Shown: in pieces, positions 1 to 64,000 of the stretch
Layout of the letters: each line of letters starts with the position of its first letter
Numbering within the stretch: the first letter of the stretch is position 1
From: an uncultured delta proteobacterium
Lineage (GTDB): Bacteria > Desulfobacterota > Binatia > UBA9968
Length of the DNA: 64,000 nt
NCBI GenBank assembly: GCA_963760795.1
Contig: CAVXEP010000011.1
Location: forward strand, 1 to 64,000
Direction: 5' to 3'
The notes under the pieces: model-generated
What the model was told of the DNA's origin: nothing
Database searches by the model: none
Seen by the model: the letters and a program-made list of their open reading frames with translations, nothing else
Made by a program: the position numbers and the translations under genes

Positions 1-1725
1 CCAGAAGCCCATGAAGGTCGCGGTGTCGTGGGTGTTGAGACTCGCGACGACATTGGCGGGAACCGCATCCAGTGCGTGGTTGGGATCGGCGTTGACGCCG
101 AACTGGCCGACATGCATGCCGAGGAATTTTCGCTGCGCCATGGCTGCGTTGACGGCTTCGGGAACGGTGCCGAGATTTTCACCAACGATCTGGACTCGAT
201 GGCGGTGCGACTCGAAATTCAAAATCGCGTAAAACTCCGGCGCGCGATAGTGCACATAGACGCCGTCGGTGGCGCTAAAACCATCGGGCACCCAAAAGAC
301 GCGATGCATTCCCATCACATGATCGATACGCAGCATGCCGGCCGAACCCATATGATGGCGCAGGCAATCGATGTAGTAACGGTACCCTTGCTGGCGGTTC
401 GCTTCGGGATGGAGCGGTGGAAAGCCCCAGTTCTGCCCTCTGATAAACAATTCATCCGGCGGCGCGCCGCCGTTCATGCCGAGGGCGAAGAGGCTTCGCT
501 CGCGCCAAACATCGTAGCCATCGCGGTTGACACCGAGTGGAAAGTCTAGATAGAGCGCGGCGCCGCCGCGGCGCGCGTTGGCGCTGACCGCGGCGATTTG
601 TTCAGCGCACTGCCACTGGACATAGAGATGATAGATCTTGGCGAAATCGTCGAAGTCGCCGCGCTGCAATTTGCCTGCACGGCTGTCCATGGGCCAGTCA
701 ATCCAGATTTTCTGTTCGCGTTCAGTTTTGGCGCGAAACTCGGCGTAGTCTTGCGCTACCGGATGGCTGGCGACGAAATTTTCAAAATCGTCGCGCCGCT
801 GCGCCGAATTTTGCAGTAAAGCGCGCAGCAAGGCGGTTAGGATCTCTCGTTTGCGCGCCATAACTTCGCGATACTGGACCAGCGGCGCGGCGCGCCAATG
901 ATTCAAGTCGTTGATCAAGCCGGAGTTTGTTAGGAGAGTCTTCGCTTCGGCGCAATCTTGCAGCTCGGCAATGCGCTCGATGTCCAGATAGAACTCATTC
1001 CAAAATAGCCGGCTCACCGGGGCGTAGGGACTCGGATTGAACGGTTCGTCCAAAAAGTTCGCGAGCATGGGCAGAGTGGCGACGGCGTGACCGCCGAGGC
1101 CGGCGGTGAATTCGACCAGCCGGCTGAGATCGGAAAAATTACCGACACCCCAGCCTTGTTCGGAATGGAGCGCGTAGAGCGGACAGAAGAGTCCCCAGCG
1201 CTTCTTAGTTTCGATCGGATTGTACGCTTGGGGCGGGGCGCAAAACAGATAACTATCGGCTTCTACCTCGCCGATGCGCAAATACAGCCGGTGGTAGCCA
1301 AGCGGGAGTTGCGCTGGGCCAATCAGGCGTCGCGTGACATAGCGTGACCCTTCGACTTCGCGCGCGACGGACTTGGTGGCGGGATCTTCTCGCAGGTTGC
1401 CTTCGAGTGTCGCGCCGCTGTCCAGAAGAATTCGATAACTTATCCGGGTTTCTGCGAGTTGCGTGAGAACGCGAATTTTGAGTGTAGGCGGTTGGTTTTG
1501 CCAAACCACGATCACTGGCTCGATGACGCGTTGCCACAATGCTTGGCGGCGCTGGCGCCAGGCATCGTCGGCATCGTCAAATCGTTGTAGCGGCGCGCCG
1601 AGCGCCCGCAATATCTGGAGGATCGCATCCGTTGACGCTTGGCGCAGCTGTCCGAGGCCGTCACGATAACTGGACTGGATGTTATAAAGCCGTGCGAGGC
1701 GGGTGAGGGCGTCGGGCGCAAACAT
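1..1725 (-). CDS. malQ: 4-alpha-glucanotransferase (amylomaltase, GH77), 3' end runs off the window
   Basis: Not in the ORF track. Manual translation of three segments in one minus frame from ATG 1725 gives MFAPDALTRLARLYNIQSSY..., RWGLFCPLYALHSEQGWGVGNFSDL...PFNPSPYAP and VASLNTHDTATF (MalQ motifs). Confidence 0.9.
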   Translation of the reverse strand, partial: MFAPDALTRLARLYNIQSSYRDGLGQLRQASTDAILQILRALGAPLQRFDDADDAWRQRRQALWQRVIEPVIVVWQNQPPTLKIRVLTQLAETRISYRILLDSGATLEGNLREDPATKSVAREVEGSRYVTRRLIGPAQLPLGYHRLYLRIGEVEADSYLFCAPPQAYNPIETKKRWGLFCPLYALHSEQGWGVGNFSDLSRLVEFTAGLGGHAVATLPMLANFLDEPFNPSPYAPVSRLFWNEFYLDIERIAELQDCAEAKTLLTNSGLINDLNHWRAAPLVQYREVMARKREILTALLRALLQNSAQRRDDFENFVASHPVAQDYAEFRAKTEREQKIWIDWPMDSRAGKLQRGDFDDFAKIYHLYVQWQCAEQIAAVSANARRGGAALYLDFPLGVNRDGYDVWRERSLFALGMNGGAPPDELFIRGQNWGFPPLHPEANRQQGYRYYIDCLRHHMGSAGMLRIDHVMGMHRVFWVPDGFSATDGVYVHYRAPEFYAILNFESHRHRVQIVGENLGTVPEAVNAAMAQRKFLGMHVGQFGVNADPNHALDAVPANVVASLNTHDTATFMGFW

Positions 1726-1845
1726 GATGGGTTTCGCAGTTTACCAGATGCTTGGTGAATTTTCTGGTTCGATAAGCTTTCCGCGGTTACAGTGTCGCTG
1801 AGCGTGCGGCAATGACCGAACGCGAATTGAACGCTTTCCCAGCTA

Positions 1846-2902
1846 TCAAACCAAGCGCACCCAGGGCTTCTGCTGCGACGTGGCGTAACCGATGGCGCAG
1901 GCGGCCGTGACACCGGCGGCGTGCAGGTCGTCGACGAGTTTGGCGGCGTGTTGCTTGCCGATGGCGATGAGCAAGCCGCCGGAGGTTTGCGGGTCGAGGG
2001 CGACTTCGGCCAAACCTTCGCTGACATTTTTCTCGATGACCATCTTGTCGTCGAGATAATCTTTATTGCGTTTACAGCCGCCAGTTATATAGCCCTTTTC
2101 GGCGAGCCGCACCGCACCCTTGAGCAGCGGCAGTTTCGCCGATTCTAGTATCAACGTGACGCCGCTGCCGCTGGCCATCTCTTGGGCGTGGCCCAGGACG
2201 CCGAAGCCGGTGACATCGGAAACCGCGTGGACCTTATGTTTGCGTGCGACATAGGAGGCGTTGGCGTTGAGGGCGGTCATCGAAGTTACTGCTTCCGCGA
2301 CGCTTTCGGCCGATGCCTTGCCGCGCTTGAGGGCGGTGGTGATGATGCCGGTGCCGAGCGGCTTGGTCAGGATTAACACATCCCCGACCTGGACGCCGAC
2401 GTTGCGGAATATCTTATCCGGGTGGATGACGCCGGTGACGGCCATGCCGTACTTGATCTCGTCGTCGATGATGCTATGGCCGCCGATGATCACCGCGCCG
2501 GTCTCTTTGACTTTGTCGGCGCCGCCTTTCAAAATCTCGCCCAGGATCGAGATGTCCATCTTCCCCTTGGGGAAGCAGACGATGTTCAGGCAGGTCTTGG
2601 GCTCGCCGCCCATGGCGTAGACATCGCTCAGCGAATTGGTCGCAGAAATTTGTCCGAACAAATAAGGGTCGTCAACGATGGGAGTAAAAAAGTCCACGGT
2701 GTTGACGATCGCCAGATCAGGGCCTAAACGATACACCCCGGCGTCGTCGGAGGTTTCCGTACCGACCAGCATGTTCGGATCGTTGAACTTCGGTAAGCCG
2801 TGTAATACTTGCGCAAGGTCGCCCGGACCGAGCTTTGCAGCTCAACCCGCGGCTTTTGACCGATTGCGTCAAGCGCACGGCATTCTTTTTCCCTAGCATC
2901 AT
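1846..2902 (-). CDS. selD: Selenide, water dikinase SelD, selenocysteine-containing; one apparent extra A at ~2855
   Basis: ORF 1846-2772 has DDAGVY, TVDFFTP, GGHS, DVTGFG and DPQTSGGLL. The same frame extends upstream through TGA (2844-2842) as KAAG-U-AAKLGPGDL. The N-terminus MMLGKKNAVRLTQSVK is one base out of frame. Confidence 0.93.
2813..2838 (-). promoter_or_regulatory. Candidate bacterial SECIS hairpin of selD
   Basis: Just after the UGA: GCAA-(AGCTC)-GGTC-CGGGC-GACC-TTGC. The upper stem starts 12 nt after UGA and has a G-rich loop. Confidence 0.65.
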
Positions 2903-2935
2903 AGTGCATAACTTTAGATCGTCCGTCCGGCGAAT

Positions 2936-4864
2936 TCAATGTGACGGAGTTTTCGGCGCGGCGAGAGGGACTTTAAGTTTGCGGATGTCGCCGATGCGAA
3001 TCGTCAACCCAATGCGGTCGAAGTATTCCAGCAACGGAATCGTATACTTGCGGCTGGAACCGATCAGATCACGAAACGCCGCGGCGTTCATCTCGCCTTT
3101 CTCGGTTAAGAATTGCACCAGGGTCCCACGCAGTTGTTCAATGCTCGAAGCGAGGAAATACATGTCGGCGGTGATGTGCACCACCGAGCCTTCTCGTTCG
3201 AGTAGGTGGATGACTTCGCTCAAACGATTTCGCGGCACGCCGGCTTGTTTTTCGACTTCCTTCAGGTCGGGCGGTGCCAGAGGCTGTTCGCCGAGAATTT
3301 TCTTGATCTTGTCCATCAAGATTTTTTCCTGGCCGCCGAGCTCGACGCGGTGGCTCGCCAGGCGCAGGAGGTTTTCTTCCTTGGCGATGAGTTTCTCGGC
3401 GATAAACAGGTCGACCACGACGCGAAAGATTTTCGGCGAAAGTCGGTAGCCGAGCTTGCCGCGCAGCTCCTCCATGTCCATACCGGGGACCAACGGGTGG
3501 GCGGCGTGGAATTCTTTGAGCGTCTTGAGCATTCGCTCCTTCAGCCGGTTACATTTCAAGTCCGTCGTGTAGACCTTTTCGCCCTCGGCATTGAGCGCGC
3601 GCAGGGATTTCAATGCGTCGACTTTTTGCCGCGCCTCCGGTTCCCGCAAGTTCAGGAACTGATGAATGGCGTCGATGGGCAGCGCAAAGTCGCTACTTTC
3701 GTTCAAGAAGTTTTCCATCAATTGTCCGAAGTCGCCGGTGTGGAGCGCTTTGAGCCGTTCCAGCAGGTTCGCTTCGCCGCGTTTGTGCCGTGCGGACCAG
3801 GGGTGGATGATCGTGCCGCCGCCGAGGGTGCGCTGGGCGGTTTCGTCGCGGGCGACGAAGCGGTCGCCGCGCAAAACCAGTAGCGGTTCCTCCAAAGTGA
3901 TCTGGCAATAGACCGACTCCTTCGGCTCGGCTTTAACCTTGTCGCCGAGCAGAACGACCTTGCCAAGACGCTCCGCCGCGCCCATGTGGATGCGCAGGCG
4001 TTGATGATTCTTGATGCCCTTCGCCGCGGCGGGACGGACTTCCAAAAAAGCGTCGAAGCGTTGTGAGGTGATCGCCAGTTTTTCATGGCAGATGACCTGG
4101 CCGCGTTCAATTGACGCGCGCTCCGGCCCGGTTAAATTCATCGCCACCCGCTGGCCCCAACCAGCGCGTTCGACGGATTGGCCGTGCACTTGCAGGCTGC
4201 GCACCCGAAACAGGTTGTCGCCCGGCAGGCAGCGCACTTGCTCGCCCACTTTGATCTCGCCGGAGAGCGACGTGCCGGTGACGACGACGCCATGGCCTTG
4301 CAAGACAAAAGCCCGGTCCACCGGCAGACGAAAGTAGCCGGATGGGGCGGCGTGATTGGCGGATTTCAGTGTTGTGGAAATCAGTTGCTTTAGTTCATCG
4401 AGGCCTTGGCCAGTTACTGATGAAACCGCGATCTTGGGCGAGTTTTCGAGCAGCGTGCCAAGGGTCAGGATGTCGATCTCTTCTTCGACATCGGCAATTC
4501 GAGCAGGCGCGAGATCGGCCTTGGTGATGACGAAGATCGCCATCTTGATACCGAGTAAATGAACGATGTCGAGGTGCTCTTCGGTCTGCGGCATGACGCC
4601 GTCGTCGGCGGCGACGGTGAATAGAACCAGATCGATGCCATGGGCGCCGGCGAGCATGTTTTTGATGAAACGCTCATGACCCGGCACGTCAACGACGCCC
4701 GCCGAAGTCCCATCCGGCAGATCGAGATGGGCAAAGCCTAAATCGATGGATATGCCGCGTTCTTTTTCTTCCTTTAACCGGTCGGTGTCAGTGCCGGTAA
4801 GGGCTTTGATCAGGCTGGTCTTACCGTGGTCGATGTGGCCGGCGGTGCCGATGATGTAGGGCAT
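2936..4864 (-). CDS. selB: Selenocysteine-specific elongation factor SelB
   Basis: [26 protein letters not shown] and C-terminal winged-helix [13 protein letters not shown]; 642 aa. Confidence 0.97.
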
Positions 4865-4870
4865 GGGGGA

Positions 4871-4892
4871 GATTTCAAATTACAAATTTAAT
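4871..4892. repeat. Degenerate ATTTCAA heptamer arm at the IS4 3' junction
   Basis: GATTTCAAATTACAAATTTAAT, same style as the other intergenic heptamer arms. Confidence 0.4.
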
Positions 4893-6010
4893 ATAGGTTG
4901 GGAAAGCGCCTGGTGAATCGACATTTTCTCGAAAAGCGACACGCTCAAAATCTGTAGAATCGAATGCAGACTGCGCTCCAGATTCAGACGTTTCTTGACG
5001 ATCGCAACCAGCACGTAGACCGCGATGGCGATCCAGATTTGGGTTCTGACCGCATTCTGCGATGTGCCATAGAAAGCCTTGATCCGCAGGTGTTGCTTGA
5101 TCCAGCGAAAGAACAGTTCGACCTGCCAACGACACTGATAGAGCTGGGTGATGGTCAAAGCGGGCAAGAGGAAGTTGTTGGTGAGAAACACAAAACGTCG
5201 TTGGCTCGCCCCATCGAAGTACCGCACTCGGCGCAGTCGTTCGGGATAGCCACGCTTGGGAACCGGATTGTTGAGCACCACGATCTGATCGCACTGCAAG
5301 CCGGTCTGTTTGTCGACGGTGCGGGAGTACAGACGTCGACAGTCGAAGCGTTTCTTGGCGCGGGTCACAAAGAAGGCCCCCGACTGATGCATGTGGTAGA
5401 GTCTGCGGAAATCGAGATAGCCGCGGTCCATCAGGTAAATGGCTCCAGCCTCCCAGAGCAACTGATCGAGGATGTTGACCTCGTGGATCTGTCCACCGGT
5501 AACGATCACCACGGTGGGAATACTGCCACGCAGATCGAGCAGAGTGTGGAGCTTGACCGCGGACTTGTGTCGGCGGAACTGAGCCCAGGGAAAAAGCGAC
5601 AGACACAGATCGATAGTGGTGGCATCCAGCGCATACACGGTGTGGGCGAGTTCCAGACCGAAGGGCTCGTCCCGATAGAGGATGCGCGCCTGCTGGATCA
5701 GGGTTTGAGCGAAGTCGGCGTAGATGCGCCAGTCGCGAATCTGATTGGCGTTGGCCAAGGTGTTGCGCGAGACCGTGCTGCGAATCCCCAGGTGGTAGAG
5801 CTTTTGCGGCGCAGCTCGCAGACAGGCTTCGATGTCTCTGAGACTCTCGCGATAGGTAAGTTGGGCAAAGGCCAAGGTTAGAAACTGATCCCAACAGGAA
5901 AAACTTTTGACCTTGTAGTGGCCGTGATAACGTTCCACGCAACAGCGAAACTGGTAAGCGGAGGGTATAAAGTCCATCAGTTGAGCGAAAATCGTTTTGC
6001 CAGAATTCAT
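4880..6010 (-). CDS. IS4-family DDE transposase (DUF4372-type N-terminus)
   Basis: MNSGKTIFAQLMDF, ALDATTIDL, MDRGYLDF and YQCRWQVELFFRWIKQHL (YREK-like motif); AAGGAG upstream of ATG 6010. Confidence 0.93.
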   Translation of the reverse strand: MNSGKTIFAQLMDFIPSAYQFRCCVERYHGHYKVKSFSCWDQFLTLAFAQLTYRESLRDIEACLRAAPQKLYHLGIRSTVSRNTLANANQIRDWRIYADFAQTLIQQARILYRDEPFGLELAHTVYALDATTIDLCLSLFPWAQFRRHKSAVKLHTLLDLRGSIPTVVIVTGGQIHEVNILDQLLWEAGAIYLMDRGYLDFRRLYHMHQSGAFFVTRAKKRFDCRRLYSRTVDKQTGLQCDQIVVLNNPVPKRGYPERLRRVRYFDGASQRRFVFLTNNFLLPALTITQLYQCRWQVELFFRWIKQHLRIKAFYGTSQNAVRTQIWIAIAVYVLVAIVKKRLNLERSLHSILQILSVSLFEKMSIHQALSQPILNL

Positions 6011-6148
6011 CGCTAGGCTCCTTGCACAAAGGTGGGGAACCCTGAGTTTCAATGAATTCCGAATTGAAATCGATAAATCGCCGATGGGTCATAAACTCTA
6101 TTGTCTTTAGGCTGTTAAACCCTATGTGTTTTCAAACGTTGGGACAGT
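4880..6148 (-). mobile_element. IS4-family insertion sequence between selA and selB, probably missing its right end
   Basis: Transposase gene plus candidate left end ACTGTCCCAACGTT (6148-6135, minus). No inverted copy is seen downstream of the transposase. Confidence 0.8.
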
Positions 6149-7538
6149 CCAAATTATTCGGAGCGGAATTCGGGACGAGGTCTTCGGCGTCGAAGATGGT
6201 TCTTAGGTCTAGGAGGAATTTGTCGTCCTGGATGCGGCCGATGATTGGTGGATCGGCTTGTCTAAATTGTTTGGCGATGGCGTTGGCGCTGCGTTTCGGG
6301 TGCGCGACGGTGATGACGACCGTCGGTAGTTCTTCCGTCGGTAACGCGCCGCTGCCGATTTGCGATGTCGAGTCTTGGAGCGACAATTGATAGCCCTTGC
6401 CGAGGGCGGTTTCTAGCTTCGGCACAACTAACTGGCCCATGGCGCGGACTTCGTCTACGGAGCGGGTGAAGGCGCGCAGCGTTGGGATTTCGTCGACGAT
6501 GTTGGGCGACTGGCGGTAGCGGCGCAGGGTTGCTTCGAGGGCGGCGAGCGTCAGCTTGCCGCAGCGCAGGGCGCGTTGCAGATGGTTCTTGTTCATCCTA
6601 CCGATCAGTTCTTTTTTGCCGACCATCAAGCCGGCTTGCGGTCCGCCGAGGATCTTGTCGCCGCTGAAGGTCACGACGTCGGCGCCGGCGGCGATTCTTT
6701 CGCCGACCAGCGGCTCTTTCGACAGGCCGTACAGGCTCAAGTCGATCAACGCGCCGCTGCCGAGATCTTCCATCACCGGCAGGTTATGTTTTTTGCCGAT
6801 GGCGACCATTTGTTCCAAAGTCACTTCGGCGGTGAAGCCGACGACTTTGTAGTTGCTGGTGTGGACTTTGAGCAGCAGGGCGGTGTTTTCGTTGATGGCG
6901 TTTTCGTAATCCGCCGGATGGGTGCGATTGGTCGCGCCGACTTCGCGCAGAATCGCGCCGCTCTTGGCCATGATCTCGGGAATTCTAAATGCCCCGCCGA
7001 TCTCGATCAGCTCGCCGCGCGAGACGATCACTTCTTTTCCCTGGGCCAACGAATTTAGCCCCAAGAGGACTGCGGCGGCATTGTTGTTCACCACGGTGGC
7101 CGCTTCGGCGCCGGTGAGATCGACCAACAGTTGCTCCAATGTCTCTTCGCGTTTGCCGCGTTTGCCGGCGGCGAGATCGTATTCCAGATTGATCGGCTTG
7201 CCAGCCACCGCCACCATCGCATCGATGGCCGCTTGGGACAGCAGTGCGCGGCCCAAGTTCGTGTGAAGAATCGTCCCGGTGGCGTTGACGACGCGCATAT
7301 GGCCGGGGCGGCTTTCCAATTCGATCTGCACCTCGACTTGATCGAGGATTGCGTCATCATTCAGGAGTTGGGTTTTACCTTGGCGGATATTTGCCCGCAG
7401 CTGATCCAAAGCCGCGCGGCACTTTTGCGTCACGTAATCGCGGTTGTAGCGGGTGAGTAGCGTGGCGCAGCGCGCATGATTAAGCAGGCGATCGATGGAG
7501 GGGAGTTCGCGCAATAAAGTCGCGGTTGGGTCGGCCAT
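6132..7538 (-). CDS. selA: L-seryl-tRNA(Sec) selenium transferase SelA
   Basis: VVNATGTILHTNLGRA, VNNNAAAV, SRGELIEIGGAFRIP and FSGDKILGGPQAG (PLP lysine). Confidence 0.97.
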   Translation of the reverse strand: MADPTATLLRELPSIDRLLNHARCATLLTRYNRDYVTQKCRAALDQLRANIRQGKTQLLNDDAILDQVEVQIELESRPGHMRVVNATGTILHTNLGRALLSQAAIDAMVAVAGKPINLEYDLAAGKRGKREETLEQLLVDLTGAEAATVVNNNAAAVLLGLNSLAQGKEVIVSRGELIEIGGAFRIPEIMAKSGAILREVGATNRTHPADYENAINENTALLLKVHTSNYKVVGFTAEVTLEQMVAIGKKHNLPVMEDLGSGALIDLSLYGLSKEPLVGERIAAGADVVTFSGDKILGGPQAGLMVGKKELIGRMNKNHLQRALRCGKLTLAALEATLRRYRQSPNIVDEIPTLRAFTRSVDEVRAMGQLVVPKLETALGKGYQLSLQDSTSQIGSGALPTEELPTVVITVAHPKRSANAIAKQFRQADPPIIGRIQDDKFLLDLRTIFDAEDLVPNSAPNNLDCPNV

Positions 7539-7683
7539 GAGGAATCAAAGATTTGCACAGGGTAGGGCTAAATTCAACTTGGAACTGAGCGGCGCTTACG
7601 CGGTGTTCGACAGTTCCGATTGGTGCAAATTGATTTTGTTGGGTTTGTCCGGTCGAACGTTAACACTTATGATTGTTGTTACT

Positions 7684-7822
7684 ATGACTGAGAAAATTTC
7701 GATACTTCAAATTCGCCAGCGACTCGGCGCTATCCTGAGTCGTGTCGCGCTTCGCAACGACCAATTCATTATCGAACACAACGGCAAGCGGCGTGCTGCC
7801 GTGGTGCCGGTGGAGCGGTTCG
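7684..7822 (+). pseudogene. Truncated Phd/YefM-type antitoxin
   Basis: MTEKISILQIRQRLGAILSRVALRNDQFIIEHNGKRRAAVVPVERF fits the Phd N-terminal pattern, then runs into unrelated sequence. Confidence 0.65.
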
Positions 7823-7979
7823 CGATGCGCCGCAGCGTTTTCGCGTGCGCGGGTGCAACGAACTTTTCTCCCATCCCGGGCGCGCGGCCATGCGGCATGA
7901 AGTGCTCCGCGAAGCCCGGCACGTCCTTGAGCTCCGGTGCCTGCTTCGCCCACAACCGGGTGATCGTCGGCGACACCAT
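7821..7979 (-). pseudogene. Internal fragment of a gamma-glutamyltransferase
   Basis: MVSPTITRLWAKQAPELKDVPGFAEHFMPHGRAPGMGEKFVAPAHAKTLRRIA resembles an internal GGT segment. Confidence 0.65.
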
Positions 7980-8021
7980 GTAGAGGTCCACTCAGCAGTT
8001 CGCGTCCACGAAAATGCTGCA

Positions 8022-9337
8022 TCAGGGAAGCGAAACAAGTCCCATCCAGAAGAGGTTTCTGCCAGGCCCCAATTCGACGTCGTACTTGCGCACAAAGTTA
8101 AGCGTGCCGTCAGCGCGGATCCAAAAAACGGCCAAGCCAGCGGGCACAATGCGTACGTTGTTTCCGTCACGTACGGAAAGCGACATCTGATTGGCCGCAA
8201 CTAGGATGAGGCCGCTTGAGTCGATGGCGAAGGTGCGCGCGTGCATTCCTCGAGTATCGATGTTTTGAATCAGCGTCGGCTCCCCGGTGTCCTGATTGAT
8301 CTGGTACACGGCAATGGAGTTTTCTCCTCCGGCGAAAACGGACGTGCCTTCGAACTCCGTTGTTCCGCTGGCGCGATTGGCGACGTAGACGAACCTGCCG
8401 CTAGGGTGCATGTGAATGGTGCCCCCAGCTTGTCCGGGTCGGACTCTGTTTGGAGCAGTCAGCGTGTCTTTTGTAAACAACGGCTCGCTGGTCAGTGTTT
8501 CATCGGTCAATTTCTTGTAGACTTGGAGCTTGTTTTGCCGCTCCAGTGACACGAAGACCCAAGGCCCGGATGTGTGAAAATCAAGGTGCCGCGGTTGGAA
8601 ACCAAGACCTCCACCCGGAGCAATGGACGCCCGGGTCGCTAGCAATCCGTCGTCGTAGCTGAATATCTTCAGGGCACCCGGGTCTTCCGGTCTGACGCCA
8701 GTGGGGCCATTTCCCCGCGTCACGAGAATCACGCTCTTATTCGATGGATCCACCCGCACCTGATGCGCGTAGATGCCGGCATCTAGCATTGTCGGTGGCT
8801 TGACCTCCGAACCGACGGTTCCGTCTGGCTGGATCCGATGCACGGTCACCCCGCTCGGATTGTTGTACGCGACGAGCAGATGTGCGCCCGGGATGTCGGT
8901 AGTCACGTGAATTGGACGCGATCGCAGCGATACCCACTGGCCATGAGGCTGCAGCGCCCCTGATGCGGGATTGATGCGGAAGGTGGTCACGCCATGTTGA
9001 CTGCCGATCAATCCAGGACCAGCGCCAGAAGGCGTGTTAAAACTAGGACCACCGTTGCTCCATGCCACATAGAGATATTGTCTCGAAGGATGAGGCCACG
9101 CCTCTTGCACATTCGCCGGAAGCGTTACCGAACCTTGTCTAAACAGCGTCGCATGCTCCTCATCCACGTCGTACCAGACCATGTCGGGCCCCACACTGGC
9201 ATAGAGCATGACTCTACGTGAACTCGACGGCTGCACAGATATTTGGGCCTGACCGATGGTCGCCACGAGCATGCTCAAGGCTGTAAATGCCACTCGTTGA
9301 AATCGAATCCAATGTTGAGACCTCCATTAACGCTCAT
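8022..9337 (-). CDS. Lactonase-family beta-propeller (6-phosphogluconolactonase/carboxymuconate cyclase-like) with signal peptide; likely 1-nt deletion near the start
   Basis: ORF 8022-9293 has HPSRQYLY, AHQVRVDP, QPRHLDFH and HPSGRFVYVANR. AGGAGG-ATG at ~9337 joins the frame if one base is added. Confidence 0.8.
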
Positions 9338-9874
9338 TGTCCCTCCTAGTTTCCAAATTGCCGCTGCCGGTACGATTGGACCGAGACCAACATCGTGGTG
9401 AATGTTCAACGCCGGCTTGAGCGGTGGCGCGGCAGCACCGGCAGGTCCAAGCTGCAGTTAGCCGCCGCTTCGGGAACAAGCGCCGTGGTGGCCGCGCCAC
9501 TGCGTCGGTGCCGCTGGTCAGCCACCCAGCTCCCGGCAACGTATTTGGCCACCGTCCATTTTGAGAAAATCAAATCGGCTGCAATATCCGTCATTGAGAA
9601 GCCCTTGTCAATCTCTGTTCCCGACAAACCCGCTCGTGGGCCGGTGCATTGAGAAATCAGCCCGCTATGAAGCACGGCGGCGCATTCCGAGATCTCAACA
9701 TGGAAACGGGGGATGGTTGCAAAATTTCGGTCTGATCCGTTCGTTACGTGAAGCGGAGATCAGCATCGCTGCCGGTAGTGGTTCGATCCAATACCAAACC
9801 GAACTCATCACTTCAGAAAGATTCCTCGCAGATCCGCCCGGGCTGACAGCACAGATCGACTTGCATCGCGAATT

Positions 9875-9903
9875 CTTCGGCTGCACTCAGGATAAACTCC
9901 GAC
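9875..9903. repeat. CTTCG..GCTCAGG-type short REP-like hairpin
   Basis: CTTCGGCTGCACTCAGGATAAACTCC; relatives at ~52731 and inside 56341-56495. Confidence 0.5.
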
Positions 9904-9992
9904 GAGGATTGACGTTGAACCACTGAGTTCGGCGAGCGATGACGGCCCGCTTTGCTTGACACCCTCGGCGCGACTCGGATATTCGTGTTTAC

Positions 9993-10005
9993 ACCTATAA
10001 TAGGT
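9993..10005. promoter_or_regulatory. Candidate operator palindrome upstream of the Rieske operon
   Basis: ACCTAT-A-ATAGGT perfect dyad containing TATAAT; TTGACA at 9956-9961. Confidence 0.35.
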
Positions 10006-10028
10006 TTCGTTGGGACAAGGACGACGTT

Positions 10029-11177
10029 ATGGCACTGAGCAAAGAAGAAAACGACATGTTGACGCAGGTCGGGCCGGGCAAGCCTGCCGGGGAGCTGTTG
10101 CGGCGGTATTGGCAGCCGATTGGGTTTGCCAACGAGCTGCAAGACAAGCCCAAGCGAAAAAGAATTCTTGGCGAAGATGTCGTCTTGTTCCGCGACGAAA
10201 ACGGCAAGTTCGGCGTGCTGGCGTTGCGCTGCATGCACCGCGGCACTTCGCTTGAATTCGGCCATATCGAGAGCGGCGGGCTGCGTTGCTGCTATCATGG
10301 CTGGCTTTACGATGTCGACGGCAAAGTTTTGGAAACGCCGGGGGAGGGGCCGGGGAGCACGTTCAAAGAGCGCGTGCGTCAGCCGTCTTACAAGGTTCAA
10401 GAACTCGGCGGTGTCTTGTTCGTCTACATGGGGCCGGAGCCGGCGCCGTTGTTGCCACGCTATGACGTTGTGGCGCGCCAGGATGGCCAGCGGGCGATGC
10501 GCGCGCGCATCGTCAACTGCAATTATTTTCAAATGATCGAAAACTCGGTCGATCAAAACCATTTGAAGTGGCTCCACCGCGGCTTCACAACGCCGACTTG
10601 GGAAGACGGCGAGATCAACCCGCAAATCTTCGACCATGGCGTGCTCAATACTTACACGCGGCGTGTCGCCGGCAAAAACTGGGCGCATGTAAACTTCTTC
10701 GTCATGCCGACGATTAACAAGACTGGTAACGTCGAGGAGGGTCATCCGACCGAGCACACCGCGAGCAGTTCCTGCGAAGTGATGCGCTGGCGCGTGCCGA
10801 TCGACGATACCAGCACAGTCCATTACACCGTCGAGTTCGCCAATATGGTCGACGGCAAGATCACTTCGAAGCTGATGAAAGACCGCTCGGCGGAAGGTGT
10901 GCAGGATACCGTATTTGGTAAATATCGCTGGGACGATGAGATCGGCTGGCTCGCCCGCGAAGATCAGGACCGCGCGGCGCAGGAGAGCCAAGGCGTGATC
11001 TTCGACCGTACCACGGAACATCTGGTCACCACCGACAAGGGTGTTATTCTGCTACGAAAGATCTATAAGGACGGCATCGAGGCGATCAAGCAGGGGCGCG
11101 ATCCTCTCGGGGTCGTGCGCGATCCGGTGAAGAATGAGTTGATCCGGTTGGAGCCGCGGGAAGAGATGTTGGACTGA
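10029..11177 (+). CDS. Rieske non-heme iron oxygenase alpha subunit (phthalate 4,5-dioxygenase/LigX-like) 1
   Basis: RCMHRG...CCYHGW Rieske motif; ENSVDQNHLKWLH and QDRAAQ mononuclear Fe ligands. Confidence 0.92.
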   Translation: MALSKEENDMLTQVGPGKPAGELLRRYWQPIGFANELQDKPKRKRILGEDVVLFRDENGKFGVLALRCMHRGTSLEFGHIESGGLRCCYHGWLYDVDGKVLETPGEGPGSTFKERVRQPSYKVQELGGVLFVYMGPEPAPLLPRYDVVARQDGQRAMRARIVNCNYFQMIENSVDQNHLKWLHRGFTTPTWEDGEINPQIFDHGVLNTYTRRVAGKNWAHVNFFVMPTINKTGNVEEGHPTEHTASSSCEVMRWRVPIDDTSTVHYTVEFANMVDGKITSKLMKDRSAEGVQDTVFGKYRWDDEIGWLAREDQDRAAQESQGVIFDRTTEHLVTTDKGVILLRKIYKDGIEAIKQGRDPLGVVRDPVKNELIRLEPREEMLD

Positions 11178-11184
11178 TTTAGGA

Positions 11185-11282
11185 GTTCAAATCGTTCAAA
11201 TGTTCAAGCCGTTCAAATCGTTTGGGGAGACCGGATTCGTTCAAGGTTCAAGGGTTCAAAAGTTCAAGGTTTTCGGATCGGA
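11185..11282. repeat. Two GTTCAA-repeat arms, the second ending in TTCGGA-TCGGA
   Basis: Eight GTTCAA copies in two blocks of four. Confidence 0.85.
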
Positions 11283-11289
11283 GAGTGCG

Positions 11290-12358
11290 ATGAAAGTTCT
11301 ATGCCAAGGTTGTCGCCTGGTCGCTGGTGGTGGTTTCGCTTCATTCGACAGTCGCCGCGGAGACTTTGGAGCAGTTGATTGCGGGGGCTAAGAAGGAGCC
11401 GGAGCTGACCTTTATTGCCGGGGCGCAGACTTTTGGCGGGCAGAAGACTTTGAATATCCTTGAGGCGGCGTTCAACAAACGCTTTGGTCTCAATATGAAG
11501 ATCCGTTTTGCCGCGGGGCCGGAGATGAATTCGATGGCGGCGCGGGTGATCACCGAATTGAAAAACGGCAGCAAGGCCTCCAGTGATATTTATCATGGCT
11601 CGCAGTCGCATGTGTCGCTGTTGCACAAAGAGAAGGTGTTGGAGCAGGTAAATTATTCCGGGATCTTTCCGTGGATCACCAAGCCGATGGAGATTTTTCC
11701 CAATGAGGGCGTGCTGATTTTTACTTCGCTGCGCGGCATGATTTACAACTCAAAATTGATCCCGAAGGATAAAGCGCCGAAAACCTACGAAGACCTGGTG
11801 GATCCGAAGCTGAGCCCGGCCTGGGCGGGTAAGATGGCGATCCCGCCCTATGTATCTTGGCTCGTCGAGCTGTCGATGATCTGGAGCGAAGACAAGGTCA
11901 AGAACTTCACCAAGAAGCTCGTCGCTCTCAGTGGCGGCCGGCTGCGCTATAGCGAAGAGGAACGTGTCGTTAGTGGCGAATTCCCCATCGCCGCGAACAT
12001 GGGCGGGGCAACGGAACAGATGTGGCAGTGGCAAGCCAAGGGCGCGCCGCTGGTGGCGGTGATGGGTTCGACGCCGGTGCTGCCGTCCTATTTTCAACTG
12101 GCGGTGCCGAAAAATTCCGTCCATCCGAATTTGGCCAAGCTCTTCGTCGGTTTTATGGCCTCGAAAGAAGCCCAAGCCATTCTCGAAAAAAATGATTTCC
12201 GCACGTCGCACCTGGTCGAGGGCACGATGATGTCGAACTATTTGAAGCAAAATAAGATCAAGTTGCAGGAAGCCAAGGATTCGATCAACTTCTATCTGCA
12301 AGGCGAGGATAGCGGTCTGGAGTTCAAAGAAGAACTGACGAAGATGCTGAAACAGTAG
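11290..12358 (+). CDS. ABC substrate-binding protein (Fe/thiamine-like family) 1; apparent extra A at ~11293
   Basis: ORF 11327-12358. Removing one A from ATGAAAGTTC gives the signal peptide MKFYAKVVAWSLVVVSLHSTVAA. Paralog of the 13706 and 18027 genes. Confidence 0.85.
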
Positions 12359-12368
12359 AAGAGAGGGT

Positions 12369-12433
12369 TGGAGTAGTTGAGTCGTGGAGTGATGGGTCTC
12401 GGATTCCCAACTCTCCAGTACTCCATTACTCCA
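12369..12433. repeat. Inverted TGGAGT/ACTCCA arms around CTCGGA-TTCCCAA
   Basis: TGGAGTAGTTGAGTCGTGGAGTGATGG ... TCCAGTACTCCATTACTCCA. Confidence 0.8.
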
Positions 12434-12463
12434 TTGAGTGCATCCATCAACGGAGAGCTGATT

Positions 12464-13591
12464 ATGTTGACTCAAGAAGAAAACGAACTCATGACCCGCG
12501 TCGGTCCCGGTAAGCCCGCCGGGGAGATGCTGCGGCGTTACTGGTGGCCGGTGGCGTTTACCGATCAAGTGCAAGCTAAAGCGGCGCCAACCAAGGTGAC
12601 GTTGCTGGGCGAAGACTTTGTGCTGTTTCGCGACGGCGGCGGCAAGTTGGGATTGGTGGCGTTGCACTGTTCCCATCGCGGCACGTCGTTGGAGTACGGC
12701 CGGGTCGAAGAGCACGGCATTCGCTGCTGCTATCATGGCTGGCTGTGGGATGCGCGCGGCAATTGCCTGGACCAACCGGCGGAGCCGGCCGACAGCACTT
12801 TCAAAGAGCGGGTCAAGCATCCGGCTTTTCATGCGCAGGATGCCGGCGGCTTGATCTTCGCCTATATCGGCCCAGAGCCGGCACCGCTCTTGCCGCCCTA
12901 TGATTTGCTATTGCGCGACGATGGCTGCCGAGTGGTCGGCGGCGGCGAGGAGTTTTGCAATTGGCTGCAACGGGCGGAGAATTCCGCCGACGGTACGCAC
13001 TCCATCGCGCTCCATGCCGCCGGCTATCCCAACATGGCGATGAAGCGGCCGACGATCAAATGGGAGCCGACGCCATTCGGCATCAAAGAGACCACTCTGG
13101 TTGACGGCGTGGCGAAGCCGCGCATATCGCATTTCATTTTTCCCTCCCATATCCGCCATTCCGCGGCGCGCATTGACGAGCTGCCGCGTCAGGTGATCCG
13201 CTTTCGCGTGCCCAAGGACGACTACACGACCAATACTTTCTATATCGACTTCTACCCGCACAAAGACGGCCAGCCGACGCGGCCCGAGCCGCTGCATGTC
13301 GAAGGCTTTTGCAAGAGCGAGCCGGGTGTGTACACGCGGGTGCAAGACGGTTGGTGGAATCTGCCAAATCACGAGCAGGATCGGGTGGCGCAGGAAACTC
13401 AAGGCGTGATCGCCGACCGCACCAAGGAGCATCTGGCGAGCTCCGACCAGGGGATTCTCATGCTGCGTAAGATGATCCGCGACTCGATTGACGCGGTAGC
13501 CCAGGGCAAAGATCCCTTCGGTGTGATGCGTAGCGCCGACGGTCAGATTACCTTCGACGCCAGTCGCGATGCGGTGGAGGCGTTGTCTTGA
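12464..13591 (+). CDS. Rieske oxygenase alpha subunit 2
   Basis: MLTQEENELMTRVGPG, HCSHRG...CCYHGW, ENSADGTHSIALH, QDRVAQ; GGAG RBS. Confidence 0.92.
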   Translation: MLTQEENELMTRVGPGKPAGEMLRRYWWPVAFTDQVQAKAAPTKVTLLGEDFVLFRDGGGKLGLVALHCSHRGTSLEYGRVEEHGIRCCYHGWLWDARGNCLDQPAEPADSTFKERVKHPAFHAQDAGGLIFAYIGPEPAPLLPPYDLLLRDDGCRVVGGGEEFCNWLQRAENSADGTHSIALHAAGYPNMAMKRPTIKWEPTPFGIKETTLVDGVAKPRISHFIFPSHIRHSAARIDELPRQVIRFRVPKDDYTTNTFYIDFYPHKDGQPTRPEPLHVEGFCKSEPGVYTRVQDGWWNLPNHEQDRVAQETQGVIADRTKEHLASSDQGILMLRKMIRDSIDAVAQGKDPFGVMRSADGQITFDASRDAVEALS

Positions 13592-13599
13592 AATTGCGG

Positions 13600-13675
13600 T
13601 CGAGGATCGATGAGGGAGGATCGAGGATGGCTATCCGATTCTTTCGCGATTTTCCATCCTCTATCCTCGACCTCG
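13600..13675. repeat. Inverted GAGGAT/ATCCTC heptamer arms with internal TCCGA
   Basis: CGAGGATCGATGAGGGAGGATCGAGGATGG ... CCATCCTCTATCCTCGACCTCG; same family at 23651-23755. Confidence 0.8.
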
Positions 13676-13705
13676 CATCGTTATAACTTAAAAGGAGTAA
13701 TCGCA

Positions 13706-14749
13706 GTGCTGAAACTCATACTTGCTGTATTGGTACTTTTGCCACAGCTCGCGCAGGCGCAGAAACTCGAACAGATCGTCGCCGAGGCGAAAAAAGAAGG
13801 CGAACTCACCCTGGTGGCGAGCGCGTCGACGTTCGGCGGCAAAAAGGGTTTTGCCGAGCTCGAAGCGCTGTTCGCCAAACGTTTTGGCTTTAAGGCAAAG
13901 TTGAACTTGAGTGGCGGGCCGAGCTTTCCGCAGATGGCCGCGCGGATCATCACCGAGCAAAAGGCCGGTACCAAGGCGTCCACGGATATTTATCTCGGCT
14001 CGGACGGCACCTACGTCACCATGCACCAGGAGAAGGCGCTGGAACGGGTCAATTGGTCCGGGACTTTTCCATGGGTGACCAAAGCGATGGAGATTTTTCC
14101 CCAAGAGTCGGTGCTGGTTTACTCCTCGTTTCACGGCATCATCTACAACTCCAACGCCATTCCCAAAGACAAAGCGCCGAAGAGTTATGACGATCTGATC
14201 GATCCGGCGCTATCGCCAACCTGGGCCGGTAAGATGGCGGTGCCGGCGTATATTCATTGGTTGATCCGGGTATCGCCGATGTGGGGCAAAGAAAAAGTTC
14301 TCAACTTCGCGCGTAAACTCGCGCCGCTCATCGGCGGCCGCCTGCGCCAGGGCGAAGAAGAGCGCATTGTCAGCGGCGAATTCCCGATCATGGCGAGCAC
14401 CGGCGGCCCCCTCGAGGCGATGTGGAAGTGGCAACCCAAAGGCGCGCCGCTGGTCGGCTTGCCGGGATCGTCACCGGCGAGCTGTTCCTATTATCAGCTA
14501 GGTGTGCCGAAGAATTCAGTTCATCCGAATATGGCTAAACTGTTCGCCGCGTTCATGAGCACCCGCGAAGCACAGAGCGTGTTGGAGAAACAGGATTACC
14601 GCAGTTCACATTTGGTCGACGGCACTTTGATGACGAAATACGTCAAGGACAACAAAATCAAGATGCAAGATCCCAAGGAATTGAACGAAGTATTTCAAAA
14701 GGAAGATGCCGGTCTCGAAGAAGAGCTGACGAGAATATTGTTGAAGTGA
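13706..14749 (+). CDS. ABC substrate-binding protein 2
   Basis: AAGGAG then GTG 13706; signal peptide; shares TFGG, WAGKMA and SGEFPI with its paralogs. Confidence 0.88.
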   Translation: MLKLILAVLVLLPQLAQAQKLEQIVAEAKKEGELTLVASASTFGGKKGFAELEALFAKRFGFKAKLNLSGGPSFPQMAARIITEQKAGTKASTDIYLGSDGTYVTMHQEKALERVNWSGTFPWVTKAMEIFPQESVLVYSSFHGIIYNSNAIPKDKAPKSYDDLIDPALSPTWAGKMAVPAYIHWLIRVSPMWGKEKVLNFARKLAPLIGGRLRQGEEERIVSGEFPIMASTGGPLEAMWKWQPKGAPLVGLPGSSPASCSYYQLGVPKNSVHPNMAKLFAAFMSTREAQSVLEKQDYRSSHLVDGTLMTKYVKDNKIKMQDPKELNEVFQKEDAGLEEELTRILLK

Positions 14750-14761
14750 TTCGAAATTAAA

Positions 14762-14924
14762 CTGGATTCCGTTTTCGCGGGAAAAACGGAAAAGAGCAAG
14801 GCGACTGCGAGTCGACGCAACAAAATCCCTTGGCTTGTCGCTGAGGTCGTTAATCCGTCATACCGGCGCACACCGGTATCCATCCGGTCTCGAAATCTAG
14901 CTTCCGGTCTTCATCGGAATGACG
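14762..14924. repeat. GTCA/TGAC-type REP-like palindromes
   Basis: CTGGATTCCGTTTTCGCGGGAAAAACG; CGTCATACCGGCGCACACCGGTATCCA; degenerate ...TCGGAATGACG. Confidence 0.7.
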
Positions 14925-14969
14925 GAATAATTTCCTGAGCCGAAGAACCAGCGAAAGATTAGAGTCTCC

Positions 14970-16712
14970 ATGTCCACTCAAGTCATCATGCCCGAGCCGC
15001 GCGGCTCGAATATCAATTGGTCGCAGTTGTCGCTGGTGGCGGTCGCCGGCGTCGCGGCGATTTCCATTCTGGTCCTGCTCGGCATGATCATCTGGATGAG
15101 TCTGCGCACCGGCGTGCCGGGGCAGCCATCGGACTATTCGCTTAAGAACTATGTGACGATCCTCGCCGACCCGTACACCTACAAGGTGATGTGGACGACT
15201 TTGTATTTTTCCGCCGTGACGATTGCCGTGGCGGTGCCGTTGGGATTTATCTTCGCCTGGCTGGTCGAGCGCACCGACATGCCGTACAAAGCGCTGGCGA
15301 TGAGTCTGCTCAGTATCGGCATTCTGTTTCCGACCTTTCTCAAAGCCATGGGCTGGGTATTTTTGCTTCACCCGCGCATCGGCGTGATCAATATATTTCT
15401 CATGCAGCTGTTCGGTCTCAGCACCGCACCGCTCAACATCGCGACCTTGACCGGCATCGGCTGGGTGCAAGGACTGACCCTGACGCCGCTGGCTTACGTG
15501 ATGATTTCCGCCGCGCTCAAGAGCATGAACCCGTCGTTGGTCGAGGCGGCGAGCGTCCATGGTGTCAGCCAATGGCGCACACTGGTGCGCATCGAGCTGC
15601 CGCTGATCTGGCCGGCGCTGTTCTCGGCGGTGATCTGGATGTTCACCGTGGCGATCGCCGCCTTCGACGTGCCGGGCGTGATCGGCATGGCCAATAATAT
15701 TTTTACCTTCAGCACGGCGATCTACTTCATGATCAATCCCAACGAAGGCTTGCCGCGCTACGGGTTGAGCGGCGCCTACGGCACGATCATGGTCGGGTTG
15801 TCGCTGATCATGATGATCCCGTATTTCATCGCCCTCAAGCAGAGCCACAAGTATCAAATCATTTCCGGCAAGGCCTATCAGCCGCGGCCGGTGGAGTTGG
15901 GCCGCTGGCGCTGGTCGGCGTGGGCACTCTTGGGACTTTATTTCACTTTGGCGTTTGTCCTGCCGCTGTTGGCGATCTTCTGGGTGTCGCTCTTGCCCTA
16001 CGTGCAAGCGCCGTCTTGGCAAGCGCTGTCGTCGCTCACTTTCGAGCGCTACAGCGCGGCGGCCTTCGACAGGGCGATCTTGGATGCGGCATTGAACACT
16101 ATTCTCTTGATGGTCGCGGTGCCGACTTTGATCGTGCTGATCTGCGCGGCGGTTTCGTGGATCGTCACGCGCTCGAAATTTCGCTGGCGGGTGGCCTTGG
16201 ACGCCGTCGCGTTTCTACCGCATCCGGTGCCCAACCTGCTCTTTGCTCTGGCGATCGCCTACTTGGCATTGCTGGTGTCCAACGTCGTGCCGCTGTACGG
16301 AACTATCTTTGTCATCATGGTGGTCTATATCGTCTGCTGGATCAGTTTCGGCACCCGGGTGTTGAACAACAGCATGATCCAAGTGCATCGCGAGTTGGAA
16401 GAAGCGGCACAAGTCGGCGGCGTGTCGTCGTTCAAGATTCTCGCCAGAATCATCGTGCCGCTGATCAAGCCGGGGCTGGTTTACACCTGGATCTGGACCT
16501 CGCTGTCGGCGTACCGCGAGCTGACCATGGCGGTATTTCTGTCATCGCCCAAGAGCCAGGTGCTGTCGACCTACATCTGGGGACAGTGGCATGGCGGTGG
16601 GCTGGGTGATGCGGCGGCGATCGCGATCATGATGATCGTGGTGATGTCGCCGGTGGTGACGAGCTTTTGGATCTACGCGCGCAAGCAGCAGCAGGTGGCG
16701 GGATCGGCGTGA
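14970..16712 (+). CDS. Fused two-domain ABC permease (FbpB/ThiP-like)
   Basis: 580 aa, hydrophobic, two EAA loops (LVEAASVHG, LEEAAQVGG). Confidence 0.92.
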   Translation: MSTQVIMPEPRGSNINWSQLSLVAVAGVAAISILVLLGMIIWMSLRTGVPGQPSDYSLKNYVTILADPYTYKVMWTTLYFSAVTIAVAVPLGFIFAWLVERTDMPYKALAMSLLSIGILFPTFLKAMGWVFLLHPRIGVINIFLMQLFGLSTAPLNIATLTGIGWVQGLTLTPLAYVMISAALKSMNPSLVEAASVHGVSQWRTLVRIELPLIWPALFSAVIWMFTVAIAAFDVPGVIGMANNIFTFSTAIYFMINPNEGLPRYGLSGAYGTIMVGLSLIMMIPYFIALKQSHKYQIISGKAYQPRPVELGRWRWSAWALLGLYFTLAFVLPLLAIFWVSLLPYVQAPSWQALSSLTFERYSAAAFDRAILDAALNTILLMVAVPTLIVLICAAVSWIVTRSKFRWRVALDAVAFLPHPVPNLLFALAIAYLALLVSNVVPLYGTIFVIMVVYIVCWISFGTRVLNNSMIQVHRELEEAAQVGGVSSFKILARIIVPLIKPGLVYTWIWTSLSAYRELTMAVFLSSPKSQVLSTYIWGQWHGGGLGDAAAIAIMMIVVMSPVVTSFWIYARKQQQVAGSA

Positions 16713-16858
16713 TTCGGAAGGATATTAGCCGCAAAGAACGCAAAGAACACAAAGGAAGAAATCGAAATATTTCCCGCTAAGACGCAAAGGCGTCAAAGGA
16801 GATGACGCACGTCAAACTCCGAGACTTTGCGCCTTTGCGGGAGGTCATCCGAATCCGA
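16713..16858. repeat. Composite CGCAAAG-family arms bounded by TTCGGA and TCCGAA-TCCGA
   Basis: TTCGGA, AGCCGCAAAGAACGCAAAGAACACAAAG, CCCGCTAAGACGCAAAG, TCCGA, CTTTGCGCCTTTGCGGG, TCCGAATCCGA. Confidence 0.8.
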
Positions 16859-16905
16859 GCACAGGGTGATGAACATGACAGCTGGACAGCGAAATTGTCG
16901 CCGAA

Positions 16906-18024
16906 ATGGATTTCGTCCACACCGGGCCGAGCACTGTGGCGGGAAAATATTTGCGGCGCTTTTGGCAGCCGGTGTTCGTGTCGGCGCAATTGCAAACCGG
17001 CTGTGCCGTGCCGATTCGCATCATGGGCGAGGATTTTACGCTTTATCGCGGCGCCAGCGGGGCGGCGTATGTGGTGGATTTTCGCTGCGCCCATCGCGGC
17101 ACGCAACTGTCGGTGGGCTGGGTCGAGCAGGAATGTATTCGCTGCTTTTACCATGGCTGGAAATATGACGGCACCGGACAATGTGTCGAGCAGCCGGCGG
17201 AGGACGAGAGCTTCGCCAAGAAGGTAACTATACGCAGTTGTCCGACCCATGAATTTCTCGGGCTGATCTTTGCCTACTTCGGCGAAGGCGCCGCGCCGCC
17301 GTTTCCTGACTATCCCGAGTTGAAAGCAGAAGGCGAGATCGATGTCGGCAGTTACATTCGCCACTGCAATTATTTCGGCACGCTGGAGAATGGCATCGAT
17401 CAAGTGCATGTGCCGTTCACCCACGCTAAATCGGGCTTCACCAAGTTCGGCCTCAACTGGGATATCCCGACCATCACCGCAGAGGAAACCGACTATGGCA
17501 TCGCCATGTACGGGACGCGTAAGGACGGCAAGGCGCGCATCAATCACTACCTCATGCCCAACATCCTCTACATCAAAGGCTCGCCGGAGAGCGCGCGGGA
17601 AGGTTGGCGCGAAGCGTTTGCCTGGCGCGTCCCGGTGGACGATACCAGCCACCGCAGTTTCAACATCGCTCTGATTCACGTCACGGGAGAGGCGGCGGAG
17701 CGATTCCGTGAGCGCCAACGGCGCCAAGAGGAAGTCGTCGCGAATCTGCCGTCAGCGAACGAGATGGCAGCGCGGGTATTGGCGGGAAGGATCAGCGTGC
17801 ACGATATCGAGGAGCGGCCCGATATTGTCAACATCCAGGATCATGTCGCCCAGGAAGGGCAGGGCGCGATTGCCGATCGCGTCAATGAACGGCTGGGACG
17901 GTCGGATGTGGCGGTGATTCTCCTGCGGCAAGTCTGGCAACGCGAGCTGGCGGCGTTGGCCGCGGGTGAGCCGATGAAACAGTGGCGCCGGCCGGAGAAA
18001 CTCGTTGCTACCAGCGGGGTTTAA
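16906..18024 (+). CDS. Rieske oxygenase alpha subunit 3
   Basis: RCAHRG...CFYHGW, ENGIDQVHVPFTH, QDHVAQ. Confidence 0.92.
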   Translation: MDFVHTGPSTVAGKYLRRFWQPVFVSAQLQTGCAVPIRIMGEDFTLYRGASGAAYVVDFRCAHRGTQLSVGWVEQECIRCFYHGWKYDGTGQCVEQPAEDESFAKKVTIRSCPTHEFLGLIFAYFGEGAAPPFPDYPELKAEGEIDVGSYIRHCNYFGTLENGIDQVHVPFTHAKSGFTKFGLNWDIPTITAEETDYGIAMYGTRKDGKARINHYLMPNILYIKGSPESAREGWREAFAWRVPVDDTSHRSFNIALIHVTGEAAERFRERQRRQEEVVANLPSANEMAARVLAGRISVHDIEERPDIVNIQDHVAQEGQGAIADRVNERLGRSDVAVILLRQVWQRELAALAAGEPMKQWRRPEKLVATSGV

Positions 18025-18026
18025 GA

Positions 18027-19097
18027 ATGCGAACAAGAATTCGATCAATTTGGCTCGCTGCGCTGTTAACGGTTGGCCCAAGGTTCGATACCGCGAGCGC
18101 ACAGAACGTGGATCAATTGATCGCCGCGGCCAAGAGCGAGAAGGAGTTGTCGTTCATCGCCGGACCGACGACCTTTGGCGGCAAGAAGGGGCTTGCCGAG
18201 ATCGAGGCCGCATTCGCCAAGCGCTTCGGTTTCGACGCCAAGATTCGCTTCGCCGCCGGGCCGGAGATGAACGCCATGGCGGCGCGGGTGATCAGCGAGT
18301 TCAAAGCCGGCGGCAAGGCGACCACTGATATCTATCTCGGCTCCCTCGGCCAGTTCGCCAATCTGGCGCGGGAAAACGCCTTGGAAGAGTTCAATTGGTC
18401 GGGAACGTTTCCCTGGATCGCCCACCCCATGGAAGAGACGGTTTCCCGGCGCGGCGTTTTGGTTTATTCATCGCCGCGCGGCATCATCTACAATTCCAAT
18501 CTGATTCCAGCGGACAAGGCGCCGAAGAGTTATGAAGATTTGATCGATCCGAAGCTGAGCCCGACTTGGGCCGGCAAGATCGCCGTGCCGCCCTATCCCA
18601 ATTGGTTGGTCGAGCTGTCGCTCATCTGGGGCGAGGAGAAGCTCAAGGATTTCACTCGTAAGCTGGTGGCGATCAACGGCGGCTGGCTGCGTTACGGCGA
18701 GGAGGAGCGGGTGTTGAGCGGCGAGTTCCCAATCATGGCGAACATCGGCGACTCGCTGGCGACTCAGTGGAAGTGGCAGGCCAAAGGCGCACCGCTGGTC
18801 GCCGTGCTCGGTTCCACTCCCGGCGATACTTCTTATTTCCATCTCGGCGTGCCGAAAAATTCCGGCCATCCCAATCTCGCCAAACTGTTCGCCGCCTTCA
18901 TGATTTCCAAGGAGGGCCAGGCGATTATCGAGAAGCATGAGTTCCGCTCGTCCCATCTGGTCGAGAGCTCGCGCATGGCCAGGCATCTGCGCGATCACAA
19001 GATCAAGTTGCAAGAGCCCAAAGACCTGTTCAACTTCTATCTCAAAGGCGGCGGCGCCAAGTTAAACGAAGAGCTGGTCAAGATGTTGAAGCAGTAG
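18027..19097 (+). CDS. ABC substrate-binding protein 3
   Basis: ATG 2 nt after the Rieske stop; signal peptide; close paralog of SBP 1. Confidence 0.88.
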   Translation: MRTRIRSIWLAALLTVGPRFDTASAQNVDQLIAAAKSEKELSFIAGPTTFGGKKGLAEIEAAFAKRFGFDAKIRFAAGPEMNAMAARVISEFKAGGKATTDIYLGSLGQFANLARENALEEFNWSGTFPWIAHPMEETVSRRGVLVYSSPRGIIYNSNLIPADKAPKSYEDLIDPKLSPTWAGKIAVPPYPNWLVELSLIWGEEKLKDFTRKLVAINGGWLRYGEEERVLSGEFPIMANIGDSLATQWKWQAKGAPLVAVLGSTPGDTSYFHLGVPKNSGHPNLAKLFAAFMISKEGQAIIEKHEFRSSHLVESSRMARHLRDHKIKLQEPKDLFNFYLKGGGAKLNEELVKMLKQ

Positions 19098-19121
19098 CAC
19101 AAGGCCAGGAATAGGAATATT

Positions 19122-19189
19122 GGCCGCAAAGAACGCAAAGGTCGCAAAATAAATCCTGTAGCGGCGCAGCATGCTGCGCCCGCTTCCGG
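19122..19189 (+). repeat. GCCGCAAAG arm followed by GTAG-type REP
   Basis: GGCCGCAAAGAACGCAAAG...TAAATCC-TGTAGCGGCGCAGCATGCTGCGCCC. Confidence 0.75.
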
Positions 19190-19255
19190 CGCAATTGAAC
19201 CTCAATATTTGTTTTGCTCTTCATTGATCTCCGCAAATTCCTCCGCTAAGCGAGT

Positions 19256-19981
19256 GTGATGTCTTTTGCTGCGCGATTTCGCCAGGGGATGAAAGCGGCG
19301 ATTCCGATCTGGATCGCTTTCGTGCCTTCCTCTCTCGCCTGGGGGATCGCGGCGCAGGCCCATGGGCTGACGCTTGAAGAGATCGTCCTGATGTCCGCGT
19401 GGGTTTATTCCGGGCCGGCGCAGTTTGCCGTGCTCGTGCCGCTCGCCGAAGGCAAGTCGGCGGCGACGGTGTTGATCGCCGGCTTGCTGATGAATTTGCG
19501 CTTCCTGCCCATGAGCATGGCGCTGGCGCCGTTTTTCCGCGGCGTGAAGCGTTTGCCGCTGATGATCGCTTCCCATGTCGTCAGCGCCAGCAGTTTCATC
19601 GTGCCTTATCTACAATTTCAAAAAGAGCGGGAAGCCAGCGATGGTAAATCAGTCGCCGACGGTTATGGCAACCTCGGTTTCTTCGCCGGCATCGGCGCGA
19701 CGGCTTTCACGGTCTGGGTAGTCGGCACCGCTGCCGGTTATGGTGTCGGGTTGAGTTTTCCGCCGGGTTTCGAAGAAGCGTTGAAATTTATCCTGCCCGG
19801 CTATTTCGCCGGGCTGCTGGTGGCGGAGATGAAAGGCAAAACCATGCCGCTGATCTGTCTGGCGAGCATCGTCACGGCGATCCCCGGCGCGCTGTTCAAT
19901 CTTGGCTGGGGCTGGCTCGCGACATCGGCGCTGATCGCTGTCTTAGGTTGGAGTGTGGAAAAATGGCTTTCACGCGCTTAG
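19256..19981 (+). CDS. azlC: AzlC-family branched-chain amino acid exporter
   Basis: MSAWVYSGPAQF, NLRFLPMS, WVVGTAAG; multi-pass membrane protein. Confidence 0.8.
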   Translation: MMSFAARFRQGMKAAIPIWIAFVPSSLAWGIAAQAHGLTLEEIVLMSAWVYSGPAQFAVLVPLAEGKSAATVLIAGLLMNLRFLPMSMALAPFFRGVKRLPLMIASHVVSASSFIVPYLQFQKEREASDGKSVADGYGNLGFFAGIGATAFTVWVVGTAAGYGVGLSFPPGFEEALKFILPGYFAGLLVAEMKGKTMPLICLASIVTAIPGALFNLGWGWLATSALIAVLGWSVEKWLSRA

Positions 19982-20284
19982 AGCTGATTTTCATTCTCGG
20001 GCTCTCGGCGTTGGTCTTGCGCGCCTTGCCGCAGATGTTTCTGGTCGGCAAAAGCTTTCCCGACATGTGGGACCGCTTGCTGCGCTACCTGTCCTACGCG
20101 CTGCTGTGTGGATTGATCTCGATTACACTATTTATGTCCGGTGCGCGCTTCGACATGCAAGCTGCGCCGTACCGCGCTGTGGCCTTGGCGGTGACCATCG
20201 CCATCGCTTACAAGACTAAGAGCGCCGTCACCGGCATGTTGGTCGGGACGGTGCTGGTGTCTGCTGTTTTCGTGGCTCCGCTGA
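19963..20284 (+). CDS. azlD: AzlD-family small membrane partner; apparent extra T at ~20260
   Basis: LRALPQ, LRYLSYALL. Removing one base gives ...VLVLLFSWLR* ending at TGA 20284. Confidence 0.7.
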
Positions 20285-20314
20285 CTTTTCAGGTTCAAAG
20301 CGAGGATATTTGTT

Positions 20315-20392
20315 ACCACGAAGACACGAAGGACACGAAGGTTTCGGAAAAATATTATTCCCAACTTCGTGTCTCTTCGTGTCTTCGTGGTG
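20315..20392. repeat. Inverted CACGAAG arms around a TTCGGA-N10-TCCCAA core
   Basis: ACCACGAAGACACGAAGGACACGAAG-GT-TTCGGA-AAAATATTAT-TCCCAA-CTTCGTGTCTCTTCGTGTCTTCGTGGT. Confidence 0.85.
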
Positions 20393-20401
20393 AATGGGAT
20401 T

Positions 20402-21511
20402 TTACCGCGATCGTTCGCGCACGGCGCTGATCAGGCAGCCGTAAAGAACCAGCGGCAAAGCGGTGGTCAGGATCATCGCCAGAACGATGTCGCCGGTGGC
20501 GGCGATAATTTGGGCGGCGATCAGCGGCGCGACGACGCCGGCGAAGTAGTGAAGCGCCATGATGATGCCGCTGGCGGTGCCGGCGTTGCCCGGCGGCGCG
20601 GCTTCTTGGGCGAGGGCGACGACCAACGCCGGCACGGAAGCTTTGATGACGCCGAAGACGGCGATGCCGAGGGCGAGAGACAGCGGTGATTGAAGCCAGT
20701 AGAACAAAACAAAGGCCGCCGCCGCTGCGGGAAAGGCGCTCAGCGCAATGATGCGCCGGCGGCCGAACATGTCGGACAGATTGCCGAGAGTAAATGAGCC
20801 GATCATGTTGGCGACGCTCAGGATGCCCATGATCCAGCCAGTTTCTTGAAGACTGAGATGCTTGGCGCTGCGCAGGAGCGTCGGTGTCCACGCCGCCGAA
20901 GCCCAGAACACCGAGCCGCCGATAAATTCCGCGAGCGCGAGAATTAAAATCGAAAACGACAGGGCAGCGCGGAAGGAGCCTGATTGCGCTGCCGTGCGTC
21001 TCGGATGCGTGTCGCGTATCCAACAAAGCTGCAACAGCATGTCGGCGGCGGCGATGATGCCGACGGTGATAAACGCAGCGCGCCAACCGAAGGCGGCAGT
21101 GATCCGGCTCGCCAACACGGCGCCGATAGCGCCGCCGATGCCATAGGTGACAGAGACCAGGCTTGCGCCCAAGCCGCGCCGGTTGGGCAAGAGGTCGGAC
21201 ATGATGGCGTAAAGCGACGGCGGCGTGAAGCCGTAGCCGACGCCGGTGACGGCGAGGAGCAGGAAGAACAACAGCGAATGATCGGTGATGCCCGCGCCGC
21301 CGAAGCCCAACGCGAGTAAGCTGAGTCCGGTTATCAACACGGTCTTGCGGCCGATTCGATCCGCCAGGCGGCCAGCGATGGCGCTGGTGACGGCGGCGAT
21401 GAGCATCATGACAGAGAATAAACTGCCGGCTTGAAGTTCGCTTAGTAAAAATGTCTGGCGGATCTCCGGCAAGGCGATGCCCAGAGTCGCCACCATCATG
21501 GACGGCATCAA
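20402..21511 (-). CDS. MFS transporter (start uncertain)
   Basis: GRLADRIGRK and GNLSDMFGRR (motif A copies); many TM segments. Confidence 0.88.
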   Translation of the reverse strand: MMPSMMVATLGIALPEIRQTFLLSELQAGSLFSVMMLIAAVTSAIAGRLADRIGRKTVLITGLSLLALGFGGAGITDHSLLFFLLLAVTGVGYGFTPPSLYAIMSDLLPNRRGLGASLVSVTYGIGGAIGAVLASRITAAFGWRAAFITVGIIAAADMLLQLCWIRDTHPRRTAAQSGSFRAALSFSILILALAEFIGGSVFWASAAWTPTLLRSAKHLSLQETGWIMGILSVANMIGSFTLGNLSDMFGRRRIIALSAFPAAAAAFVLFYWLQSPLSLALGIAVFGVIKASVPALVVALAQEAAPPGNAGTASGIIMALHYFAGVVAPLIAAQIIAATGDIVLAMILTTALPLVLYGCLISAVRERSR

Positions 21512-21586
21512 GTTCGAGCAGGGAACGATGGCGGCGGAGAGGCGATCCCGTCCGAGCGACGATGGTTGCGGGTCGATGAACGTATC

Positions 21587-21934
21587 CTATTTCAACGGGA
21601 TGAAAACATAGTGGCGCGGTTGGTCGCCGACGACGCGGGTCATATGGCCGTGCCCCGTGGTGTCGTCGGCGAGCATGACATCGCCCGGGCCGAAGCGGCG
21701 AATGGTGCCGTCGCCGGTCTCGATCTCGACTTGACCGGATAGAGTGATGACATACTGTCGTCTCGGCACGCAGTGATAGCTGCTCCGATGGCTCGGTGGC
21801 GCCGAACGGAACATGACGCCATGGGCCGGCTGCAATGCGGAAACCAGGTCGACGCCTTGGGGATTCATCTCGACTTCGATGTCTTCGAAGTGCGATTCGT
21901 TATCGGCGCCGGTGTAAAGTCGGACGATCTTCAT
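21587..21934 (-). CDS. Small cupin-like protein
   Basis: MKIVRLYTGADNESHFEDIE...HCVPRRQYVITLSG...DDTTGHGH. Confidence 0.75.
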   Translation of the reverse strand: MKIVRLYTGADNESHFEDIEVEMNPQGVDLVSALQPAHGVMFRSAPPSHRSSYHCVPRRQYVITLSGQVEIETGDGTIRRFGPGDVMLADDTTGHGHMTRVVGDQPRHYVFIPLK

Positions 21935-21982
21935 CTGCCGGTTTGTAGGAGAATAAGTCCCGAAATGCAAGGAGAAGATTTT

Positions 21983-22132
21983 AACCACAAAGGGCACAAA
22001 GCAGGAAGAAATTCGGACGGAAGATTGGCCGCATAGAACGCAAAGTACACAAAAAAGAATCGGGAATTGTCGGGGCGAGTTTTAAACCCGCGCTCTTGCT
22101 TCTTATCTTCGCGTCCTCGTGTCTTCGTGGTG
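21983..22132 (+). repeat. Composite intergenic element (CACAAAG arm, TTCGGA, GCCGC arm, REP, CACGAAG right arm)
   Basis: Same module order as 37660-37781 and 60321-60515. Confidence 0.8.
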
Positions 22133-22229
22133 AGCCATTCTCCTGGTCTTTGCTGTCATCAATGAAATGGCCTATAAACGGTGCCAACGCGGACAGATAT
22201 TTCCGCATCGAGACTAGAGGAGAATTTCC

Positions 22230-23652
22230 ATGAGCGAAGAAATTTTAAATCAGTTGGCCGCCGACATGAACAAATTGCTCACCGAGCCGGCGGGCAGCCG
22301 CAGGGTCAAGATCACCGACTCTGACGCCGCGCGACGGCCAGCAGTGCAAACTCGCCACGCGCGTCACCACCGACGATCTCTTGCCGCTCTGCGCGTCCAT
22401 TGACAACTGCGGTTTTTACGCCGTCGAAGTCTGGGGCGGCGCGACCTTCGACGTCTGCATGCGTTATTTAAACGAAGATCCGTGGGAACGGCTGCGGCGC
22501 ATCAAAGCCGTCATGCCCAAGACCAAGCTGCAAATGCTTTTGCGCGGCCAACATATACTCGCCTACCGGCCGTACACCGATAAGATCGTCTACAAGTTCG
22601 TCGAGCGCGCGGTGGCCAACGGCATCAATGTGTTTCGCGTGTTCGAGGCGACCAACGACTTTCGCAACATCGAGACGGCGACCAAGGCGGTCAAAGAGTT
22701 CGGCGGTGAAGCTCATGTGGAAGTAAATTACACCGTCAGCCCGGTGCACACGCTGGAAAAATGGCTGGAGTATGCCGAGCAGTTGATCGACGTCGGCGCC
22801 GATTGGCTGTCGCTCAAAGATGCCACCGGAATCCTGACGCCGTTCAACGCCTATCGAATCATCAAGGGCATCAAGGACCGGTCCAAGGGCAAATTGCCGG
22901 TGTTGCTGCATTGCCACGACATGGGCGGGACGTCGAGCATGTGCCATCTGATGGCGGTGCTCGCCGGCGTTGACATGATCGACACGGTGCTGTCGCCGTT
23001 GTCGTTCGGTTCCGCGCACCCGGCCACCGAGACCATGGTTGCGTCCTTGGCCGGCACGCCGTTCGATACCGGCATCGATTTGAAAATTCTCGAAGAGCCG
23101 TCGTTGATCACGCGTCAGATCAAAGAGAAATACGAAAAATACGAGACCGGTTACACCGGCGTCAGCGCCGAAGTATTCATCCACAAAGTTCCGGGCGGCA
23201 TGATCTCCAACATGGTGGCGCAGCTGAAGGAAGCCAAGCGCATGGACTTGATGGACGCAGCGTTGAAAGAAACCCCGAGTGTGGAAAAAGATTTGGGCCA
23301 TCCGCCGCTGCTGACGCCGACCAGCCAGATCGTCGGCGTGCAGGCGGTGCTCAACGTCCTCACTGGCGAGCGCTACAAGATCGTGACAAAAGAGACCCAA
23401 GACTATGTGAAGGGTAAATACGGCCGGCCGCCAGGCACGGTGAGTCCGGATTTGATCAAGAAAATCATGAAGGACAAACAGCCCGACTACTCGATCCGCT
23501 CGGGCGAAATGGCCGATCCAGCGGATTGGGACAAGGCGATCGAAGCTCTCGGGCCGCTGGCAAAGGGCGAAGAGGATTTGCTCTTGGGCGTGCTGTTCCC
23601 GATGCAGGCGAAGGAGTTTTTGACCAAGCGAGAAAACGGAATACAGAATTAG
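22230..23652 (+). CDS. Stand-alone carboxyltransferase (pyruvate carboxylase B / oxaloacetate decarboxylase alpha / transcarboxylase 5S-like), no biotinyl domain; frameshift at ~22320
   Basis: ITD|LTPRDGQQCKLATR, EVWGGATFD, EDPWERL, LHCHD, VPGGMISN, LTPTSQIVG; GAGGAG RBS. Confidence 0.87.
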
Positions 23653-23755
23653 CCGCATAGAACTCAATGAAAGTCGAGGATGGATGATCGAGGATAGAGG
23701 ATAGATAATCAACGCGTAGGTTCTCTTGTCCATTCTCCATCCTCTATCATCGACC
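23651..23755. repeat. GCCGC arm remnant plus inverted GAGGAT/ATCCTC arms
   Basis: CGAGGATGGATGATCGAGGATAGAGGATAG ... CCATCCTCTATCATCGACC. Confidence 0.75.
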
Positions 23756-23765
23756 TTATCCAGCA

Positions 23766-24665
23766 ATGCCGGAGCTTCCTGACATTACCATCTACATTGA
23801 GGCGTTGGAGTCACGATTACTAAATCAGCCTCTGGAGAAAATTCGACTGGCCAGCCCGTTTCTCTTGCGCACCTTCGAGCCGCCAATTGGTTCTGCCGAA
23901 GGTAAAAAAATCGTCGGATTCCAGCGCATCGGCAAGCGCATCGTTATCGAACTCGAAGGCGAGCTCTTCCTGGTTTTCCATCTAATGATCACCGGCAGGT
24001 TCCACTGGAAAAAGCGCGGCATCGCCGTGCCGCGCAAGTACGGCCACGCAGCTTTCGATTTTCCCATGGCGACTTTGTTGCTCACGGAGATGGGGACCAA
24101 GAAGCGGGCTTCGCTGCATCTGGTCCAGGGCCGAGAGCATCTCCAAGAACATGATCCCGGGGGCCTGGAGATTTTCGCTGCCAATCTGGCGTCTTTTCGC
24201 GCCGCGCTGACGCGCGAGAATCATACGCTGAAACGAACCTTGACCGATCCCCATGTGTTCAGCGGCATCGGCAATGCTTATTCGGATGAAATCCTGCACC
24301 GCGCCAAGCTGTCGCCGGTCAAACAGATTAAGCTATTGAGCGAAGAGGAAACCGAAAGGTTGTTCCATGCGACGCGTGACTGCATGGCGGAATGGATCGA
24401 GCGTCTACGCAAAGATACCGGCAAGAATTTCCCCGAGCGGGTGACTGCCTTCCGCGACGATATGGCGGTTCACGGCAAGTATCGCAAACCCTGTCCGGTG
24501 TGCGGCGCGCCGGTGCAGCGCATTGTCTACGCGGAGAACGAGACCAACTACTGCGCCAAGTGCCAGACCGGCGGCAAGTTGCTCGCCGACAGAAGCCTGT
24601 CGCGTCTGCTCAAAGATGATTGGCCGCGCACCTTGGAGGAGATGGAGGATGGGAGACGTTCCTAG
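23766..24665 (+). CDS. Fpg/Nei-family DNA glycosylase
   Basis: N-terminal [25 protein letters not shown] and zinc finger CPVC...CAKCQ. Confidence 0.92.
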
Positions 24666-24798
24666 ATTATGAGCGATTGCGTCCTGTTGCCCTAACTCGC
24701 CAATGTTGTATCTTTTCGCCTGTGTTTACCCACTGCGCGGGTGTTAGTTGTCTTCATCCAAGCGCGGATCTTTGAACGTAACGAATGGAGTCCGGCAC

Positions 24799-26508
24799 TT
24801 GCCACACAACGTTGCCCTGATTACGACGCTCGTTGCCGCGCTTGGCGCGGCATTGGCTTTTGGCTTTTTGGCCGCGCGGCTCAAGCTGCCGGTTCTGGTC
24901 GGCTACCTCGCTGCCGGCATTGTCATTGGTCCATTTACACCCGGCTTTGTCGCGGACGCCGAACTTTCGGCCCAGTTTGCCGAAATTGGCGTCATGCTGC
25001 TTATGTTCGGTGTGGGACTGCATTTCTCCATTGACGAGCTGCTGGCGGTTCGCAAGATTGCCATACCCGGAGCGATCGTGCAGATCACCGTCGCGACACT
25101 GCTTGGACTTGCTCTTAGCAATCTTTGGGGTTGGAAGCTCGCCGAGGGGCTCGTGTTCGGACTGACATTATCGGTCGCGAGTACGGTTGTGCTCCTCAGA
25201 GCCTTGGAAAGCCGGGGTATTCTAGAAACGGTCAACGGGCACATTGCGGTCGGTTGGTTGATCGTCGAGGATTTGGTCACGGTGCTGGTTTTGGTTTTGA
25301 TGCCGCCCCTTTCTTTGTGGCTCGGCGGTTCCGGGGGCGGTCAAGTTACCGGTCAAGACTTGTTCATCGCCGTTGCGTTGACCTTGGGCAAGGTCGCGCT
25401 CTTTGTCGGCTTTATGGTGATTGGCGGGCGACGTTTTGTTCCCTGGATTGCCTGGCATATCGCGCGTGTTGGACCGCGCGAACTTTTCACCTTGTGCGTC
25501 ATTGCCATCGCGATGGGGATCGCTTACGGCGCCGCCGAACTCTTCGGGGTCTCGTTCGCCCTCGGCGCATTCTTCGCGGGAATGGTCATGCGGGAGTCGC
25601 CATTGAGTCACCGGGCTGCGGAGGAGTCGTTGCCATTCAGAGACTCTTTTTCGGTTTTGTTTTTCGTTTCGGTCGGCATGCTCTTTGATCCGCAGGTCCT
25701 GCTTCACGAACCGCTGCGTATTGTGGCGGTCGTGGCGATTATAGTTATAGGCAAATCGCTCGCCGCTTTTGTTTTGGTCTTGCTCTTCGGTTATCCGCTC
25801 AATACCGCTCTAACGGTCTCCGCAGGTCTAGCTCAGATCGGCGAGTTTTCTTTTATCCTTGCTGGATTGGGGCTGTCCCTGGGCATTCTGCCGGAAGAAG
25901 CTAGAAGTCTAATTCTCGCCGGAGCGATTATTTCGATCGCCGTCAATCCGTTGGTCTTCCACGCGATCGAGCCTTTACAGGTATGGATTCGGGCAAAATC
26001 TAAACGCGCCCAACTCTTCGAACGTTCCGAGGATCCGCTCGCGACATTACCGATGAGCGTCGATCTGAATCGACTCTCCGGCCATGTCGTTATCGTCGGT
26101 TTTGGCAGAGTGGGGCGACGCATCGGGGCTGCGCTCGCCGCGCAGGGGATTTCGTTTGTGCTCGCTGAGGAAAATCGTGAAATTATCCAGGCGGCCAGAG
26201 AGCAAGGAATCGCAGCCGTATCGGGAGATGCGACCGAACCGATGGTGCTGGTCCAGGCGCACATCCACCGCGCGCGCTTACTGGTCATCGCCACGCCCGA
26301 CAGCTTGAACGTTCGCCGCATGATCGAGATCGCCCGCACCGTCAACCCGCGCATCGAGACCGTGGTGCGCACCCATAGCGAGCAAGAGGCGGAGCTGCTG
26401 GAGAAGGAAGGCGCGGGCAAAATTTTCCTCGGCGAACATGAACTGGCCAGCAGCATGAGCCAATACGTGCTCGGCCGCTATGCGGTTAAAGTCGAGCAGG
26501 CAGGCTAG
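24799..26508 (+). CDS. ybaL: CPA2 cation:proton antiporter with TrkA-N domain (YbaL/RosB-like)
   Basis: PHNVALITTL, GYLAAGIVIGPFTPGFVAD, WLIVEDL, GHVVIVGFGRVG. Confidence 0.88.
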   Translation: MPHNVALITTLVAALGAALAFGFLAARLKLPVLVGYLAAGIVIGPFTPGFVADAELSAQFAEIGVMLLMFGVGLHFSIDELLAVRKIAIPGAIVQITVATLLGLALSNLWGWKLAEGLVFGLTLSVASTVVLLRALESRGILETVNGHIAVGWLIVEDLVTVLVLVLMPPLSLWLGGSGGGQVTGQDLFIAVALTLGKVALFVGFMVIGGRRFVPWIAWHIARVGPRELFTLCVIAIAMGIAYGAAELFGVSFALGAFFAGMVMRESPLSHRAAEESLPFRDSFSVLFFVSVGMLFDPQVLLHEPLRIVAVVAIIVIGKSLAAFVLVLLFGYPLNTALTVSAGLAQIGEFSFILAGLGLSLGILPEEARSLILAGAIISIAVNPLVFHAIEPLQVWIRAKSKRAQLFERSEDPLATLPMSVDLNRLSGHVVIVGFGRVGRRIGAALAAQGISFVLAEENREIIQAAREQGIAAVSGDATEPMVLVQAHIHRARLLVIATPDSLNVRRMIEIARTVNPRIETVVRTHSEQEAELLEKEGAGKIFLGEHELASSMSQYVLGRYAVKVEQAG

Positions 26509-26602
26509 AGGGCACGCTTGGTTTTGCGACTAGAGGCGATTAGTAATGGTGTTTCAGAATGCCACGGCAAAAATTTCAGGTTAGATTGCCGCGGACTTCA
26601 CG

Positions 26603-27196
26603 CTAGCAGGACATCGGCAAAAATTTAGGCTGCTCGGTTACGCGCCCTATCCAGCCGCGAATCTTTGGAAAATCACTCAGTGGAAAGCCGCCTTCATCCG
26701 CGACATGAGTATAGGCGAACAGCGCGATGTCGGCGATGGAATAGTCGCCGACGAAGAAGTCGTTCTTTGCCAGATGGTCTTCCATGATTTTGAGCGCGGC
26801 CCAGCCGCCGTCGCGTTTGGCTGCTAGCAACGCGGCGCGCTCGGCAGTGTCGGGTTTGTGCTGGAGCCAGAAGCGCGAAGTGGCGATAAACGGCTCGTGG
26901 CTGTATTGCTCGAAGAACATCCACTGAAATACCTGGCCGAATCTCTTGCGATCGTCGGGGAGATATTTCGTGCCGCGGGCGAGGTAGGCGAGGATGGCGT
27001 TGGATTCGGCCAGGATGAATCCATTGTCGTCGAGCACCGGTGTGCGGCCGTTGGGATTGATCTTGAGAAACTCAGGGGTGCGGCTTTCGCCTCTTAATAT
27101 ATCGACTTCGACGATCTCGCAGGGAATTCCCAACTGCGCGAGCAGCAGGCGGACTTTGTAGGAGTTGCCCGAGTAGGCGACGTTGTATAACTTCAT
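26603..27196 (-). CDS. Glutathione S-transferase family protein
   Basis: SGNSYKVRL, NPNGRTPVL, ESNAIL, WMFFEQYSHEP, SIADIAL. Confidence 0.93.
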   Translation of the reverse strand: MKLYNVAYSGNSYKVRLLLAQLGIPCEIVEVDILRGESRTPEFLKINPNGRTPVLDDNGFILAESNAILAYLARGTKYLPDDRKRFGQVFQWMFFEQYSHEPFIATSRFWLQHKPDTAERAALLAAKRDGGWAALKIMEDHLAKNDFFVGDYSIADIALFAYTHVADEGGFPLSDFPKIRGWIGRVTEQPKFLPMSC

Positions 27197-27207
27197 CAAA
27201 TACTTCT

Positions 27208-27313
27208 GTTCAAGGGTTCAAGGTTCAAAGGTTCAACGTCAGAGGCTCGCTGCCACAAAATGACTACGCTCTGTTGTTGTCCGATTGAACCTTGAACTTT
27301 CGAACCTTTGAAC
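27208..27313. repeat. Inverted GTTCAA/TTGAAC arms with TCAGA...TCCGA inner boundaries
   Basis: Four GTTCAA on the left and four TTGAAC-like units on the right. Confidence 0.85.
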
Positions 27314-27327
27314 GGTTTAAGCTTCGC

Positions 27328-28464
27328 TTAAACCTGACTTTCCAGTATTTCCAGTCCGTCATAGCGATCGATCAAATACAGCTTGCCGTCCTTGTCGTGG
27401 AAAACATCGTTGCTCATGACGACGCTCTGGTCTTTGCCCGGGTTGGGGACGTAGCAGCCAACTTCCTTGGGTTGGTACGGATTGGAAAAATCCACGGCGC
27501 GCAGGCCGCCGGCGAACCAGGTGACGTAGAGCGTGTTGCCGTAGACTTGCTCGGCCGGCTGGTGCGCGCCGAAGCGGTTCTTCGGTGTCGATTTTCCTTC
27601 GAAGGGGACGATGAACGTGGCGACGGGCAGCGGCAAATCCTCTTTGGTGATGTCGACCACCCAGAGAAAGGCGTTGTGGGTTTCGTTCAACTTTTCGCCG
27701 ACCTCCTCGTCGGTGACGATGAGCCAGTCGCGTTCCATGATTTTGTTCAACAACGGCAGAGTCGTGTGGGTTGGGCAGGGATAGGGCGGGCTCCAGTCGA
27801 GCATGCTGACGGTTCTCGGCGTGGTTAAATTGGATATATCGACGATGGCGAAGCCGCCATGCCAGTAGCTGATGTAGAGGCGATCGCCGCGGCGGATGGG
27901 GTGATGGCAGCGGGTGTCGGCGCCTTTGAAATTCGGCGTCTCGCCGCCGGCGACCCATTGTCCGGGCATCCACCAACGCATGGCTTCTTCCGGCTGCTCG
28001 GGATTCTTCATGTCGAGCATCATGGCGATATTACCTTGGTAGCCGTCCACCGTCGGCGAGATGTAGGCGTAGCGGCCGTCGTAGGTGAAACGGTGCACGC
28101 CCTTGCCCGGCGTCTTGTACATGGCGATCTCACGGGGTTTCGACTTATTCGATATGTCGAATATCTTGAGGCCCGATTGCAGCTCGTGCTTGGCCTTGTA
28201 GCGCTCGTAGTTGACCAGCATGATGTCGCCGCTGACGCGCACTTTGTGAGAGTGCAATCCCTCGGGGATTTCAATGTGCGCGACGATCTTGGGATTCTTG
28301 GGATCTTTGACGTCGATGATCGAGGTGCCATGCGGCGGGTCCATGTGGCCGACGTAGGCGTAGCCGTTTTCGACCACCACCGAGCCGCCGCCGGGTAAAT
28401 CCATGCGGCCGATCTGTTTGATGTTCTTGCTGATGCCGACTGGGGCGCTGATGTCCGATGCCAT
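27328..28464 (-). CDS. LVIVD-repeat beta-propeller protein
   Basis: Repeats of YAY...IIDVKDPKNP, IFDISNKSKP, IVDISNLTTP, AVDFSNPYQP. Confidence 0.85.
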   Translation of the reverse strand: MASDISAPVGISKNIKQIGRMDLPGGGSVVVENGYAYVGHMDPPHGTSIIDVKDPKNPKIVAHIEIPEGLHSHKVRVSGDIMLVNYERYKAKHELQSGLKIFDISNKSKPREIAMYKTPGKGVHRFTYDGRYAYISPTVDGYQGNIAMMLDMKNPEQPEEAMRWWMPGQWVAGGETPNFKGADTRCHHPIRRGDRLYISYWHGGFAIVDISNLTTPRTVSMLDWSPPYPCPTHTTLPLLNKIMERDWLIVTDEEVGEKLNETHNAFLWVVDITKEDLPLPVATFIVPFEGKSTPKNRFGAHQPAEQVYGNTLYVTWFAGGLRAVDFSNPYQPKEVGCYVPNPGKDQSVVMSNDVFHDKDGKLYLIDRYDGLEILESQV

Positions 28465-28500
28465 AGGTGACTCCTTAGTTAGTCGATCAAATTTCTATCT

Positions 28501-28578
28501 CACCACGAAGGCACGAAGGACACGAAGGGTTCGGATAGATATTATTCCGAACTTCGCGCTCTTCGTGCCTTCATGGTG
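28501..28578. repeat. Inverted CACGAAG arms around a TTCGGA-N10-TCCGAA core
   Basis: CACCACGAAGGCACGAAGGACACGAAG-GG-TTCGGA-TAGATATTAT-TCCGAA-CTTCGCGCTCTTCGTGCCTTCATGGTG. Confidence 0.88.
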
Positions 28579-28593
28579 AAAGATGTCTTCACA

Positions 28594-29232
28594 TCATTTC
28601 CCAGCCTTTTCGATCATCGCGATCACTTGCGCCGTCGTGCGCACGCGCGACATGCGCGGGAACACCAGTTCCATCAGCATGTCATGGGCGCGCTGGTCGT
28701 GGGATGTGCCGCAGGCGTCGCTGACGACGATGGAGTTATAGTCCAAGTCGCGGGCGGAATACAGAGTCGAGGTGACGCCGACGTCGGTCGAGCCGCCTGA
28801 CACGATTAGTGTGTCGATGCCGCGGCTGCGCAGGGCGAGATCAAGATAGGTCTGGTGAAACGCGCTCCAGCGATATTTGACGATGTAGTAATCGTCCGGC
28901 GCCGGCCCCAAGTCAGCGAGCACGTCGGAACTCTTGTCGCCGGCGATAACATGCATTTTGGTTTTGGTCACCTCGCCATTGGGCCAAGGGATCAACGAGT
29001 TATTGGTGTCGGTGGCGATAAGCGCGGTGGTGGCGTTGTCGGGCCGATGGTTGCCCTTGGCGAAGAATACCGGCAAGCCGGCGGCCCGGCCGGCTTTGCT
29101 GAGCCTGACGGCATTCTGTATCCACGGTTTCAGCACCCGCGGCTGTCCCGGCGCGGGCTCGGCAACGTAGCCGTTGAGTATGTCGAAAAAAAGCAAGGCG
29201 GTTTTCGTGAGATTGAAATCGCTGATGTTCAT
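28594..29232 (-). CDS. Isochorismatase/cysteine-hydrolase family protein lacking the catalytic Cys
   Basis: KTALLFFDILN, KYRWSAF, GGSTDVGVTST, VVSDAC. Confidence 0.87.
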   Translation of the reverse strand: MNISDFNLTKTALLFFDILNGYVAEPAPGQPRVLKPWIQNAVRLSKAGRAAGLPVFFAKGNHRPDNATTALIATDTNNSLIPWPNGEVTKTKMHVIAGDKSSDVLADLGPAPDDYYIVKYRWSAFHQTYLDLALRSRGIDTLIVSGGSTDVGVTSTLYSARDLDYNSIVVSDACGTSHDQRAHDMLMELVFPRMSRVRTTAQVIAMIEKAGK

Positions 29233-29374
29233 TTCTCGTCTTAGCTCCTCTTGGCGCTGGTAGTCAATTCAATTCGCTGCACTCTAGCGCGGCTTGTGGT
29301 TTCGGTCCAGTTGTCTAAATGTGTTCACCACAACAGGTGAAGCTACCCCTGAAGAGAATCGGCGCCCGAGAATT

Positions 29375-29469
29375 AGCCGCAAAGAACGCAAAATTCGCAA
29401 ACGGGTTGAGTATGAAATTATTGGAATTGTGGCCTTTGCGTTCATTGCGGCCAACCCTTCGAATCCGAA
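29375..29469. repeat. Inverted GCCGCAAAG arms followed by TTCGAA-TCCGAA
   Basis: AGCCGCAAAGAACGCAAAA ... CTTTGCGTTCATTGCGGCC. Confidence 0.8.
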
Positions 29470-29483
29470 TCTATTTCTGACAG

Positions 29484-30242
29484 CTATCTGATTTTGCTCC
29501 CCTGCTTTTCTTTTTCCTCGACGACTTTCCAGCCTTGGTTGGCGTACCACTCGATCTGGCGGAACATGCCGGTCAAGATTCTTACGTCCCTGTCTTCGAG
29601 GGCGGCACGGCCGAAGATGCGCCGGAAGGCGAGCAGCATATGTTCGGGATTCTCCACGTTCAAGAAGCCGATTTTGAGCAGCGAGTTACGCATGATGTCG
29701 AAGAGCCGCTCGATCGTCTCGGCTTCGGCACGTTGGATGGCGTCATCCGCCGTGGTCTCCAATGTGGCGATGTAGAACTCGTATAAGCAAACCACCGCGG
29801 CCTGGGCGACGTTGAGCGAACGGTAATCGGGATGAGACGGGATATCCACCAAAAGCTGGCAGTGCTCGAGGTCTTTATTGCTCAGACCGTGATCTTCGGG
29901 GCCGAAGATCAGCGCGACTTTGCCTTGCTTGGTGGCGGCGGCGACGATGGGCGCAACTTCGCGCGGCGCTTGGCTATGGGCGCGGTAGAGCCCCTCGCGG
30001 CAGGTGGTGCCGATCACCAGCGCGCAATCGGCGATGGCGGCGCGGATGGTTTCGTAAAACTTCGCTTCGCTGAGAACGTCGCGGCCGTGCACGGCCATCG
30101 CCTTGGCCCAGAAGCTCTGGGTGCGCGCGCTGCCGACGATGGCGAGTTCGCCGCCGCCGAAGTTTTTCATCGCGCGCGCCACCGAACCGATATTGCCCGA
30201 ACCGCGCGGCCGAACCATGATAATTCGGATGTTATTCAGCAT
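29484..30242 (-). CDS. trmJ: SPOUT RNA methyltransferase, TrmJ family
   Basis: GNIGSVARAMKNFG, ALIFGPEDHGL, SLNVAQA. Confidence 0.88.
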   Translation of the reverse strand: MLNNIRIIMVRPRGSGNIGSVARAMKNFGGGELAIVGSARTQSFWAKAMAVHGRDVLSEAKFYETIRAAIADCALVIGTTCREGLYRAHSQAPREVAPIVAAATKQGKVALIFGPEDHGLSNKDLEHCQLLVDIPSHPDYRSLNVAQAAVVCLYEFYIATLETTADDAIQRAEAETIERLFDIMRNSLLKIGFLNVENPEHMLLAFRRIFGRAALEDRDVRILTGMFRQIEWYANQGWKVVEEKEKQGSKIR

Positions 30243-30253
30243 GGAAAAAGCTT

Positions 30254-30315
30254 TTGGAACATTTGGCACGATTTGAACGTCTGGAAGCTATTCCATTTGA
30301 TTCCAAATGATTCAA
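30254..30315. repeat. Degenerate TTGAAC/GTTCAA-family arms
   Basis: TTGGAACATTTGGCACGATTTGAACGTCTGGAA ... TTCCA/TTCAA. Confidence 0.5.
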
Positions 30316-30364
30316 GGTGCCAATCGATCCAGGATCTTGCTGAACACGACTATCGCCGTGCGAG

Positions 30365-31021
30365 TTATTTGGCAAATGGGCAGGAGCGGTTGTTTTGGAT
30401 GATCTTGCGGTTCTTGGCGTCGAATTCGCTGCGATATTCGAAGTTCTCGTGCATGATCGAGTTGAAGTCGTCGACATGTTCGGCGCCGAACACATGGCCA
30501 ACCTCGTGGACTAATGCGAGGACGTCGGAGTCTAGTTCCGTGGTCTGCCCAGTGTAGCGAAACAGTTTCCGTGTCGGCAGGATGATGTAGCGCGCCAAGC
30601 CTTGGCTGCAATTGCCGATGCGATCGACGCGCGGCCGGCCGTCGCTAAGGATGCGGCTGACATTTTCCCCGGAAAAAGCGACGACAATGTCATAGCTGCC
30701 ATCCGCTGATGTGACCGGGAATTGTTTCAGTAAGCGCGCCAGCAAGGTTGGCGTGGACGGCACTCTCTCGTTTTCGGGCCAAGCGGCAACGCTTTGGGTA
30801 ATCAGTCGAATGCCGAACTCTTGTTCATAGTAGTCCGATGCCGCCTCGATCAGACCGCGAGCCTCTCGGTCCCACCCAGGATTTCGATTTCTGAAAGGGA
30901 CGTCCACCAGCGCCTTGACCCGAACCACGCGCGCGGGCGGCGATGGCTCGAAGGCCGAGCAGGCGGCGAGGAAGACGAGCGCGCTAAGGATTGAGCAGAT
31001 TGTCCGTCGGTGCGAAATCAT
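30365..31021 (-). CDS. Lipoprotein zinc metallopeptidase (metzincin-like)
   Basis: Lipobox FLAAC, HEVGHVFGAEH and Met-turn SIMHE. Confidence 0.8.
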   Translation of the reverse strand: MISHRRTICSILSALVFLAACSAFEPSPPARVVRVKALVDVPFRNRNPGWDREARGLIEAASDYYEQEFGIRLITQSVAAWPENERVPSTPTLLARLLKQFPVTSADGSYDIVVAFSGENVSRILSDGRPRVDRIGNCSQGLARYIILPTRKLFRYTGQTTELDSDVLALVHEVGHVFGAEHVDDFNSIMHENFEYRSEFDAKNRKIIQNNRSCPFAK

Positions 31022-32513
31022 CGGTCAGGATCGGGGCGTCCTCCGGCAGCGGCCGGTCATAGTAGGCGACGGCAATGTCTTGGACTGGGTCGGGAAACAG
31101 CCCCTTGTCGAGAGCCGTGGCGCGTTTGACGATTTCCTTGATGTCGACGCGCTGCTTGTCCCTGGTGGCGACGACGATGACGTTTTGGATGGTTTCCAAG
31201 CTGACATTGTCGGGGCGTCGCGATGCGAATATATAGGTCTGCGGGAAAACCTGCCGTTGGGTGCGGATAAAAGAACGTGCGATCTTGCCCGAAGGGCCGG
31301 TGACCGCACTGATGAGATTGGACACAATGATGCCGTTGGGGGCGAGCTTTTTCTGTGCCAGTTCGAAAAATTGTTTGGTGGCCAAATGAAACGGCATCGA
31401 GTCGGTGAAGTAGGCGTCGAGCATAATGATGTCGTACTGATGCTGGGTTCGCGTCAAGAACAACCGGCCGTCCTGCGCGTGCAGCGCAAGATTCTTATTT
31501 TCGGCGAGGTTGAAATGATCTTTGGCGATCCGAATCACTTCAGGGTCGAGATCAATGCCGTCGATGACGAGATTGGGAAATTCCTTGTTGAGCTTTTTCG
31601 GAATCGACCCGCCGCCGACGCCGATCAGCAGCATGCGTTTGGCATCCGGACGGAACGTCATGCCGATCGATGTGTAGCGTGAATAGACCAGCCGCAGCGC
31701 CGTCGGGTCTTTGAGCGTCATCGCGCTCTGCAGCGTGCGGTCGAAGTACATGTAGCGCGCTTCTTCATCCTCCTCGACGCGGATGCGATGGTAAAAAGTA
31801 TCTTTTTGCAACAAAGTTTTCGCCCAAGCGACGGGCGTCCCGATCAAGTTGAACGAGCCGAACAACAACCAGCTCGCGGTGACCGCCCGCGTCACCGCCA
31901 TGCGTTGCAGCCGCATCAAAGGTACTACAATAAGCGATAAAACCACCAGAGTGACCCCCAAAGAATGAATAATATTGCTGACGCCTAATACCGGTATCAG
32001 ATAAAACGCGGTAAGCAACGTGCCGAAAATACTGCCGGCGGTGGACACCGCGTAGAGCGTGCCGGCGGTGCTGCCGACGGTGTTAATCTTGGTCGCTGCC
32101 AGACGAATGACATAGGGCGAGACCGTGCCGAGAAAGACTCCCGGCAAGAGAAACAGCACGCCGCACGCCAAGAGCGGGCTCAGGCGAATGCCGAGATCGA
32201 AGCTGGCGATCCAGTCGTTCATCGCCGGATAGACGAACGGCAGAAAAAATATCACGCCCCCTGGGATCGCCAAGAGAGTCGCGAGCTTGCCATAGGAGGG
32301 TTCGCGCGCCGACAACCAACCGCCCCAGTAGTAACCGATGCTGAGCGCGGTCATGACTACCGAGATCAAGCTGCCCCAGACAAAGATCGAGCTGCCGAAG
32401 TTGGGCGCCAGGACGCGGCTGCCGGCAATCTCCAACGCCATCAAGACCGCTCCGCTGACGAATACCACCAAGTAATGCAGGAGCTGCACCATGTTTAACT
32501 CTCCCAATTCCAA
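30984..32513 (-). CDS. Membrane domain fused to a spermidine-synthase-like domain
   Basis: N-terminal TM region (GAVLMALEI...PNFGSS); LLIGVGGG, DGRLFL, DIIMLDAY, ILTDDFAP. Confidence 0.88.
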   Translation of the reverse strand: MELGELNMVQLLHYLVVFVSGAVLMALEIAGSRVLAPNFGSSIFVWGSLISVVMTALSIGYYWGGWLSAREPSYGKLATLLAIPGGVIFFLPFVYPAMNDWIASFDLGIRLSPLLACGVLFLLPGVFLGTVSPYVIRLAATKINTVGSTAGTLYAVSTAGSIFGTLLTAFYLIPVLGVSNIIHSLGVTLVVLSLIVVPLMRLQRMAVTRAVTASWLLFGSFNLIGTPVAWAKTLLQKDTFYHRIRVEEDEEARYMYFDRTLQSAMTLKDPTALRLVYSRYTSIGMTFRPDAKRMLLIGVGGGSIPKKLNKEFPNLVIDGIDLDPEVIRIAKDHFNLAENKNLALHAQDGRLFLTRTQHQYDIIMLDAYFTDSMPFHLATKQFFELAQKKLAPNGIIVSNLISAVTGPSGKIARSFIRTQRQVFPQTYIFASRRPDNVSLETIQNVIVVATRDKQRVDIKEIVKRATALDKGLFPDPVQDIAVAYYDRPLPEDAPILTDDFAPTDNLLNP

Positions 32514-34495
32514 TAAGAGCCCTCGGGCACGAGGGCGACCGGCTCGAGCATGCGCGACGACATGCCGTCGATAAACTGCGAAGGTTGAGACAATACCATG
32601 CGCAAGGTTTTGTCGAAAACCCGGGTTGGATACGAGATGAAAAGATTTTGCTTCGCCCGGGTGGCGGCGACATAGAGCAGGCGGCGCTCTTCTTCCAAGT
32701 CTTCTTGGGAGTTGGTGTTGTAGAGCGACGGGAAGCGGCCTTCGAGCGCCCAGATAATGAATACCGAGTGAAACTCCAACCCCTTGGCCGAATGAATTGT
32801 CGACAGGATCAGCGGCCCTTCGTCGGGATCGACGGCCAGGACGCCGCCGATGCTATCGTTGGGCGGTTCCAGGGCCATGTCGCTGAGCAGCCGTTCGAGA
32901 CTGCGATAGCGCTCGGTCATGCTCTGGAAGTGTTCCATGTCTCGCAGACGCTTGGGATGATCGTCGGGATAGTGCTGTTTCAAGATCGGCAGATAATACT
33001 GCATCAAGTACTGCGCCTGCTCGGACGGCAGTTCGGCCTTGGCTGCTTCTTCCAACACTTGAGCGAGAGTTCGCAGCCCCTGGGCAATCTTGCCCTTGGC
33101 GTTGTAACTGCGCAGCCGCTCGACGGCGTTGCCGCCTTCGAGCAGCCATTTGATTACTTTCTGGCTGGCGCCGGGGCCGATGCCTTCGTGCAGCATCAAC
33201 ACGCGGTTCCACGATACCGCGTCCTGCGGATTGGCGATGATTCGTAAATGCGCCAGCAGATCTTTGACATGGGCCGCTTCCATGAACTGAAAGCCGCCCC
33301 GTTTGACGAATGGAATGTTGTGGCGCGCCAGCTCGATTTCCAGGTCGAAGGAGTGAAAGCTCGAACGGAACAGCACGGCGATGTCCCACAGCGGCACGCC
33401 TTGCTCGCGCAATTCCAAAACTTTCTGGCAGACGAACTGCGATTGCATCTGCTCGCTGTCGGCCTGGACCAGCTTGGGCCGGGTGCCGACGCTTTTGCGC
33501 GTGAACAGCCGCTTCTCGTAGCCTTCCTTGGCGCGGCTGATGATCTCGTTGGTGACGTTCAAGATCGGCTGGGTGCTGCGATAATTCTCTTCCAACTTGA
33601 TGATGCGCGTGCCGGGAAAATGCTTGGGAAAGTCCATGATGTTGCGAAAGTTGGCGCCGCGAAACGAATAGATGCTCTGGGCATCGTCGCCGACCACCGC
33701 GACGTTGTCGTGGGTCGCGGCCAGCAGGCGGACGATCTCCGCCTGCAAATGATTGGTATCCTGATACTCGTCGACCATGATGTAACGATAGGTGTCGGAC
33801 AGGCGGCTGCGGATCTCCGCATGATCGGCGAGCAGATCGCGCAGCTTGGTCAATAGATCGTCGTAGTCGATCAGGGATTTGGTTCTTTTGTAATCCGTAT
33901 AGCGGCGCTGGATTTCGCCAAGTTCGAAATTCACCTCGACCAGATGGGGATACTCGAGTTCCAACAGATCGTTCAACGGAATTTTCTTGTTGAGCGTCAT
34001 GCTCAAGATCTCGGCCACGGTCTGTTTGCGCGGGAAGCGTTTCTCCTTGGTATTGAGCCCCATGTCGGCGCGGATGAGCTGGATGATATCCTCGCTGTCG
34101 GGACGGTCCATGATGGTGAACGACGAAGCGAGATTGATATGACGGCCATGCACGCGCAGCACCAGATTGGCGAACGAGTGAAATGTCCCGCCGGCGATCT
34201 GGTTGCACCGGCCATCGATCAATAAACTGGCGCGGCGAATCATCTCCTCGGCGGAGCGCCGGGTAAAAGTGAGCAAGAGTATCGACCGCGGATCGATCCC
34301 TTGATCGATCAGATGGGCGACGCGATAGACCAGCGTGCGGGTCTTGCCCGTGCCGGCGCCGGCGATGATCAAAAGCGACCCGTCGATCGCCGTCGCCGCC
34401 TCATACTGCGCCTCGTTCAACTCCTTGCGGTAGTCGAGCCCTGAGCTGTTACGAATCGTTTCGCTTAGATCTTTAAGAATGTAAGTGGTGGTCAA
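32495..34495 (-). CDS. UvrD/PcrA/Rep-family ATP-dependent helicase
   Basis: AGAGTGKT, VDEYQDTN, VGDDAQSIYSFRGA, ENYRST, TIHSAKGLEF, EERRLLYVAATRA. Confidence 0.95.
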   Translation of the reverse strand: MTTTYILKDLSETIRNSSGLDYRKELNEAQYEAATAIDGSLLIIAGAGTGKTRTLVYRVAHLIDQGIDPRSILLLTFTRRSAEEMIRRASLLIDGRCNQIAGGTFHSFANLVLRVHGRHINLASSFTIMDRPDSEDIIQLIRADMGLNTKEKRFPRKQTVAEILSMTLNKKIPLNDLLELEYPHLVEVNFELGEIQRRYTDYKRTKSLIDYDDLLTKLRDLLADHAEIRSRLSDTYRYIMVDEYQDTNHLQAEIVRLLAATHDNVAVVGDDAQSIYSFRGANFRNIMDFPKHFPGTRIIKLEENYRSTQPILNVTNEIISRAKEGYEKRLFTRKSVGTRPKLVQADSEQMQSQFVCQKVLELREQGVPLWDIAVLFRSSFHSFDLEIELARHNIPFVKRGGFQFMEAAHVKDLLAHLRIIANPQDAVSWNRVLMLHEGIGPGASQKVIKWLLEGGNAVERLRSYNAKGKIAQGLRTLAQVLEEAAKAELPSEQAQYLMQYYLPILKQHYPDDHPKRLRDMEHFQSMTERYRSLERLLSDMALEPPNDSIGGVLAVDPDEGPLILSTIHSAKGLEFHSVFIIWALEGRFPSLYNTNSQEDLEEERRLLYVAATRAKQNLFISYPTRVFDKTLRMVLSQPSQFIDGMSSRMLEPVALVPEGSYWNWES

Positions 34496-34597
34496 GGAAA
34501 CTCCGGTTGCAGGGTAAATTACCTACTTTCTCTCAGCCCGGCAAGCGGTTGGCGCAAATTGAAGGAGCAAATTGAAAACTGATTGGATTTGTTGTCT

Positions 34598-34750
34598 AGC
34601 ACGCCGCGACTTGCCCGCGCCGCAAAGATAAACCGATTCAAGAGTATTGGTCTCGCCGCACGGATAATTCGCACAGCACGCCGAGACTTGCCTGCGCCGC
34701 AAAGATAAACCGATTCAAGAGTATTGGTCTCGCCGCACGGATTATTCGCA
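34598..34750. repeat. Two-copy tandem direct repeat, 77-bp period
   Basis: AGCACGCCGnGACTTGCCnGCGCCGCAAAGATAAACCGATTCAAGAGTATTGGTCTCGCCGCACGGATnATTCGCA starting at 34598 and 34675. Confidence 0.92.
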
Positions 34751-34936
34751 GGATATCCTACGCGGTTTAGTTCTCCGATTTCACTGAGTTAACTGGTTCG
34801 CGCTGATAATCGTCAGTAGGCTATCTCCTACAAGCGCGTTACGACGATGTCGCGGCAATTATTGAGTTAGTGCTTCAATCTAAGCAGGTTAGGTCGATTC
34901 CTTCGCAGTTGATACGCCGATGCCGAACCTTGTCAT

Positions 34937-35290
34937 GGCCTGCGCCCGGTGCCCGATGCATCGAGCTATCATACGATAAATTCTTGCGGCAATACCATCA
35001 TCACTCCCCGAACTGCGTAACGATTTTGCTTACTGGATCACCCGCTGAACGAAGCGACGTCGGGCGGGCAACTATCTAGCGTCGGCATCGTCCAGTTTCA
35101 TTTGGTTTACGGCATTGCACCCGCCTATCAGCGATTTGTTCGACGGCTATTTGCAATCGGCGTAGCGCAGCGTCGACGCCCCCTCAAGGGCCAGGCGTTT
35201 TACTTCATGTCGACACAAACTTTCTTCTTGGCGACTGGTTGCGAGGCGCGGGACTTGGCCGAGTTTGCCGACGCCTTGCGCTATATCAAA
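34937..35290 (+). pseudogene. Degraded DUF5752-like gene upstream of otsAB
   Basis: Pieces across frames: GLRPVPDASSYHT, KFLRQYHHHSP, DFAYWIT, QLSSVGIVQF, GQAFYFMSTQTFFLATGCEARDLAEFADALR. Family call is from recall. Confidence 0.6.
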
Positions 35291-35371
35291 GTTTATTTGT
35301 TGGCGTTTCTCTCACTGGAACACAATGACGACATCGAGCACTTGTGACTCGCACCGGTCGGCGCTACGATC

Positions 35372-37645
35372 ATGAGTATGGAAAATCAGCCGGCGCAAAG
35401 AATCGTCCTGGTGTCCAATCGCTTGCCCTTCACGGTGGCGACGGTTGACGGCGCCGTCGAGTTTCTTCCCAGCGCCGGCGGTGTCGCCACCGGCCTGCAT
35501 GCGCTGCTGACGGCGGCCCATACTCCCATCCTCGAAAACACGGAATATGTTTGGATCGGCTGGCCTGGCGCCGCGGTCAGCGAGGAGTCGCGCGACCAGG
35601 TGCGCGCGGAAGCGCTTTCGCGCTATCACGCTTCGCCGGTGTTTTTGTCCGAGGCGGAAATCGAGTCCTTTTATTCCGGCTTTTGCAATAAAACGATTTG
35701 GCCGCTGTTTCACTATTTCCCCCAATATGCCCGCCATGAGCCGGAGTATTGGGCGCACTACCTCAAGGTCAACCAGGCCTTCGCCGACGCCGCGCTGGAA
35801 GTTCTCCGTCCCGGCGATCTGCTCTGGATTCACGACTATCACCTGATGCTGTTGCCGCAGCTGATTCGCGCCCGGCTACCGCAGCTGTCCATCGGTTTCT
35901 TTTTGCATATCCCGTTTCCCCACTACGAGATTTTCCGGCTGTTGCCGGAGCAGTGGCGGCGCGAACTGCTCGAAGGGCTGCTGGGCTCCGACGTGATCGG
36001 CTTTCATACCTTCGACTATGGCCAATATTTTCTTCGCTGTGTGCTGCGCGTGCTCGGCCATGAAAGCCACATGGGTAGACTCTTGGTCGGCGATCGCAGC
36101 GTCAAAGTCGGCGCGTTTCCCATGGGCGTGCCCTTCGATAAATTTGCCGCCGCCGCGGCCAGCGGCGCGGTGGCGGAGGAGGCGCAAACGCTGCGCGGCA
36201 TGCTGCCCGGCACTAAACTGGTACTGTCCATCGACCGCCAGGATTATTCCAAGGGGATTCTTCATCGGCTGCAAGGGTTCGAGTCGATGCTCGAAGCCAA
36301 TCCGCACTGGCGCGGCCAGGTCACGTTGCTGATGGTCGTGGTGCCGTCGCGCATCGGCATCGAAGACTACGAGCAGATGAAGAAGCAGATCGAAGAGCTG
36401 GTCGGCAGGATTAACGGCAAGTTTGGCGATATCGGCTGGACGCCGATCCTTTACCAGTACCGCAGTCTGTCCTTCGACTCGTTGGTGGCGCTGTACTCGA
36501 TCAGCGACGTGGCCCTGGTGACGCCGCTGCGCGACGGCATGAATCTGATTGCCAAAGAATATATCGCCAGCCGGTTGCACAACGACGGCGTGCTGATTCT
36601 CAGCGAGATGGCCGGCGCTGCGCGCGAGCTTGGCGAAGCCATCATCATCAATCCCAATATCCGTGACGAAATCGCCAGCGCTTTGGTCGCGGCCTTGAAT
36701 ATGCCGGCGATGGAGCAAGGCCGGCGCATGGAAATCATGCAAGAGCGGTTGTCGCGCTGCGATCTGTCCCAGTGGGCGCAAGATATTTTGCGCGAGCTGG
36801 TCGCGGTCCAGCCCAGCCGCCAGCGGGTATTTGCCAAGCTCCTTGGCCTTCAGGAAATGGCTGCGCTCCTAAACCACTACCGCCGGGCGCCGCGCCGGCT
36901 GATCATGCTCGATTTCGACGGCACCCTGGTGCCGCTGGTCGACGATCCGCGGCGCGCCAACCCGACGCCGGCGCTGTTGAAGATTCTCGCTTCGCTGGCC
37001 GCCGATCCGGCTAACGAATTGGTTCTGATCAGCGGTCGCGACCGGGCGACATTACATGAATGGTTTGCCAACCTGCCGGTGGGCCTGGCCGCCGAACATG
37101 GCGCATGGCGTAAAAAGCGCTCACAACAATGGACCTTGGCGCGCAACTTGAGCTGCGACTGGAAGCCAAAGCTCAGTCCGATGATGATCCAGTACGCCGA
37201 CCGGCTGCCCGGGGCATTCGTCGAAGAAAAAGAATTCTCCCTGGTCTGGCACTATCGCCGCGCCGACTCGGAACAAGGCATGGTGGTGGCGCGCGAGCTA
37301 ATGGACGATCTGCTGCTTTTCACCGGCAATATCGACGTGAAAGTTGTCCAGGGCAATAAAATCGTCGAAGTTCGCAGCTTGGGTCTCGCCAAGTCGTTGG
37401 CGGCACGCAGCTGGTTGCGCGACGGCGAGTTCGATTTCATTCTTGCCGTCGGCGACGATCACGACGATGAAGAACTGTTCGGCGTGTTGCCACAGCAAGC
37501 CTACTCCATCCGCGTCGGCATCACCCAAACTGCGGCGCGCTTCAACCTGCGCGAGCCCAAGGAAGTGGTCACGCTGCTCGAAGCCTTGACGGAAGCCCAC
37601 GCCTTGACGCGGCCGGCGGGGAGTCCGAGCGGGCCGTTGGGTTGA
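35372..37645 (+). CDS. otsA: Bifunctional trehalose-6-phosphate synthase/phosphatase (OtsA-OtsB fusion)
   Basis: VSNRLP, WIHDYHL, FFLHIPFP, RDGMNL, LSEMAGA; HAD domain LDFDGTL and VGDD. Confidence 0.95.
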   Translation: MSMENQPAQRIVLVSNRLPFTVATVDGAVEFLPSAGGVATGLHALLTAAHTPILENTEYVWIGWPGAAVSEESRDQVRAEALSRYHASPVFLSEAEIESFYSGFCNKTIWPLFHYFPQYARHEPEYWAHYLKVNQAFADAALEVLRPGDLLWIHDYHLMLLPQLIRARLPQLSIGFFLHIPFPHYEIFRLLPEQWRRELLEGLLGSDVIGFHTFDYGQYFLRCVLRVLGHESHMGRLLVGDRSVKVGAFPMGVPFDKFAAAAASGAVAEEAQTLRGMLPGTKLVLSIDRQDYSKGILHRLQGFESMLEANPHWRGQVTLLMVVVPSRIGIEDYEQMKKQIEELVGRINGKFGDIGWTPILYQYRSLSFDSLVALYSISDVALVTPLRDGMNLIAKEYIASRLHNDGVLILSEMAGAARELGEAIIINPNIRDEIASALVAALNMPAMEQGRRMEIMQERLSRCDLSQWAQDILRELVAVQPSRQRVFAKLLGLQEMAALLNHYRRAPRRLIMLDFDGTLVPLVDDPRRANPTPALLKILASLAADPANELVLISGRDRATLHEWFANLPVGLAAEHGAWRKKRSQQWTLARNLSCDWKPKLSPMMIQYADRLPGAFVEEKEFSLVWHYRRADSEQGMVVARELMDDLLLFTGNIDVKVVQGNKIVEVRSLGLAKSLAARSWLRDGEFDFILAVGDDHDDEELFGVLPQQAYSIRVGITQTAARFNLREPKEVVTLLEALTEAHALTRPAGSPSGPLG

Positions 37646-37659
37646 CGGAAAAGGGTTTT

Positions 37660-37781
37660 ACCACAAAGCGAGAATTTCGGATTCGAAATGTTAGCCGCAA
37701 AGATCGCAATACACGCTAACAATATTTCAGAAACGTCGGAGCGGGGTTGATACCCGCGCTCTTATCTTTGTGTCCGTCGTG
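37660..37781 (+). repeat. Composite intergenic element homologous to 21983-22132
   Basis: ACCACAAAG, TTCGGATTCGAA, AGCCGCAAAG arm, TTCAGA, GTCGGAGCGGGGTTGATACCCGCGCT, CTTTGTGTCC. Confidence 0.75.
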
Positions 37782-37797
37782 AGCAAGCGGCCCGACA

Positions 37798-38424
37798 CTA
37801 GCGGTTTATGCTGAAGATCAGGAACGACTGGCGGTCGAGGAAGGTCAGTTCTTGTTGCAGCGTGTAGCCGGCCTGTTCCATCTCGCGTTTAATGAACTCT
37901 GCCGGGGTGTAGTGGCGCAACAGCCCTGCCAGCCAGGCGCGCCGGTCGAAGTCGATGATGGCGATGCGGCCGGCGGGTTTTAAATATTTGCGCAGGTTTG
38001 AAAAGTAGACGATGCGGTTGTCGAAGTGATGGTAGGTATTGCTGGTAAAGATCAGATCGACGGCGGATTCCGGCAGCAGCGGGTCATTCGATTTCGCGAG
38101 GATGGTTGTGATGTTATCGGCGCCATCTTTCTTGGCCCGTTCGGCGATCAATTGGTTGGTGCCTTGATCAATATCGACGGCGTAGACTTTGCCGCTCGGA
38201 CCGACTGCCTTGGCGAGATGGAAAGTAAAGTAGCCGCCGCCGGCGCCAAGGTCGGCGATCTCAGCGCCAGGCGGGATCTGCAATGTAGCGATTACCTTGT
38301 CCGGCTGCTGCCATTGGTCGCGGTCGATGCCTTGGTAGGCCCATTGCTTGAGCCTGCTGCAGCCAGCATTGAAGCAGCAGAGAAGAACGAGAAGGTAAAT
38401 TAGTTTTTGCTGATTCCGAGACAT
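37798..38424 (-). CDS. Class I SAM-dependent methyltransferase with N-terminal signal-like segment
   Basis: RDQWQQP, ADLGAGGGYFT, VYAVDI, NTYHHF. Confidence 0.88.
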   Translation of the reverse strand: MSRNQQKLIYLLVLLCCFNAGCSRLKQWAYQGIDRDQWQQPDKVIATLQIPPGAEIADLGAGGGYFTFHLAKAVGPSGKVYAVDIDQGTNQLIAERAKKDGADNITTILAKSNDPLLPESAVDLIFTSNTYHHFDNRIVYFSNLRKYLKPAGRIAIIDFDRRAWLAGLLRHYTPAEFIKREMEQAGYTLQQELTFLDRQSFLIFSINR

Positions 38425-38647
38425 TGCCGCTCAAAACTTATGCACTACGAAGTGAATCGCGATTACCCACTCCCACAGATAATTAAGCGACCCGTCGAGC
38501 GCGTTGGTCCTGCTCGAGTGAGGAGTAAGTAACATCATCAACGCAGGCGTGGCAGCCCGCTGCCCACCGGCTTTCGCAATGCCGTCGAGGGGTGGCATGC
38601 ACCGCCGAGCACAGGGGTGTACTCTCTGGCCGAAACGATCTGATCGT

Positions 38648-38698
38648 TTCGGCGGTTCAAAACGTTCCAATCGTTCAAGCCGTTCAAAACCTTTCGGA
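38648..38698. repeat. GTTCAA arm ending in TTCGGA
   Basis: GTTCAAAACGTTCCAATCGTTCAAGCCGTTCAAAACCTTTCGGA. Confidence 0.75.
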
Positions 38699-38748
38699 TA
38701 TGCCGGCCGGAGACGCTGATCACACGCCGACGAAGAGGATCACATTTC

Positions 38749-39511
38749 CTATTTCCCACCGGCCAGTAACTTACCCCAGCCTTGCACGGGCGGAATGATG
38801 CCGGGGCGCACCAAGTCGTTCCACACCTCCGTGCTCATGTTGGTGAAAGCCGGTTTGCCAAATTCGTCCTCGATGGCGGGGATGACGTGGAGCGCCATGG
38901 CGGCGCCGCCGGGGATTGAGATGGCTTGGGCCTCGGGCCAAGTTCTCGCGGCTTCCCGACCGACTTCGAGGGCCATTGCCAAACCTTCTTCCAGGCTCAT
39001 GGCGAATGAATCCGATGCCCACTGATTTCTTTTGGTGATGCCGAGGACTTGGATGCCGCCTTCTTTCAAGTACTGAATGATCGCGTTGTTGACCTTGTCC
39101 GCCCAGCGGCTGCCGACAGCGATTTTCGTGAGACCGAGATGCTTGAGCGCCGCGAGCAGCGCTTCCAACGGCGCATCGGCCGTGATGCCGGTCTTCTCTT
39201 TGGTTTGCTTGAGTAAATCCAGCACCCTTGTGCGGGTCAGACACCGCGGAGATGGGCGCGCCGCTGAAAATAATATGATCGACTTTTTCTTTGACCAGGC
39301 GGTCGACGCAGGTCCAATAATTTTTGATCGCTTTCTCGACGCCTTCTTCGGTGTAGTTCTCCAAGCCCAGGCCGGTGGCGATTTCGATGAAATCGAGCGG
39401 CAGCAGCTTATACAGCTGGTAACTGCGGGCACGCGAGACCTCCTCATTGGCGCGCGGTTGGATGACGCCGTAGCGAAAACGGGGGAGCAGCTTGCTGATG
39501 TAGTCGGCCAT
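38749..39511 (-). CDS. Maleate isomerase/arylmalonate decarboxylase (Asp/Glu racemase) family; frameshift at ~39241
   Basis: Two ORFs join at PISAV|LTRTRVL; LKHLGLTKIAV, IPAIEDEFGKP, VQGWGKLL. Confidence 0.75.
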
Positions 39512-39548
39512 TTTGTTGTCCTCCTTTTATTGTTTGTTGTTCCCGGAA

Positions 39549-39571
39549 GGGCGACCGCCGGTCGCCCCTAC
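39549..39571 (-). repeat. GTAG-type REP
   Basis: Minus strand GTAGGGGCGACCGGCGGTCGCCC. Confidence 0.8.
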
Positions 39572-39633
39572 AGTCGGCAAATTTAGTGAATTTTTCATCA
39601 CCGGTCAATTTTTATCTGACCACCGGTGATCGA

Positions 39634-40626
39634 TTATTTATTCCAGAGGGTCGCGAAAAACCCCTCTTTCACAAGTTCCAGCACCAAGCTGTTGTCATAA
39701 AACTGTTCAGCCTTCGCTTGTTTGGCTTTGGGATTTTTCCTGCCGCTCTCATCCATGGTCACCTGAATCGCCTCGCGCTTGACCAGGGGGATTTTTTGCA
39801 CGAAATCGTAGGCGTACTGCAGGGTGCCCTCGAGCATGATCGGATCGCTGACCTTTGTGTAGCGCGAAACGATCGCCTTCGATTCCTCTTTTCGGGTATG
39901 CATGAAATGCACCGCGCTGCCGTAACCGCGCACGAACGCCTTGGCCTGAGCCCTGCGCTCGCGCAAGAATTTACCGGTCGTCGTCAGACCCTGATGGAGA
40001 AAAGGGATCTCCTCTTTGGCTAGATTGGCCAGCACCTTCATCCCGGCTTGCTGCGCCACCAGCCCCATGGGGTAGGACATGGCCGCGGCGTAGATGGATT
40101 TCTTGGAGAGCGCCGCGGCCAACTCCGGCAGTCCGCCGATTTGGATGATTGGCACATCCCGGATCGGCTCAAGACCGTATTTTCTAAGAAACATTTGAAT
40201 GCCAAAGTCGGTAGTGGCGCCGAATCGGCTCACACCAACGGGCTTACCCCGAAGGTCCGCGACGCTCTTGATCTCCGGCGCTGCGATAACATAAAGCGCG
40301 ACAAAATTGACGATGGCGCCCACCGCCACGAGATCGCCCCCCTGAAGGCCGGTGTCGACCACGGCCTGGCTGTTAGTGGTGGAGATGGCGACCTCGCCGG
40401 CCAGCATCGCTTGCGCCATGGTTGATGAGGAGGCGATATAGATGAGATCGGCATCGAGCCCTTCTTGCTTGAAGAAGCCGGCGTCCTTCATGATCCAGAA
40501 AGGGGCTTGTATCGCGGTGACCCCAGAATAACCGACCATCAATTTTTGCGCTGCGGCGATACTAGGAAGAACAAAAATTGCGACGATATACAGCAGGATG
40601 TACCGACGAGCATTGCGCTCTTTCAT
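39634..40626 (-). CDS. ABC substrate-binding protein, NMT1/SsuA family
   Basis: GFFKQEGLD, DLRGKPVGVSRFG, FYDNS; GGAGGAG RBS. Confidence 0.88.
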   Translation of the reverse strand: MKERNARRYILLYIVAIFVLPSIAAAQKLMVGYSGVTAIQAPFWIMKDAGFFKQEGLDADLIYIASSSTMAQAMLAGEVAISTTNSQAVVDTGLQGGDLVAVGAIVNFVALYVIAAPEIKSVADLRGKPVGVSRFGATTDFGIQMFLRKYGLEPIRDVPIIQIGGLPELAAALSKKSIYAAAMSYPMGLVAQQAGMKVLANLAKEEIPFLHQGLTTTGKFLRERRAQAKAFVRGYGSAVHFMHTRKEESKAIVSRYTKVSDPIMLEGTLQYAYDFVQKIPLVKREAIQVTMDESGRKNPKAKQAKAEQFYDNSLVLELVKEGFFATLWNK

Positions 40627-40827
40627 ATACTCCTCCCGGCTGATGAGCCCGCATCTACTTAGTACACCAGTCACGAATCGGTCAAGGGCGGATTCGCTGC
40701 CGATTAAGACGAGTCAGCGAATAATCGACGGTTCTCGATATTTCCCAACATTTTGCGATTGACGGACCTAGCGCGCTGTAATAAACGAAAACTCTTTGTC
40801 GGTAACGCTTAATTTCAGGAGGCAACC

Positions 40828-42508
40828 ATGGCCCGAGTCACTGGGAGCCATTTAATCTGCAAAGCGCTCAAGCTCGAAGGCGTTAAGAATATTTTCGGTT
40901 TGGCCGGCGATCATATTCTGCCGGTCTTGGACGTCATGGCCGACCAAGACTTTCGCATCATCGACACGCGCCACGAGCAGGCGGCGGTGCATATGGCCGA
41001 CGCGTGGAGCCGTCTGACCGAGCAGCCGGGCGTGTGCATGTACACGACGCCAGGTTTTGCCAACGCGATCCCCGGTCTGACCAATGCCCTGCACACCGAA
41101 GCCCCGGTGATATCCATCGCCGGCTCAGCCGACACGCACGACTTGGGACGCGGCGCGCAGCAGGAGATCGACCAAGTGCACATGGCCGCGCCGGTTACCA
41201 AAGGTTCGTACATGGTCGACAACGTTCGACGAATCCCGGAATTCATCGCCCGCGCCATGCGCTTGGCCTTTAGCGGCCGGCGCGGCCCGGTGCATTTGAC
41301 GATTCCCATCGACATCCAAGAGCAGAGCGTCGAGGAAGATGACGTCGGGTTCATCGAGCCGGACGGCTATCGGCCAAAGGTGCCGCAGTTGACCGATCCT
41401 GAGCTGGTGCGTCAGAGCGGTCGCTCTGCTACATAACGCGCAGAAGCCTTTGGTCGTCGCCGGCATTGCCGCTGGTTACACACTGTCGGGCGAATCCATG
41501 CAGCGCTTCATTGAGACCACGCGTTTGCCGCTGCTCACCGAGGAGCAGTCGCGCGGACTAGTCGGCGACGATCACCCGTATGTTTTCGGCTATTTCGAGC
41601 GCGGGCTGAACCGCGCCGCGGCGAAAGTGCGCGAGGCCGATCTGGTCGTGTTGCTTGGCCGCAAGCAAGATTTCACCATCGGCTTTTGCCGGCCGCCTCA
41701 TGTCGCGGCGAATGCGAAAATCATCCAGATCGATCCATCGCCCTTGGAAATTGGCCGCAATCGCGGCGTTGCCGTCGGTATGGTCGGCGATGTCGCCAGC
41801 GTCTTGGAACAGATGACGAAGGAAGCGGCAAACTATCAGTGGCAAGATCTACCCTGGTTGGACGAACTGCGCGCCGCGCGCGCCGCGCAATCCGAGTGGG
41901 CGGAAGATTTGACTCGCCGCACGGCGCCGATGCATGCGCTGTACGTGCACAAGACGCTTAATTCGATCCTTCGTCCCGACGACTGCCTGATCTTCGACGG
42001 CGGCGACTTCTGCCATTTCGGCCGATCCTACTTGCCCGCGCTCAAGCCCAAGCGCTGGCTGAACGTGTCGAGTCTGGGCATGCTCGGCTCATCGTTGCCC
42101 TCGGCACTGGCGGCGAAAGTCGCGTACCCCGACTCACGCGTGTTCGTGCTCAGCGGCGACGGCGCTTTCGGCTTCAACGCCATGGAGTTCGACACCGCGG
42201 TGCGCCACCAGCTCAACATCGTCGAGATTATCGGCAACGATTCGGCGTGGGGTATCGACCGGCAAATCCAGCTGGGTCTCTACGGCCGCCCGGTTGCCAC
42301 CGACTTGTTGCAAACCCGTTACGATCAAATGGTTGAAGGCTTGGGTGGCTACGGCGAGTTTGTCGAACGCGCTGAAGACTTAGAGCCGGCGCTGCAGCGC
42401 GCATTAGCCAGCGGCAAACCGGCGCTGCTGAACGTCGTAGTCGAGCGCGCGATCAGCCCGCGCGCCGAGGCAGCCATCGGCCGGCGTAAAACGGCGGCGC
42501 AGAAGTAA
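40828..42508 (+). CDS. Thiamine-diphosphate enzyme (acetolactate synthase-like); frameshift at ~41416
   Basis: DTRHEQAAVHMADA, RGPVHLTIP, SGDGAFG...GNDSAWG; halves join at VRQ|AVALLHNAQKP. Confidence 0.9.
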
Positions 42509-42593
42509 GAAGCCAACCGTTTTGTCGCGGCTGAAAGCAGCAAAAATCGTTTTCGTCGCCAATCGTCGGATTACAGATCACTAACTAGGCTGA

Positions 42594-42800
42594 CAATATG
42601 ACCCGAGAAAGGCAGCATCCAACCTGGCCGGGCATGGTGTGTGGTTCGAAGAAGCGCTCATGGTATTCGGGGAGGTTCTTGCACGGAGTTTTGATGACGA
42701 GTCCGACGATGATCCTTATCGTCTTGCCCGCGTAGGACGGTGTCCGAGCTTGCAGGTTTGCGGTCCAAGGAAAGCGGAAGGATTCTACAGCAGCGCTTAG
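42594..42800 (+). pseudogene. BrnT-family toxin remnant
   Basis: QYDPRKAASNLAGHGVWFEEALMVFGEVLARSFDD, preceded in frame by TGA; no start codon, C-terminus diverges. Confidence 0.7.
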
Positions 42801-42911
42801 GCGCTTAAACTTCTCGGCGAAAGCAAAGCAGGAAAAGCGCGAAGCCAGCTATTTTCCTCATAGGTCATCTCTCCTCCGCAGCCTCTAGCGGCGGTCTTAA
42901 TAAAAAGATTT

Positions 42912-42938
42912 CTCCGCGAACTCAGCGTCTCAGCGGTG
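42912..42938. repeat. Lone CTCnGCG-type right arm
   Basis: CTCCGCGAACTCAGCGTCTCAGCGGTG followed by TCCGT. Confidence 0.55.
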
Positions 42939-42959
42939 ATCAATCCGTCTCGACGGTCA

Positions 42960-44036
42960 TTACTTGCCGATCGCGAAGATCTCATTATAGAGCTTGGTGA
43001 ACTCTTTGAAGTTGGGTCCGACGATCTCGGGTTTCACCACCAGATATTTATCGACTCGAAGTTGGGGAAATCGCTCTTTCAATCCCGTGCGCGTCGGCGT
43101 GCGGCCGAACTTCTCGGCGAAGAATTTCATGCCGCCATCCGCCGCTAACGCCCAGTCGATGAAGAGCGCCGCGGCGTGCGGGTGGGGCGAATTTTTGGTC
43201 AGCAAAAGATACGCGGGATTGGACAATACCGGGTCGAAAAGCACAGTCTCCACCGGCGCGCCTTCGTCTTTTAACTGCAGCGGCCGGTAGCCGTAGAGCC
43301 ACGGCGCCATTTGAATCTCTCCGGCGCCGACAAGATTGGCCTGCTGGGTGTGTCCCGAAACCATTCTGGGATCGAGCTTGGCGAGGTTCCTAAAATAACT
43401 TAGTGCCTTCTCCTTGCCCCAGTGGAGCAAGAGCGCGCCGAACAGATCCTGATCCGCCGGATCGAGCGAAAAGCGCCCTTTCCATTTTGGGTTGAGCAGC
43501 TCCTCGTAGCTCTTGGGCGCCTCCGCGGGCTTGATATGCTGGGTGTTGAAACCGAGAGCCAAAACGAAATGATAATGCGCCGTCCAAAATCCTTTCTCGT
43601 CCATGAAGTCTTTGGGAATTCCATCGCGGCTGGGCGAGAGATAGGCGTCGATGAGTCCCGCTTGCAAAAACGTGTGCGCCTCGCCGGCCGAGATGTCGAT
43701 CACGTCGGCGAGAGTTTGTCCGGCGCGCGATTCAGTGGCGAACTTATTGTACACCCCGGTCGCATTGGCCCGGTAATGTTCCGGCTTGATGAACGGATAG
43801 CGCTTTTGAAACTCGTCGAGCAAAGGCTTCAACTGATCGACGGCGGTAAAGCTGTAGACTACGACCCGGCCCTCTTTTTTCGCGCCGTCGCCGAGCTTCT
43901 GCTCCCGTTCCTTGCCCTTAACTCCGTCAAATTGTTTGAGCAGCGATGCCGCGCTCTGACCAAGAGCGTAAAACGGCAAAAATAGCGTAGTAACCGAAGC
44001 AATGAGGAGCGACAAAAGTAAAACTTGCCTTCTCAT
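42960..44036 (-). CDS. ABC substrate-binding protein (Fe(III)-type family)
   Basis: GAKKEGRVVVY, APKSYEELLNPKWKG, PHPHAAALFIDW. Confidence 0.88.
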   Translation of the reverse strand: MRRQVLLLSLLIASVTTLFLPFYALGQSAASLLKQFDGVKGKEREQKLGDGAKKEGRVVVYSFTAVDQLKPLLDEFQKRYPFIKPEHYRANATGVYNKFATESRAGQTLADVIDISAGEAHTFLQAGLIDAYLSPSRDGIPKDFMDEKGFWTAHYHFVLALGFNTQHIKPAEAPKSYEELLNPKWKGRFSLDPADQDLFGALLLHWGKEKALSYFRNLAKLDPRMVSGHTQQANLVGAGEIQMAPWLYGYRPLQLKDEGAPVETVLFDPVLSNPAYLLLTKNSPHPHAAALFIDWALAADGGMKFFAEKFGRTPTRTGLKERFPQLRVDKYLVVKPEIVGPNFKEFTKLYNEIFAIGK

Positions 44037-44183
44037 ACGTTCTCCTATTGTTTGGATGCCTTGACAACCACGTCTCTATCGTAGGAAAAGCTGAAGCCAA
44101 TAAGGCTTTCCGGCAGACGGTGAAAACTGACCTTGTACGAGCCGATCAAAGTCATAGAACTTCACAGGCGTCAAGGAGAATTT

Positions 44184-45587
44184 ATGTCAAAAGCGCAGGT
44201 AAAAGAATTCGCCGCAGCCGACTCTCCGACTCAGACTCTAGCTGCATACGTTTCGGGGCTCGCTTATAAAAACATCCCCCAGGAGGTGATTTCGCACATC
44301 AAGCTTTGCCTGATCGATTCTCTCGGCTGCGCGCTTTTCGGCGCGACGCTGCCGTGGGGCAAGATCATCACTTCGTTCACCAAGGAGATGGGCAGAGGCA
44401 AGGGAGCGCTGATCTGGGGCGATGGCGCAGAGGTGCCGAGCACCAGCGCGCCACTGGCCAACGGCACGCTGATACACAGCTTCGAGATGGACGATTTGCA
44501 CCGCGTTGGCGTCATTCATCCGGGCGCGGAAGCGATACCGGCTGCGGACGCGCTGGTGCGTCGTGTCGGTCACGTCGACGGCAAGCGGTTTATCACCGCC
44601 CTGGTCGCCGGTTACGAAGTCGGCAGCCGGGTCGGCATGACCGGCGGGGCCTCTCAGCTGCGCCGAGGATTTCACCCCAGCGCCACCTCCGGCACATTCG
44701 CCGCCGGAGCGGCCGCGGCGAAAATGCTCCGGTTGAGTCCTGTCAAAACGCTCCATGCGTTGGGCATCGCCGGCACTCAAGCCGCGGGACTCATGGCTGC
44801 CCAATACGCCTCGATGGTAAAACGCATGCACCCTGGCCGCTCCGCGCAGGCCGGCGTCTATGGCGCTCTGCTCGCGGCTAAAGGATTTACCGGTATCGAG
44901 GACATTCTCGAAGCGCCCTACGGCGGCTTCTGCTCGACGTTCTGTGACAATCCCAATCTGTCGCACCTGACTCAAGATCTGGGCGAGCGCTTCGAGACGC
45001 TCAACGTCGGCTGCAAACCCTATCCCTGCTGTGGCAGCAATCACACGTCCATCGATGCGCTGAAAAAAATTCTCCGCGAGCATCCGGAGGTGCGCGCCGA
45101 GAACGTGGACAAGATCCGCATTCGCACCACCCGCGCCACCAAGCTCCACGTCGGCTGGCCCTACGAGCCCAAGAGCATGACCACGGCGCAGATGAATCTG
45201 CCGTTCTGCGTCGCCGTGCTGCTGCACGACCGCGAGTTTTTCGTCGATCAGATTACCGAAAAGTCGATTCGCAGCGCAGCGGTGCTGAAAACGACAACGA
45301 AAATCGAAGTTCTCGAGGACCCCGAGTTCGAAGCGCTCGGTGACGAAGGGCGTCATGGAGTCAACCTGGAGGTTCAACTGCAGGACGGCCGAAGCTACAG
45401 CGAAAAAGTCCTCCACGCCAAGGGCAGCGACAAGCATCCGATGACGCGCGATGAGGCGCTTAAAAAATTCCGCTTGCTAGCGTCCCGCGTCCTATCGCGT
45501 TCTCGCGTCGAGCGTTTGGAAGATACGCTGCTCAACTTGGAGAAGCTCGATGACGCCGGAAAAATCGCCAAGTTGCTTACGGCGTGA
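44184..45587 (+). CDS. MmgE/PrpD-family protein
   Basis: NGTLIHSFEMDDLH, HPG, RGFHPS, KPYPCC; AAGGAG RBS. Confidence 0.92.
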   Translation: MSKAQVKEFAAADSPTQTLAAYVSGLAYKNIPQEVISHIKLCLIDSLGCALFGATLPWGKIITSFTKEMGRGKGALIWGDGAEVPSTSAPLANGTLIHSFEMDDLHRVGVIHPGAEAIPAADALVRRVGHVDGKRFITALVAGYEVGSRVGMTGGASQLRRGFHPSATSGTFAAGAAAAKMLRLSPVKTLHALGIAGTQAAGLMAAQYASMVKRMHPGRSAQAGVYGALLAAKGFTGIEDILEAPYGGFCSTFCDNPNLSHLTQDLGERFETLNVGCKPYPCCGSNHTSIDALKKILREHPEVRAENVDKIRIRTTRATKLHVGWPYEPKSMTTAQMNLPFCVAVLLHDREFFVDQITEKSIRSAAVLKTTTKIEVLEDPEFEALGDEGRHGVNLEVQLQDGRSYSEKVLHAKGSDKHPMTRDEALKKFRLLASRVLSRSRVERLEDTLLNLEKLDDAGKIAKLLTA

Positions 45588-45729
45588 TTTACCGATGCAA
45601 AGGCCGATCAGCCCGAGGGCGCAGCCGCCATCGGCCGGGACAAAGCGGCCGTGCCGAAATTTCGATTATCCTTTGCGCCGATGCGATTGCGCTCGACCAT
45701 GGAGCAAAAAGATCGGGGCGGTCAGCGGC

Positions 45730-46611
45730 TTAAGTGCCGCGGCCCCACAGACCGCAATAGCGCCTCAAGACGAAGGGCAAAGCTGTCTTGTAATTGGGCC
45801 ATTTCTCGTATTTTGGCAGCTGCAGCTCTTTCTCCGCCGGCTCCCAGCATTTCCCCTCACGCGCCGCGGCCTTCACCGCTTCGGAGGCATCTTGCAGGAA
45901 GGTCAGTTGATCCTGCGCGTCCTGTTTGGAGCCTAACCGCTCGCCGGGATTGCCGGGGTGGCCGGGTATCAGCCGTTCCCAATCCATCGCCAGGACTTGC
46001 TTGATCGAGCTCTCCGTCTCGAGCGGATAAAAGTCGATCATGCCCCGGGCCGGCAATGTACCGACCGGAAGCCAGTCGACTGCGAAGATGATCTTCTCCT
46101 TCGGCAGCCGCATGACGATCGAGCTGTCGGAGTGGTTGAGTCCAACGTACGTCAACTCCAGGGTCGTGCCGCCGAGGTTGATCGTCCTCTTCTTGTCCAT
46201 CGTTTCATCGGGCAACGGAGTCGTCGGATCCTTGAGGACGGCGAGGCGTTCCTTCGCCCGTTTGTGGGCGATGATCTTCGCGCCCGCATCCTTGAAGGGC
46301 TTGCCCCCGGCGATATGGTCATAGTGATGGTGGCTGTAGATCAGGTACTTGATCGGCTGGTTGGTGATCTTTTTGATCTCATCAACATAGGTTGTCACCG
46401 CTTGCAACTGTCCGTAGCCGATCGGATCAGTGGCGATCACGCCGTCTTTGGTGACGACGAACATCGCCTGGCGGCCACCGTAGCGAAAAACGTAGACATT
46501 TTCAGTGCCCTCGACCCTGGTGGTCGCGAACGGCGGCGGTTTTTGCTCTTGGGCCTGTGTCGTCGATGCTAGCAGCGCGCCTAACGCAATTGTGTAAAGA
46601 ATTCTCGACAT
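45730..46611 (-). CDS. Secreted MBL-fold metallo-hydrolase
   Basis: Signal peptide, SHHHYDH, NHS, IPGH. Confidence 0.88.
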   Translation of the reverse strand: MSRILYTIALGALLASTTQAQEQKPPPFATTRVEGTENVYVFRYGGRQAMFVVTKDGVIATDPIGYGQLQAVTTYVDEIKKITNQPIKYLIYSHHHYDHIAGGKPFKDAGAKIIAHKRAKERLAVLKDPTTPLPDETMDKKRTINLGGTTLELTYVGLNHSDSSIVMRLPKEKIIFAVDWLPVGTLPARGMIDFYPLETESSIKQVLAMDWERLIPGHPGNPGERLGSKQDAQDQLTFLQDASEAVKAAAREGKCWEPAEKELQLPKYEKWPNYKTALPFVLRRYCGLWGRGT

Positions 46612-46723
46612 GGTCGCCTCCTTATAACAATTGATTGGAACTCCCTTTTAGTATCAACTGAAGCGCACATTATCTAAACACGTAGTCTAATGTTAACGTG
46701 GCGCGGTAGCCGGTGCGTCAATT

Positions 46724-47707
46724 TCAAACTTTCAGTTTCAGTAACTGAATGACATTGTCGCCGAGGATTTTTTCTTTCTCCCGTTTCGCGATCGGCATCG
46801 CCTCGATGCTCGGCACAGCGGCGGGGAGATCGCCGATGATCAGCGGGAAATCGCTGCCGAGCACCATGCGGCCGGCGCCGTAAAATTGATAGGCCATCAT
46901 CAGCGCGGGCTGGTAAAACGACACGGTGTCGCAGTAGAGATCGCGCAGGTATTCCGATGTCGGTTTCTTGGTCTTGATGCCGCAAGTAGGGTCGTGGTAG
47001 CCGCGGTCAATTCTGCCGGCGAGAAAGGGGATGCCGGCGCCGAGATGGGAGATCACGAAGTTAAGCTCAGGGAATTTATCGAGCACGCCGGCGTAGGCGA
47101 GCCGGGTCGCCGACAGGACGATGTCGAACTCAAAACCGAGAATGATCGCCAGCCGCCACTCCTGCATGACTTGCGCGCCCAGCGGCGTGGTCGGGTGAAT
47201 GAAGATCGGCACGCCAAGCTCCTGGGCGCGCGCGTAGACCGGCAGGAGAAAATCCGAGTCGACCATCTTGCCGGCGACGTTGGTGAGCATGCACATGCCC
47301 TTCAAACCGAGATCGAGGACGGCGCGGTCGAGTTCTTTTAGCGCCAGCTTGGTATCGACCAGCGGCAACATGGCGAGGCCCTGGAACTGCTTGGGGTATT
47401 TTCTTACGGCCTTGGCGATGCCATCGTTGATGATCCGGCTCATCTCGGCGCTCTCGTCGGGGGAGAAACGGTCGACGCCCGGATGCGGCGAAGACAATAT
47501 CTGCATATCGACGCGGTGTTCCTTGATGCGCTCGACGCGCACGTCAGTGTCGAAGAAATCGGCATTGATCGGCCCGGCTCTGGCGCCCATGCTCAAGATC
47601 CATTTCTGGCCTTTAGCGTCGGTCTCGATGCGCACGTCGCCGGTCGAGGCTTCGAGCTTTTTCAGATAATCTTCCGGATAGATGTGGGCGTGGAAATCGA
47701 TGTTCAT
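46724..47707 (-). CDS. Amidohydrolase_2 family (ACMSD-like decarboxylase/hydratase)
   Basis: IDFHAH, FIHP, SHLGAG, GSDFP. Confidence 0.88.
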   Translation of the reverse strand: MNIDFHAHIYPEDYLKKLEASTGDVRIETDAKGQKWILSMGARAGPINADFFDTDVRVERIKEHRVDMQILSSPHPGVDRFSPDESAEMSRIINDGIAKAVRKYPKQFQGLAMLPLVDTKLALKELDRAVLDLGLKGMCMLTNVAGKMVDSDFLLPVYARAQELGVPIFIHPTTPLGAQVMQEWRLAIILGFEFDIVLSATRLAYAGVLDKFPELNFVISHLGAGIPFLAGRIDRGYHDPTCGIKTKKPTSEYLRDLYCDTVSFYQPALMMAYQFYGAGRMVLGSDFPLIIGDLPAAVPSIEAMPIAKREKEKILGDNVIQLLKLKV

Positions 47708-47709
47708 TT

Positions 47710-47775
47710 TTCGGTCTCCTTCAAATCGTTCGAATTTTTCAAAAGGTTCCGAAGCAGCTCAAACCGTTTCCGAGT
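47710..47775. repeat. Degenerate GTTCAA arm with TCCGAA and TCCGA
   Basis: TTCAAATCGTTCGAATTTTTCAAAAGGTTCCGAA...TTTCCGA. Confidence 0.5.
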
Positions 47776-47849
47776 GAACTCGGCCTGGCTGAAGTGAACC
47801 GGAATCCAGTGACTTCCGGTGAAGTATCCTTCGCGACCCATCCGGCCCG

Positions 47850-48692
47850 CTACAAGCCCAAAATGCGCTCGGCGTTGCCGTGAAAAAGTTTCTCCATCAG
47901 CTCGTCGGAGTAGCCGAGCTCGCGCCATTCCTTAAATATGCGTTCGTAGGGAATGCTCGGATAATCGCTGCCGAACATGACTTTGTCTTTCAATCGGCCT
48001 TTGATATCGCGCTTGATGGCGTCGGGAAAATATTTCGGCGCCCAACCGGACATCTCCCACGACACGTTGCCCTTGTGCAGCGCCACCGCGATCATCTCGT
48101 CGGTCCACGGCCAGCCGGGATGGGCTGCGACGATATTCAAGTCGGGAAAATCCGCTGCCAGCTGATCGATGGCCGAAGGATGGGCGTGGCGGATCACCGC
48201 GCCCAAGCCGCCGGGCATGCCTGCGCCCATGCCGGTGGTGCCGACATCGATCATGACGGGAACTTTGAGCGCGTTGATGGTCTCCCACAGCGGGTAAAAC
48301 TTACGGTCGTCGACGGAGAAATGGCCCATGATCGGATGAAAGTGAAAGCCCAAAAGCTTTAAATCGTTGATCGCTGTTTTTGCCGCTTCGATGGCAACTT
48401 CGCCCTTCAGGGGATCGACGGCGCCCCATGCTTGCCGAATTACCCCGGGATGTCGGTCGCGCATCTGCGCAACATACTCATTCGTACAGGGCGGCGCGCC
48501 GGTGACCGATTCGATGTCAAAGGCCACCAGCATCGCTTCGACGCCGGCTTGTTTGAATTCTTCGATGACCTCGGATTCTTCCTTCCACGTCCAAGCTCGA
48601 TTCCAATATTTCGCCAGCGCTTCGACGTAGGGGCCCTGGGATTTGATCCACGGTTCGGTGTTGGGATAGCAGTGTAGGTCGATGATTCTCAA
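47850..48692 (-). CDS. Amidohydrolase_2 family, CouO-like acyl-CoA hydrolase candidate
   Basis: IDLHCY, TTGMGAGMPGG, AHPGWPW, SGWAPKYF, FGSDYP; 4-nt overlap with the ligase. Confidence 0.8.
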   Translation of the reverse strand: MRIIDLHCYPNTEPWIKSQGPYVEALAKYWNRAWTWKEESEVIEEFKQAGVEAMLVAFDIESVTGAPPCTNEYVAQMRDRHPGVIRQAWGAVDPLKGEVAIEAAKTAINDLKLLGFHFHPIMGHFSVDDRKFYPLWETINALKVPVMIDVGTTGMGAGMPGGLGAVIRHAHPSAIDQLAADFPDLNIVAAHPGWPWTDEMIAVALHKGNVSWEMSGWAPKYFPDAIKRDIKGRLKDKVMFGSDYPSIPYERIFKEWRELGYSDELMEKLFHGNAERILGL

Positions 48693-50338
48693 GGTTTGCT
48701 TTCTTCCTTCAGCTTTAACGTAATTCTCTCGGTCAAATCTTTTTTCGACACCTTGCCGAATGGCGAGAGCGGAAAATCGTCGACAATCTCCAACCGTTCC
48801 GGCAGTTTATGCTTGGCGATTTCCTCGTTCATGAGGAAGGTGACGAGTTCCGGTAATGTTAGAGCGCTGCCGGCGCGCAGGATCACATAGGCGCACATGC
48901 GCTCGCCGAGAATCGGATCGGGCATCGGCACGCAGGCGACGTTTTGCACGGCGGGATGAGTGAGTATGAGATTTTCAATCTCCTCGGCGCTGATCTTTTC
49001 GCCGCCGCGGTTGATCAAATCTTTTTTTCGTCCTTCCACCATGTAGCTGCCGGAGGGATGGCGGCGCATGAGATCGCCGGAGCGGTAAAAACCGTCGGCG
49101 GTAAACGCTCTGGCGTTGTACTCGGGCACGCCGAAGTAGCCGCGCAGGGTGTACGGCCCGCGGGCGAGCAGCTCGCCGACTTCCCCCGGCGCCACTTGGT
49201 TGTCGTCGTCGTCAACTAGCCGCACTTCGTCGTCGGGGCTCACCGGCCGGCCGACCGTCTCAAGCCTCACATCTTCGGGATCGTCGGCACGGATGAACAT
49301 CAGCATGCCTTCGGCCATGCCGAAATTTTCCTGGACGAAGACGCCGGGAATCAACTCTTTAGTCCGCCGGCGCACTTCCGGTTGCAGCCGCTGGCCGCCG
49401 CTCTGAATGACGCGCATCGAAGCCAGATCATATTTCGCGATTGACGGATCATTGATCAAACGGATCAACAGCGCGGGCACGACGGCGATATGACTCACGC
49501 GGTGGCGCTCGATCAACGCGAAGATTTCCTCGCTGCGGGTCGAGTTGGCGAGAACAACCTTGGCGCCGTGCAAGAAATATCCTTGGATACCGGGACAGGC
49601 GAGGGGCAGGTTGTGCGCCAGCGGCAGCACGCTCAGCATCACCCGCTCGGGACCGACGCCCGTCACAGCCGCGGCCATTTTCGAATTGTAAACATAATCG
49701 TTGTGCGAGCGTGGAATTAACTTGGGAATGCCGGTGGTGCCGCCGGAGAGTTGGAAGAGCGCCGGATCTTCGGGATCGATGGCGATCTCACGCAACTCGC
49801 CGGGCGCGCGCTTGCTGGGCCGCTCGATGAGCGCGGTCAGAGACAAATACCCGGCTGGCGCATCCCCCAAAATAATTCCCAAGCGCAGAGTTTTGCTCGC
49901 TGGGCGAATGCGCCGCACGAGGTCGCGGTAGTCGAAGTCTTTGGTCTGGTCCGGCGTGGCGCAGGCGACGGCGCCGGAGAGCTCGATGAATTGGCTTATC
50001 TCGCGAAATCGGTGGGTCGGCAGAGCCATGATCGGAATCGCGCCGATTTTTTGCAAGGCGCAGTAGAGATAAACGAATTCGACGACGTTGGGCAGCTGCA
50101 CCACCACGCGGTCGAGCGGCGCGAGCCCTTCGTCGAGGAGATTGAGCGCCAAGCGGGTCGAGCGTTGGTCGATTTGCGCATAGGTGACGGCTTGATCCCG
50201 GTCGATGACGGCAACACGCTCCGCGTGGCGGGCGAAAAGTTCATCGAAAGTATCGCGCAGTGAGCGATCTTCCCAATAGCCCTTAGCGCGGTAGCGCGCG
50301 GCGAACTCGGGCGGAAAGCGGACGACACCGTCTAACAT
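48689..50338 (-). CDS. Aryl-acid adenylating enzyme (DhbE/salicylate-CoA ligase-like)
   Basis: QLSGGTTGIPKLIPRSHNDY, AHNLPLACPG, FGMAEG, RGPYTLRGY, INRGGEKI. Confidence 0.9.
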   Translation of the reverse strand: MLDGVVRFPPEFAARYRAKGYWEDRSLRDTFDELFARHAERVAVIDRDQAVTYAQIDQRSTRLALNLLDEGLAPLDRVVVQLPNVVEFVYLYCALQKIGAIPIMALPTHRFREISQFIELSGAVACATPDQTKDFDYRDLVRRIRPASKTLRLGIILGDAPAGYLSLTALIERPSKRAPGELREIAIDPEDPALFQLSGGTTGIPKLIPRSHNDYVYNSKMAAAVTGVGPERVMLSVLPLAHNLPLACPGIQGYFLHGAKVVLANSTRSEEIFALIERHRVSHIAVVPALLIRLINDPSIAKYDLASMRVIQSGGQRLQPEVRRRTKELIPGVFVQENFGMAEGMLMFIRADDPEDVRLETVGRPVSPDDEVRLVDDDDNQVAPGEVGELLARGPYTLRGYFGVPEYNARAFTADGFYRSGDLMRRHPSGSYMVEGRKKDLINRGGEKISAEEIENLILTHPAVQNVACVPMPDPILGERMCAYVILRAGSALTLPELVTFLMNEEIAKHKLPERLEIVDDFPLSPFGKVSKKDLTERITLKLKEESKP

Positions 50339-50361
50339 CTACTCCTCGCTGCGCTCGTCGC

Positions 50362-50500
50362 ATTCCAATGTTCCAGTTGTTCCAAACGTTTAAGGTGTCG
50401 GAATTGAACGACTTGGAACAGCCAATCGAACATTTTAGCGCTAGATTCTCGTCGGAATGATTTGAATTCTGGAATCTGTAACTGGAACATTTGGAATCGG
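50362..50500. repeat. GTTCCA/TGGAAC arms with two TCGGA linkers
   Basis: Left arm, TCGGA 50398, right arm, TCGGA 50452, second right arm. Confidence 0.7.
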
Positions 50501-50510
50501 CGATCCTTTA

Positions 50511-51275
50511 TTACGTGGTGCTGGCGAACCCGCCGTCGACGATAATGATCTCGCCGGTGACGAAGCGGTTGTGTAGGATGAGACTCAGCATGCTGTCGGC
50601 GACATCGTCTTCGGTGCAGCAGCGATTGAGCGGCGTGTATTTCGCTCGGCGCGCCATCAAGCCTTGGTAGTTCTCCGCCAGCGTCCGCTTCATCCACTCG
50701 CCTTCGATCCAGCCGGGCGCCACCGCGTTGACGCGGATTTGCGGTCCTAACGCGTTGGCCAGTGTCTTGGTTAGGTTCGCCACCGCGGCTTTGCTGGCCG
50801 CGTAGGGCAATGGCTGGGCGCTGGGCCGCAGACCGGCGATGCTGCATGTGTTGACGATGCAGCCGTTGGGCGATTTTTTCAGTAGGGATGTCGCCGCCCG
50901 GGTGACCAGAAATAAACCGAGGACGTTCACATTAAAGACTCGGTTCCAGTCCTCGACTGTCATGGCTTCGAAATTTTTCGGGTCGACATCGACCGTCGTG
51001 CCGGCATTGTTGATCAGCACGTCGAGTCTGCCGAATTCCTGTTCGGTCGCCGCCAGCATGGCGCGCACGGCGGCGTCGTCACTGACATCCGCCCGGTAGA
51101 GCAGCGCGCGGGCACCCGCAGCTTCGCATGCGCGCGCCGTGATCCTCGCCGCGTCTTCGCTGCGGCTAAAATTGACGGCTACATCGTAGCCGTTTTGCGC
51201 CAACGCCACGGCGGCGCTGCGACCGATGCCGGTGGCCGCGCCGGTGACGAGCGCGGCGGGTTTATCGTTGCTCAT
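50511..51275 (-). CDS. SDR-family oxidoreductase
   Basis: TGAATGIG, NNAG, YAASK. Confidence 0.93.
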   Translation of the reverse strand: MSNDKPAALVTGAATGIGRSAAVALAQNGYDVAVNFSRSEDAARITARACEAAGARALLYRADVSDDAAVRAMLAATEQEFGRLDVLINNAGTTVDVDPKNFEAMTVEDWNRVFNVNVLGLFLVTRAATSLLKKSPNGCIVNTCSIAGLRPSAQPLPYAASKAAVANLTKTLANALGPQIRVNAVAPGWIEGEWMKRTLAENYQGLMARRAKYTPLNRCCTEDDVADSMLSLILHNRFVTGEIIIVDGGFASTT

Positions 51276-51356
51276 GGTGGCTTTGCTTGTAGCAAAAAAG
51301 TCGAATCGCCGTCAACGCGGCGGTGCTCTCGGCGCCGGCCGCGCGTTCGAACCAAG

Positions 51357-52514
51357 CTACGAGCCCTGCCGCGGGGCGGCGCCGCGCTCTCGATCGATCC
51401 GCGCCATGAACTTCGGTGACAGCTCGCGCAGCCGTTCGTCGGTCATGCGGCCGCTGCGGGTCATGTAATCGTAGGCGAGCTGCCAGGGTTCCAACTTCAT
51501 TTTCTCGGCGATGCGCTCGTACCAATAGGAGCTGGCGTTGGCGGCGGCGACGATTTTTTCGACGATGGGCCGGCGCTCGCGCTCGAAGAGGTCCAGCGCG
51601 CGCGGTGCATCTTCGCCCGCGTCAGCGAAGGCGCGATCGAGAGCGATGGCATCTTCGAATGCGAGGCGGGTGCCCGAGCCGATGGAAAAATGCACGGTGC
51701 GTTGGGCGTCGCCCAAGAGCACGGCGTTGCCAACGGCCCATCGGTTGGTAACCAGCAGCGGAAACTGGCGCCAGATGGATTTATTGGATACCAGCGAATG
51801 GCCGTTTAAATCCGGCGCGAAGACCCGCTCACAGTAGGTGCGGCTGGCATCCTCGGACATTCGATCCAAGCCGGCGCGGCGCCAGGTCGCTTCATCGCAT
51901 TCGACGACGAACGTGCTCATCGTTTGACTGTGGCGGTAATGGTGCGCGACGAAGTGGCCGTCTGCGTTGGCCCGGAAGGTTAAGCTAAGACACTCGAACG
52001 GCTGCGTCGTGCCGTACCAGGCGAAGCGGTTGGTGAGCCATTCGGTTTTGAGTTGGAATTCCGCTTCCAGGGCGCGGCGCACGAACGAGTTCGCGCCATC
52101 GGCGCCGACCAGAAGATCGCAGTCCTTTGCTTGAGCGAGTGATTCGATGAATTGGTTGTAGATGACGCTCACGCCCGCGGCGCGGCACAGCGCGTCGAGA
52201 AATTGATTGAGTTCTAATCTCCCGATGGCCGAGAAACCGTTGCCGTCGATATCGACGCGCTCGTCGCGATGGACGATGCGCTGCATGGGCCAGGATTCTA
52301 GCTGCGGAACTAACAGCGCGTGAAAATCGGCCACGTCGCGTTCGAGGAACGCGAGGGCATTGAGCGAGAACACCACGCCGAAACCGAAGGTGGCGTCGGG
52401 CGGGTTCTGCTCGAAGACATTGACCTGCCAACTTGGATAGCGGCGCTTGATCAGCAGCGCGAAGAGAAGGCCGGCGGGACCGGCGCCGATGATGTTAACC
52501 TTCACAGCTGCCAT
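51357..52514 (-). CDS. FAD-dependent monooxygenase, salicylyl-CoA 5-hydroxylase-like (hydroxylase domain only)
   Basis: IIGAGPAGL, EQNPPDATFGFGVVFS, GADGANS, LGDAQRTVHFSIGSGTRLA, YMTRSGR. Confidence 0.87.
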   Translation of the reverse strand: MAAVKVNIIGAGPAGLLFALLIKRRYPSWQVNVFEQNPPDATFGFGVVFSLNALAFLERDVADFHALLVPQLESWPMQRIVHRDERVDIDGNGFSAIGRLELNQFLDALCRAAGVSVIYNQFIESLAQAKDCDLLVGADGANSFVRRALEAEFQLKTEWLTNRFAWYGTTQPFECLSLTFRANADGHFVAHHYRHSQTMSTFVVECDEATWRRAGLDRMSEDASRTYCERVFAPDLNGHSLVSNKSIWRQFPLLVTNRWAVGNAVLLGDAQRTVHFSIGSGTRLAFEDAIALDRAFADAGEDAPRALDLFERERRPIVEKIVAAANASSYWYERIAEKMKLEPWQLAYDYMTRSGRMTDERLRELSPKFMARIDRERGAAPRQGS

Positions 52515-52518
52515 TTGC

Positions 52519-52760
52519 TCCGATTCGAAGACATATTCCTCACGCAAGGCGCAAAGGCGCCAAGTGACGGGCCGAGGCCCGTCATCCCGAGTGGATGCGA
52601 GGGATCTAAGAAAGATTTCTCCCTTCGGTCGAAATGACATTTTTCCTCTACGGCCTTTGCGGCCTTGGCGCCTTTGCGGGAGATATTCCGACCGCATTGA
52701 ATTTTTTTTGCGAACTTTGCGTGGCCAGTTCCTTCGCTCCGCTCAGGATCTTTGCGGCTA
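52519..52760. repeat. Nested composite of CGCAAAG arms, GTCAT/ATGAC REP pair and CTTCG..GCTCAGG hairpin
   Basis: Outer arms at 52540 and 52655-52682, inner pair 52581-52638, TCCGA at 52519 and 52687. Confidence 0.8.
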
Positions 52761-52775
52761 ATTCTCTGGCCGATG

Positions 52776-53699
52776 TTAGGCGAAGCGCGGAAATAGCCGT
52801 AACGCGTTTTGTTCTTCGATAGCGCGCCGCGCCGCGTCGTCGAAGCCGTCGTAATGTTCCCAGTGCTCGACTTCGCGCTGCAAGCGCGTGCCATAGACGA
52901 ACGGCAGATCCGAGCCCCACAGGATATGGGTCGGATCGGCGAACTCCTGTAGCGAGCGGAGCGCGAATGCAGACGTGGTACTCGCGGTCTCATAGTAGAG
53001 CGCGCGCAGCGTGGGAATCACGTCAGTGACTTTTTTGGCGCCGCGGTGGCCTTCCATCATGGCGATCCGTTCGGCAAGGAACGGCACCGTGCCGCCGCCA
53101 TGGGCGACGATGAAGCGAATGTCGGGGCAACGCTTGAGCGTGCCGGTATAAATCAGATTGACGATGGCTCGGGTGGTGTCGAACACATACTCGACGGCGA
53201 ACGGCGGCGCGCGTAAGCCAGTGTGCTCGGGCGCTTCGCAGTGGGTCGGATGGATGAACACCACGGCTTGGCGCCGGTTCAGCTCGTCAAACAGCGGATC
53301 GAACAACGGGTCGCCCAAGTAGTGGTCGTTGACGCTGGAAAAAAGCCCGACGCCGTCAAGGTGCAAGATGTCGAGCGCATAGGTTAATTCTTCCAGCGCG
53401 CCGTCAACGTCCGGCAGGGGAAGAAGAGCGAAGGAGCCGAATCGCGTGGGGTGTTCCAGTAACATTCTGGCTTGGAATTCATTGCATACGCGGGCGACTT
53501 CGCGCAGACGATTGAGATTATTCAGGACGACGCGCGGGGTGAGCGAGGTGATCGCCGATTGAATGTGCCAACTATCCATGGAGCGCAGTTGCGCTCCGGT
53601 AGTCGGCAGCTTGATCGGCATGGATTCGTCAGCGTACTGCGGCGGCACCACGTGGTGATGCACGTCGATGCGCCAATTTTCTGGTGTATTCTGACTCAT
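52776..53699 (-). CDS. Amidohydrolase_2 family (6-methylsalicylate decarboxylase-like)
   Basis: RIDVHHHVVP, LPLPDVD, FIHPT, FDTTRA, HGGGTVP, GSDLP. Confidence 0.85.
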   Translation of the reverse strand: MSQNTPENWRIDVHHHVVPPQYADESMPIKLPTTGAQLRSMDSWHIQSAITSLTPRVVLNNLNRLREVARVCNEFQARMLLEHPTRFGSFALLPLPDVDGALEELTYALDILHLDGVGLFSSVNDHYLGDPLFDPLFDELNRRQAVVFIHPTHCEAPEHTGLRAPPFAVEYVFDTTRAIVNLIYTGTLKRCPDIRFIVAHGGGTVPFLAERIAMMEGHRGAKKVTDVIPTLRALYYETASTTSAFALRSLQEFADPTHILWGSDLPFVYGTRLQREVEHWEHYDGFDDAARRAIEEQNALRLFPRFA

Positions 53700-53857
53700 A
53701 CGCTCGCACTCGCTGCCGAAGCTATTTGATAATGCGCCGTTCTGTCAACTCAAAGTCATTCTACTTGACAGCGGGAGCCTGCACCGGTCTATAGTCCGGC
53801 GTGAACGAGAAACATTGCTCTTGATTCAACGAACTGGTCTCGAGCTGACATTTGCCA

Positions 53858-53950
53858 AAATCTCCCCTGGCCTCTCTTCTTCAGAGGGGCAACCGGGTGT
53901 CGCCAGCAGCCGTCTTCCCCCGTTGGAAAACGCATCCAGGGGATGGGGAT
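53858..53950. repeat. Degenerate CCCCT...AGGGG-type palindrome pair
   Basis: AAATCTCCCCTGGCCTCTCTTCTTCAGAGGGG ... CTTCCCCCGTTGGAAAA...AGGGGAT. Confidence 0.4.
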
Positions 53951-54038
53951 GGAGCCCGGATTTTCTTCGGAGGACGATGTCGGGAACCATTTGGCGTTTG
54001 GTCAGAGTTACCGCTGGTCAGGTGGAAGCAGGGCAAAA

Positions 54039-55023
54039 ATGAACAGAAGAACCGCCATCCGGCGACTGGCGACTTTTTTTCTGACTACTGCTTCTCTCGC
54101 CGAGGCGCAGCAGGCGGGGAAAATCTTCCGCATCGGTTTCCTCGATGGAGGCACTGCTGCCGGTATGGCGAGCCTCGTGAAGGCGTTCCTGCAAGAGCTG
54201 AGCAAGCTTGGTTGGATTGAGGGAAAGAATTTCACTATCGAGTACCGATTTACGGAGGGCAAAGGCCAGAGCGCCGGCCTGAGCTTGCGGCGGACCTGGT
54301 TCGTCTTAAGGTTGATCTGATCTTGGTCTCGTCGCGACCGGCGGCATTGGCGGCCAAGAGCGCCACTCGCTACGATCCCGATCGTAATGACGAATGTTGG
54401 GGACCCCGTGGGTGCAGGTTTGGTTGCCAGTCTGGCGCGGCCGGGAGGCAATGTCACCGGGTTCTCGAGTTTATCGCACGGAACTAAACACAAAAAGGCT
54501 AGAGATACTCAAGGACGCGGTCCCCAAGCTCGCCCGAGTCGGCCTTCTGCGGTCGGCGGGCACAGGACAATTCCAAATGAAAGAGATCAGGCCTGCGGCT
54601 CTGCACCTGAAGCTAAAATTGGAGGAGATCGAGACTCAATCCGACGCCAAAGGTTTAGAGAGCGCCTTTAAAACCGCCAAGCAGAAGCAGGTGGGCGCGA
54701 TTATGACGATGACCACTCCCGCCTTTTTCGCCGAACGAAAGCGGATCGTCGAGCTTGCCGTCAAATACCGCTTGCCGGCTATTTACTATCAGAAGGAGTT
54801 TGTCGATGAGGGCGGTCTCATGTCCTATGGGGCGGATTACGATGATCTGTTCCGCAAGGCTGCCCACTACGTAGACAAGATCCTCAAGGGAACGAAACCT
54901 GCCGATCTGCCGGTACAGCAGGCGACGAAGTTTGAATTCGTCATTAACCTCAAGGCGGCAAAACAAATTGGTCTTACGATTCCACTCGGAATGCTGGAGC
55001 GGGCGAATCAGGTGATTAAATGA
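54039..55023 (+). pseudogene. COG2984-type ABC substrate-binding protein with three frameshifts (pseudogene or sequence error)
   Basis: LGWIEGKNFTIEYR, LVASLARPGGNVTG, GGLMSYG, KPADLPVQQATKFE; shifts near 54265, 54367 and 54477. Confidence 0.75.
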
Positions 55024-55161
55024 ATTTTAGATTTTGGATTTTCGTCCGCGGGGCGGCATTTGGATTAAGGGAGTGCCGGTTCGTAAACTCGGCAATTTAT
55101 GCCAGATTGAATCCGATTCCGAGTCCCGACAATCCAAAATCGACAATCCAAAATCCAAAAT
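55024..55161. repeat. Inverted ATTTTGG/CCAAAAT heptamer arms with stacked TCCGA
   Basis: ATTTTAGATTTTGGATTTT ... TCCGATTCCGAGTCCCGA-C-AATCCAAAATCGACAATCCAAAATCCAAAAT. Confidence 0.8.
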
Positions 55162-55286
55162 GCAGTGGCGGCGTATGGACATCGGCTAGAGCTTGCGATA
55201 TGCGGGGCGAGACGTTGTCTTGACCCGCGAACTTTGGCGCGCGGCGAATCGCGCCGCGCAACCGCAGGGACAAAGGGAGGTGCGCG

Positions 55287-56294
55287 ATGACTTATTTTCT
55301 TAGGCTGCTAGCGCTAATCGGCATTGTCCTGTCGACCGGTCTCGGCGCGGTGCACGAAAGCGCCGGACAAACTTCCAGTCTCACGGCATTTTACACCGCG
55401 CCGGTGGTGTCGATGGCGCCCATGTGGATCGCCAAAGAAGCGGGATTTTTCAAGAAGCAAGGCTTAGACGTTCGCTTGGTGTTCATCGCCTCCGGTCCGC
55501 TCGGTACCACGGCGATCCTGTCGGGCGACGTCGATGTCGGAGTGATCGGCGGCTTCGCCCCGATACGGGCGATCGCCGGCGGGAATAAGAATTTGGCGAT
55601 GATCGGCCAGACCAAAAACCGCATGACCGGCGCCATCGTCGGCAAGAAAGAAATCGCCAGCGTCCAGGACCTGAAAGGCAAGCGGCTCGGTATCGACCGG
55701 ATCGGTTCGAATCCGGACATGTTCACTCAAGCATCGCTGGCGCGTTTCAACATAGATCCGCTCAAAGACCTGCAATACATCCAGCTCGGCAGCATCGGTC
55801 AGGGAATCCCGGCGCTCAAGGCGGGAACCATCGACGCCGTTAGCACGAGCACGCCGCACGATCTGTTTGCCCAGAGGCTGGGCTTCAAGGTGATCCTGGA
55901 TATCACGGCCATGAAGATTCCCTTGGCATCGACGGTTCTCCTCTCCGCGCGCAACACCGTCGAGCGCAAGCAAGCTGACCTGATGAAATTTATGCGCGCT
56001 TACGTCGAAGCGATTCACTATTTTCTGACGAACAAAGAAGGGACCATCCAGATCGTCGCCAAATATACCAAAGTCGAAGACCGCGAAGTGAATGGCCATG
56101 CGATCGAGTCTGAGCGGGAGGCCGTGGAACGAACCCTCCAAGTCGATCCCAAAGGCATCGAGCTGATCCTCACGCTCATGAGTAAATCGATGCCCCAGGG
56201 TCCGGCGGTGAAAACCGAGGAGTTTTACGATTCGCGTTTCACCAACGAGCTGAGGGACAGCGGGTTTCTCAAAAAATTGTGGGGAGAGAAGTGA
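55287..56294 (+). CDS. ABC substrate-binding protein, NMT1/SsuA family
   Basis: AGFFKKQGLDV, DLKGKRLG, FYDSRF; GGAGG RBS. Confidence 0.88.
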   Translation: MTYFLRLLALIGIVLSTGLGAVHESAGQTSSLTAFYTAPVVSMAPMWIAKEAGFFKKQGLDVRLVFIASGPLGTTAILSGDVDVGVIGGFAPIRAIAGGNKNLAMIGQTKNRMTGAIVGKKEIASVQDLKGKRLGIDRIGSNPDMFTQASLARFNIDPLKDLQYIQLGSIGQGIPALKAGTIDAVSTSTPHDLFAQRLGFKVILDITAMKIPLASTVLLSARNTVERKQADLMKFMRAYVEAIHYFLTNKEGTIQIVAKYTKVEDREVNGHAIESEREAVERTLQVDPKGIELILTLMSKSMPQGPAVKTEEFYDSRFTNELRDSGFLKKLWGEK

Positions 56295-56549
56295 CGGTAA
56301 GAGGTAAGGGGTAAGGAGTGAGGGGTTCGGAGTAAGAAAAGATTCTTCTGAAAAACCCCTAGGAATGCTTCGACGGGCTCAGCATGAACGGAAAACCTCC
56401 AGTGATTTTAACCGATCTTCCGTTCTTCCTTCGTCAAGCTCAGGACGGGCTCTGAGGCTCGTCGAAGGATGAACGGAGGGTTTTTCAGCAGAATCAGAAA
56501 AAATGACCGATACGATTTGAACGGCTGGAACGACTTGAACGTTTTGAAC
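56291..56549. repeat. Mismatched arms: GTAAGGG/GTGAGGG left arm and TTGAAC right arm around a MITE
   Basis: GTGACGGTAAGAGGTAAGGGGTAAGGAGTGAGGGG-TTCGGA ... CCGA...TTGAAC-like x4. Confidence 0.75.
56341..56495. mobile_element. MITE-like element with 18-bp terminal inverted repeats and candidate AGAAAA target duplication
   Basis: GATTCTTCTGAAAAACCC / GGGTTTTTCAGCAGAATC (17/18 match); AGAAAA on both sides; internal REP-like hairpins. Confidence 0.75.
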
Positions 56550-56563
56550 GCGAGGAGATTTTT

Positions 56564-58312
56564 ATGATCGAGACCGAAGGCTTGACCGGCGCCGATACTT
56601 TGTTGCGCGTGCTCTCACATATGGGAGTGGATCGAATCTTTTCTTCCCCCGGCTCGGAGTGGGCGCCGGTGTGGGAAGCGTTTGCCAAAGCCAAGGCGCA
56701 GAGCGAGGGTGTGCCGCAGTATATCAGCTCGCGCCACGAAGAGGTCGCCGTCGGCATGGCCAGCGGCTACGCCAAGGCGACAGGAAAACTTGCCGCGGTG
56801 ATGATCCACACCACGGTCGGCGCGCTGCATGCGACGATGGCGCTGCGCGGCGCGCTGCATGAACAGATTCCCATGGTGGTGTTCACCGGCGAGTCATTAG
56901 GTTTCGGCGAAGAGGCGGGTCCGGACGTGGGCGCGCAATGGCTCGGCGCCTTGGCCGATATTGGCGGACCGGCGCGTCTCGTGGAACGCTGCGTTAAATG
57001 GAGCTACGGCGTCAACGCGAAATCGCTGTTGCCGTCGACCATCCAGCGTGCCTGCCAATTGGCGATGGGCACTCCCAAGGGACCGGTCTTCGTTTCGCTG
57101 CCGATGGAATATTTGTTCGATAAAATGACCAAGAACGCGGCGGCGGAAAATGTCGCGATTCCGGCGCCCATGGCCGATCCGGCGGCGCTCGATGAACTCG
57201 CGGCGTCCCTCGCCGGCGCGAAAAATCCCCTGATCGTCACCGAGGAGGCAGGACGCGACCCACAGGTGGTCGAACAACTCGTCGAGCTGGCCGAGTTGCT
57301 CGGCGCCGGCGTCGTCGAAAGCCGGGCGTCGAGCTACATCAACTTTCCGCGCACCCATCCGCTGCATGCCGGTTTCGAGCCGGTCGAATTCTTGGTGGAA
57401 TCGGACGTGATTTTTCTTTTGGGAGTCGTCGCGCCCTGGCATCCGGCTTCGAAGAAATTAAACCCTGGAACCAAACTCGCGGTCTTGTCGGATAATCCGC
57501 TGCGCTCGGAGATGCCTTACTGGGGCTATCCGGTCACTCAAATTCTTACCGGCGAGATCGAAAGATCGATGAAGTATTTACTCGAAGCGGTGAAGAAAAA
57601 AGTTTCGAAAGGTAACGGCGACGCGGCGCGGCGCGGCGAGACATGGAGCGGCCGCCATGCCGCGCGCAGAGCGGCTTGGCAAGAAGACGCGCTCAAGCGC
57701 AGGGAGCAAAAACCGATCGACACGCGCTGGGTCACGCATGAGTTGGCACAGGTCATTCCGGCCGATGCCATCGTCGTCGAGGAAACCATTACGCACAGAC
57801 TATCGATTCACCGCTATCTCGACATGCTCAAGCCGGGCACGTTCTTTGCCGGCTGCATCGGTGGACTCGGCACCGGCACGGGCACCGCGCTTGGTGTCAA
57901 AGCGGCGAATCCCAAGCGGCCGGTTTTGTGTCTGATCGGTGACGGCGCGTTCAACTACGATCCCGGACTGGCGACTCTTGGAGTTTGCCAGGAGCACAAT
58001 CTGCCGATCATGATCGTGCTCTTCAATAATTACGGCTACCACTCGCAAAAATCCGGCGTGCCGCGTTTCTTCCCCGACGGCTTCGCCGTGAAGAACCAGG
58101 ACTTCATCGGCATTTCGATCAATCCCAGTCCGGACTACGCGATGATCGCGCGCGCCTTCGACGGCTACGGCGAAAAAGTCGAAGAGCCCGGCGAAGTGCG
58201 CGCCGCGCTCCAACGCGGCTTGAAAGCCGTGGCCGGCGGACAAGTGGCGCTGATCGACGTTCGCCTGGCGAAAGCGGCGGAGAGCAACGAGAGACCGGAT
58301 CGGGCGAATTAG
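56564..58312 (+). CDS. Thiamine-diphosphate enzyme (decarboxylase/acetolactate synthase-like)
   Basis: SRHEEVAVGMASGY, PKGPVFVSLP, IGDGAFNY...FNN. Confidence 0.9.
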   Translation: MIETEGLTGADTLLRVLSHMGVDRIFSSPGSEWAPVWEAFAKAKAQSEGVPQYISSRHEEVAVGMASGYAKATGKLAAVMIHTTVGALHATMALRGALHEQIPMVVFTGESLGFGEEAGPDVGAQWLGALADIGGPARLVERCVKWSYGVNAKSLLPSTIQRACQLAMGTPKGPVFVSLPMEYLFDKMTKNAAAENVAIPAPMADPAALDELAASLAGAKNPLIVTEEAGRDPQVVEQLVELAELLGAGVVESRASSYINFPRTHPLHAGFEPVEFLVESDVIFLLGVVAPWHPASKKLNPGTKLAVLSDNPLRSEMPYWGYPVTQILTGEIERSMKYLLEAVKKKVSKGNGDAARRGETWSGRHAARRAAWQEDALKRREQKPIDTRWVTHELAQVIPADAIVVEETITHRLSIHRYLDMLKPGTFFAGCIGGLGTGTGTALGVKAANPKRPVLCLIGDGAFNYDPGLATLGVCQEHNLPIMIVLFNNYGYHSQKSGVPRFFPDGFAVKNQDFIGISINPSPDYAMIARAFDGYGEKVEEPGEVRAALQRGLKAVAGGQVALIDVRLAKAAESNERPDRAN

Positions 58313-58381
58313 CGCTGATCTGAAATTCGCCGAAGCTTGAGTCAGGTGCACTCAAAGAATTGAGCTGATCCAGGTTTGCTG

Positions 58382-58504
58382 TCGGAAGTATTCACCACGA
58401 AGGACACGAAGATCACGAAGGAAAGACTATCTAGCCGCAAAGAACGCAGATGGCGCAAAGAAACTATAGGTAAATCCTGTAGGGGCAACCCCCTGTGGTC
58501 GCCC
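58382..58504 (+). repeat. TCGGA, CACGAAG arm, GCCGCAAAG arm, GTAG REP
   Basis: Ends TAAATCC-TGTAGGGGCAACCCCCTGTGGTCGCCC; same TAAATCCTGTAG junction as at ~19150. Confidence 0.8.
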
Positions 58505-58546
58505 TCTTCGAAAGGCTTGCGGCGTCAGGGATGCACCGACGGCGAA

Positions 58547-59504
58547 TCATTTCACGGCCTTTTGCACAAAGCTGAAATCAAACACCTGGCTCGGCGGAAC
58601 TTCCTTGGCGGCGCCGCCGAGAGTTTTTTGGGTGAATTCGATGGCGCCTTTCATCCAATTGTCGTCCACCGAGCCGTCCACCGATTGGCGCGTCAGATAG
58701 AGATCGTAGAGCTGATCGATCAACGCGGGGTCTTTGATGCCCAAGTAGCCCGGCATGATTTTTATCATCTCGGCGCGGTTTTTCATCGAATACTGAAGAG
58801 CTTTGATGGTGCCGCGCACGAAGGCGAGAACCTCTGCGGGGTTGGTTTTAATTTTTTCGTCGGTGACGCCGATGCCGCCGTTGGCATAGGTTGACAGATA
58901 ATCACCCGAATAAGCGATGCGGTTGAAGCCATCACGCTGGAGCATGAAATTTCTCGGCGGGGTAATAAGTGCGGCGGCTATTCTGCCGGTTCGAAGGGCA
59001 ATTACCGATTCTTCTTGGGCTCCGACAATGATGACTGTGACATCCTTGTTCGGCGCGAGGCCGTTTTTCTGTAAAATTATTTGCAGCATCAAATCGTTGG
59101 AACCGCCGCGCGACGAAATGCCGACGAGTTTTCCTTTCAAATCCTGAACGGATTTAATCTGCGGCTGGGACATCAGTTCGAACTGCGGCTTGGATGAAGA
59201 AATGAACACCAGCTTGACCGGCAAGGCGCGCACCGCCGCGGCGATGGTCGAGCCGGAAGCCGAGGTGTAATCGACCGAGCCGCCCAAAAGCGCCTGCATG
59301 CCGACCGCGCCGCGGATGAGAATCGCTTCGACATCGAGGCCTTCTTCGCGCCAGAAGCCTTTGACCTGGGCGACTTTGAAAGGGCAGTTCGGAAATGGAA
59401 ACCCCGGTGGTGGAGAATCTGACTTTCTTGAGTTGCGCTGAAGCCGTGGACCCGCCGATTAGGATAATGAGAATACCAAGAACGGGGACGGATTTGATTC
59501 GCAT
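58547..59504 (-). CDS. ABC substrate-binding protein, NMT1/SsuA family; frameshift at ~59378
   Basis: MRIKSVPVLG signal peptide, then ELPF|KVAQVKGFWREEGLDV joins ORF 58547-59299. Confidence 0.85.
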
Positions 59505-59652
59505 ATCGACTCCTTTAGACGGTGCCGAATGTGTACCACAAGACACAGTGCGCGGCATAGCCGCGATCAAGGAAGTGAAGATGAGAACTGAACAACCCGC
59601 GGCTCTAAGCCGAGGGGTTCTGAAATTGTCGACTCGAAGTCGACTTTCCTTT

Positions 59653-59809
59653 CGTCATTCCGGCCTAATCGTCACCCCGGTGAAAACCGGGGTCCATCCC
59701 CATCCCGTTAACCTGGATACCGTTTTCCAACGGTATGACTGACTCCGCAAGAAACGCAAAGAATTAAATAAAGAAATGAGATTCGTAGGTGTGGGTTTGA
59801 AACCCGCCC
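59653..59809. repeat. GTCA-type REP doublet, then CGCAAAG arm and GTAG REP
   Basis: CGTCACCCCGGTGAAAACCGGGGTCCA; CTGGATACCGTTTTCCAACGGTATGAC; GTAGGTGTGGGTTTGAAACCCGCCC. Confidence 0.8.
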
Positions 59810-59815
59810 TTTTGC

Positions 59816-59845
59816 TTGACCGGTCGTTAACCGCGCTGTTAGTGT
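59816..59845 (+). promoter_or_regulatory. Candidate sigma70 promoter for the cupin gene
   Basis: TTGACC-N18-TAGTGT with a TGn extension. Confidence 0.3.
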
Positions 59846-59882
59846 TCGCCACACAGCTCGAATTCCGGAAGGAGAAAGTTCT

Positions 59883-60311
59883 ATGGCAGACGCGCATATT
59901 CTGAGAATCGATTCGTTGCCGGTGGTCGACCGCGGTAACGGCATCCAAACGACTCCCTTGGTCACGAAAGAGCTCGGCTCCAAGCATATCACGACGGGGA
60001 TTACTCGATTTCCGGTGGGCGCGAAGGTTCCCATGCATTCGCATAACTGCGATGAGCAGGTGACCATCCTCGAAGGGGAGGCCGACGCGGAAATCGACGG
60101 CCAGAGCCATCGGCGGCTGCACGCTTACGACACGACGCTGGTTCCAGCCAATCAGCCGCACCGTTTCGTCAACGTCGGCACGACGCCGCTGGCGATTCTA
60201 TGGATCTATACTTCCACCGAGGTGACCCGCACCTTCGCCGAAACCGGCGAGACGGTGGCGCATCTGTCCGAGCGTGATCTGGTGAGTCCGCTTGCTCCTA
60301 AGGGAAAGTAA
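59883..60311 (+). CDS. Cupin-domain protein
   Basis: HSHNCDEQVTILEG...PANQPHRF; AAGGAG RBS. Confidence 0.88.
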   Translation: MADAHILRIDSLPVVDRGNGIQTTPLVTKELGSKHITTGITRFPVGAKVPMHSHNCDEQVTILEGEADAEIDGQSHRRLHAYDTTLVPANQPHRFVNVGTTPLAILWIYTSTEVTRTFAETGETVAHLSERDLVSPLAPKGK

Positions 60312-60320
60312 AGATTTATT

Positions 60321-60515
60321 CAACACGAAGGTCCCAGCTCGGAGAAGAGAATTAACCACAAAGGGCACAAGGGTCACATAGAAAGAAGATTCGGATTCGG
60401 AGGGTTACCGCAAAGCGCGCAAAAAAGAATTTGGATATACAAGGGGCGGGTTTGAATTTGTTTCGAGTTTCGTGCTTCGAATTTCGGATTTATTTCGCCG
60501 GCTGCTTGGCGCGAG
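60321..60515 (+). repeat. Composite intergenic element with four TCGGA-like linkers
   Basis: CACGAAG, CTCGGA, AACCACAAAG arm, TTCGGATTCGGA, ACCGCAAAG, TTTGGA, truncated REP, TTCG-heptamer arm. Confidence 0.78.
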
Positions 60516-60560
60516 AAACTCCCATGAGGTCGTTGTGTTCTAGATTCACGACGCAAGCGT

Positions 60561-61556
60561 TTAATCGACTTTATAGCCCAGCTCTTTCGCTACTTCTCTG
60601 GCGATGCGCGCGTCGGCGACCTCGTCGAAAGCGATTTTCCTGCCGCTGAACTGCCCCAACAGCTGCAGCGATTTAACGATCTGCTCGATCCCCTCGCGGC
60701 TCGGCACGCCATTGCCGCTGACGGTTTTCTGGTAATCGGCATAGGTATCTTCGGCGGTTTCGCGATTCACTTTGAGATAACGGATCATCAGGTCGATGCC
60801 TCTTTCTTTCGACTGCAACAGATTGCGCTTGGCGAGTTGCATCGCGCGCATCAGGCGGCGCATTTCGGCGGGGCGATTCTGAATCGTCGAAACTAAAGTG
60901 GTCAGGCCGCCGAGCGGCATCTTGACGTGGGCGCCGATGTCGAGAAGATCGCGAAAGCCTTTTTTCTTGGCGTAGTAAAGCAGCGGCGGATTGAGCAGCG
61001 CCGCATCGATGCTGCCGCTTTCGAGGGCGCTCATTAAATTTGCATTGCCAACACCGAGAATGACGAAGTCCTTGGGGTTTTCACCGGCCGCTTCCAGACC
61101 GACGCGCAAAGATACTTCGGTGGTATCGCCTAAGCCACCGACGCCGAGGCGTTTGGACCGCAACTCCCTCAGTGTCTTGATCTCTGGCCGGGCGATGAGC
61201 GAATAGATCAGTTGGTCGGAAGCGAACCAGACCGCGCGCGACGCCATGCCGCGCAGCGTCGCCGCCACTGAATTGGGACCGACGCCCGCGAAATAGTGAA
61301 TTTCACCGGCGATCATGGCGGCGTTGGCCACCTGCGGGCGCATCTGGATGATCTCGACATCCAAGCCGGTTTCTTCGAAGGTTTTCCATTGCTGCGCGGC
61401 AAACAAATGCAGGCAACAAATCGACGGGCTGGGAATCGCGATGCGAATTTTTGGCTTTTCTTGCGCCAAGCCAGCTGGGGCCGCCATCGTCAAGAAAGCC
61501 AATCCATACGTCAACGTCAGCCACGCCAAGCGTCGCCAACTTCTAATCTGCGCCAT
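60561..61556 (-). CDS. ABC substrate-binding protein, NMT1/SsuA family
   Basis: Signal peptide, FEETGLDVEII, ELRSKRLGV, ALESGSIDAALL. Confidence 0.87.
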   Translation of the reverse strand: MAQIRSWRRLAWLTLTYGLAFLTMAAPAGLAQEKPKIRIAIPSPSICCLHLFAAQQWKTFEETGLDVEIIQMRPQVANAAMIAGEIHYFAGVGPNSVAATLRGMASRAVWFASDQLIYSLIARPEIKTLRELRSKRLGVGGLGDTTEVSLRVGLEAAGENPKDFVILGVGNANLMSALESGSIDAALLNPPLLYYAKKKGFRDLLDIGAHVKMPLGGLTTLVSTIQNRPAEMRRLMRAMQLAKRNLLQSKERGIDLMIRYLKVNRETAEDTYADYQKTVSGNGVPSREGIEQIVKSLQLLGQFSGRKIAFDEVADARIAREVAKELGYKVD

Positions 61557-61598
61557 TGTGATCACCTCGTAAACTTTCCACAGGCGATGCGGACTGCT

Positions 61599-62020
61599 TC
61601 AGATGTCTAGTAAACTTTTCGCGTTGCCTGCTAAACATTTGCTTCTCGGTTGCCAAAAAGGACAACGTTTCGATTGTGTCGACGCACTGCCGGTCGCCGA
61701 GAACGTAGGCAAAGTCGTTGCCGAGCAGCAGGTGCTCGGCGCCGACTTTGCGGCGCAGAAAATCGAGCGTCCCGGCGTAGTAAACCAAAGTATTGAAATA
61801 AAGAGTTTTGAGATATGCGCACGGAGCGCGGCGCGTTGAGCCGGCCGGCCCAACGCGTGGCTTGTTGCCCGGTGATAAACTCACGGTCGAAGCGGCTCAT
61901 GTGATAGGGGAAGAATCCGCCGCCACGGCAGGTGCACAGTTTTAAATTAGTAAAGCGATCGAAGACGCCGCTGTAAATTAGCATCCCAAGAGAGAGTGTC
62001 GTATCGGCGGGATTGGCGCA
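61599..62020 (-). pseudogene. C-terminal remnant of an amidohydrolase_2 gene
   Basis: MLIYSGVFDRFTNLKL...GGGFFPY, then in another frame YLKTLYFNTLVY...LLLGNDFAY; His and Asp/Pro motif residues decayed. Confidence 0.75.
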
Positions 62021-62153
62021 AACCGGCCGCAGGCCAACGGTTAATGTTTCGGAAAGGAGATTTTGCCACAGACATCATCAGAGCCGAACGTAACGTTTTC
62101 GGTTTCTCGTTGCTTCGATTCAGGACGCATCATGGCCGAGAAGGTCCATTGTC

Positions 62154-63239
62154 TCACGCCGTGAATGCAGATGTGACCGTTTGATGGCCGCCGTTGTCGC
62201 TGAACTCTTCTTCGTAGTAGAGGCCGAGAGCGTTGAGCACGGGGGCGTCTTGGATCGAGAACAGCACCGCGTCGGCTTTCGCCGAGCTATTGACATGTTC
62301 ATGCATCGACCAGGGTGGCAGGGCGATGATGTCGCCTTTGCGCCAGGTGAAGCTTATGCCGTCGATAATCGTCTGGCCTTGACCTTGGACCACATGGTAG
62401 ACCGCGCTGCCGGTATGGCGGTGCGCTTGGGTATGTTCATTGGGGCGCAGCAGCTGGATGCGGCAAGCCATGGTCGGCAGCACCGGGCCGCCGGTCTGCG
62501 GGTGCCGATAATCCAGTGAAATGCCGTCGAAGGCGCTGCCGATCTGACCGCGTAAGGCGTCCAGCGCTTTCCAGGTTTGTTCCCAGGAGTAGAGCAGCAG
62601 CGGTGAGGCGTTAGTCTTCTCTTTAATCCAGGTCGGATTGAGTTGGCCGGTGCCGTACATGGCTTGGGAAGTATGCGCGGGCCGCGATGCCGGCACTTGA
62701 GTCTGGCTGTAAAACTGAAAAAACATCGCTTCCAGCGAGGCGATCAAGGGGATGTCGAGTCCGTCCATCCAAACGATGCGGTCTTTGGTTTCGTTGCCAT
62801 GGTCGTGCCAGGACCAGCTTGGCGTCAGAATCAAATCGCCCGGCTCCATGTAGACGCGCTCGCCGTCGACGGCGGTGTAGGCGCCGCTGCCTTCGACGAT
62901 GAAGCGGATCGCCGTCGGCGTGTGGCGGTGCGCGCGCGCGACTTCCCCGGGGAGCAGCACTTGCACCGCGGCGATTAAGTTATTCGTCGTCGCCCAACGG
63001 CCGTTGAGTCCAGGATTAAATAGCTGCAAGGCGCGCCGCTCGTCGCCCACCGGCACCGCTTGAGTGGATTCGCTGACGAGCGGCTCCAAGGTCGACCAAG
63101 GCCAGATATGGGCGACCATTTTAGGCTGCGGCTGTGGCGTCATCTGACTGGCGAGCTCCCACAGACCGTACATGTTGTTGGCGTGCATGCGCTGGTGAAA
63201 GGCTTCGCGGGCGGCATCGGATGGCTTTTCGGCTTTCAT
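62154..63239 (-). CDS. gtdA: Gentisate 1,2-dioxygenase-like bicupin
   Basis: ERRALQLFNPG, AHRHTPTAIRFI, WHDHGN, WMDGLDIP, AHRHTGSAVYHV. Confidence 0.85.
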   Translation of the reverse strand: MKAEKPSDAAREAFHQRMHANNMYGLWELASQMTPQPQPKMVAHIWPWSTLEPLVSESTQAVPVGDERRALQLFNPGLNGRWATTNNLIAAVQVLLPGEVARAHRHTPTAIRFIVEGSGAYTAVDGERVYMEPGDLILTPSWSWHDHGNETKDRIVWMDGLDIPLIASLEAMFFQFYSQTQVPASRPAHTSQAMYGTGQLNPTWIKEKTNASPLLLYSWEQTWKALDALRGQIGSAFDGISLDYRHPQTGGPVLPTMACRIQLLRPNEHTQAHRHTGSAVYHVVQGQGQTIIDGISFTWRKGDIIALPPWSMHEHVNSSAKADAVLFSIQDAPVLNALGLYYEEEFSDNGGHQTVTSAFTA

Positions 63240-63399
63240 GATCTTCCCTCTCGGTGAAATGTTCCGGCTCGGAACCGACTCTGCTCTCGCGCGTGAGTCA
63301 TCATTATCGAGCTTAAAGAAAACGCTAATACGGTTACCGATGTCGGTCAAGCGATGGAGCTTGCCCATGATTAGAGCGAAGGCTAGGTTCAGCGCCAAT

Positions 63400-63790
63400 G
63401 CCTCAAAGGCAAGCGCATTGGGATCAATTATTCCGGCAGATCGTTGGACTACATCACCTTCAGGGCAGCACGTCGCGACCCAGAAGAAGATCCTAAAGAC
63501 GGAAATGAAATCGCTCGGTTGTTACGCGCGCTGCGCTCGGCGAGCCTGTTTCTTCAGGAACAGCGTGGCTACGCAGTCGGCCTGTTCGAAAAAAACTTGC
63601 GCTTCGATAGTCCCTCCGCCGAAAAGTTTAATAGCCGTTGCGCGACCGATATAACCCCGAGCTAACCTTGCCCGACGGGATCGAAGATTTCCTTGTGGTG
63701 GGGACTTTTGGTTCGAAGGAAAAGGAGAAAGCGGCGGCCAATCTACCAACCGTGAGGGAGTGGAGTTTCGCCGAAAGAGCGCAGGGCTAT
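63400..63790 (+). pseudogene. Fragment of an ABC substrate-binding protein gene
   Basis: ARLLRALRSASLFLQEQRGYAVGLFEKNL; RYNPELTLPD...LPTVREWSFAERA in a shifted frame. Confidence 0.55.
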
Positions 63791-64000
63791 AAATTTTTGC
63801 GGTTGGTGCGGTTGTTGGGATTTGTCGAGTTTGTTCTCGCCGCTCCGGTTGTTCCGCATGACGGCATTGAGCAATATTGTGCACATAATGGAAGTTGTCA
63901 GTTTATGATCCTTCGAACCGGCAGTTCAATTCCGTTCACCGACTGCTATTCCCTGCGCTCTTTGTGAAGCTATTCGCAGTCAGTTGTTGTAAAAAGCGCA

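Follow-up and report, generated by a model that had tools for sequence, protein, structure and literature searches.

Intergenic gaps in a 64,000-nt stretch of DNA from an uncultured delta proteobacterium of soil (the window) hold short-period repeat arms of differing sequence that share a linker, TTCGGA/TCCGAA, here called the tag. What kind of element do these arms belong to, and what does the tag do in it? The original prediction was that a trans-acting enzyme uses the tag as a common target or crossover site to add, nest and swap modules. We find that the repeats of the window belong to hairpin cassettes with arms composed of short tandem units, and that these copies carry no gene. Read as a whole, the arms are probably the terminal inverted repeats (TIRs) of a genus-wide population of such cassettes, although we hold this reading with limited confidence.

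Repeats in the window

At the thresholds used, TRF reported 24 arrays, two of them in coding sequence (24853, 25647) and 22 in 16 gaps, and five further arm-bearing gaps were found by eye (22000, 29352, 37652, 50355, 52550), so that the earlier figure of over 20 gaps was about right (Table 1). The eight arm families named in advance (GTTCAA, TGGAGT, GAGGAT, CGCAAAG, CACGAAG, CACAAAG, ATTTTGG, GTGAGGG) are all present. TCGGA or TCCGA stands at, or 1 nt from, each of the 21 coordinates at which the tag had been listed. Modules are stacked and nested as described, for example at 60325-60490 and in the gap at 21998.

Table 1. Elements of the window and gene-bearing cassettes elsewhere in the same genome (G000); z compares each fold with shuffles, and other G numbers are the genomes compared
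Position	Arrangement	Tag	Fold	Same gap in other genomes
11185-11277	Two direct-order GTTCAA arrays, not a hairpin	Degenerate CCGGA after first array; TTCGGA (11272) after second	No better than shuffles, z +1.55	Two-module layout in G003, G013; single module in G018
12369-12435	TGGAGT-family hairpin between two cistrons	TCGGA at 12399, tops stem	-33.2 kcal/mol, z -3.8	GGATGAAG arms instead in G002 and G013
13598-13672	GAGGAT-family hairpin	TCCGA at 13634	z -3.2	Compared in relatives
16713-16852	Composite: stop codon, TTCGGA, CGCAAAG left arm, CGCAAAGG hairpin, outer TCCGAATCCGA (16848)	TCCGA 16818 in CGCAAAGG hairpin	z -4.9 (inner hairpin, 16770-16842)	
19120-19185	Solo CGCAAAG arm, then separate GTAG-type REP palindrome (19150-19185)			
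20315-20391	CACGAAG-family hairpin	TTCGGA at 20343; right tag decayed to TCCCAA	-52 kcal/mol, z -11.7	Kept in G003 and G013
21985-22131	Nested: outer CACAAAG/CTTCGTG arms; directly after tag, CGCAAAG arm and REP-like palindrome	TTCGGA 22012		Clean CACGAAG hairpin in G013; GTTCCA hairpin in G018
23650-23753	Decayed CGCAAAG arm, then GAGGAT hairpin		z -3.8	
27208-27313	GTTCAAGG hairpin, 48-nt loop	TCCGA 27280, abuts right arm	z -6.4	GTTCCA arms in G013; GTTCAAAAC arms and REP in G018
28500-28579	CACGAAG hairpin	Both tags: TTCGGA 28530, TCCGAA 28546, 10 nt between	z -9.4	Orthologues compared
29352-29475	CGCAAAG hairpin	TCCGA 29464, beyond right arm	z -3.7	CACGAAG hairpin in G013; element absent in G018
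30270-30345	TGGAAC/GTTCCA-type hairpin	None		
37652-37704	CACAAAG arm remnant, tag, beginning of CGCAAAG arm	TTCGGA 37676		
38655-38698	GTTCAAAAC array, then tag	TTCGGA 38693		
50355-50503	GTTCCA/ATTCCA-type arm pair	TCGGA 50398, after inner left units		
52550-52691	CGCAAAGG arm pair around GTCA-type REP	TCCGA 52687, outside right arm		
55021-55164	GGATTTT-family hairpin, long loop	TCCGATTCCGA at 55112	Weak, z -2.5; 4/200 shuffles as good	
56296-56331	GGTAAGG array, then tag	TTCGGA 56326		
58382-58505	Stack: tag, CACGAAG arm, CGCAAAG arm, separate GTAG-type REP (~58470-58505)	TCGGA 58382		
60325-60490	Stacked solo arms CACGAAG, CACAAAG, CGCAAAG, GTTTCGA; complementary right arms absent	TCGGA after each (60339, 60391, 60397, 60484)		
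C32:416108-416638	PF05635 ORF inside ~25-30 bp TIRs			
C31:29878-30467	PF05635 ORF inside ~25-30 bp TIRs			
C31:40463-40876 and flanks	PF05635 ORF inside ~25-30 bp TIRs			
C25:182751 and flanks	PF05635 ORF inside ~25-30 bp TIRs			

Position and orientation of the tag

The motif is not enriched over the 64-kb window as a whole, where 76 TCGGA and 56 TCCGA are about what base composition predicts. The enrichment is positional. Eight occurrences adjoin an arm as arm>TCGGA or TCCGA>arm; in 2000 trials of random placement the count averaged 0.47 and never exceeded 4, and TCGGA ranks first among all 1024 5-mers beside the window arms. Genome-wide, among 929 short-period arrays (period 7-10), arm>TCGGA was found 95 times and TCCGA>arm 86 times, making 181 arms tagged in a fixed order, against ~7 expected per order class (background 0.0078 per 12-nt window) and 25 in the two reverse orders (13 and 12). 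This amounts to an enrichment of ~13-fold with strict orientation. The order, arm-TCGGA ... TCCGA-arm', recurs in at least six arm families, and the predicted sharing of one linker by differing families is real; it is oriented, and the families belong to different cargo lineages (see below). The tagged fraction by family is 68/115 for CACGAAG, 7/19 for GGATTTT, 56/211 for GTTCAA, 3/18 for GTAAGG, 10/64 for GTTCCA, 6/45 for CGCAAAG, 11/110 for GGAGT, 2/26 for GAGGAT and 2/24 for ATTCCA. Some of the listed sites are not at inner boundaries: in eight (16713, 16848, 29464, 37676, 52687, 58382, 60338, 60390) the tag is found 6-17 nt outside a CGCAAAG/CACGAAG-type arm.

TCGGA is a genus trait: it ranks first or close to first among 5-mers beside arms in G003, G013 and G018, and has no such rank in G019 and G020, members of other families in the order. 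It is only modestly better kept than the arms (0.883 vs 0.836), and double changes in the tag pair were compensatory in two cases and non-compensatory in six.

Architecture and genomic setting

From outer to inner end, an arm module consists of a cap (e.g. TTCACC or TTRGCC), a run of tandem units (three to five, each 7-9 nt long) and, in this genus, the tag T(T)CGGA. When two modules face each other as arm-TCGGA-loop-TCCGA-arm', the tag is base-paired and supplies the uppermost 5-8 bp of a stem 25-40 bp long. Adjacent arm pairs no more than 150 nt apart are inverted in 118 cases and direct in two. Eight of ten stretches fold better than their shuffles, with z from -3.2 to -11.7 and none of 200 shuffles as good. 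A pattern search allowing up to 45 nt between arms returned 143 CACGAAG hairpins, and the gene-less hairpins of this family hold a 20-nt filling, TCGGA-N10-TCCGA. A simple scan found the T-run of an intrinsic terminator in none of the hairpins. Mismatched positions in the stems do not favour wobble-compatible pairs on the sense strand (64 vs 58), and hence there is no sequence sign of selection on RNA pairing rather than DNA palindromy.

The elements lie just after stop codons. The first arm starts a median of 24 nt past the stop (within 20 nt in 166 of 397), and arms are borne by 16.6% of tandem, 14.4% of convergent and 8.4% of divergent gaps. One contig assembled from an RNA library bridges 11030-11448; the RNA data are assembled contigs that carry no RNA ends, and DNA carry-over is a possible source of this one.

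Cassettes with cargo genes

The original prediction mentioned similar arms around GxxExxY, four-helix-bundle and GIY-YIG genes in other DNA and added that none is here. The latter is true of the window but not of its genome, where the first two kinds were found outside the window with arm families bracketing them. The first cargo comprises genes for four-helix-bundle or '23S rRNA IVS' proteins (TIGR02436, PF05635), and the second GxxExxY PD-(D/E)XK genes (TIGR04256, PF13366). To our knowledge neither protein is a known transposase. The 23S gene itself (C30:201148-204150) matches the full model and has no arm-type tandem array inside.

A given cargo protein lineage goes with an arm family of its own. 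The sample was the genomes of the genus with G004 left out, comprising 29 PF05635 loci and 22 PF13366 loci. Among the 29, none of the 345 pairs of proteins below 55% identity shares an arm family, and the clusters formed at 55% identity or more correspond to GTTCAA/GTTCCA, AGGCAWT, GTRAGG, CGTGxTCGTG and ATTCCA arms. The PF13366 clusters correspond to CACGAAG-like, CTCTCGCAAAGG and GCCGCAAAG/ACCACAAAG arms. Arms of the GTTCAA kind, lacking the tag, flank one four-helix lineage in many phyla; homologues of IVP_a across phyla have an inverted match scoring at least 12 at 55 of 69 loci, and most of those inspected by eye consist of GTTYNNR-type tandem units 6-9 nt long. At the IVP_a locus the match spans the cargo gene, at the same site and behind the same upstream gene, in eight genus members besides G000 and the unpublished G004. 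We found no link between unit-built arms and small cargo genes in the literature.

The tag is absent from all 22 GxxExxY cassettes, though it is commonest in gene-less CACGAAG hairpins; the gene-less CACGAAG copies are therefore not simple deletion derivatives.

Persistence and turnover

Elements persist at orthologous gaps, while their arms evolve through slippage of whole units and through concerted changes in the units. Between genus members we saw presence, absence and replacement of elements, with different arm families occupying the same gap in different species, and in more distant relatives elements are occasionally replaced or nested. Over 24.6 kb of alignment to the closest relative, no gain or loss of an entire element occurred. 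Most intergenic ones among the 14 listed indels of at least 6 nt are 7-13 nt long, in arms or loops, and often one unit; one of 20 nt deletes most of an arm, and three are in coding sequence.

Breakpoints had been expected to fall at the tag. One nested insertion does start straight after it (22012). The single mapped presence/absence of a whole cassette (G000 vs G007) breaks instead at the outer arm ends, and its empty site, the one site read, has no TCGGA and no evident target-site duplication.

Explanations

In the explanation that we prefer, the window copies are a gene-less, REP/MITE-like form of IVS-type cassettes. The elements would be part of the transcript of the upstream gene, in which they would form long double-stranded RNA stems resembling the IVS stems cut by RNase III and could act as processing sites or as 3' protection. 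New copies would be rare, perhaps arising with help from cargo-encoded proteins able to recognise the periodic units, and the tag would be the conserved inner end of the module, either a cleavage/joining site or a mere apical clamp. Against this explanation we count the direct, non-hairpin modules kept in several species, the lack of a wobble excess, the rarity of tag compensation and the modest tag conservation, as well as the missing target-site duplication at one empty site and the untagged GxxExxY cassettes (0/22).

A trans-acting enzyme that targets, cleaves or crosses over at TCGGA/TCCGA, adding, nesting and swapping arm modules as well as what the loops contain, much as integron attC sites recombine or HUH/RAYT proteins act on tagged REPs, has perhaps a one-in-four claim on the data. 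Strict orientation across arm families of different cargo lineages argues for it, as does a tag that is specific to the genus on arms that are far older. The nested CGCAAAG element begins right after TTCGGA at 22012, in a hairpin that is clean in G013; other CGCAAAG elements are bracketed externally by TTCGGA ... TCCGAA (16713-16852, 29464), and solo arm-TCGGA modules are stacked at 60325-60490. CACGAAG arms seem to hold either the gene or the 20-nt filling, and G003 retains 8 of 12 tags intact, where the per-site identity of loops and arms would predict ~4-5. However, no candidate for the enzyme was found. Of three Y1/HUH matches (PF01797, Y1_Tnp), the two intact-looking genes examined as RAYT candidates are not flanked by short-period arms, each having TIRs of its own (33 and 22 nt, ~965 nt apart). 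Nor do changes since the closest relative, unit-sized for the most part in intergenic DNA, or the cassette break at outer arm ends point to such an enzyme. Genome-wide, TCGGA..TCCGA pairs more than 60 nt apart are not in excess, so that the tag brackets nothing beyond ~60 nt, no free-standing core element is abundant, and the short loops would put any insertion near a tag anyway. The oriented common linker, the nesting and the different families in one orthologous gap are supported; the recombination reading is supported only in part, since no enzyme could be tied to the tag.

We regard it as unlikely that the hairpins are immobile and serve the host, their slippage-prone units arising in place at gene 3' ends and being kept as RNA stabilisers or terminators, with TCGGA/TCCGA as a G+C clamp produced by convergent selection or by gene conversion between hairpins. 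Such hairpins would indeed persist at orthologous gaps, hug stop codons, fold stably, change by unit-sized indels, be depleted in divergent gaps and show a few compensatory tag variants, as ours do. They would not be expected to fall into discrete families with common caps (one with the 143 hairpins of the pattern search), to co-vary with cargo genes over genomes and phyla, or to differ in family between sister species in the same gap. The terminator T-run and the sense-strand wobble bias are also wanting, and clamp selection alone would hardly yield one exact 5-mer.

Chance, or an artefact of assembly or binning, has virtually no probability left: although our genome is a bin of 35 contigs with an estimated contamination of 6% and contigs from public runs tend to break at repeats, this reading is refuted by the ~13-fold, strictly oriented enrichment, by the tag ranking in genus genomes and by the same elements at orthologous places in independent genomes, and the summed depth of soil runs is much higher over the window's arm stretches than over their surroundings.

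A bolder version of the cassette explanation, which we consider improbable, would make these elements one cross-phylum class of hairpin cassettes, in which the Avd-like four-helix-bundle and GxxExxY PD-(D/E)XK cargo proteins read the units of their own arms and the TTCGGA/TCCGAA of this genus is the point of cleavage or strand exchange. If so, arms would trade their loop contents (a gene, the 20-nt filling or a further cassette) via TTCGGA/TCCGAA, and the genus would possess a dispersed system of cassette exchange for which no recombinase is known.

Comparison with known elements

We class the elements as a variant of REP, heptamer-repeat and IVS-like elements. Cyanobacterial STRR heptamers are related intergenic tandem repeats. 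According to passages of Rehm et al. 2015 (PMC4692102), tandem repeats of the heptamer GGGAATC form intergenic inverted pairs in Xanthomonas and Nostoc. They have in common with ours intergenic units of ~7 nt, opposite-strand pairs able to form stem-loops and a position near an ORF; the 929 arrays likewise lie near the end of the upstream ORF and keep their position, with variable length and sequence. By comparison, our genome combines many unit families, an inner TCGGA tag with outer caps, and arms enclosing small genes; in those passages we found no mention of XCC0516, 'helix bundle' or S23.

The 23S rRNA IVS, as presented in the portion of Warrier et al. 2016 (PMC4990558) used here, is a 28-bp stem that encloses an S23p ORF and is cut by RNase III. 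TIRs of ~28 bp forming a stem around a PF05635-family ORF are thus common to both, whereas our cassettes follow protein-coding genes instead of lying in rRNA, have tandem-unit arms, are mostly gene-less and include a second, unrelated cargo (GxxExxY) in the same architecture.

REPs and REPINs are reportedly mobilised by RAYT, a finding ascribed to Bertels and Rainey in 2011. Excerpts of Di Nocera et al. 2013 (PMC3733652) describe GTAG- and CGTC-tagged REPs and BIMEs. Judged from these, the two groups share high-copy extragenic palindromes mostly downstream of genes, differing stems with one short tag, mosaic stacking and several types per genome. Our TCGGA is paired at the loop end, however, while the GTAG/CGTC of REPs is unpaired at the foot, and our stems are longer and periodic.

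MITEs are non-autonomous derivatives of TIR transposons, and our elements resemble them in nesting and in having gene-less copies with the TIRs of rarer gene-bearing ones. They differ in that the cargo genes encode no known transposase, gene-less CACGAAG copies hold the TCGGA-N10-TCCGA filling that gene-bearing copies lack, and the single empty site read shows no evident target-site duplication. Integron attC sites are variable, imperfect hairpins with short conserved core sites that bracket small gene cassettes; our cassettes are dispersed singly at gene ends and not arrayed.

Direct repeats of the heptamer TAACTGA occur in Beggiatoaceae, Cyanobacteria and Bacteroidetes, according to the sections of MacGregor 2015 (PMC4679880) considered here. 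Like ours, as far as those sections go, they are abundant intergenic tandem heptamers, patchy over phyla and of unknown mechanism, but they are direct and stand just upstream of start codons, whereas our arms are mostly inverted pairs just after stops.

Tagged hairpins in the window and the genome

The intergenic elements are best read as multi-family REP/MITE-like hairpins, a gene-less form of IVS-type cassettes, and carry a genus-specific shared tag on the inner side of their arms. The original prediction had noted that short-period arms of unrelated sequence share a TCGGA/TCCGA linker, and this observation is confirmed: each of the 21 linker sites that it listed has TCGGA or TCCGA, either exactly at the given position or 1 nt away. 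The window contains 76 TCGGA and 56 TCCGA, about the number estimated from base composition, so there is no overall over-representation; rather, the occurrences cluster at short-period arrays. In the window alone, eight tags adjoin arms in the correct order, where random placement gave a mean of 0.47 and a maximum of 4 in 2000 trials.

Arms were collected from the whole genome with Tandem Repeats Finder (929 merged arrays, period 7-10, unit G+C ≤0.6). When arrays are oriented with the purine-rich strand up, TCGGA outnumbers every other 5-mer within 25 nt downstream (197 occurrences), with a peak of 115 at +0 to +2 past the array, and TCCGA peaks 16-17 nt further on. Without composition-based orientation, an arm is followed by TCGGA 95 times and preceded by TCCGA 86 times, against 13 and 12 for the reverse orders; about seven are expected per class because the probability of TCGGA in a random 12-nt window is 0.0078. 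Enrichment of the linker at arm boundaries over background, which had been proposed as a check, is therefore found both genome-wide and in the window. The tagged fraction differs among arm families: CACGAAG 68/115, GGATTTT 7/19, GTTCAA 56/211, GTAAGG 3/18, GTTCCA 10/64, CGCAAAG 6/45 and GGAGT 11/110, with GAGGAT (2/26) and ATTCCA (2/24) near the significance limit.

Hairpin anatomy

Neighbouring arm pairs no more than 150 nt apart are nearly always inverted (118, with 2 direct). The typical element reads arm-TCGGA-loop-TCCGA-complementary arm, and the tag therefore pairs as the top of the stem. Eight of ten window stretches folded at -31 to -52 kcal/mol (z -3.2 to -11.7), and 0/200 shuffles did as well; folding was weaker for the GGATTTT element at 55018 (z -2.5), and the direct GTTCAA module pair at 11183-11285 gave no fold (z +1.55). 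A gapless genome-wide hairpin finder (334 merged hairpins, many elements split) proved too insensitive to arms that are one unit out of register, and was dropped for Tandem Repeats Finder arms with gapped arm-to-arm alignment.

CACGAAG elements form a uniform palindromic family about 75 nt long, with 143 copies in a pattern search allowing inter-arm distances up to 45 nt, most often 24 nt, and the consensus CACGAAG-(G)TT-TCGGA-about 10 A+T-rich nt-TCCGA-A(AC)-CTTCGTG. The spacing TCGGA-N10-TCCGA occurs 50 times, as against about 5 in control orders. Among 101 CACGAAG hairpins both tags are exact in 38, one has a single mismatch in 22 and the pair is more decayed in 33; where both tags have a single mismatch, two pairs are compensatory and six are not. 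Outer caps are specific to the family (for example TTCACC..GGTGAA and TTRGCC..GGCYAA).

Stem mismatches show no sense-strand bias (64 sense against 58 antisense wobbles), and the sequence favours neither RNA nor DNA as the working form. Rfam at gathering thresholds gave no match in the window, its hairpins included, and a simple terminator scan of 11000-30999 gave 31 sites against 23.6 expected, none of them an arm hairpin. Two other arrangements of the tag were tried and rejected: a 'naked' TCGGA-N-TCCGA core without arms is not abundant, its excess being the spacing-10 spike, i.e. the CACGAAG family, and a long-range TCGGA..TCCGA bracket has no excess beyond 60 nt in a scan to 800 nt.

Cargo genes between arms

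The original prediction stated that no cargo genes are present, which holds for the window; elsewhere in the genome, arms enclose GxxExxY genes (NCBIfam TIGR04256) and genes for the four-helix-bundle '23S rRNA IVS protein' (TIGR02436), as listed in the table. Its statement that similar arms flank such genes elsewhere is borne out for these two families but not for small GIY-YIG genes, whose flanking palindromes are of another, non-short-period kind. Among solved structures, the four-helix protein on contig C32 is matched best by 2gsc (Xanthomonas campestris XCC0516); no solved relative of the GxxExxY protein was found at E 0.01, and the genome's own 23S rRNA contains no IVS. In a class-wide search centred on genome G034, PF05635 was found in 52/301 genomes, a tally that includes one unpublished genome (G176).

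Positions of cargo genes, replaced elements and neighbouring repeats (without prefix, window; C, contig of the same genome; G007 and G018, members of the same genus; L, locus)
Position	Feature	Arms or repeats
C7:2141-2500 and near-identical C23 copy	GxxExxY gene	CACGAAG arms
C4:254560-255006	GxxExxY gene	GCCGCAAAGAACGCAAAG arms
C32:416180-416593	Four-helix-bundle gene	GTTCAA arms, TCGGA and TCCGA at inner boundaries
C31:40487-40876	Four-helix-bundle gene	GAGGAT arms
C25:182751 onward	Four-helix-bundle gene	GGGGTAAGG arms
C31:29960-30397	Four-helix-bundle gene	TGGAGTGAT arms
G018:C13:1773837-1796930	At least 10 PF05635 four-helix-bundle matches in 23 kb, a cluster rather than single cassettes	
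L007 (C32) ~1950-2250; L243 (G007:C36) 150-430	Gene just downstream of the C32 four-helix cassette	
12359	Gap in distant genus members	TGGAGT vs GGATGAAG
21998	Gap in distant genus members	CACGAAG; CACGAAG with nested CGCAAAG element; or GTTCCA
29233	Gap in distant genus members	CGCAAAG, CACGAAG or nothing
27200	Gap in distant genus members	Three GTTCAA-kind variants
54394-55164; C13:239485; C15:122245; C25:175208; C32:27968; C32:257885	Paralogous ABC-type substrate-binding genes	GGATTTT-family arms at both ends
19150-19185; ~58470-58505	GTAG-type REP palindromes (CCTGTAG..GC-rich stem)	Adjoin CGCAAAG arms
C19:89552-89648	Similar GTAG-type REP	Within loop of CGCAAAG hairpin
14866-14935; ~59690-59740	GTCATxCCGG..CCGG-type REP pairs	
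C16:219891-220124	Small GIY-YIG gene	Flanked by GTCATTTCGA..GAGAAATC palindrome, related to the GTCATxCCGG..CCGG REPs
56341-56495	Long inverted repeat (GATTCTTCTGAAAAACCC..) around GCTTCGAC..GCTCAG palindromes	Palindromes resemble those flanking GIY-YIG gene C7:135454-135804

Arm families follow cargo lineages. We sampled 29 four-helix loci from 17 genus members and 22 GxxExxY loci, leaving the loci of the unpublished genome G004 out of both flank analyses. Four-helix clusters formed at ≥55% identity match arm families (GTTCAA/GTTCCA in 8/9, AGGCAWT or AGGC..GAG in 6/6), with further clusters having GTRAGG, CGTGxTCGTG and ATTCCA arms, and no arm family is common to both members of any of the 345 protein pairs that fall below 55% identity. 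The GxxExxY clusters likewise have CACGAAG-like (11/12), CTCTCGCAAAGG (5/5) and GCCGCAAAG/ACCACAAAG (4/4) arms. A cross-phylum sample comprised 69 loci of homologues of the C32 protein (50-95% identity) in metagenome-assembled genomes of many phyla, their titles naming Acidobacteriota, Verrucomicrobiota, Nitrospirota, Planctomycetota, Chloroflexota, Omnitrophota and others. A flanking inverted match scoring at least 12 was found at 55/69 of them, and of the matches read by eye most consist of GTTYNNR-type tandem units 6-9 nt long. This makes the architecture and its cargo-specific arms both old and widespread.

Judged by eye from its DNA, the gene that follows the C32 four-helix cassette resembles a HigA-type antitoxin gene; in G007 this HigA-like candidate comes directly after the upstream gene.

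The tag as a genus trait

The TCGGA tag is a genus trait. It lies at the inner boundary in 9 of the 69 cross-phylum loci, six of these from records titled delta proteobacterium, Deltaproteobacteria or Binatia, and the other three are, by our arithmetic, about the chance level. In samples of 80-200 kb from three genus members, which have 12-37 arms per 100 kb, TCGGA ranks first or nearly first among the 5-mers adjoining arms; arms are present at 9.8 per 100 kb, without the tag, in a genome from another family of the order, and a further, G+C-rich genome has few. Within the genus, 12/29 four-helix and 0/22 GxxExxY cassettes have the tag at an inner boundary; oddly, gene-less CACGAAG hairpins have it most often. 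These last are therefore not simple deletion products of the gene-bearing form; it looks as if one kind of CACGAAG arms can hold either the gene or the 20-nt TCGGA..TCCGA filling.

Position and turnover

Using gap classes from a crude longest-ORF gene call, arms occur in 16.6% of tandem, 14.4% of convergent and 8.4% of divergent gaps of at least 50 nt; in tandem gaps the first arm begins a median of 24 nt after the upstream stop codon. Along 24.6 kb syntenic with G003, the closest relative at 90% identity, there is no gain or loss of a whole element. Of the 14 indels of at least 6 nt listed, three are in coding sequence and most intergenic ones are 7-13 nt in arms or loops, often one repeat unit, while one of 20 nt deletes most of an arm. 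At 11185 the unit has changed in concert across an array, from GTTCAA to GTTCCA. Per-site identity is 0.911 in coding sequence, 0.836 in arms, 0.883 at tag positions and 0.798 in loops, with 8/12 tags intact.

Between the window and more distant genus members, replacement has put different elements into corresponding gaps (table). A match that spans the C32 four-helix gene occupies the equivalent site, behind the same upstream gene, in eight other genus members, a count that excludes the unpublished G004. In G007 the flanking genes of this cassette are linked by TTCAAAACGAACTATTGAA only, one unit-like half per side, without tag. GGATTTT hairpins seem to have been duplicated along with the family of ABC-type substrate-binding genes that they border.

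What the tag may be

The original prediction took the linker for the crossover or target site of an enzyme acting in trans that adds, nests and swaps modules. That the tag is a site read by a factor is possible: its orientation is strict, TTCGGA..TCCGAA brackets CGCAAAG elements on their outside, solo arm-TCGGA modules are stacked and direct modules are retained in several species. Breakpoints in orthologous gaps divide on this model, with a nested element beginning directly after TTCGGA at 22012 but the one mapped whole-cassette indel, in G007, breaking at arm ends. Nor was an enzyme found that could be tied to the tag, the two Y1/HUH genes examined, of three hits, having their own TIRs, and the tag's conservation is only modest and its decay much like that of any repeat. 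Two further explanations remain alongside such a site, that the tag is an apical clamp, or that conversion has carried it from element to element. Since the arm families predate the tag, all arms are unlikely to derive from a single tagged ancestor; a free small element is unlikely as well.

Relation to described systems

The nearest described systems are inverted heptamer arrays, known in Xanthomonas and Nostoc (PMC4692102), 23S rRNA intervening sequences, where an S23p ORF lies within a 28-bp stem cut by RNase III (PMC4990558), and tagged REPs (PMC3733652). The match to 2gsc/XCC0516 hints that the published Xanthomonas heptamers and four-helix cargo may belong together. Our literature search, which covered a limited set of papers without their supplements, found none linking short-period arms to TIGR02436 or TIGR04256 genes, though the repeat-neighbour tables of Rehm 2015 may bear on this, and no description of the TCGGA tag.

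The four-helix-bundle and GxxExxY proteins are two very common, unexplained small families, and inverted pairs of heptamer-type intergenic tandem repeats are an old puzzle of bacterial genomes. Our results suggest that they are parts of one architecture, with periodic arms specific to each cargo lineage. If so, the cargo proteins gain a testable substrate, their own arms, and the origin of many REP-like hairpins at gene ends would be explained. The genus-specific tag on otherwise unrelated arms offers a way to search for whatever factor makes or reads the elements.

Genome, public runs and local observations

The bin comprises 6.58 Mb in 35 contigs (G+C 0.57), with completeness estimated at 89% and contamination at 6%; the window covers the initial 64 kb of its contig C11. 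Near-identity of C7:650-4000 and C23:34692-37521, which includes the GxxExxY cassette and flanking genes, may reflect two strains in the bin or a recent duplication. Soil metagenomes make up most public runs containing the window's stretch. The four runs examined are assembled contigs, from which RNA starts, ends and levels are unreadable and whose uncovered parts are uninformative; one RNA-library contig spans 11030-11448, and depth peaks over arms reflect repeats of many organisms. A soil DNA contig of one public run (X1), at least 90% alike in the flanks, has 34 other letters including a GAGTCAGG array in place of 12357-12475, the whole TGGAGT hairpin spacer.

Gene content of the window is ordinary (solute-binding proteins, Rieske oxygenases, transporters and others). 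At 10029-19097 paralogues alternate, a solute-binding protein and then a Rieske oxygenase, and the hairpin in every spacer comes from a different arm family. At 34598-34750, within the long gap lying upstream of the 35372 gene, a 77-nt unit occurs twice in tandem (96% match).
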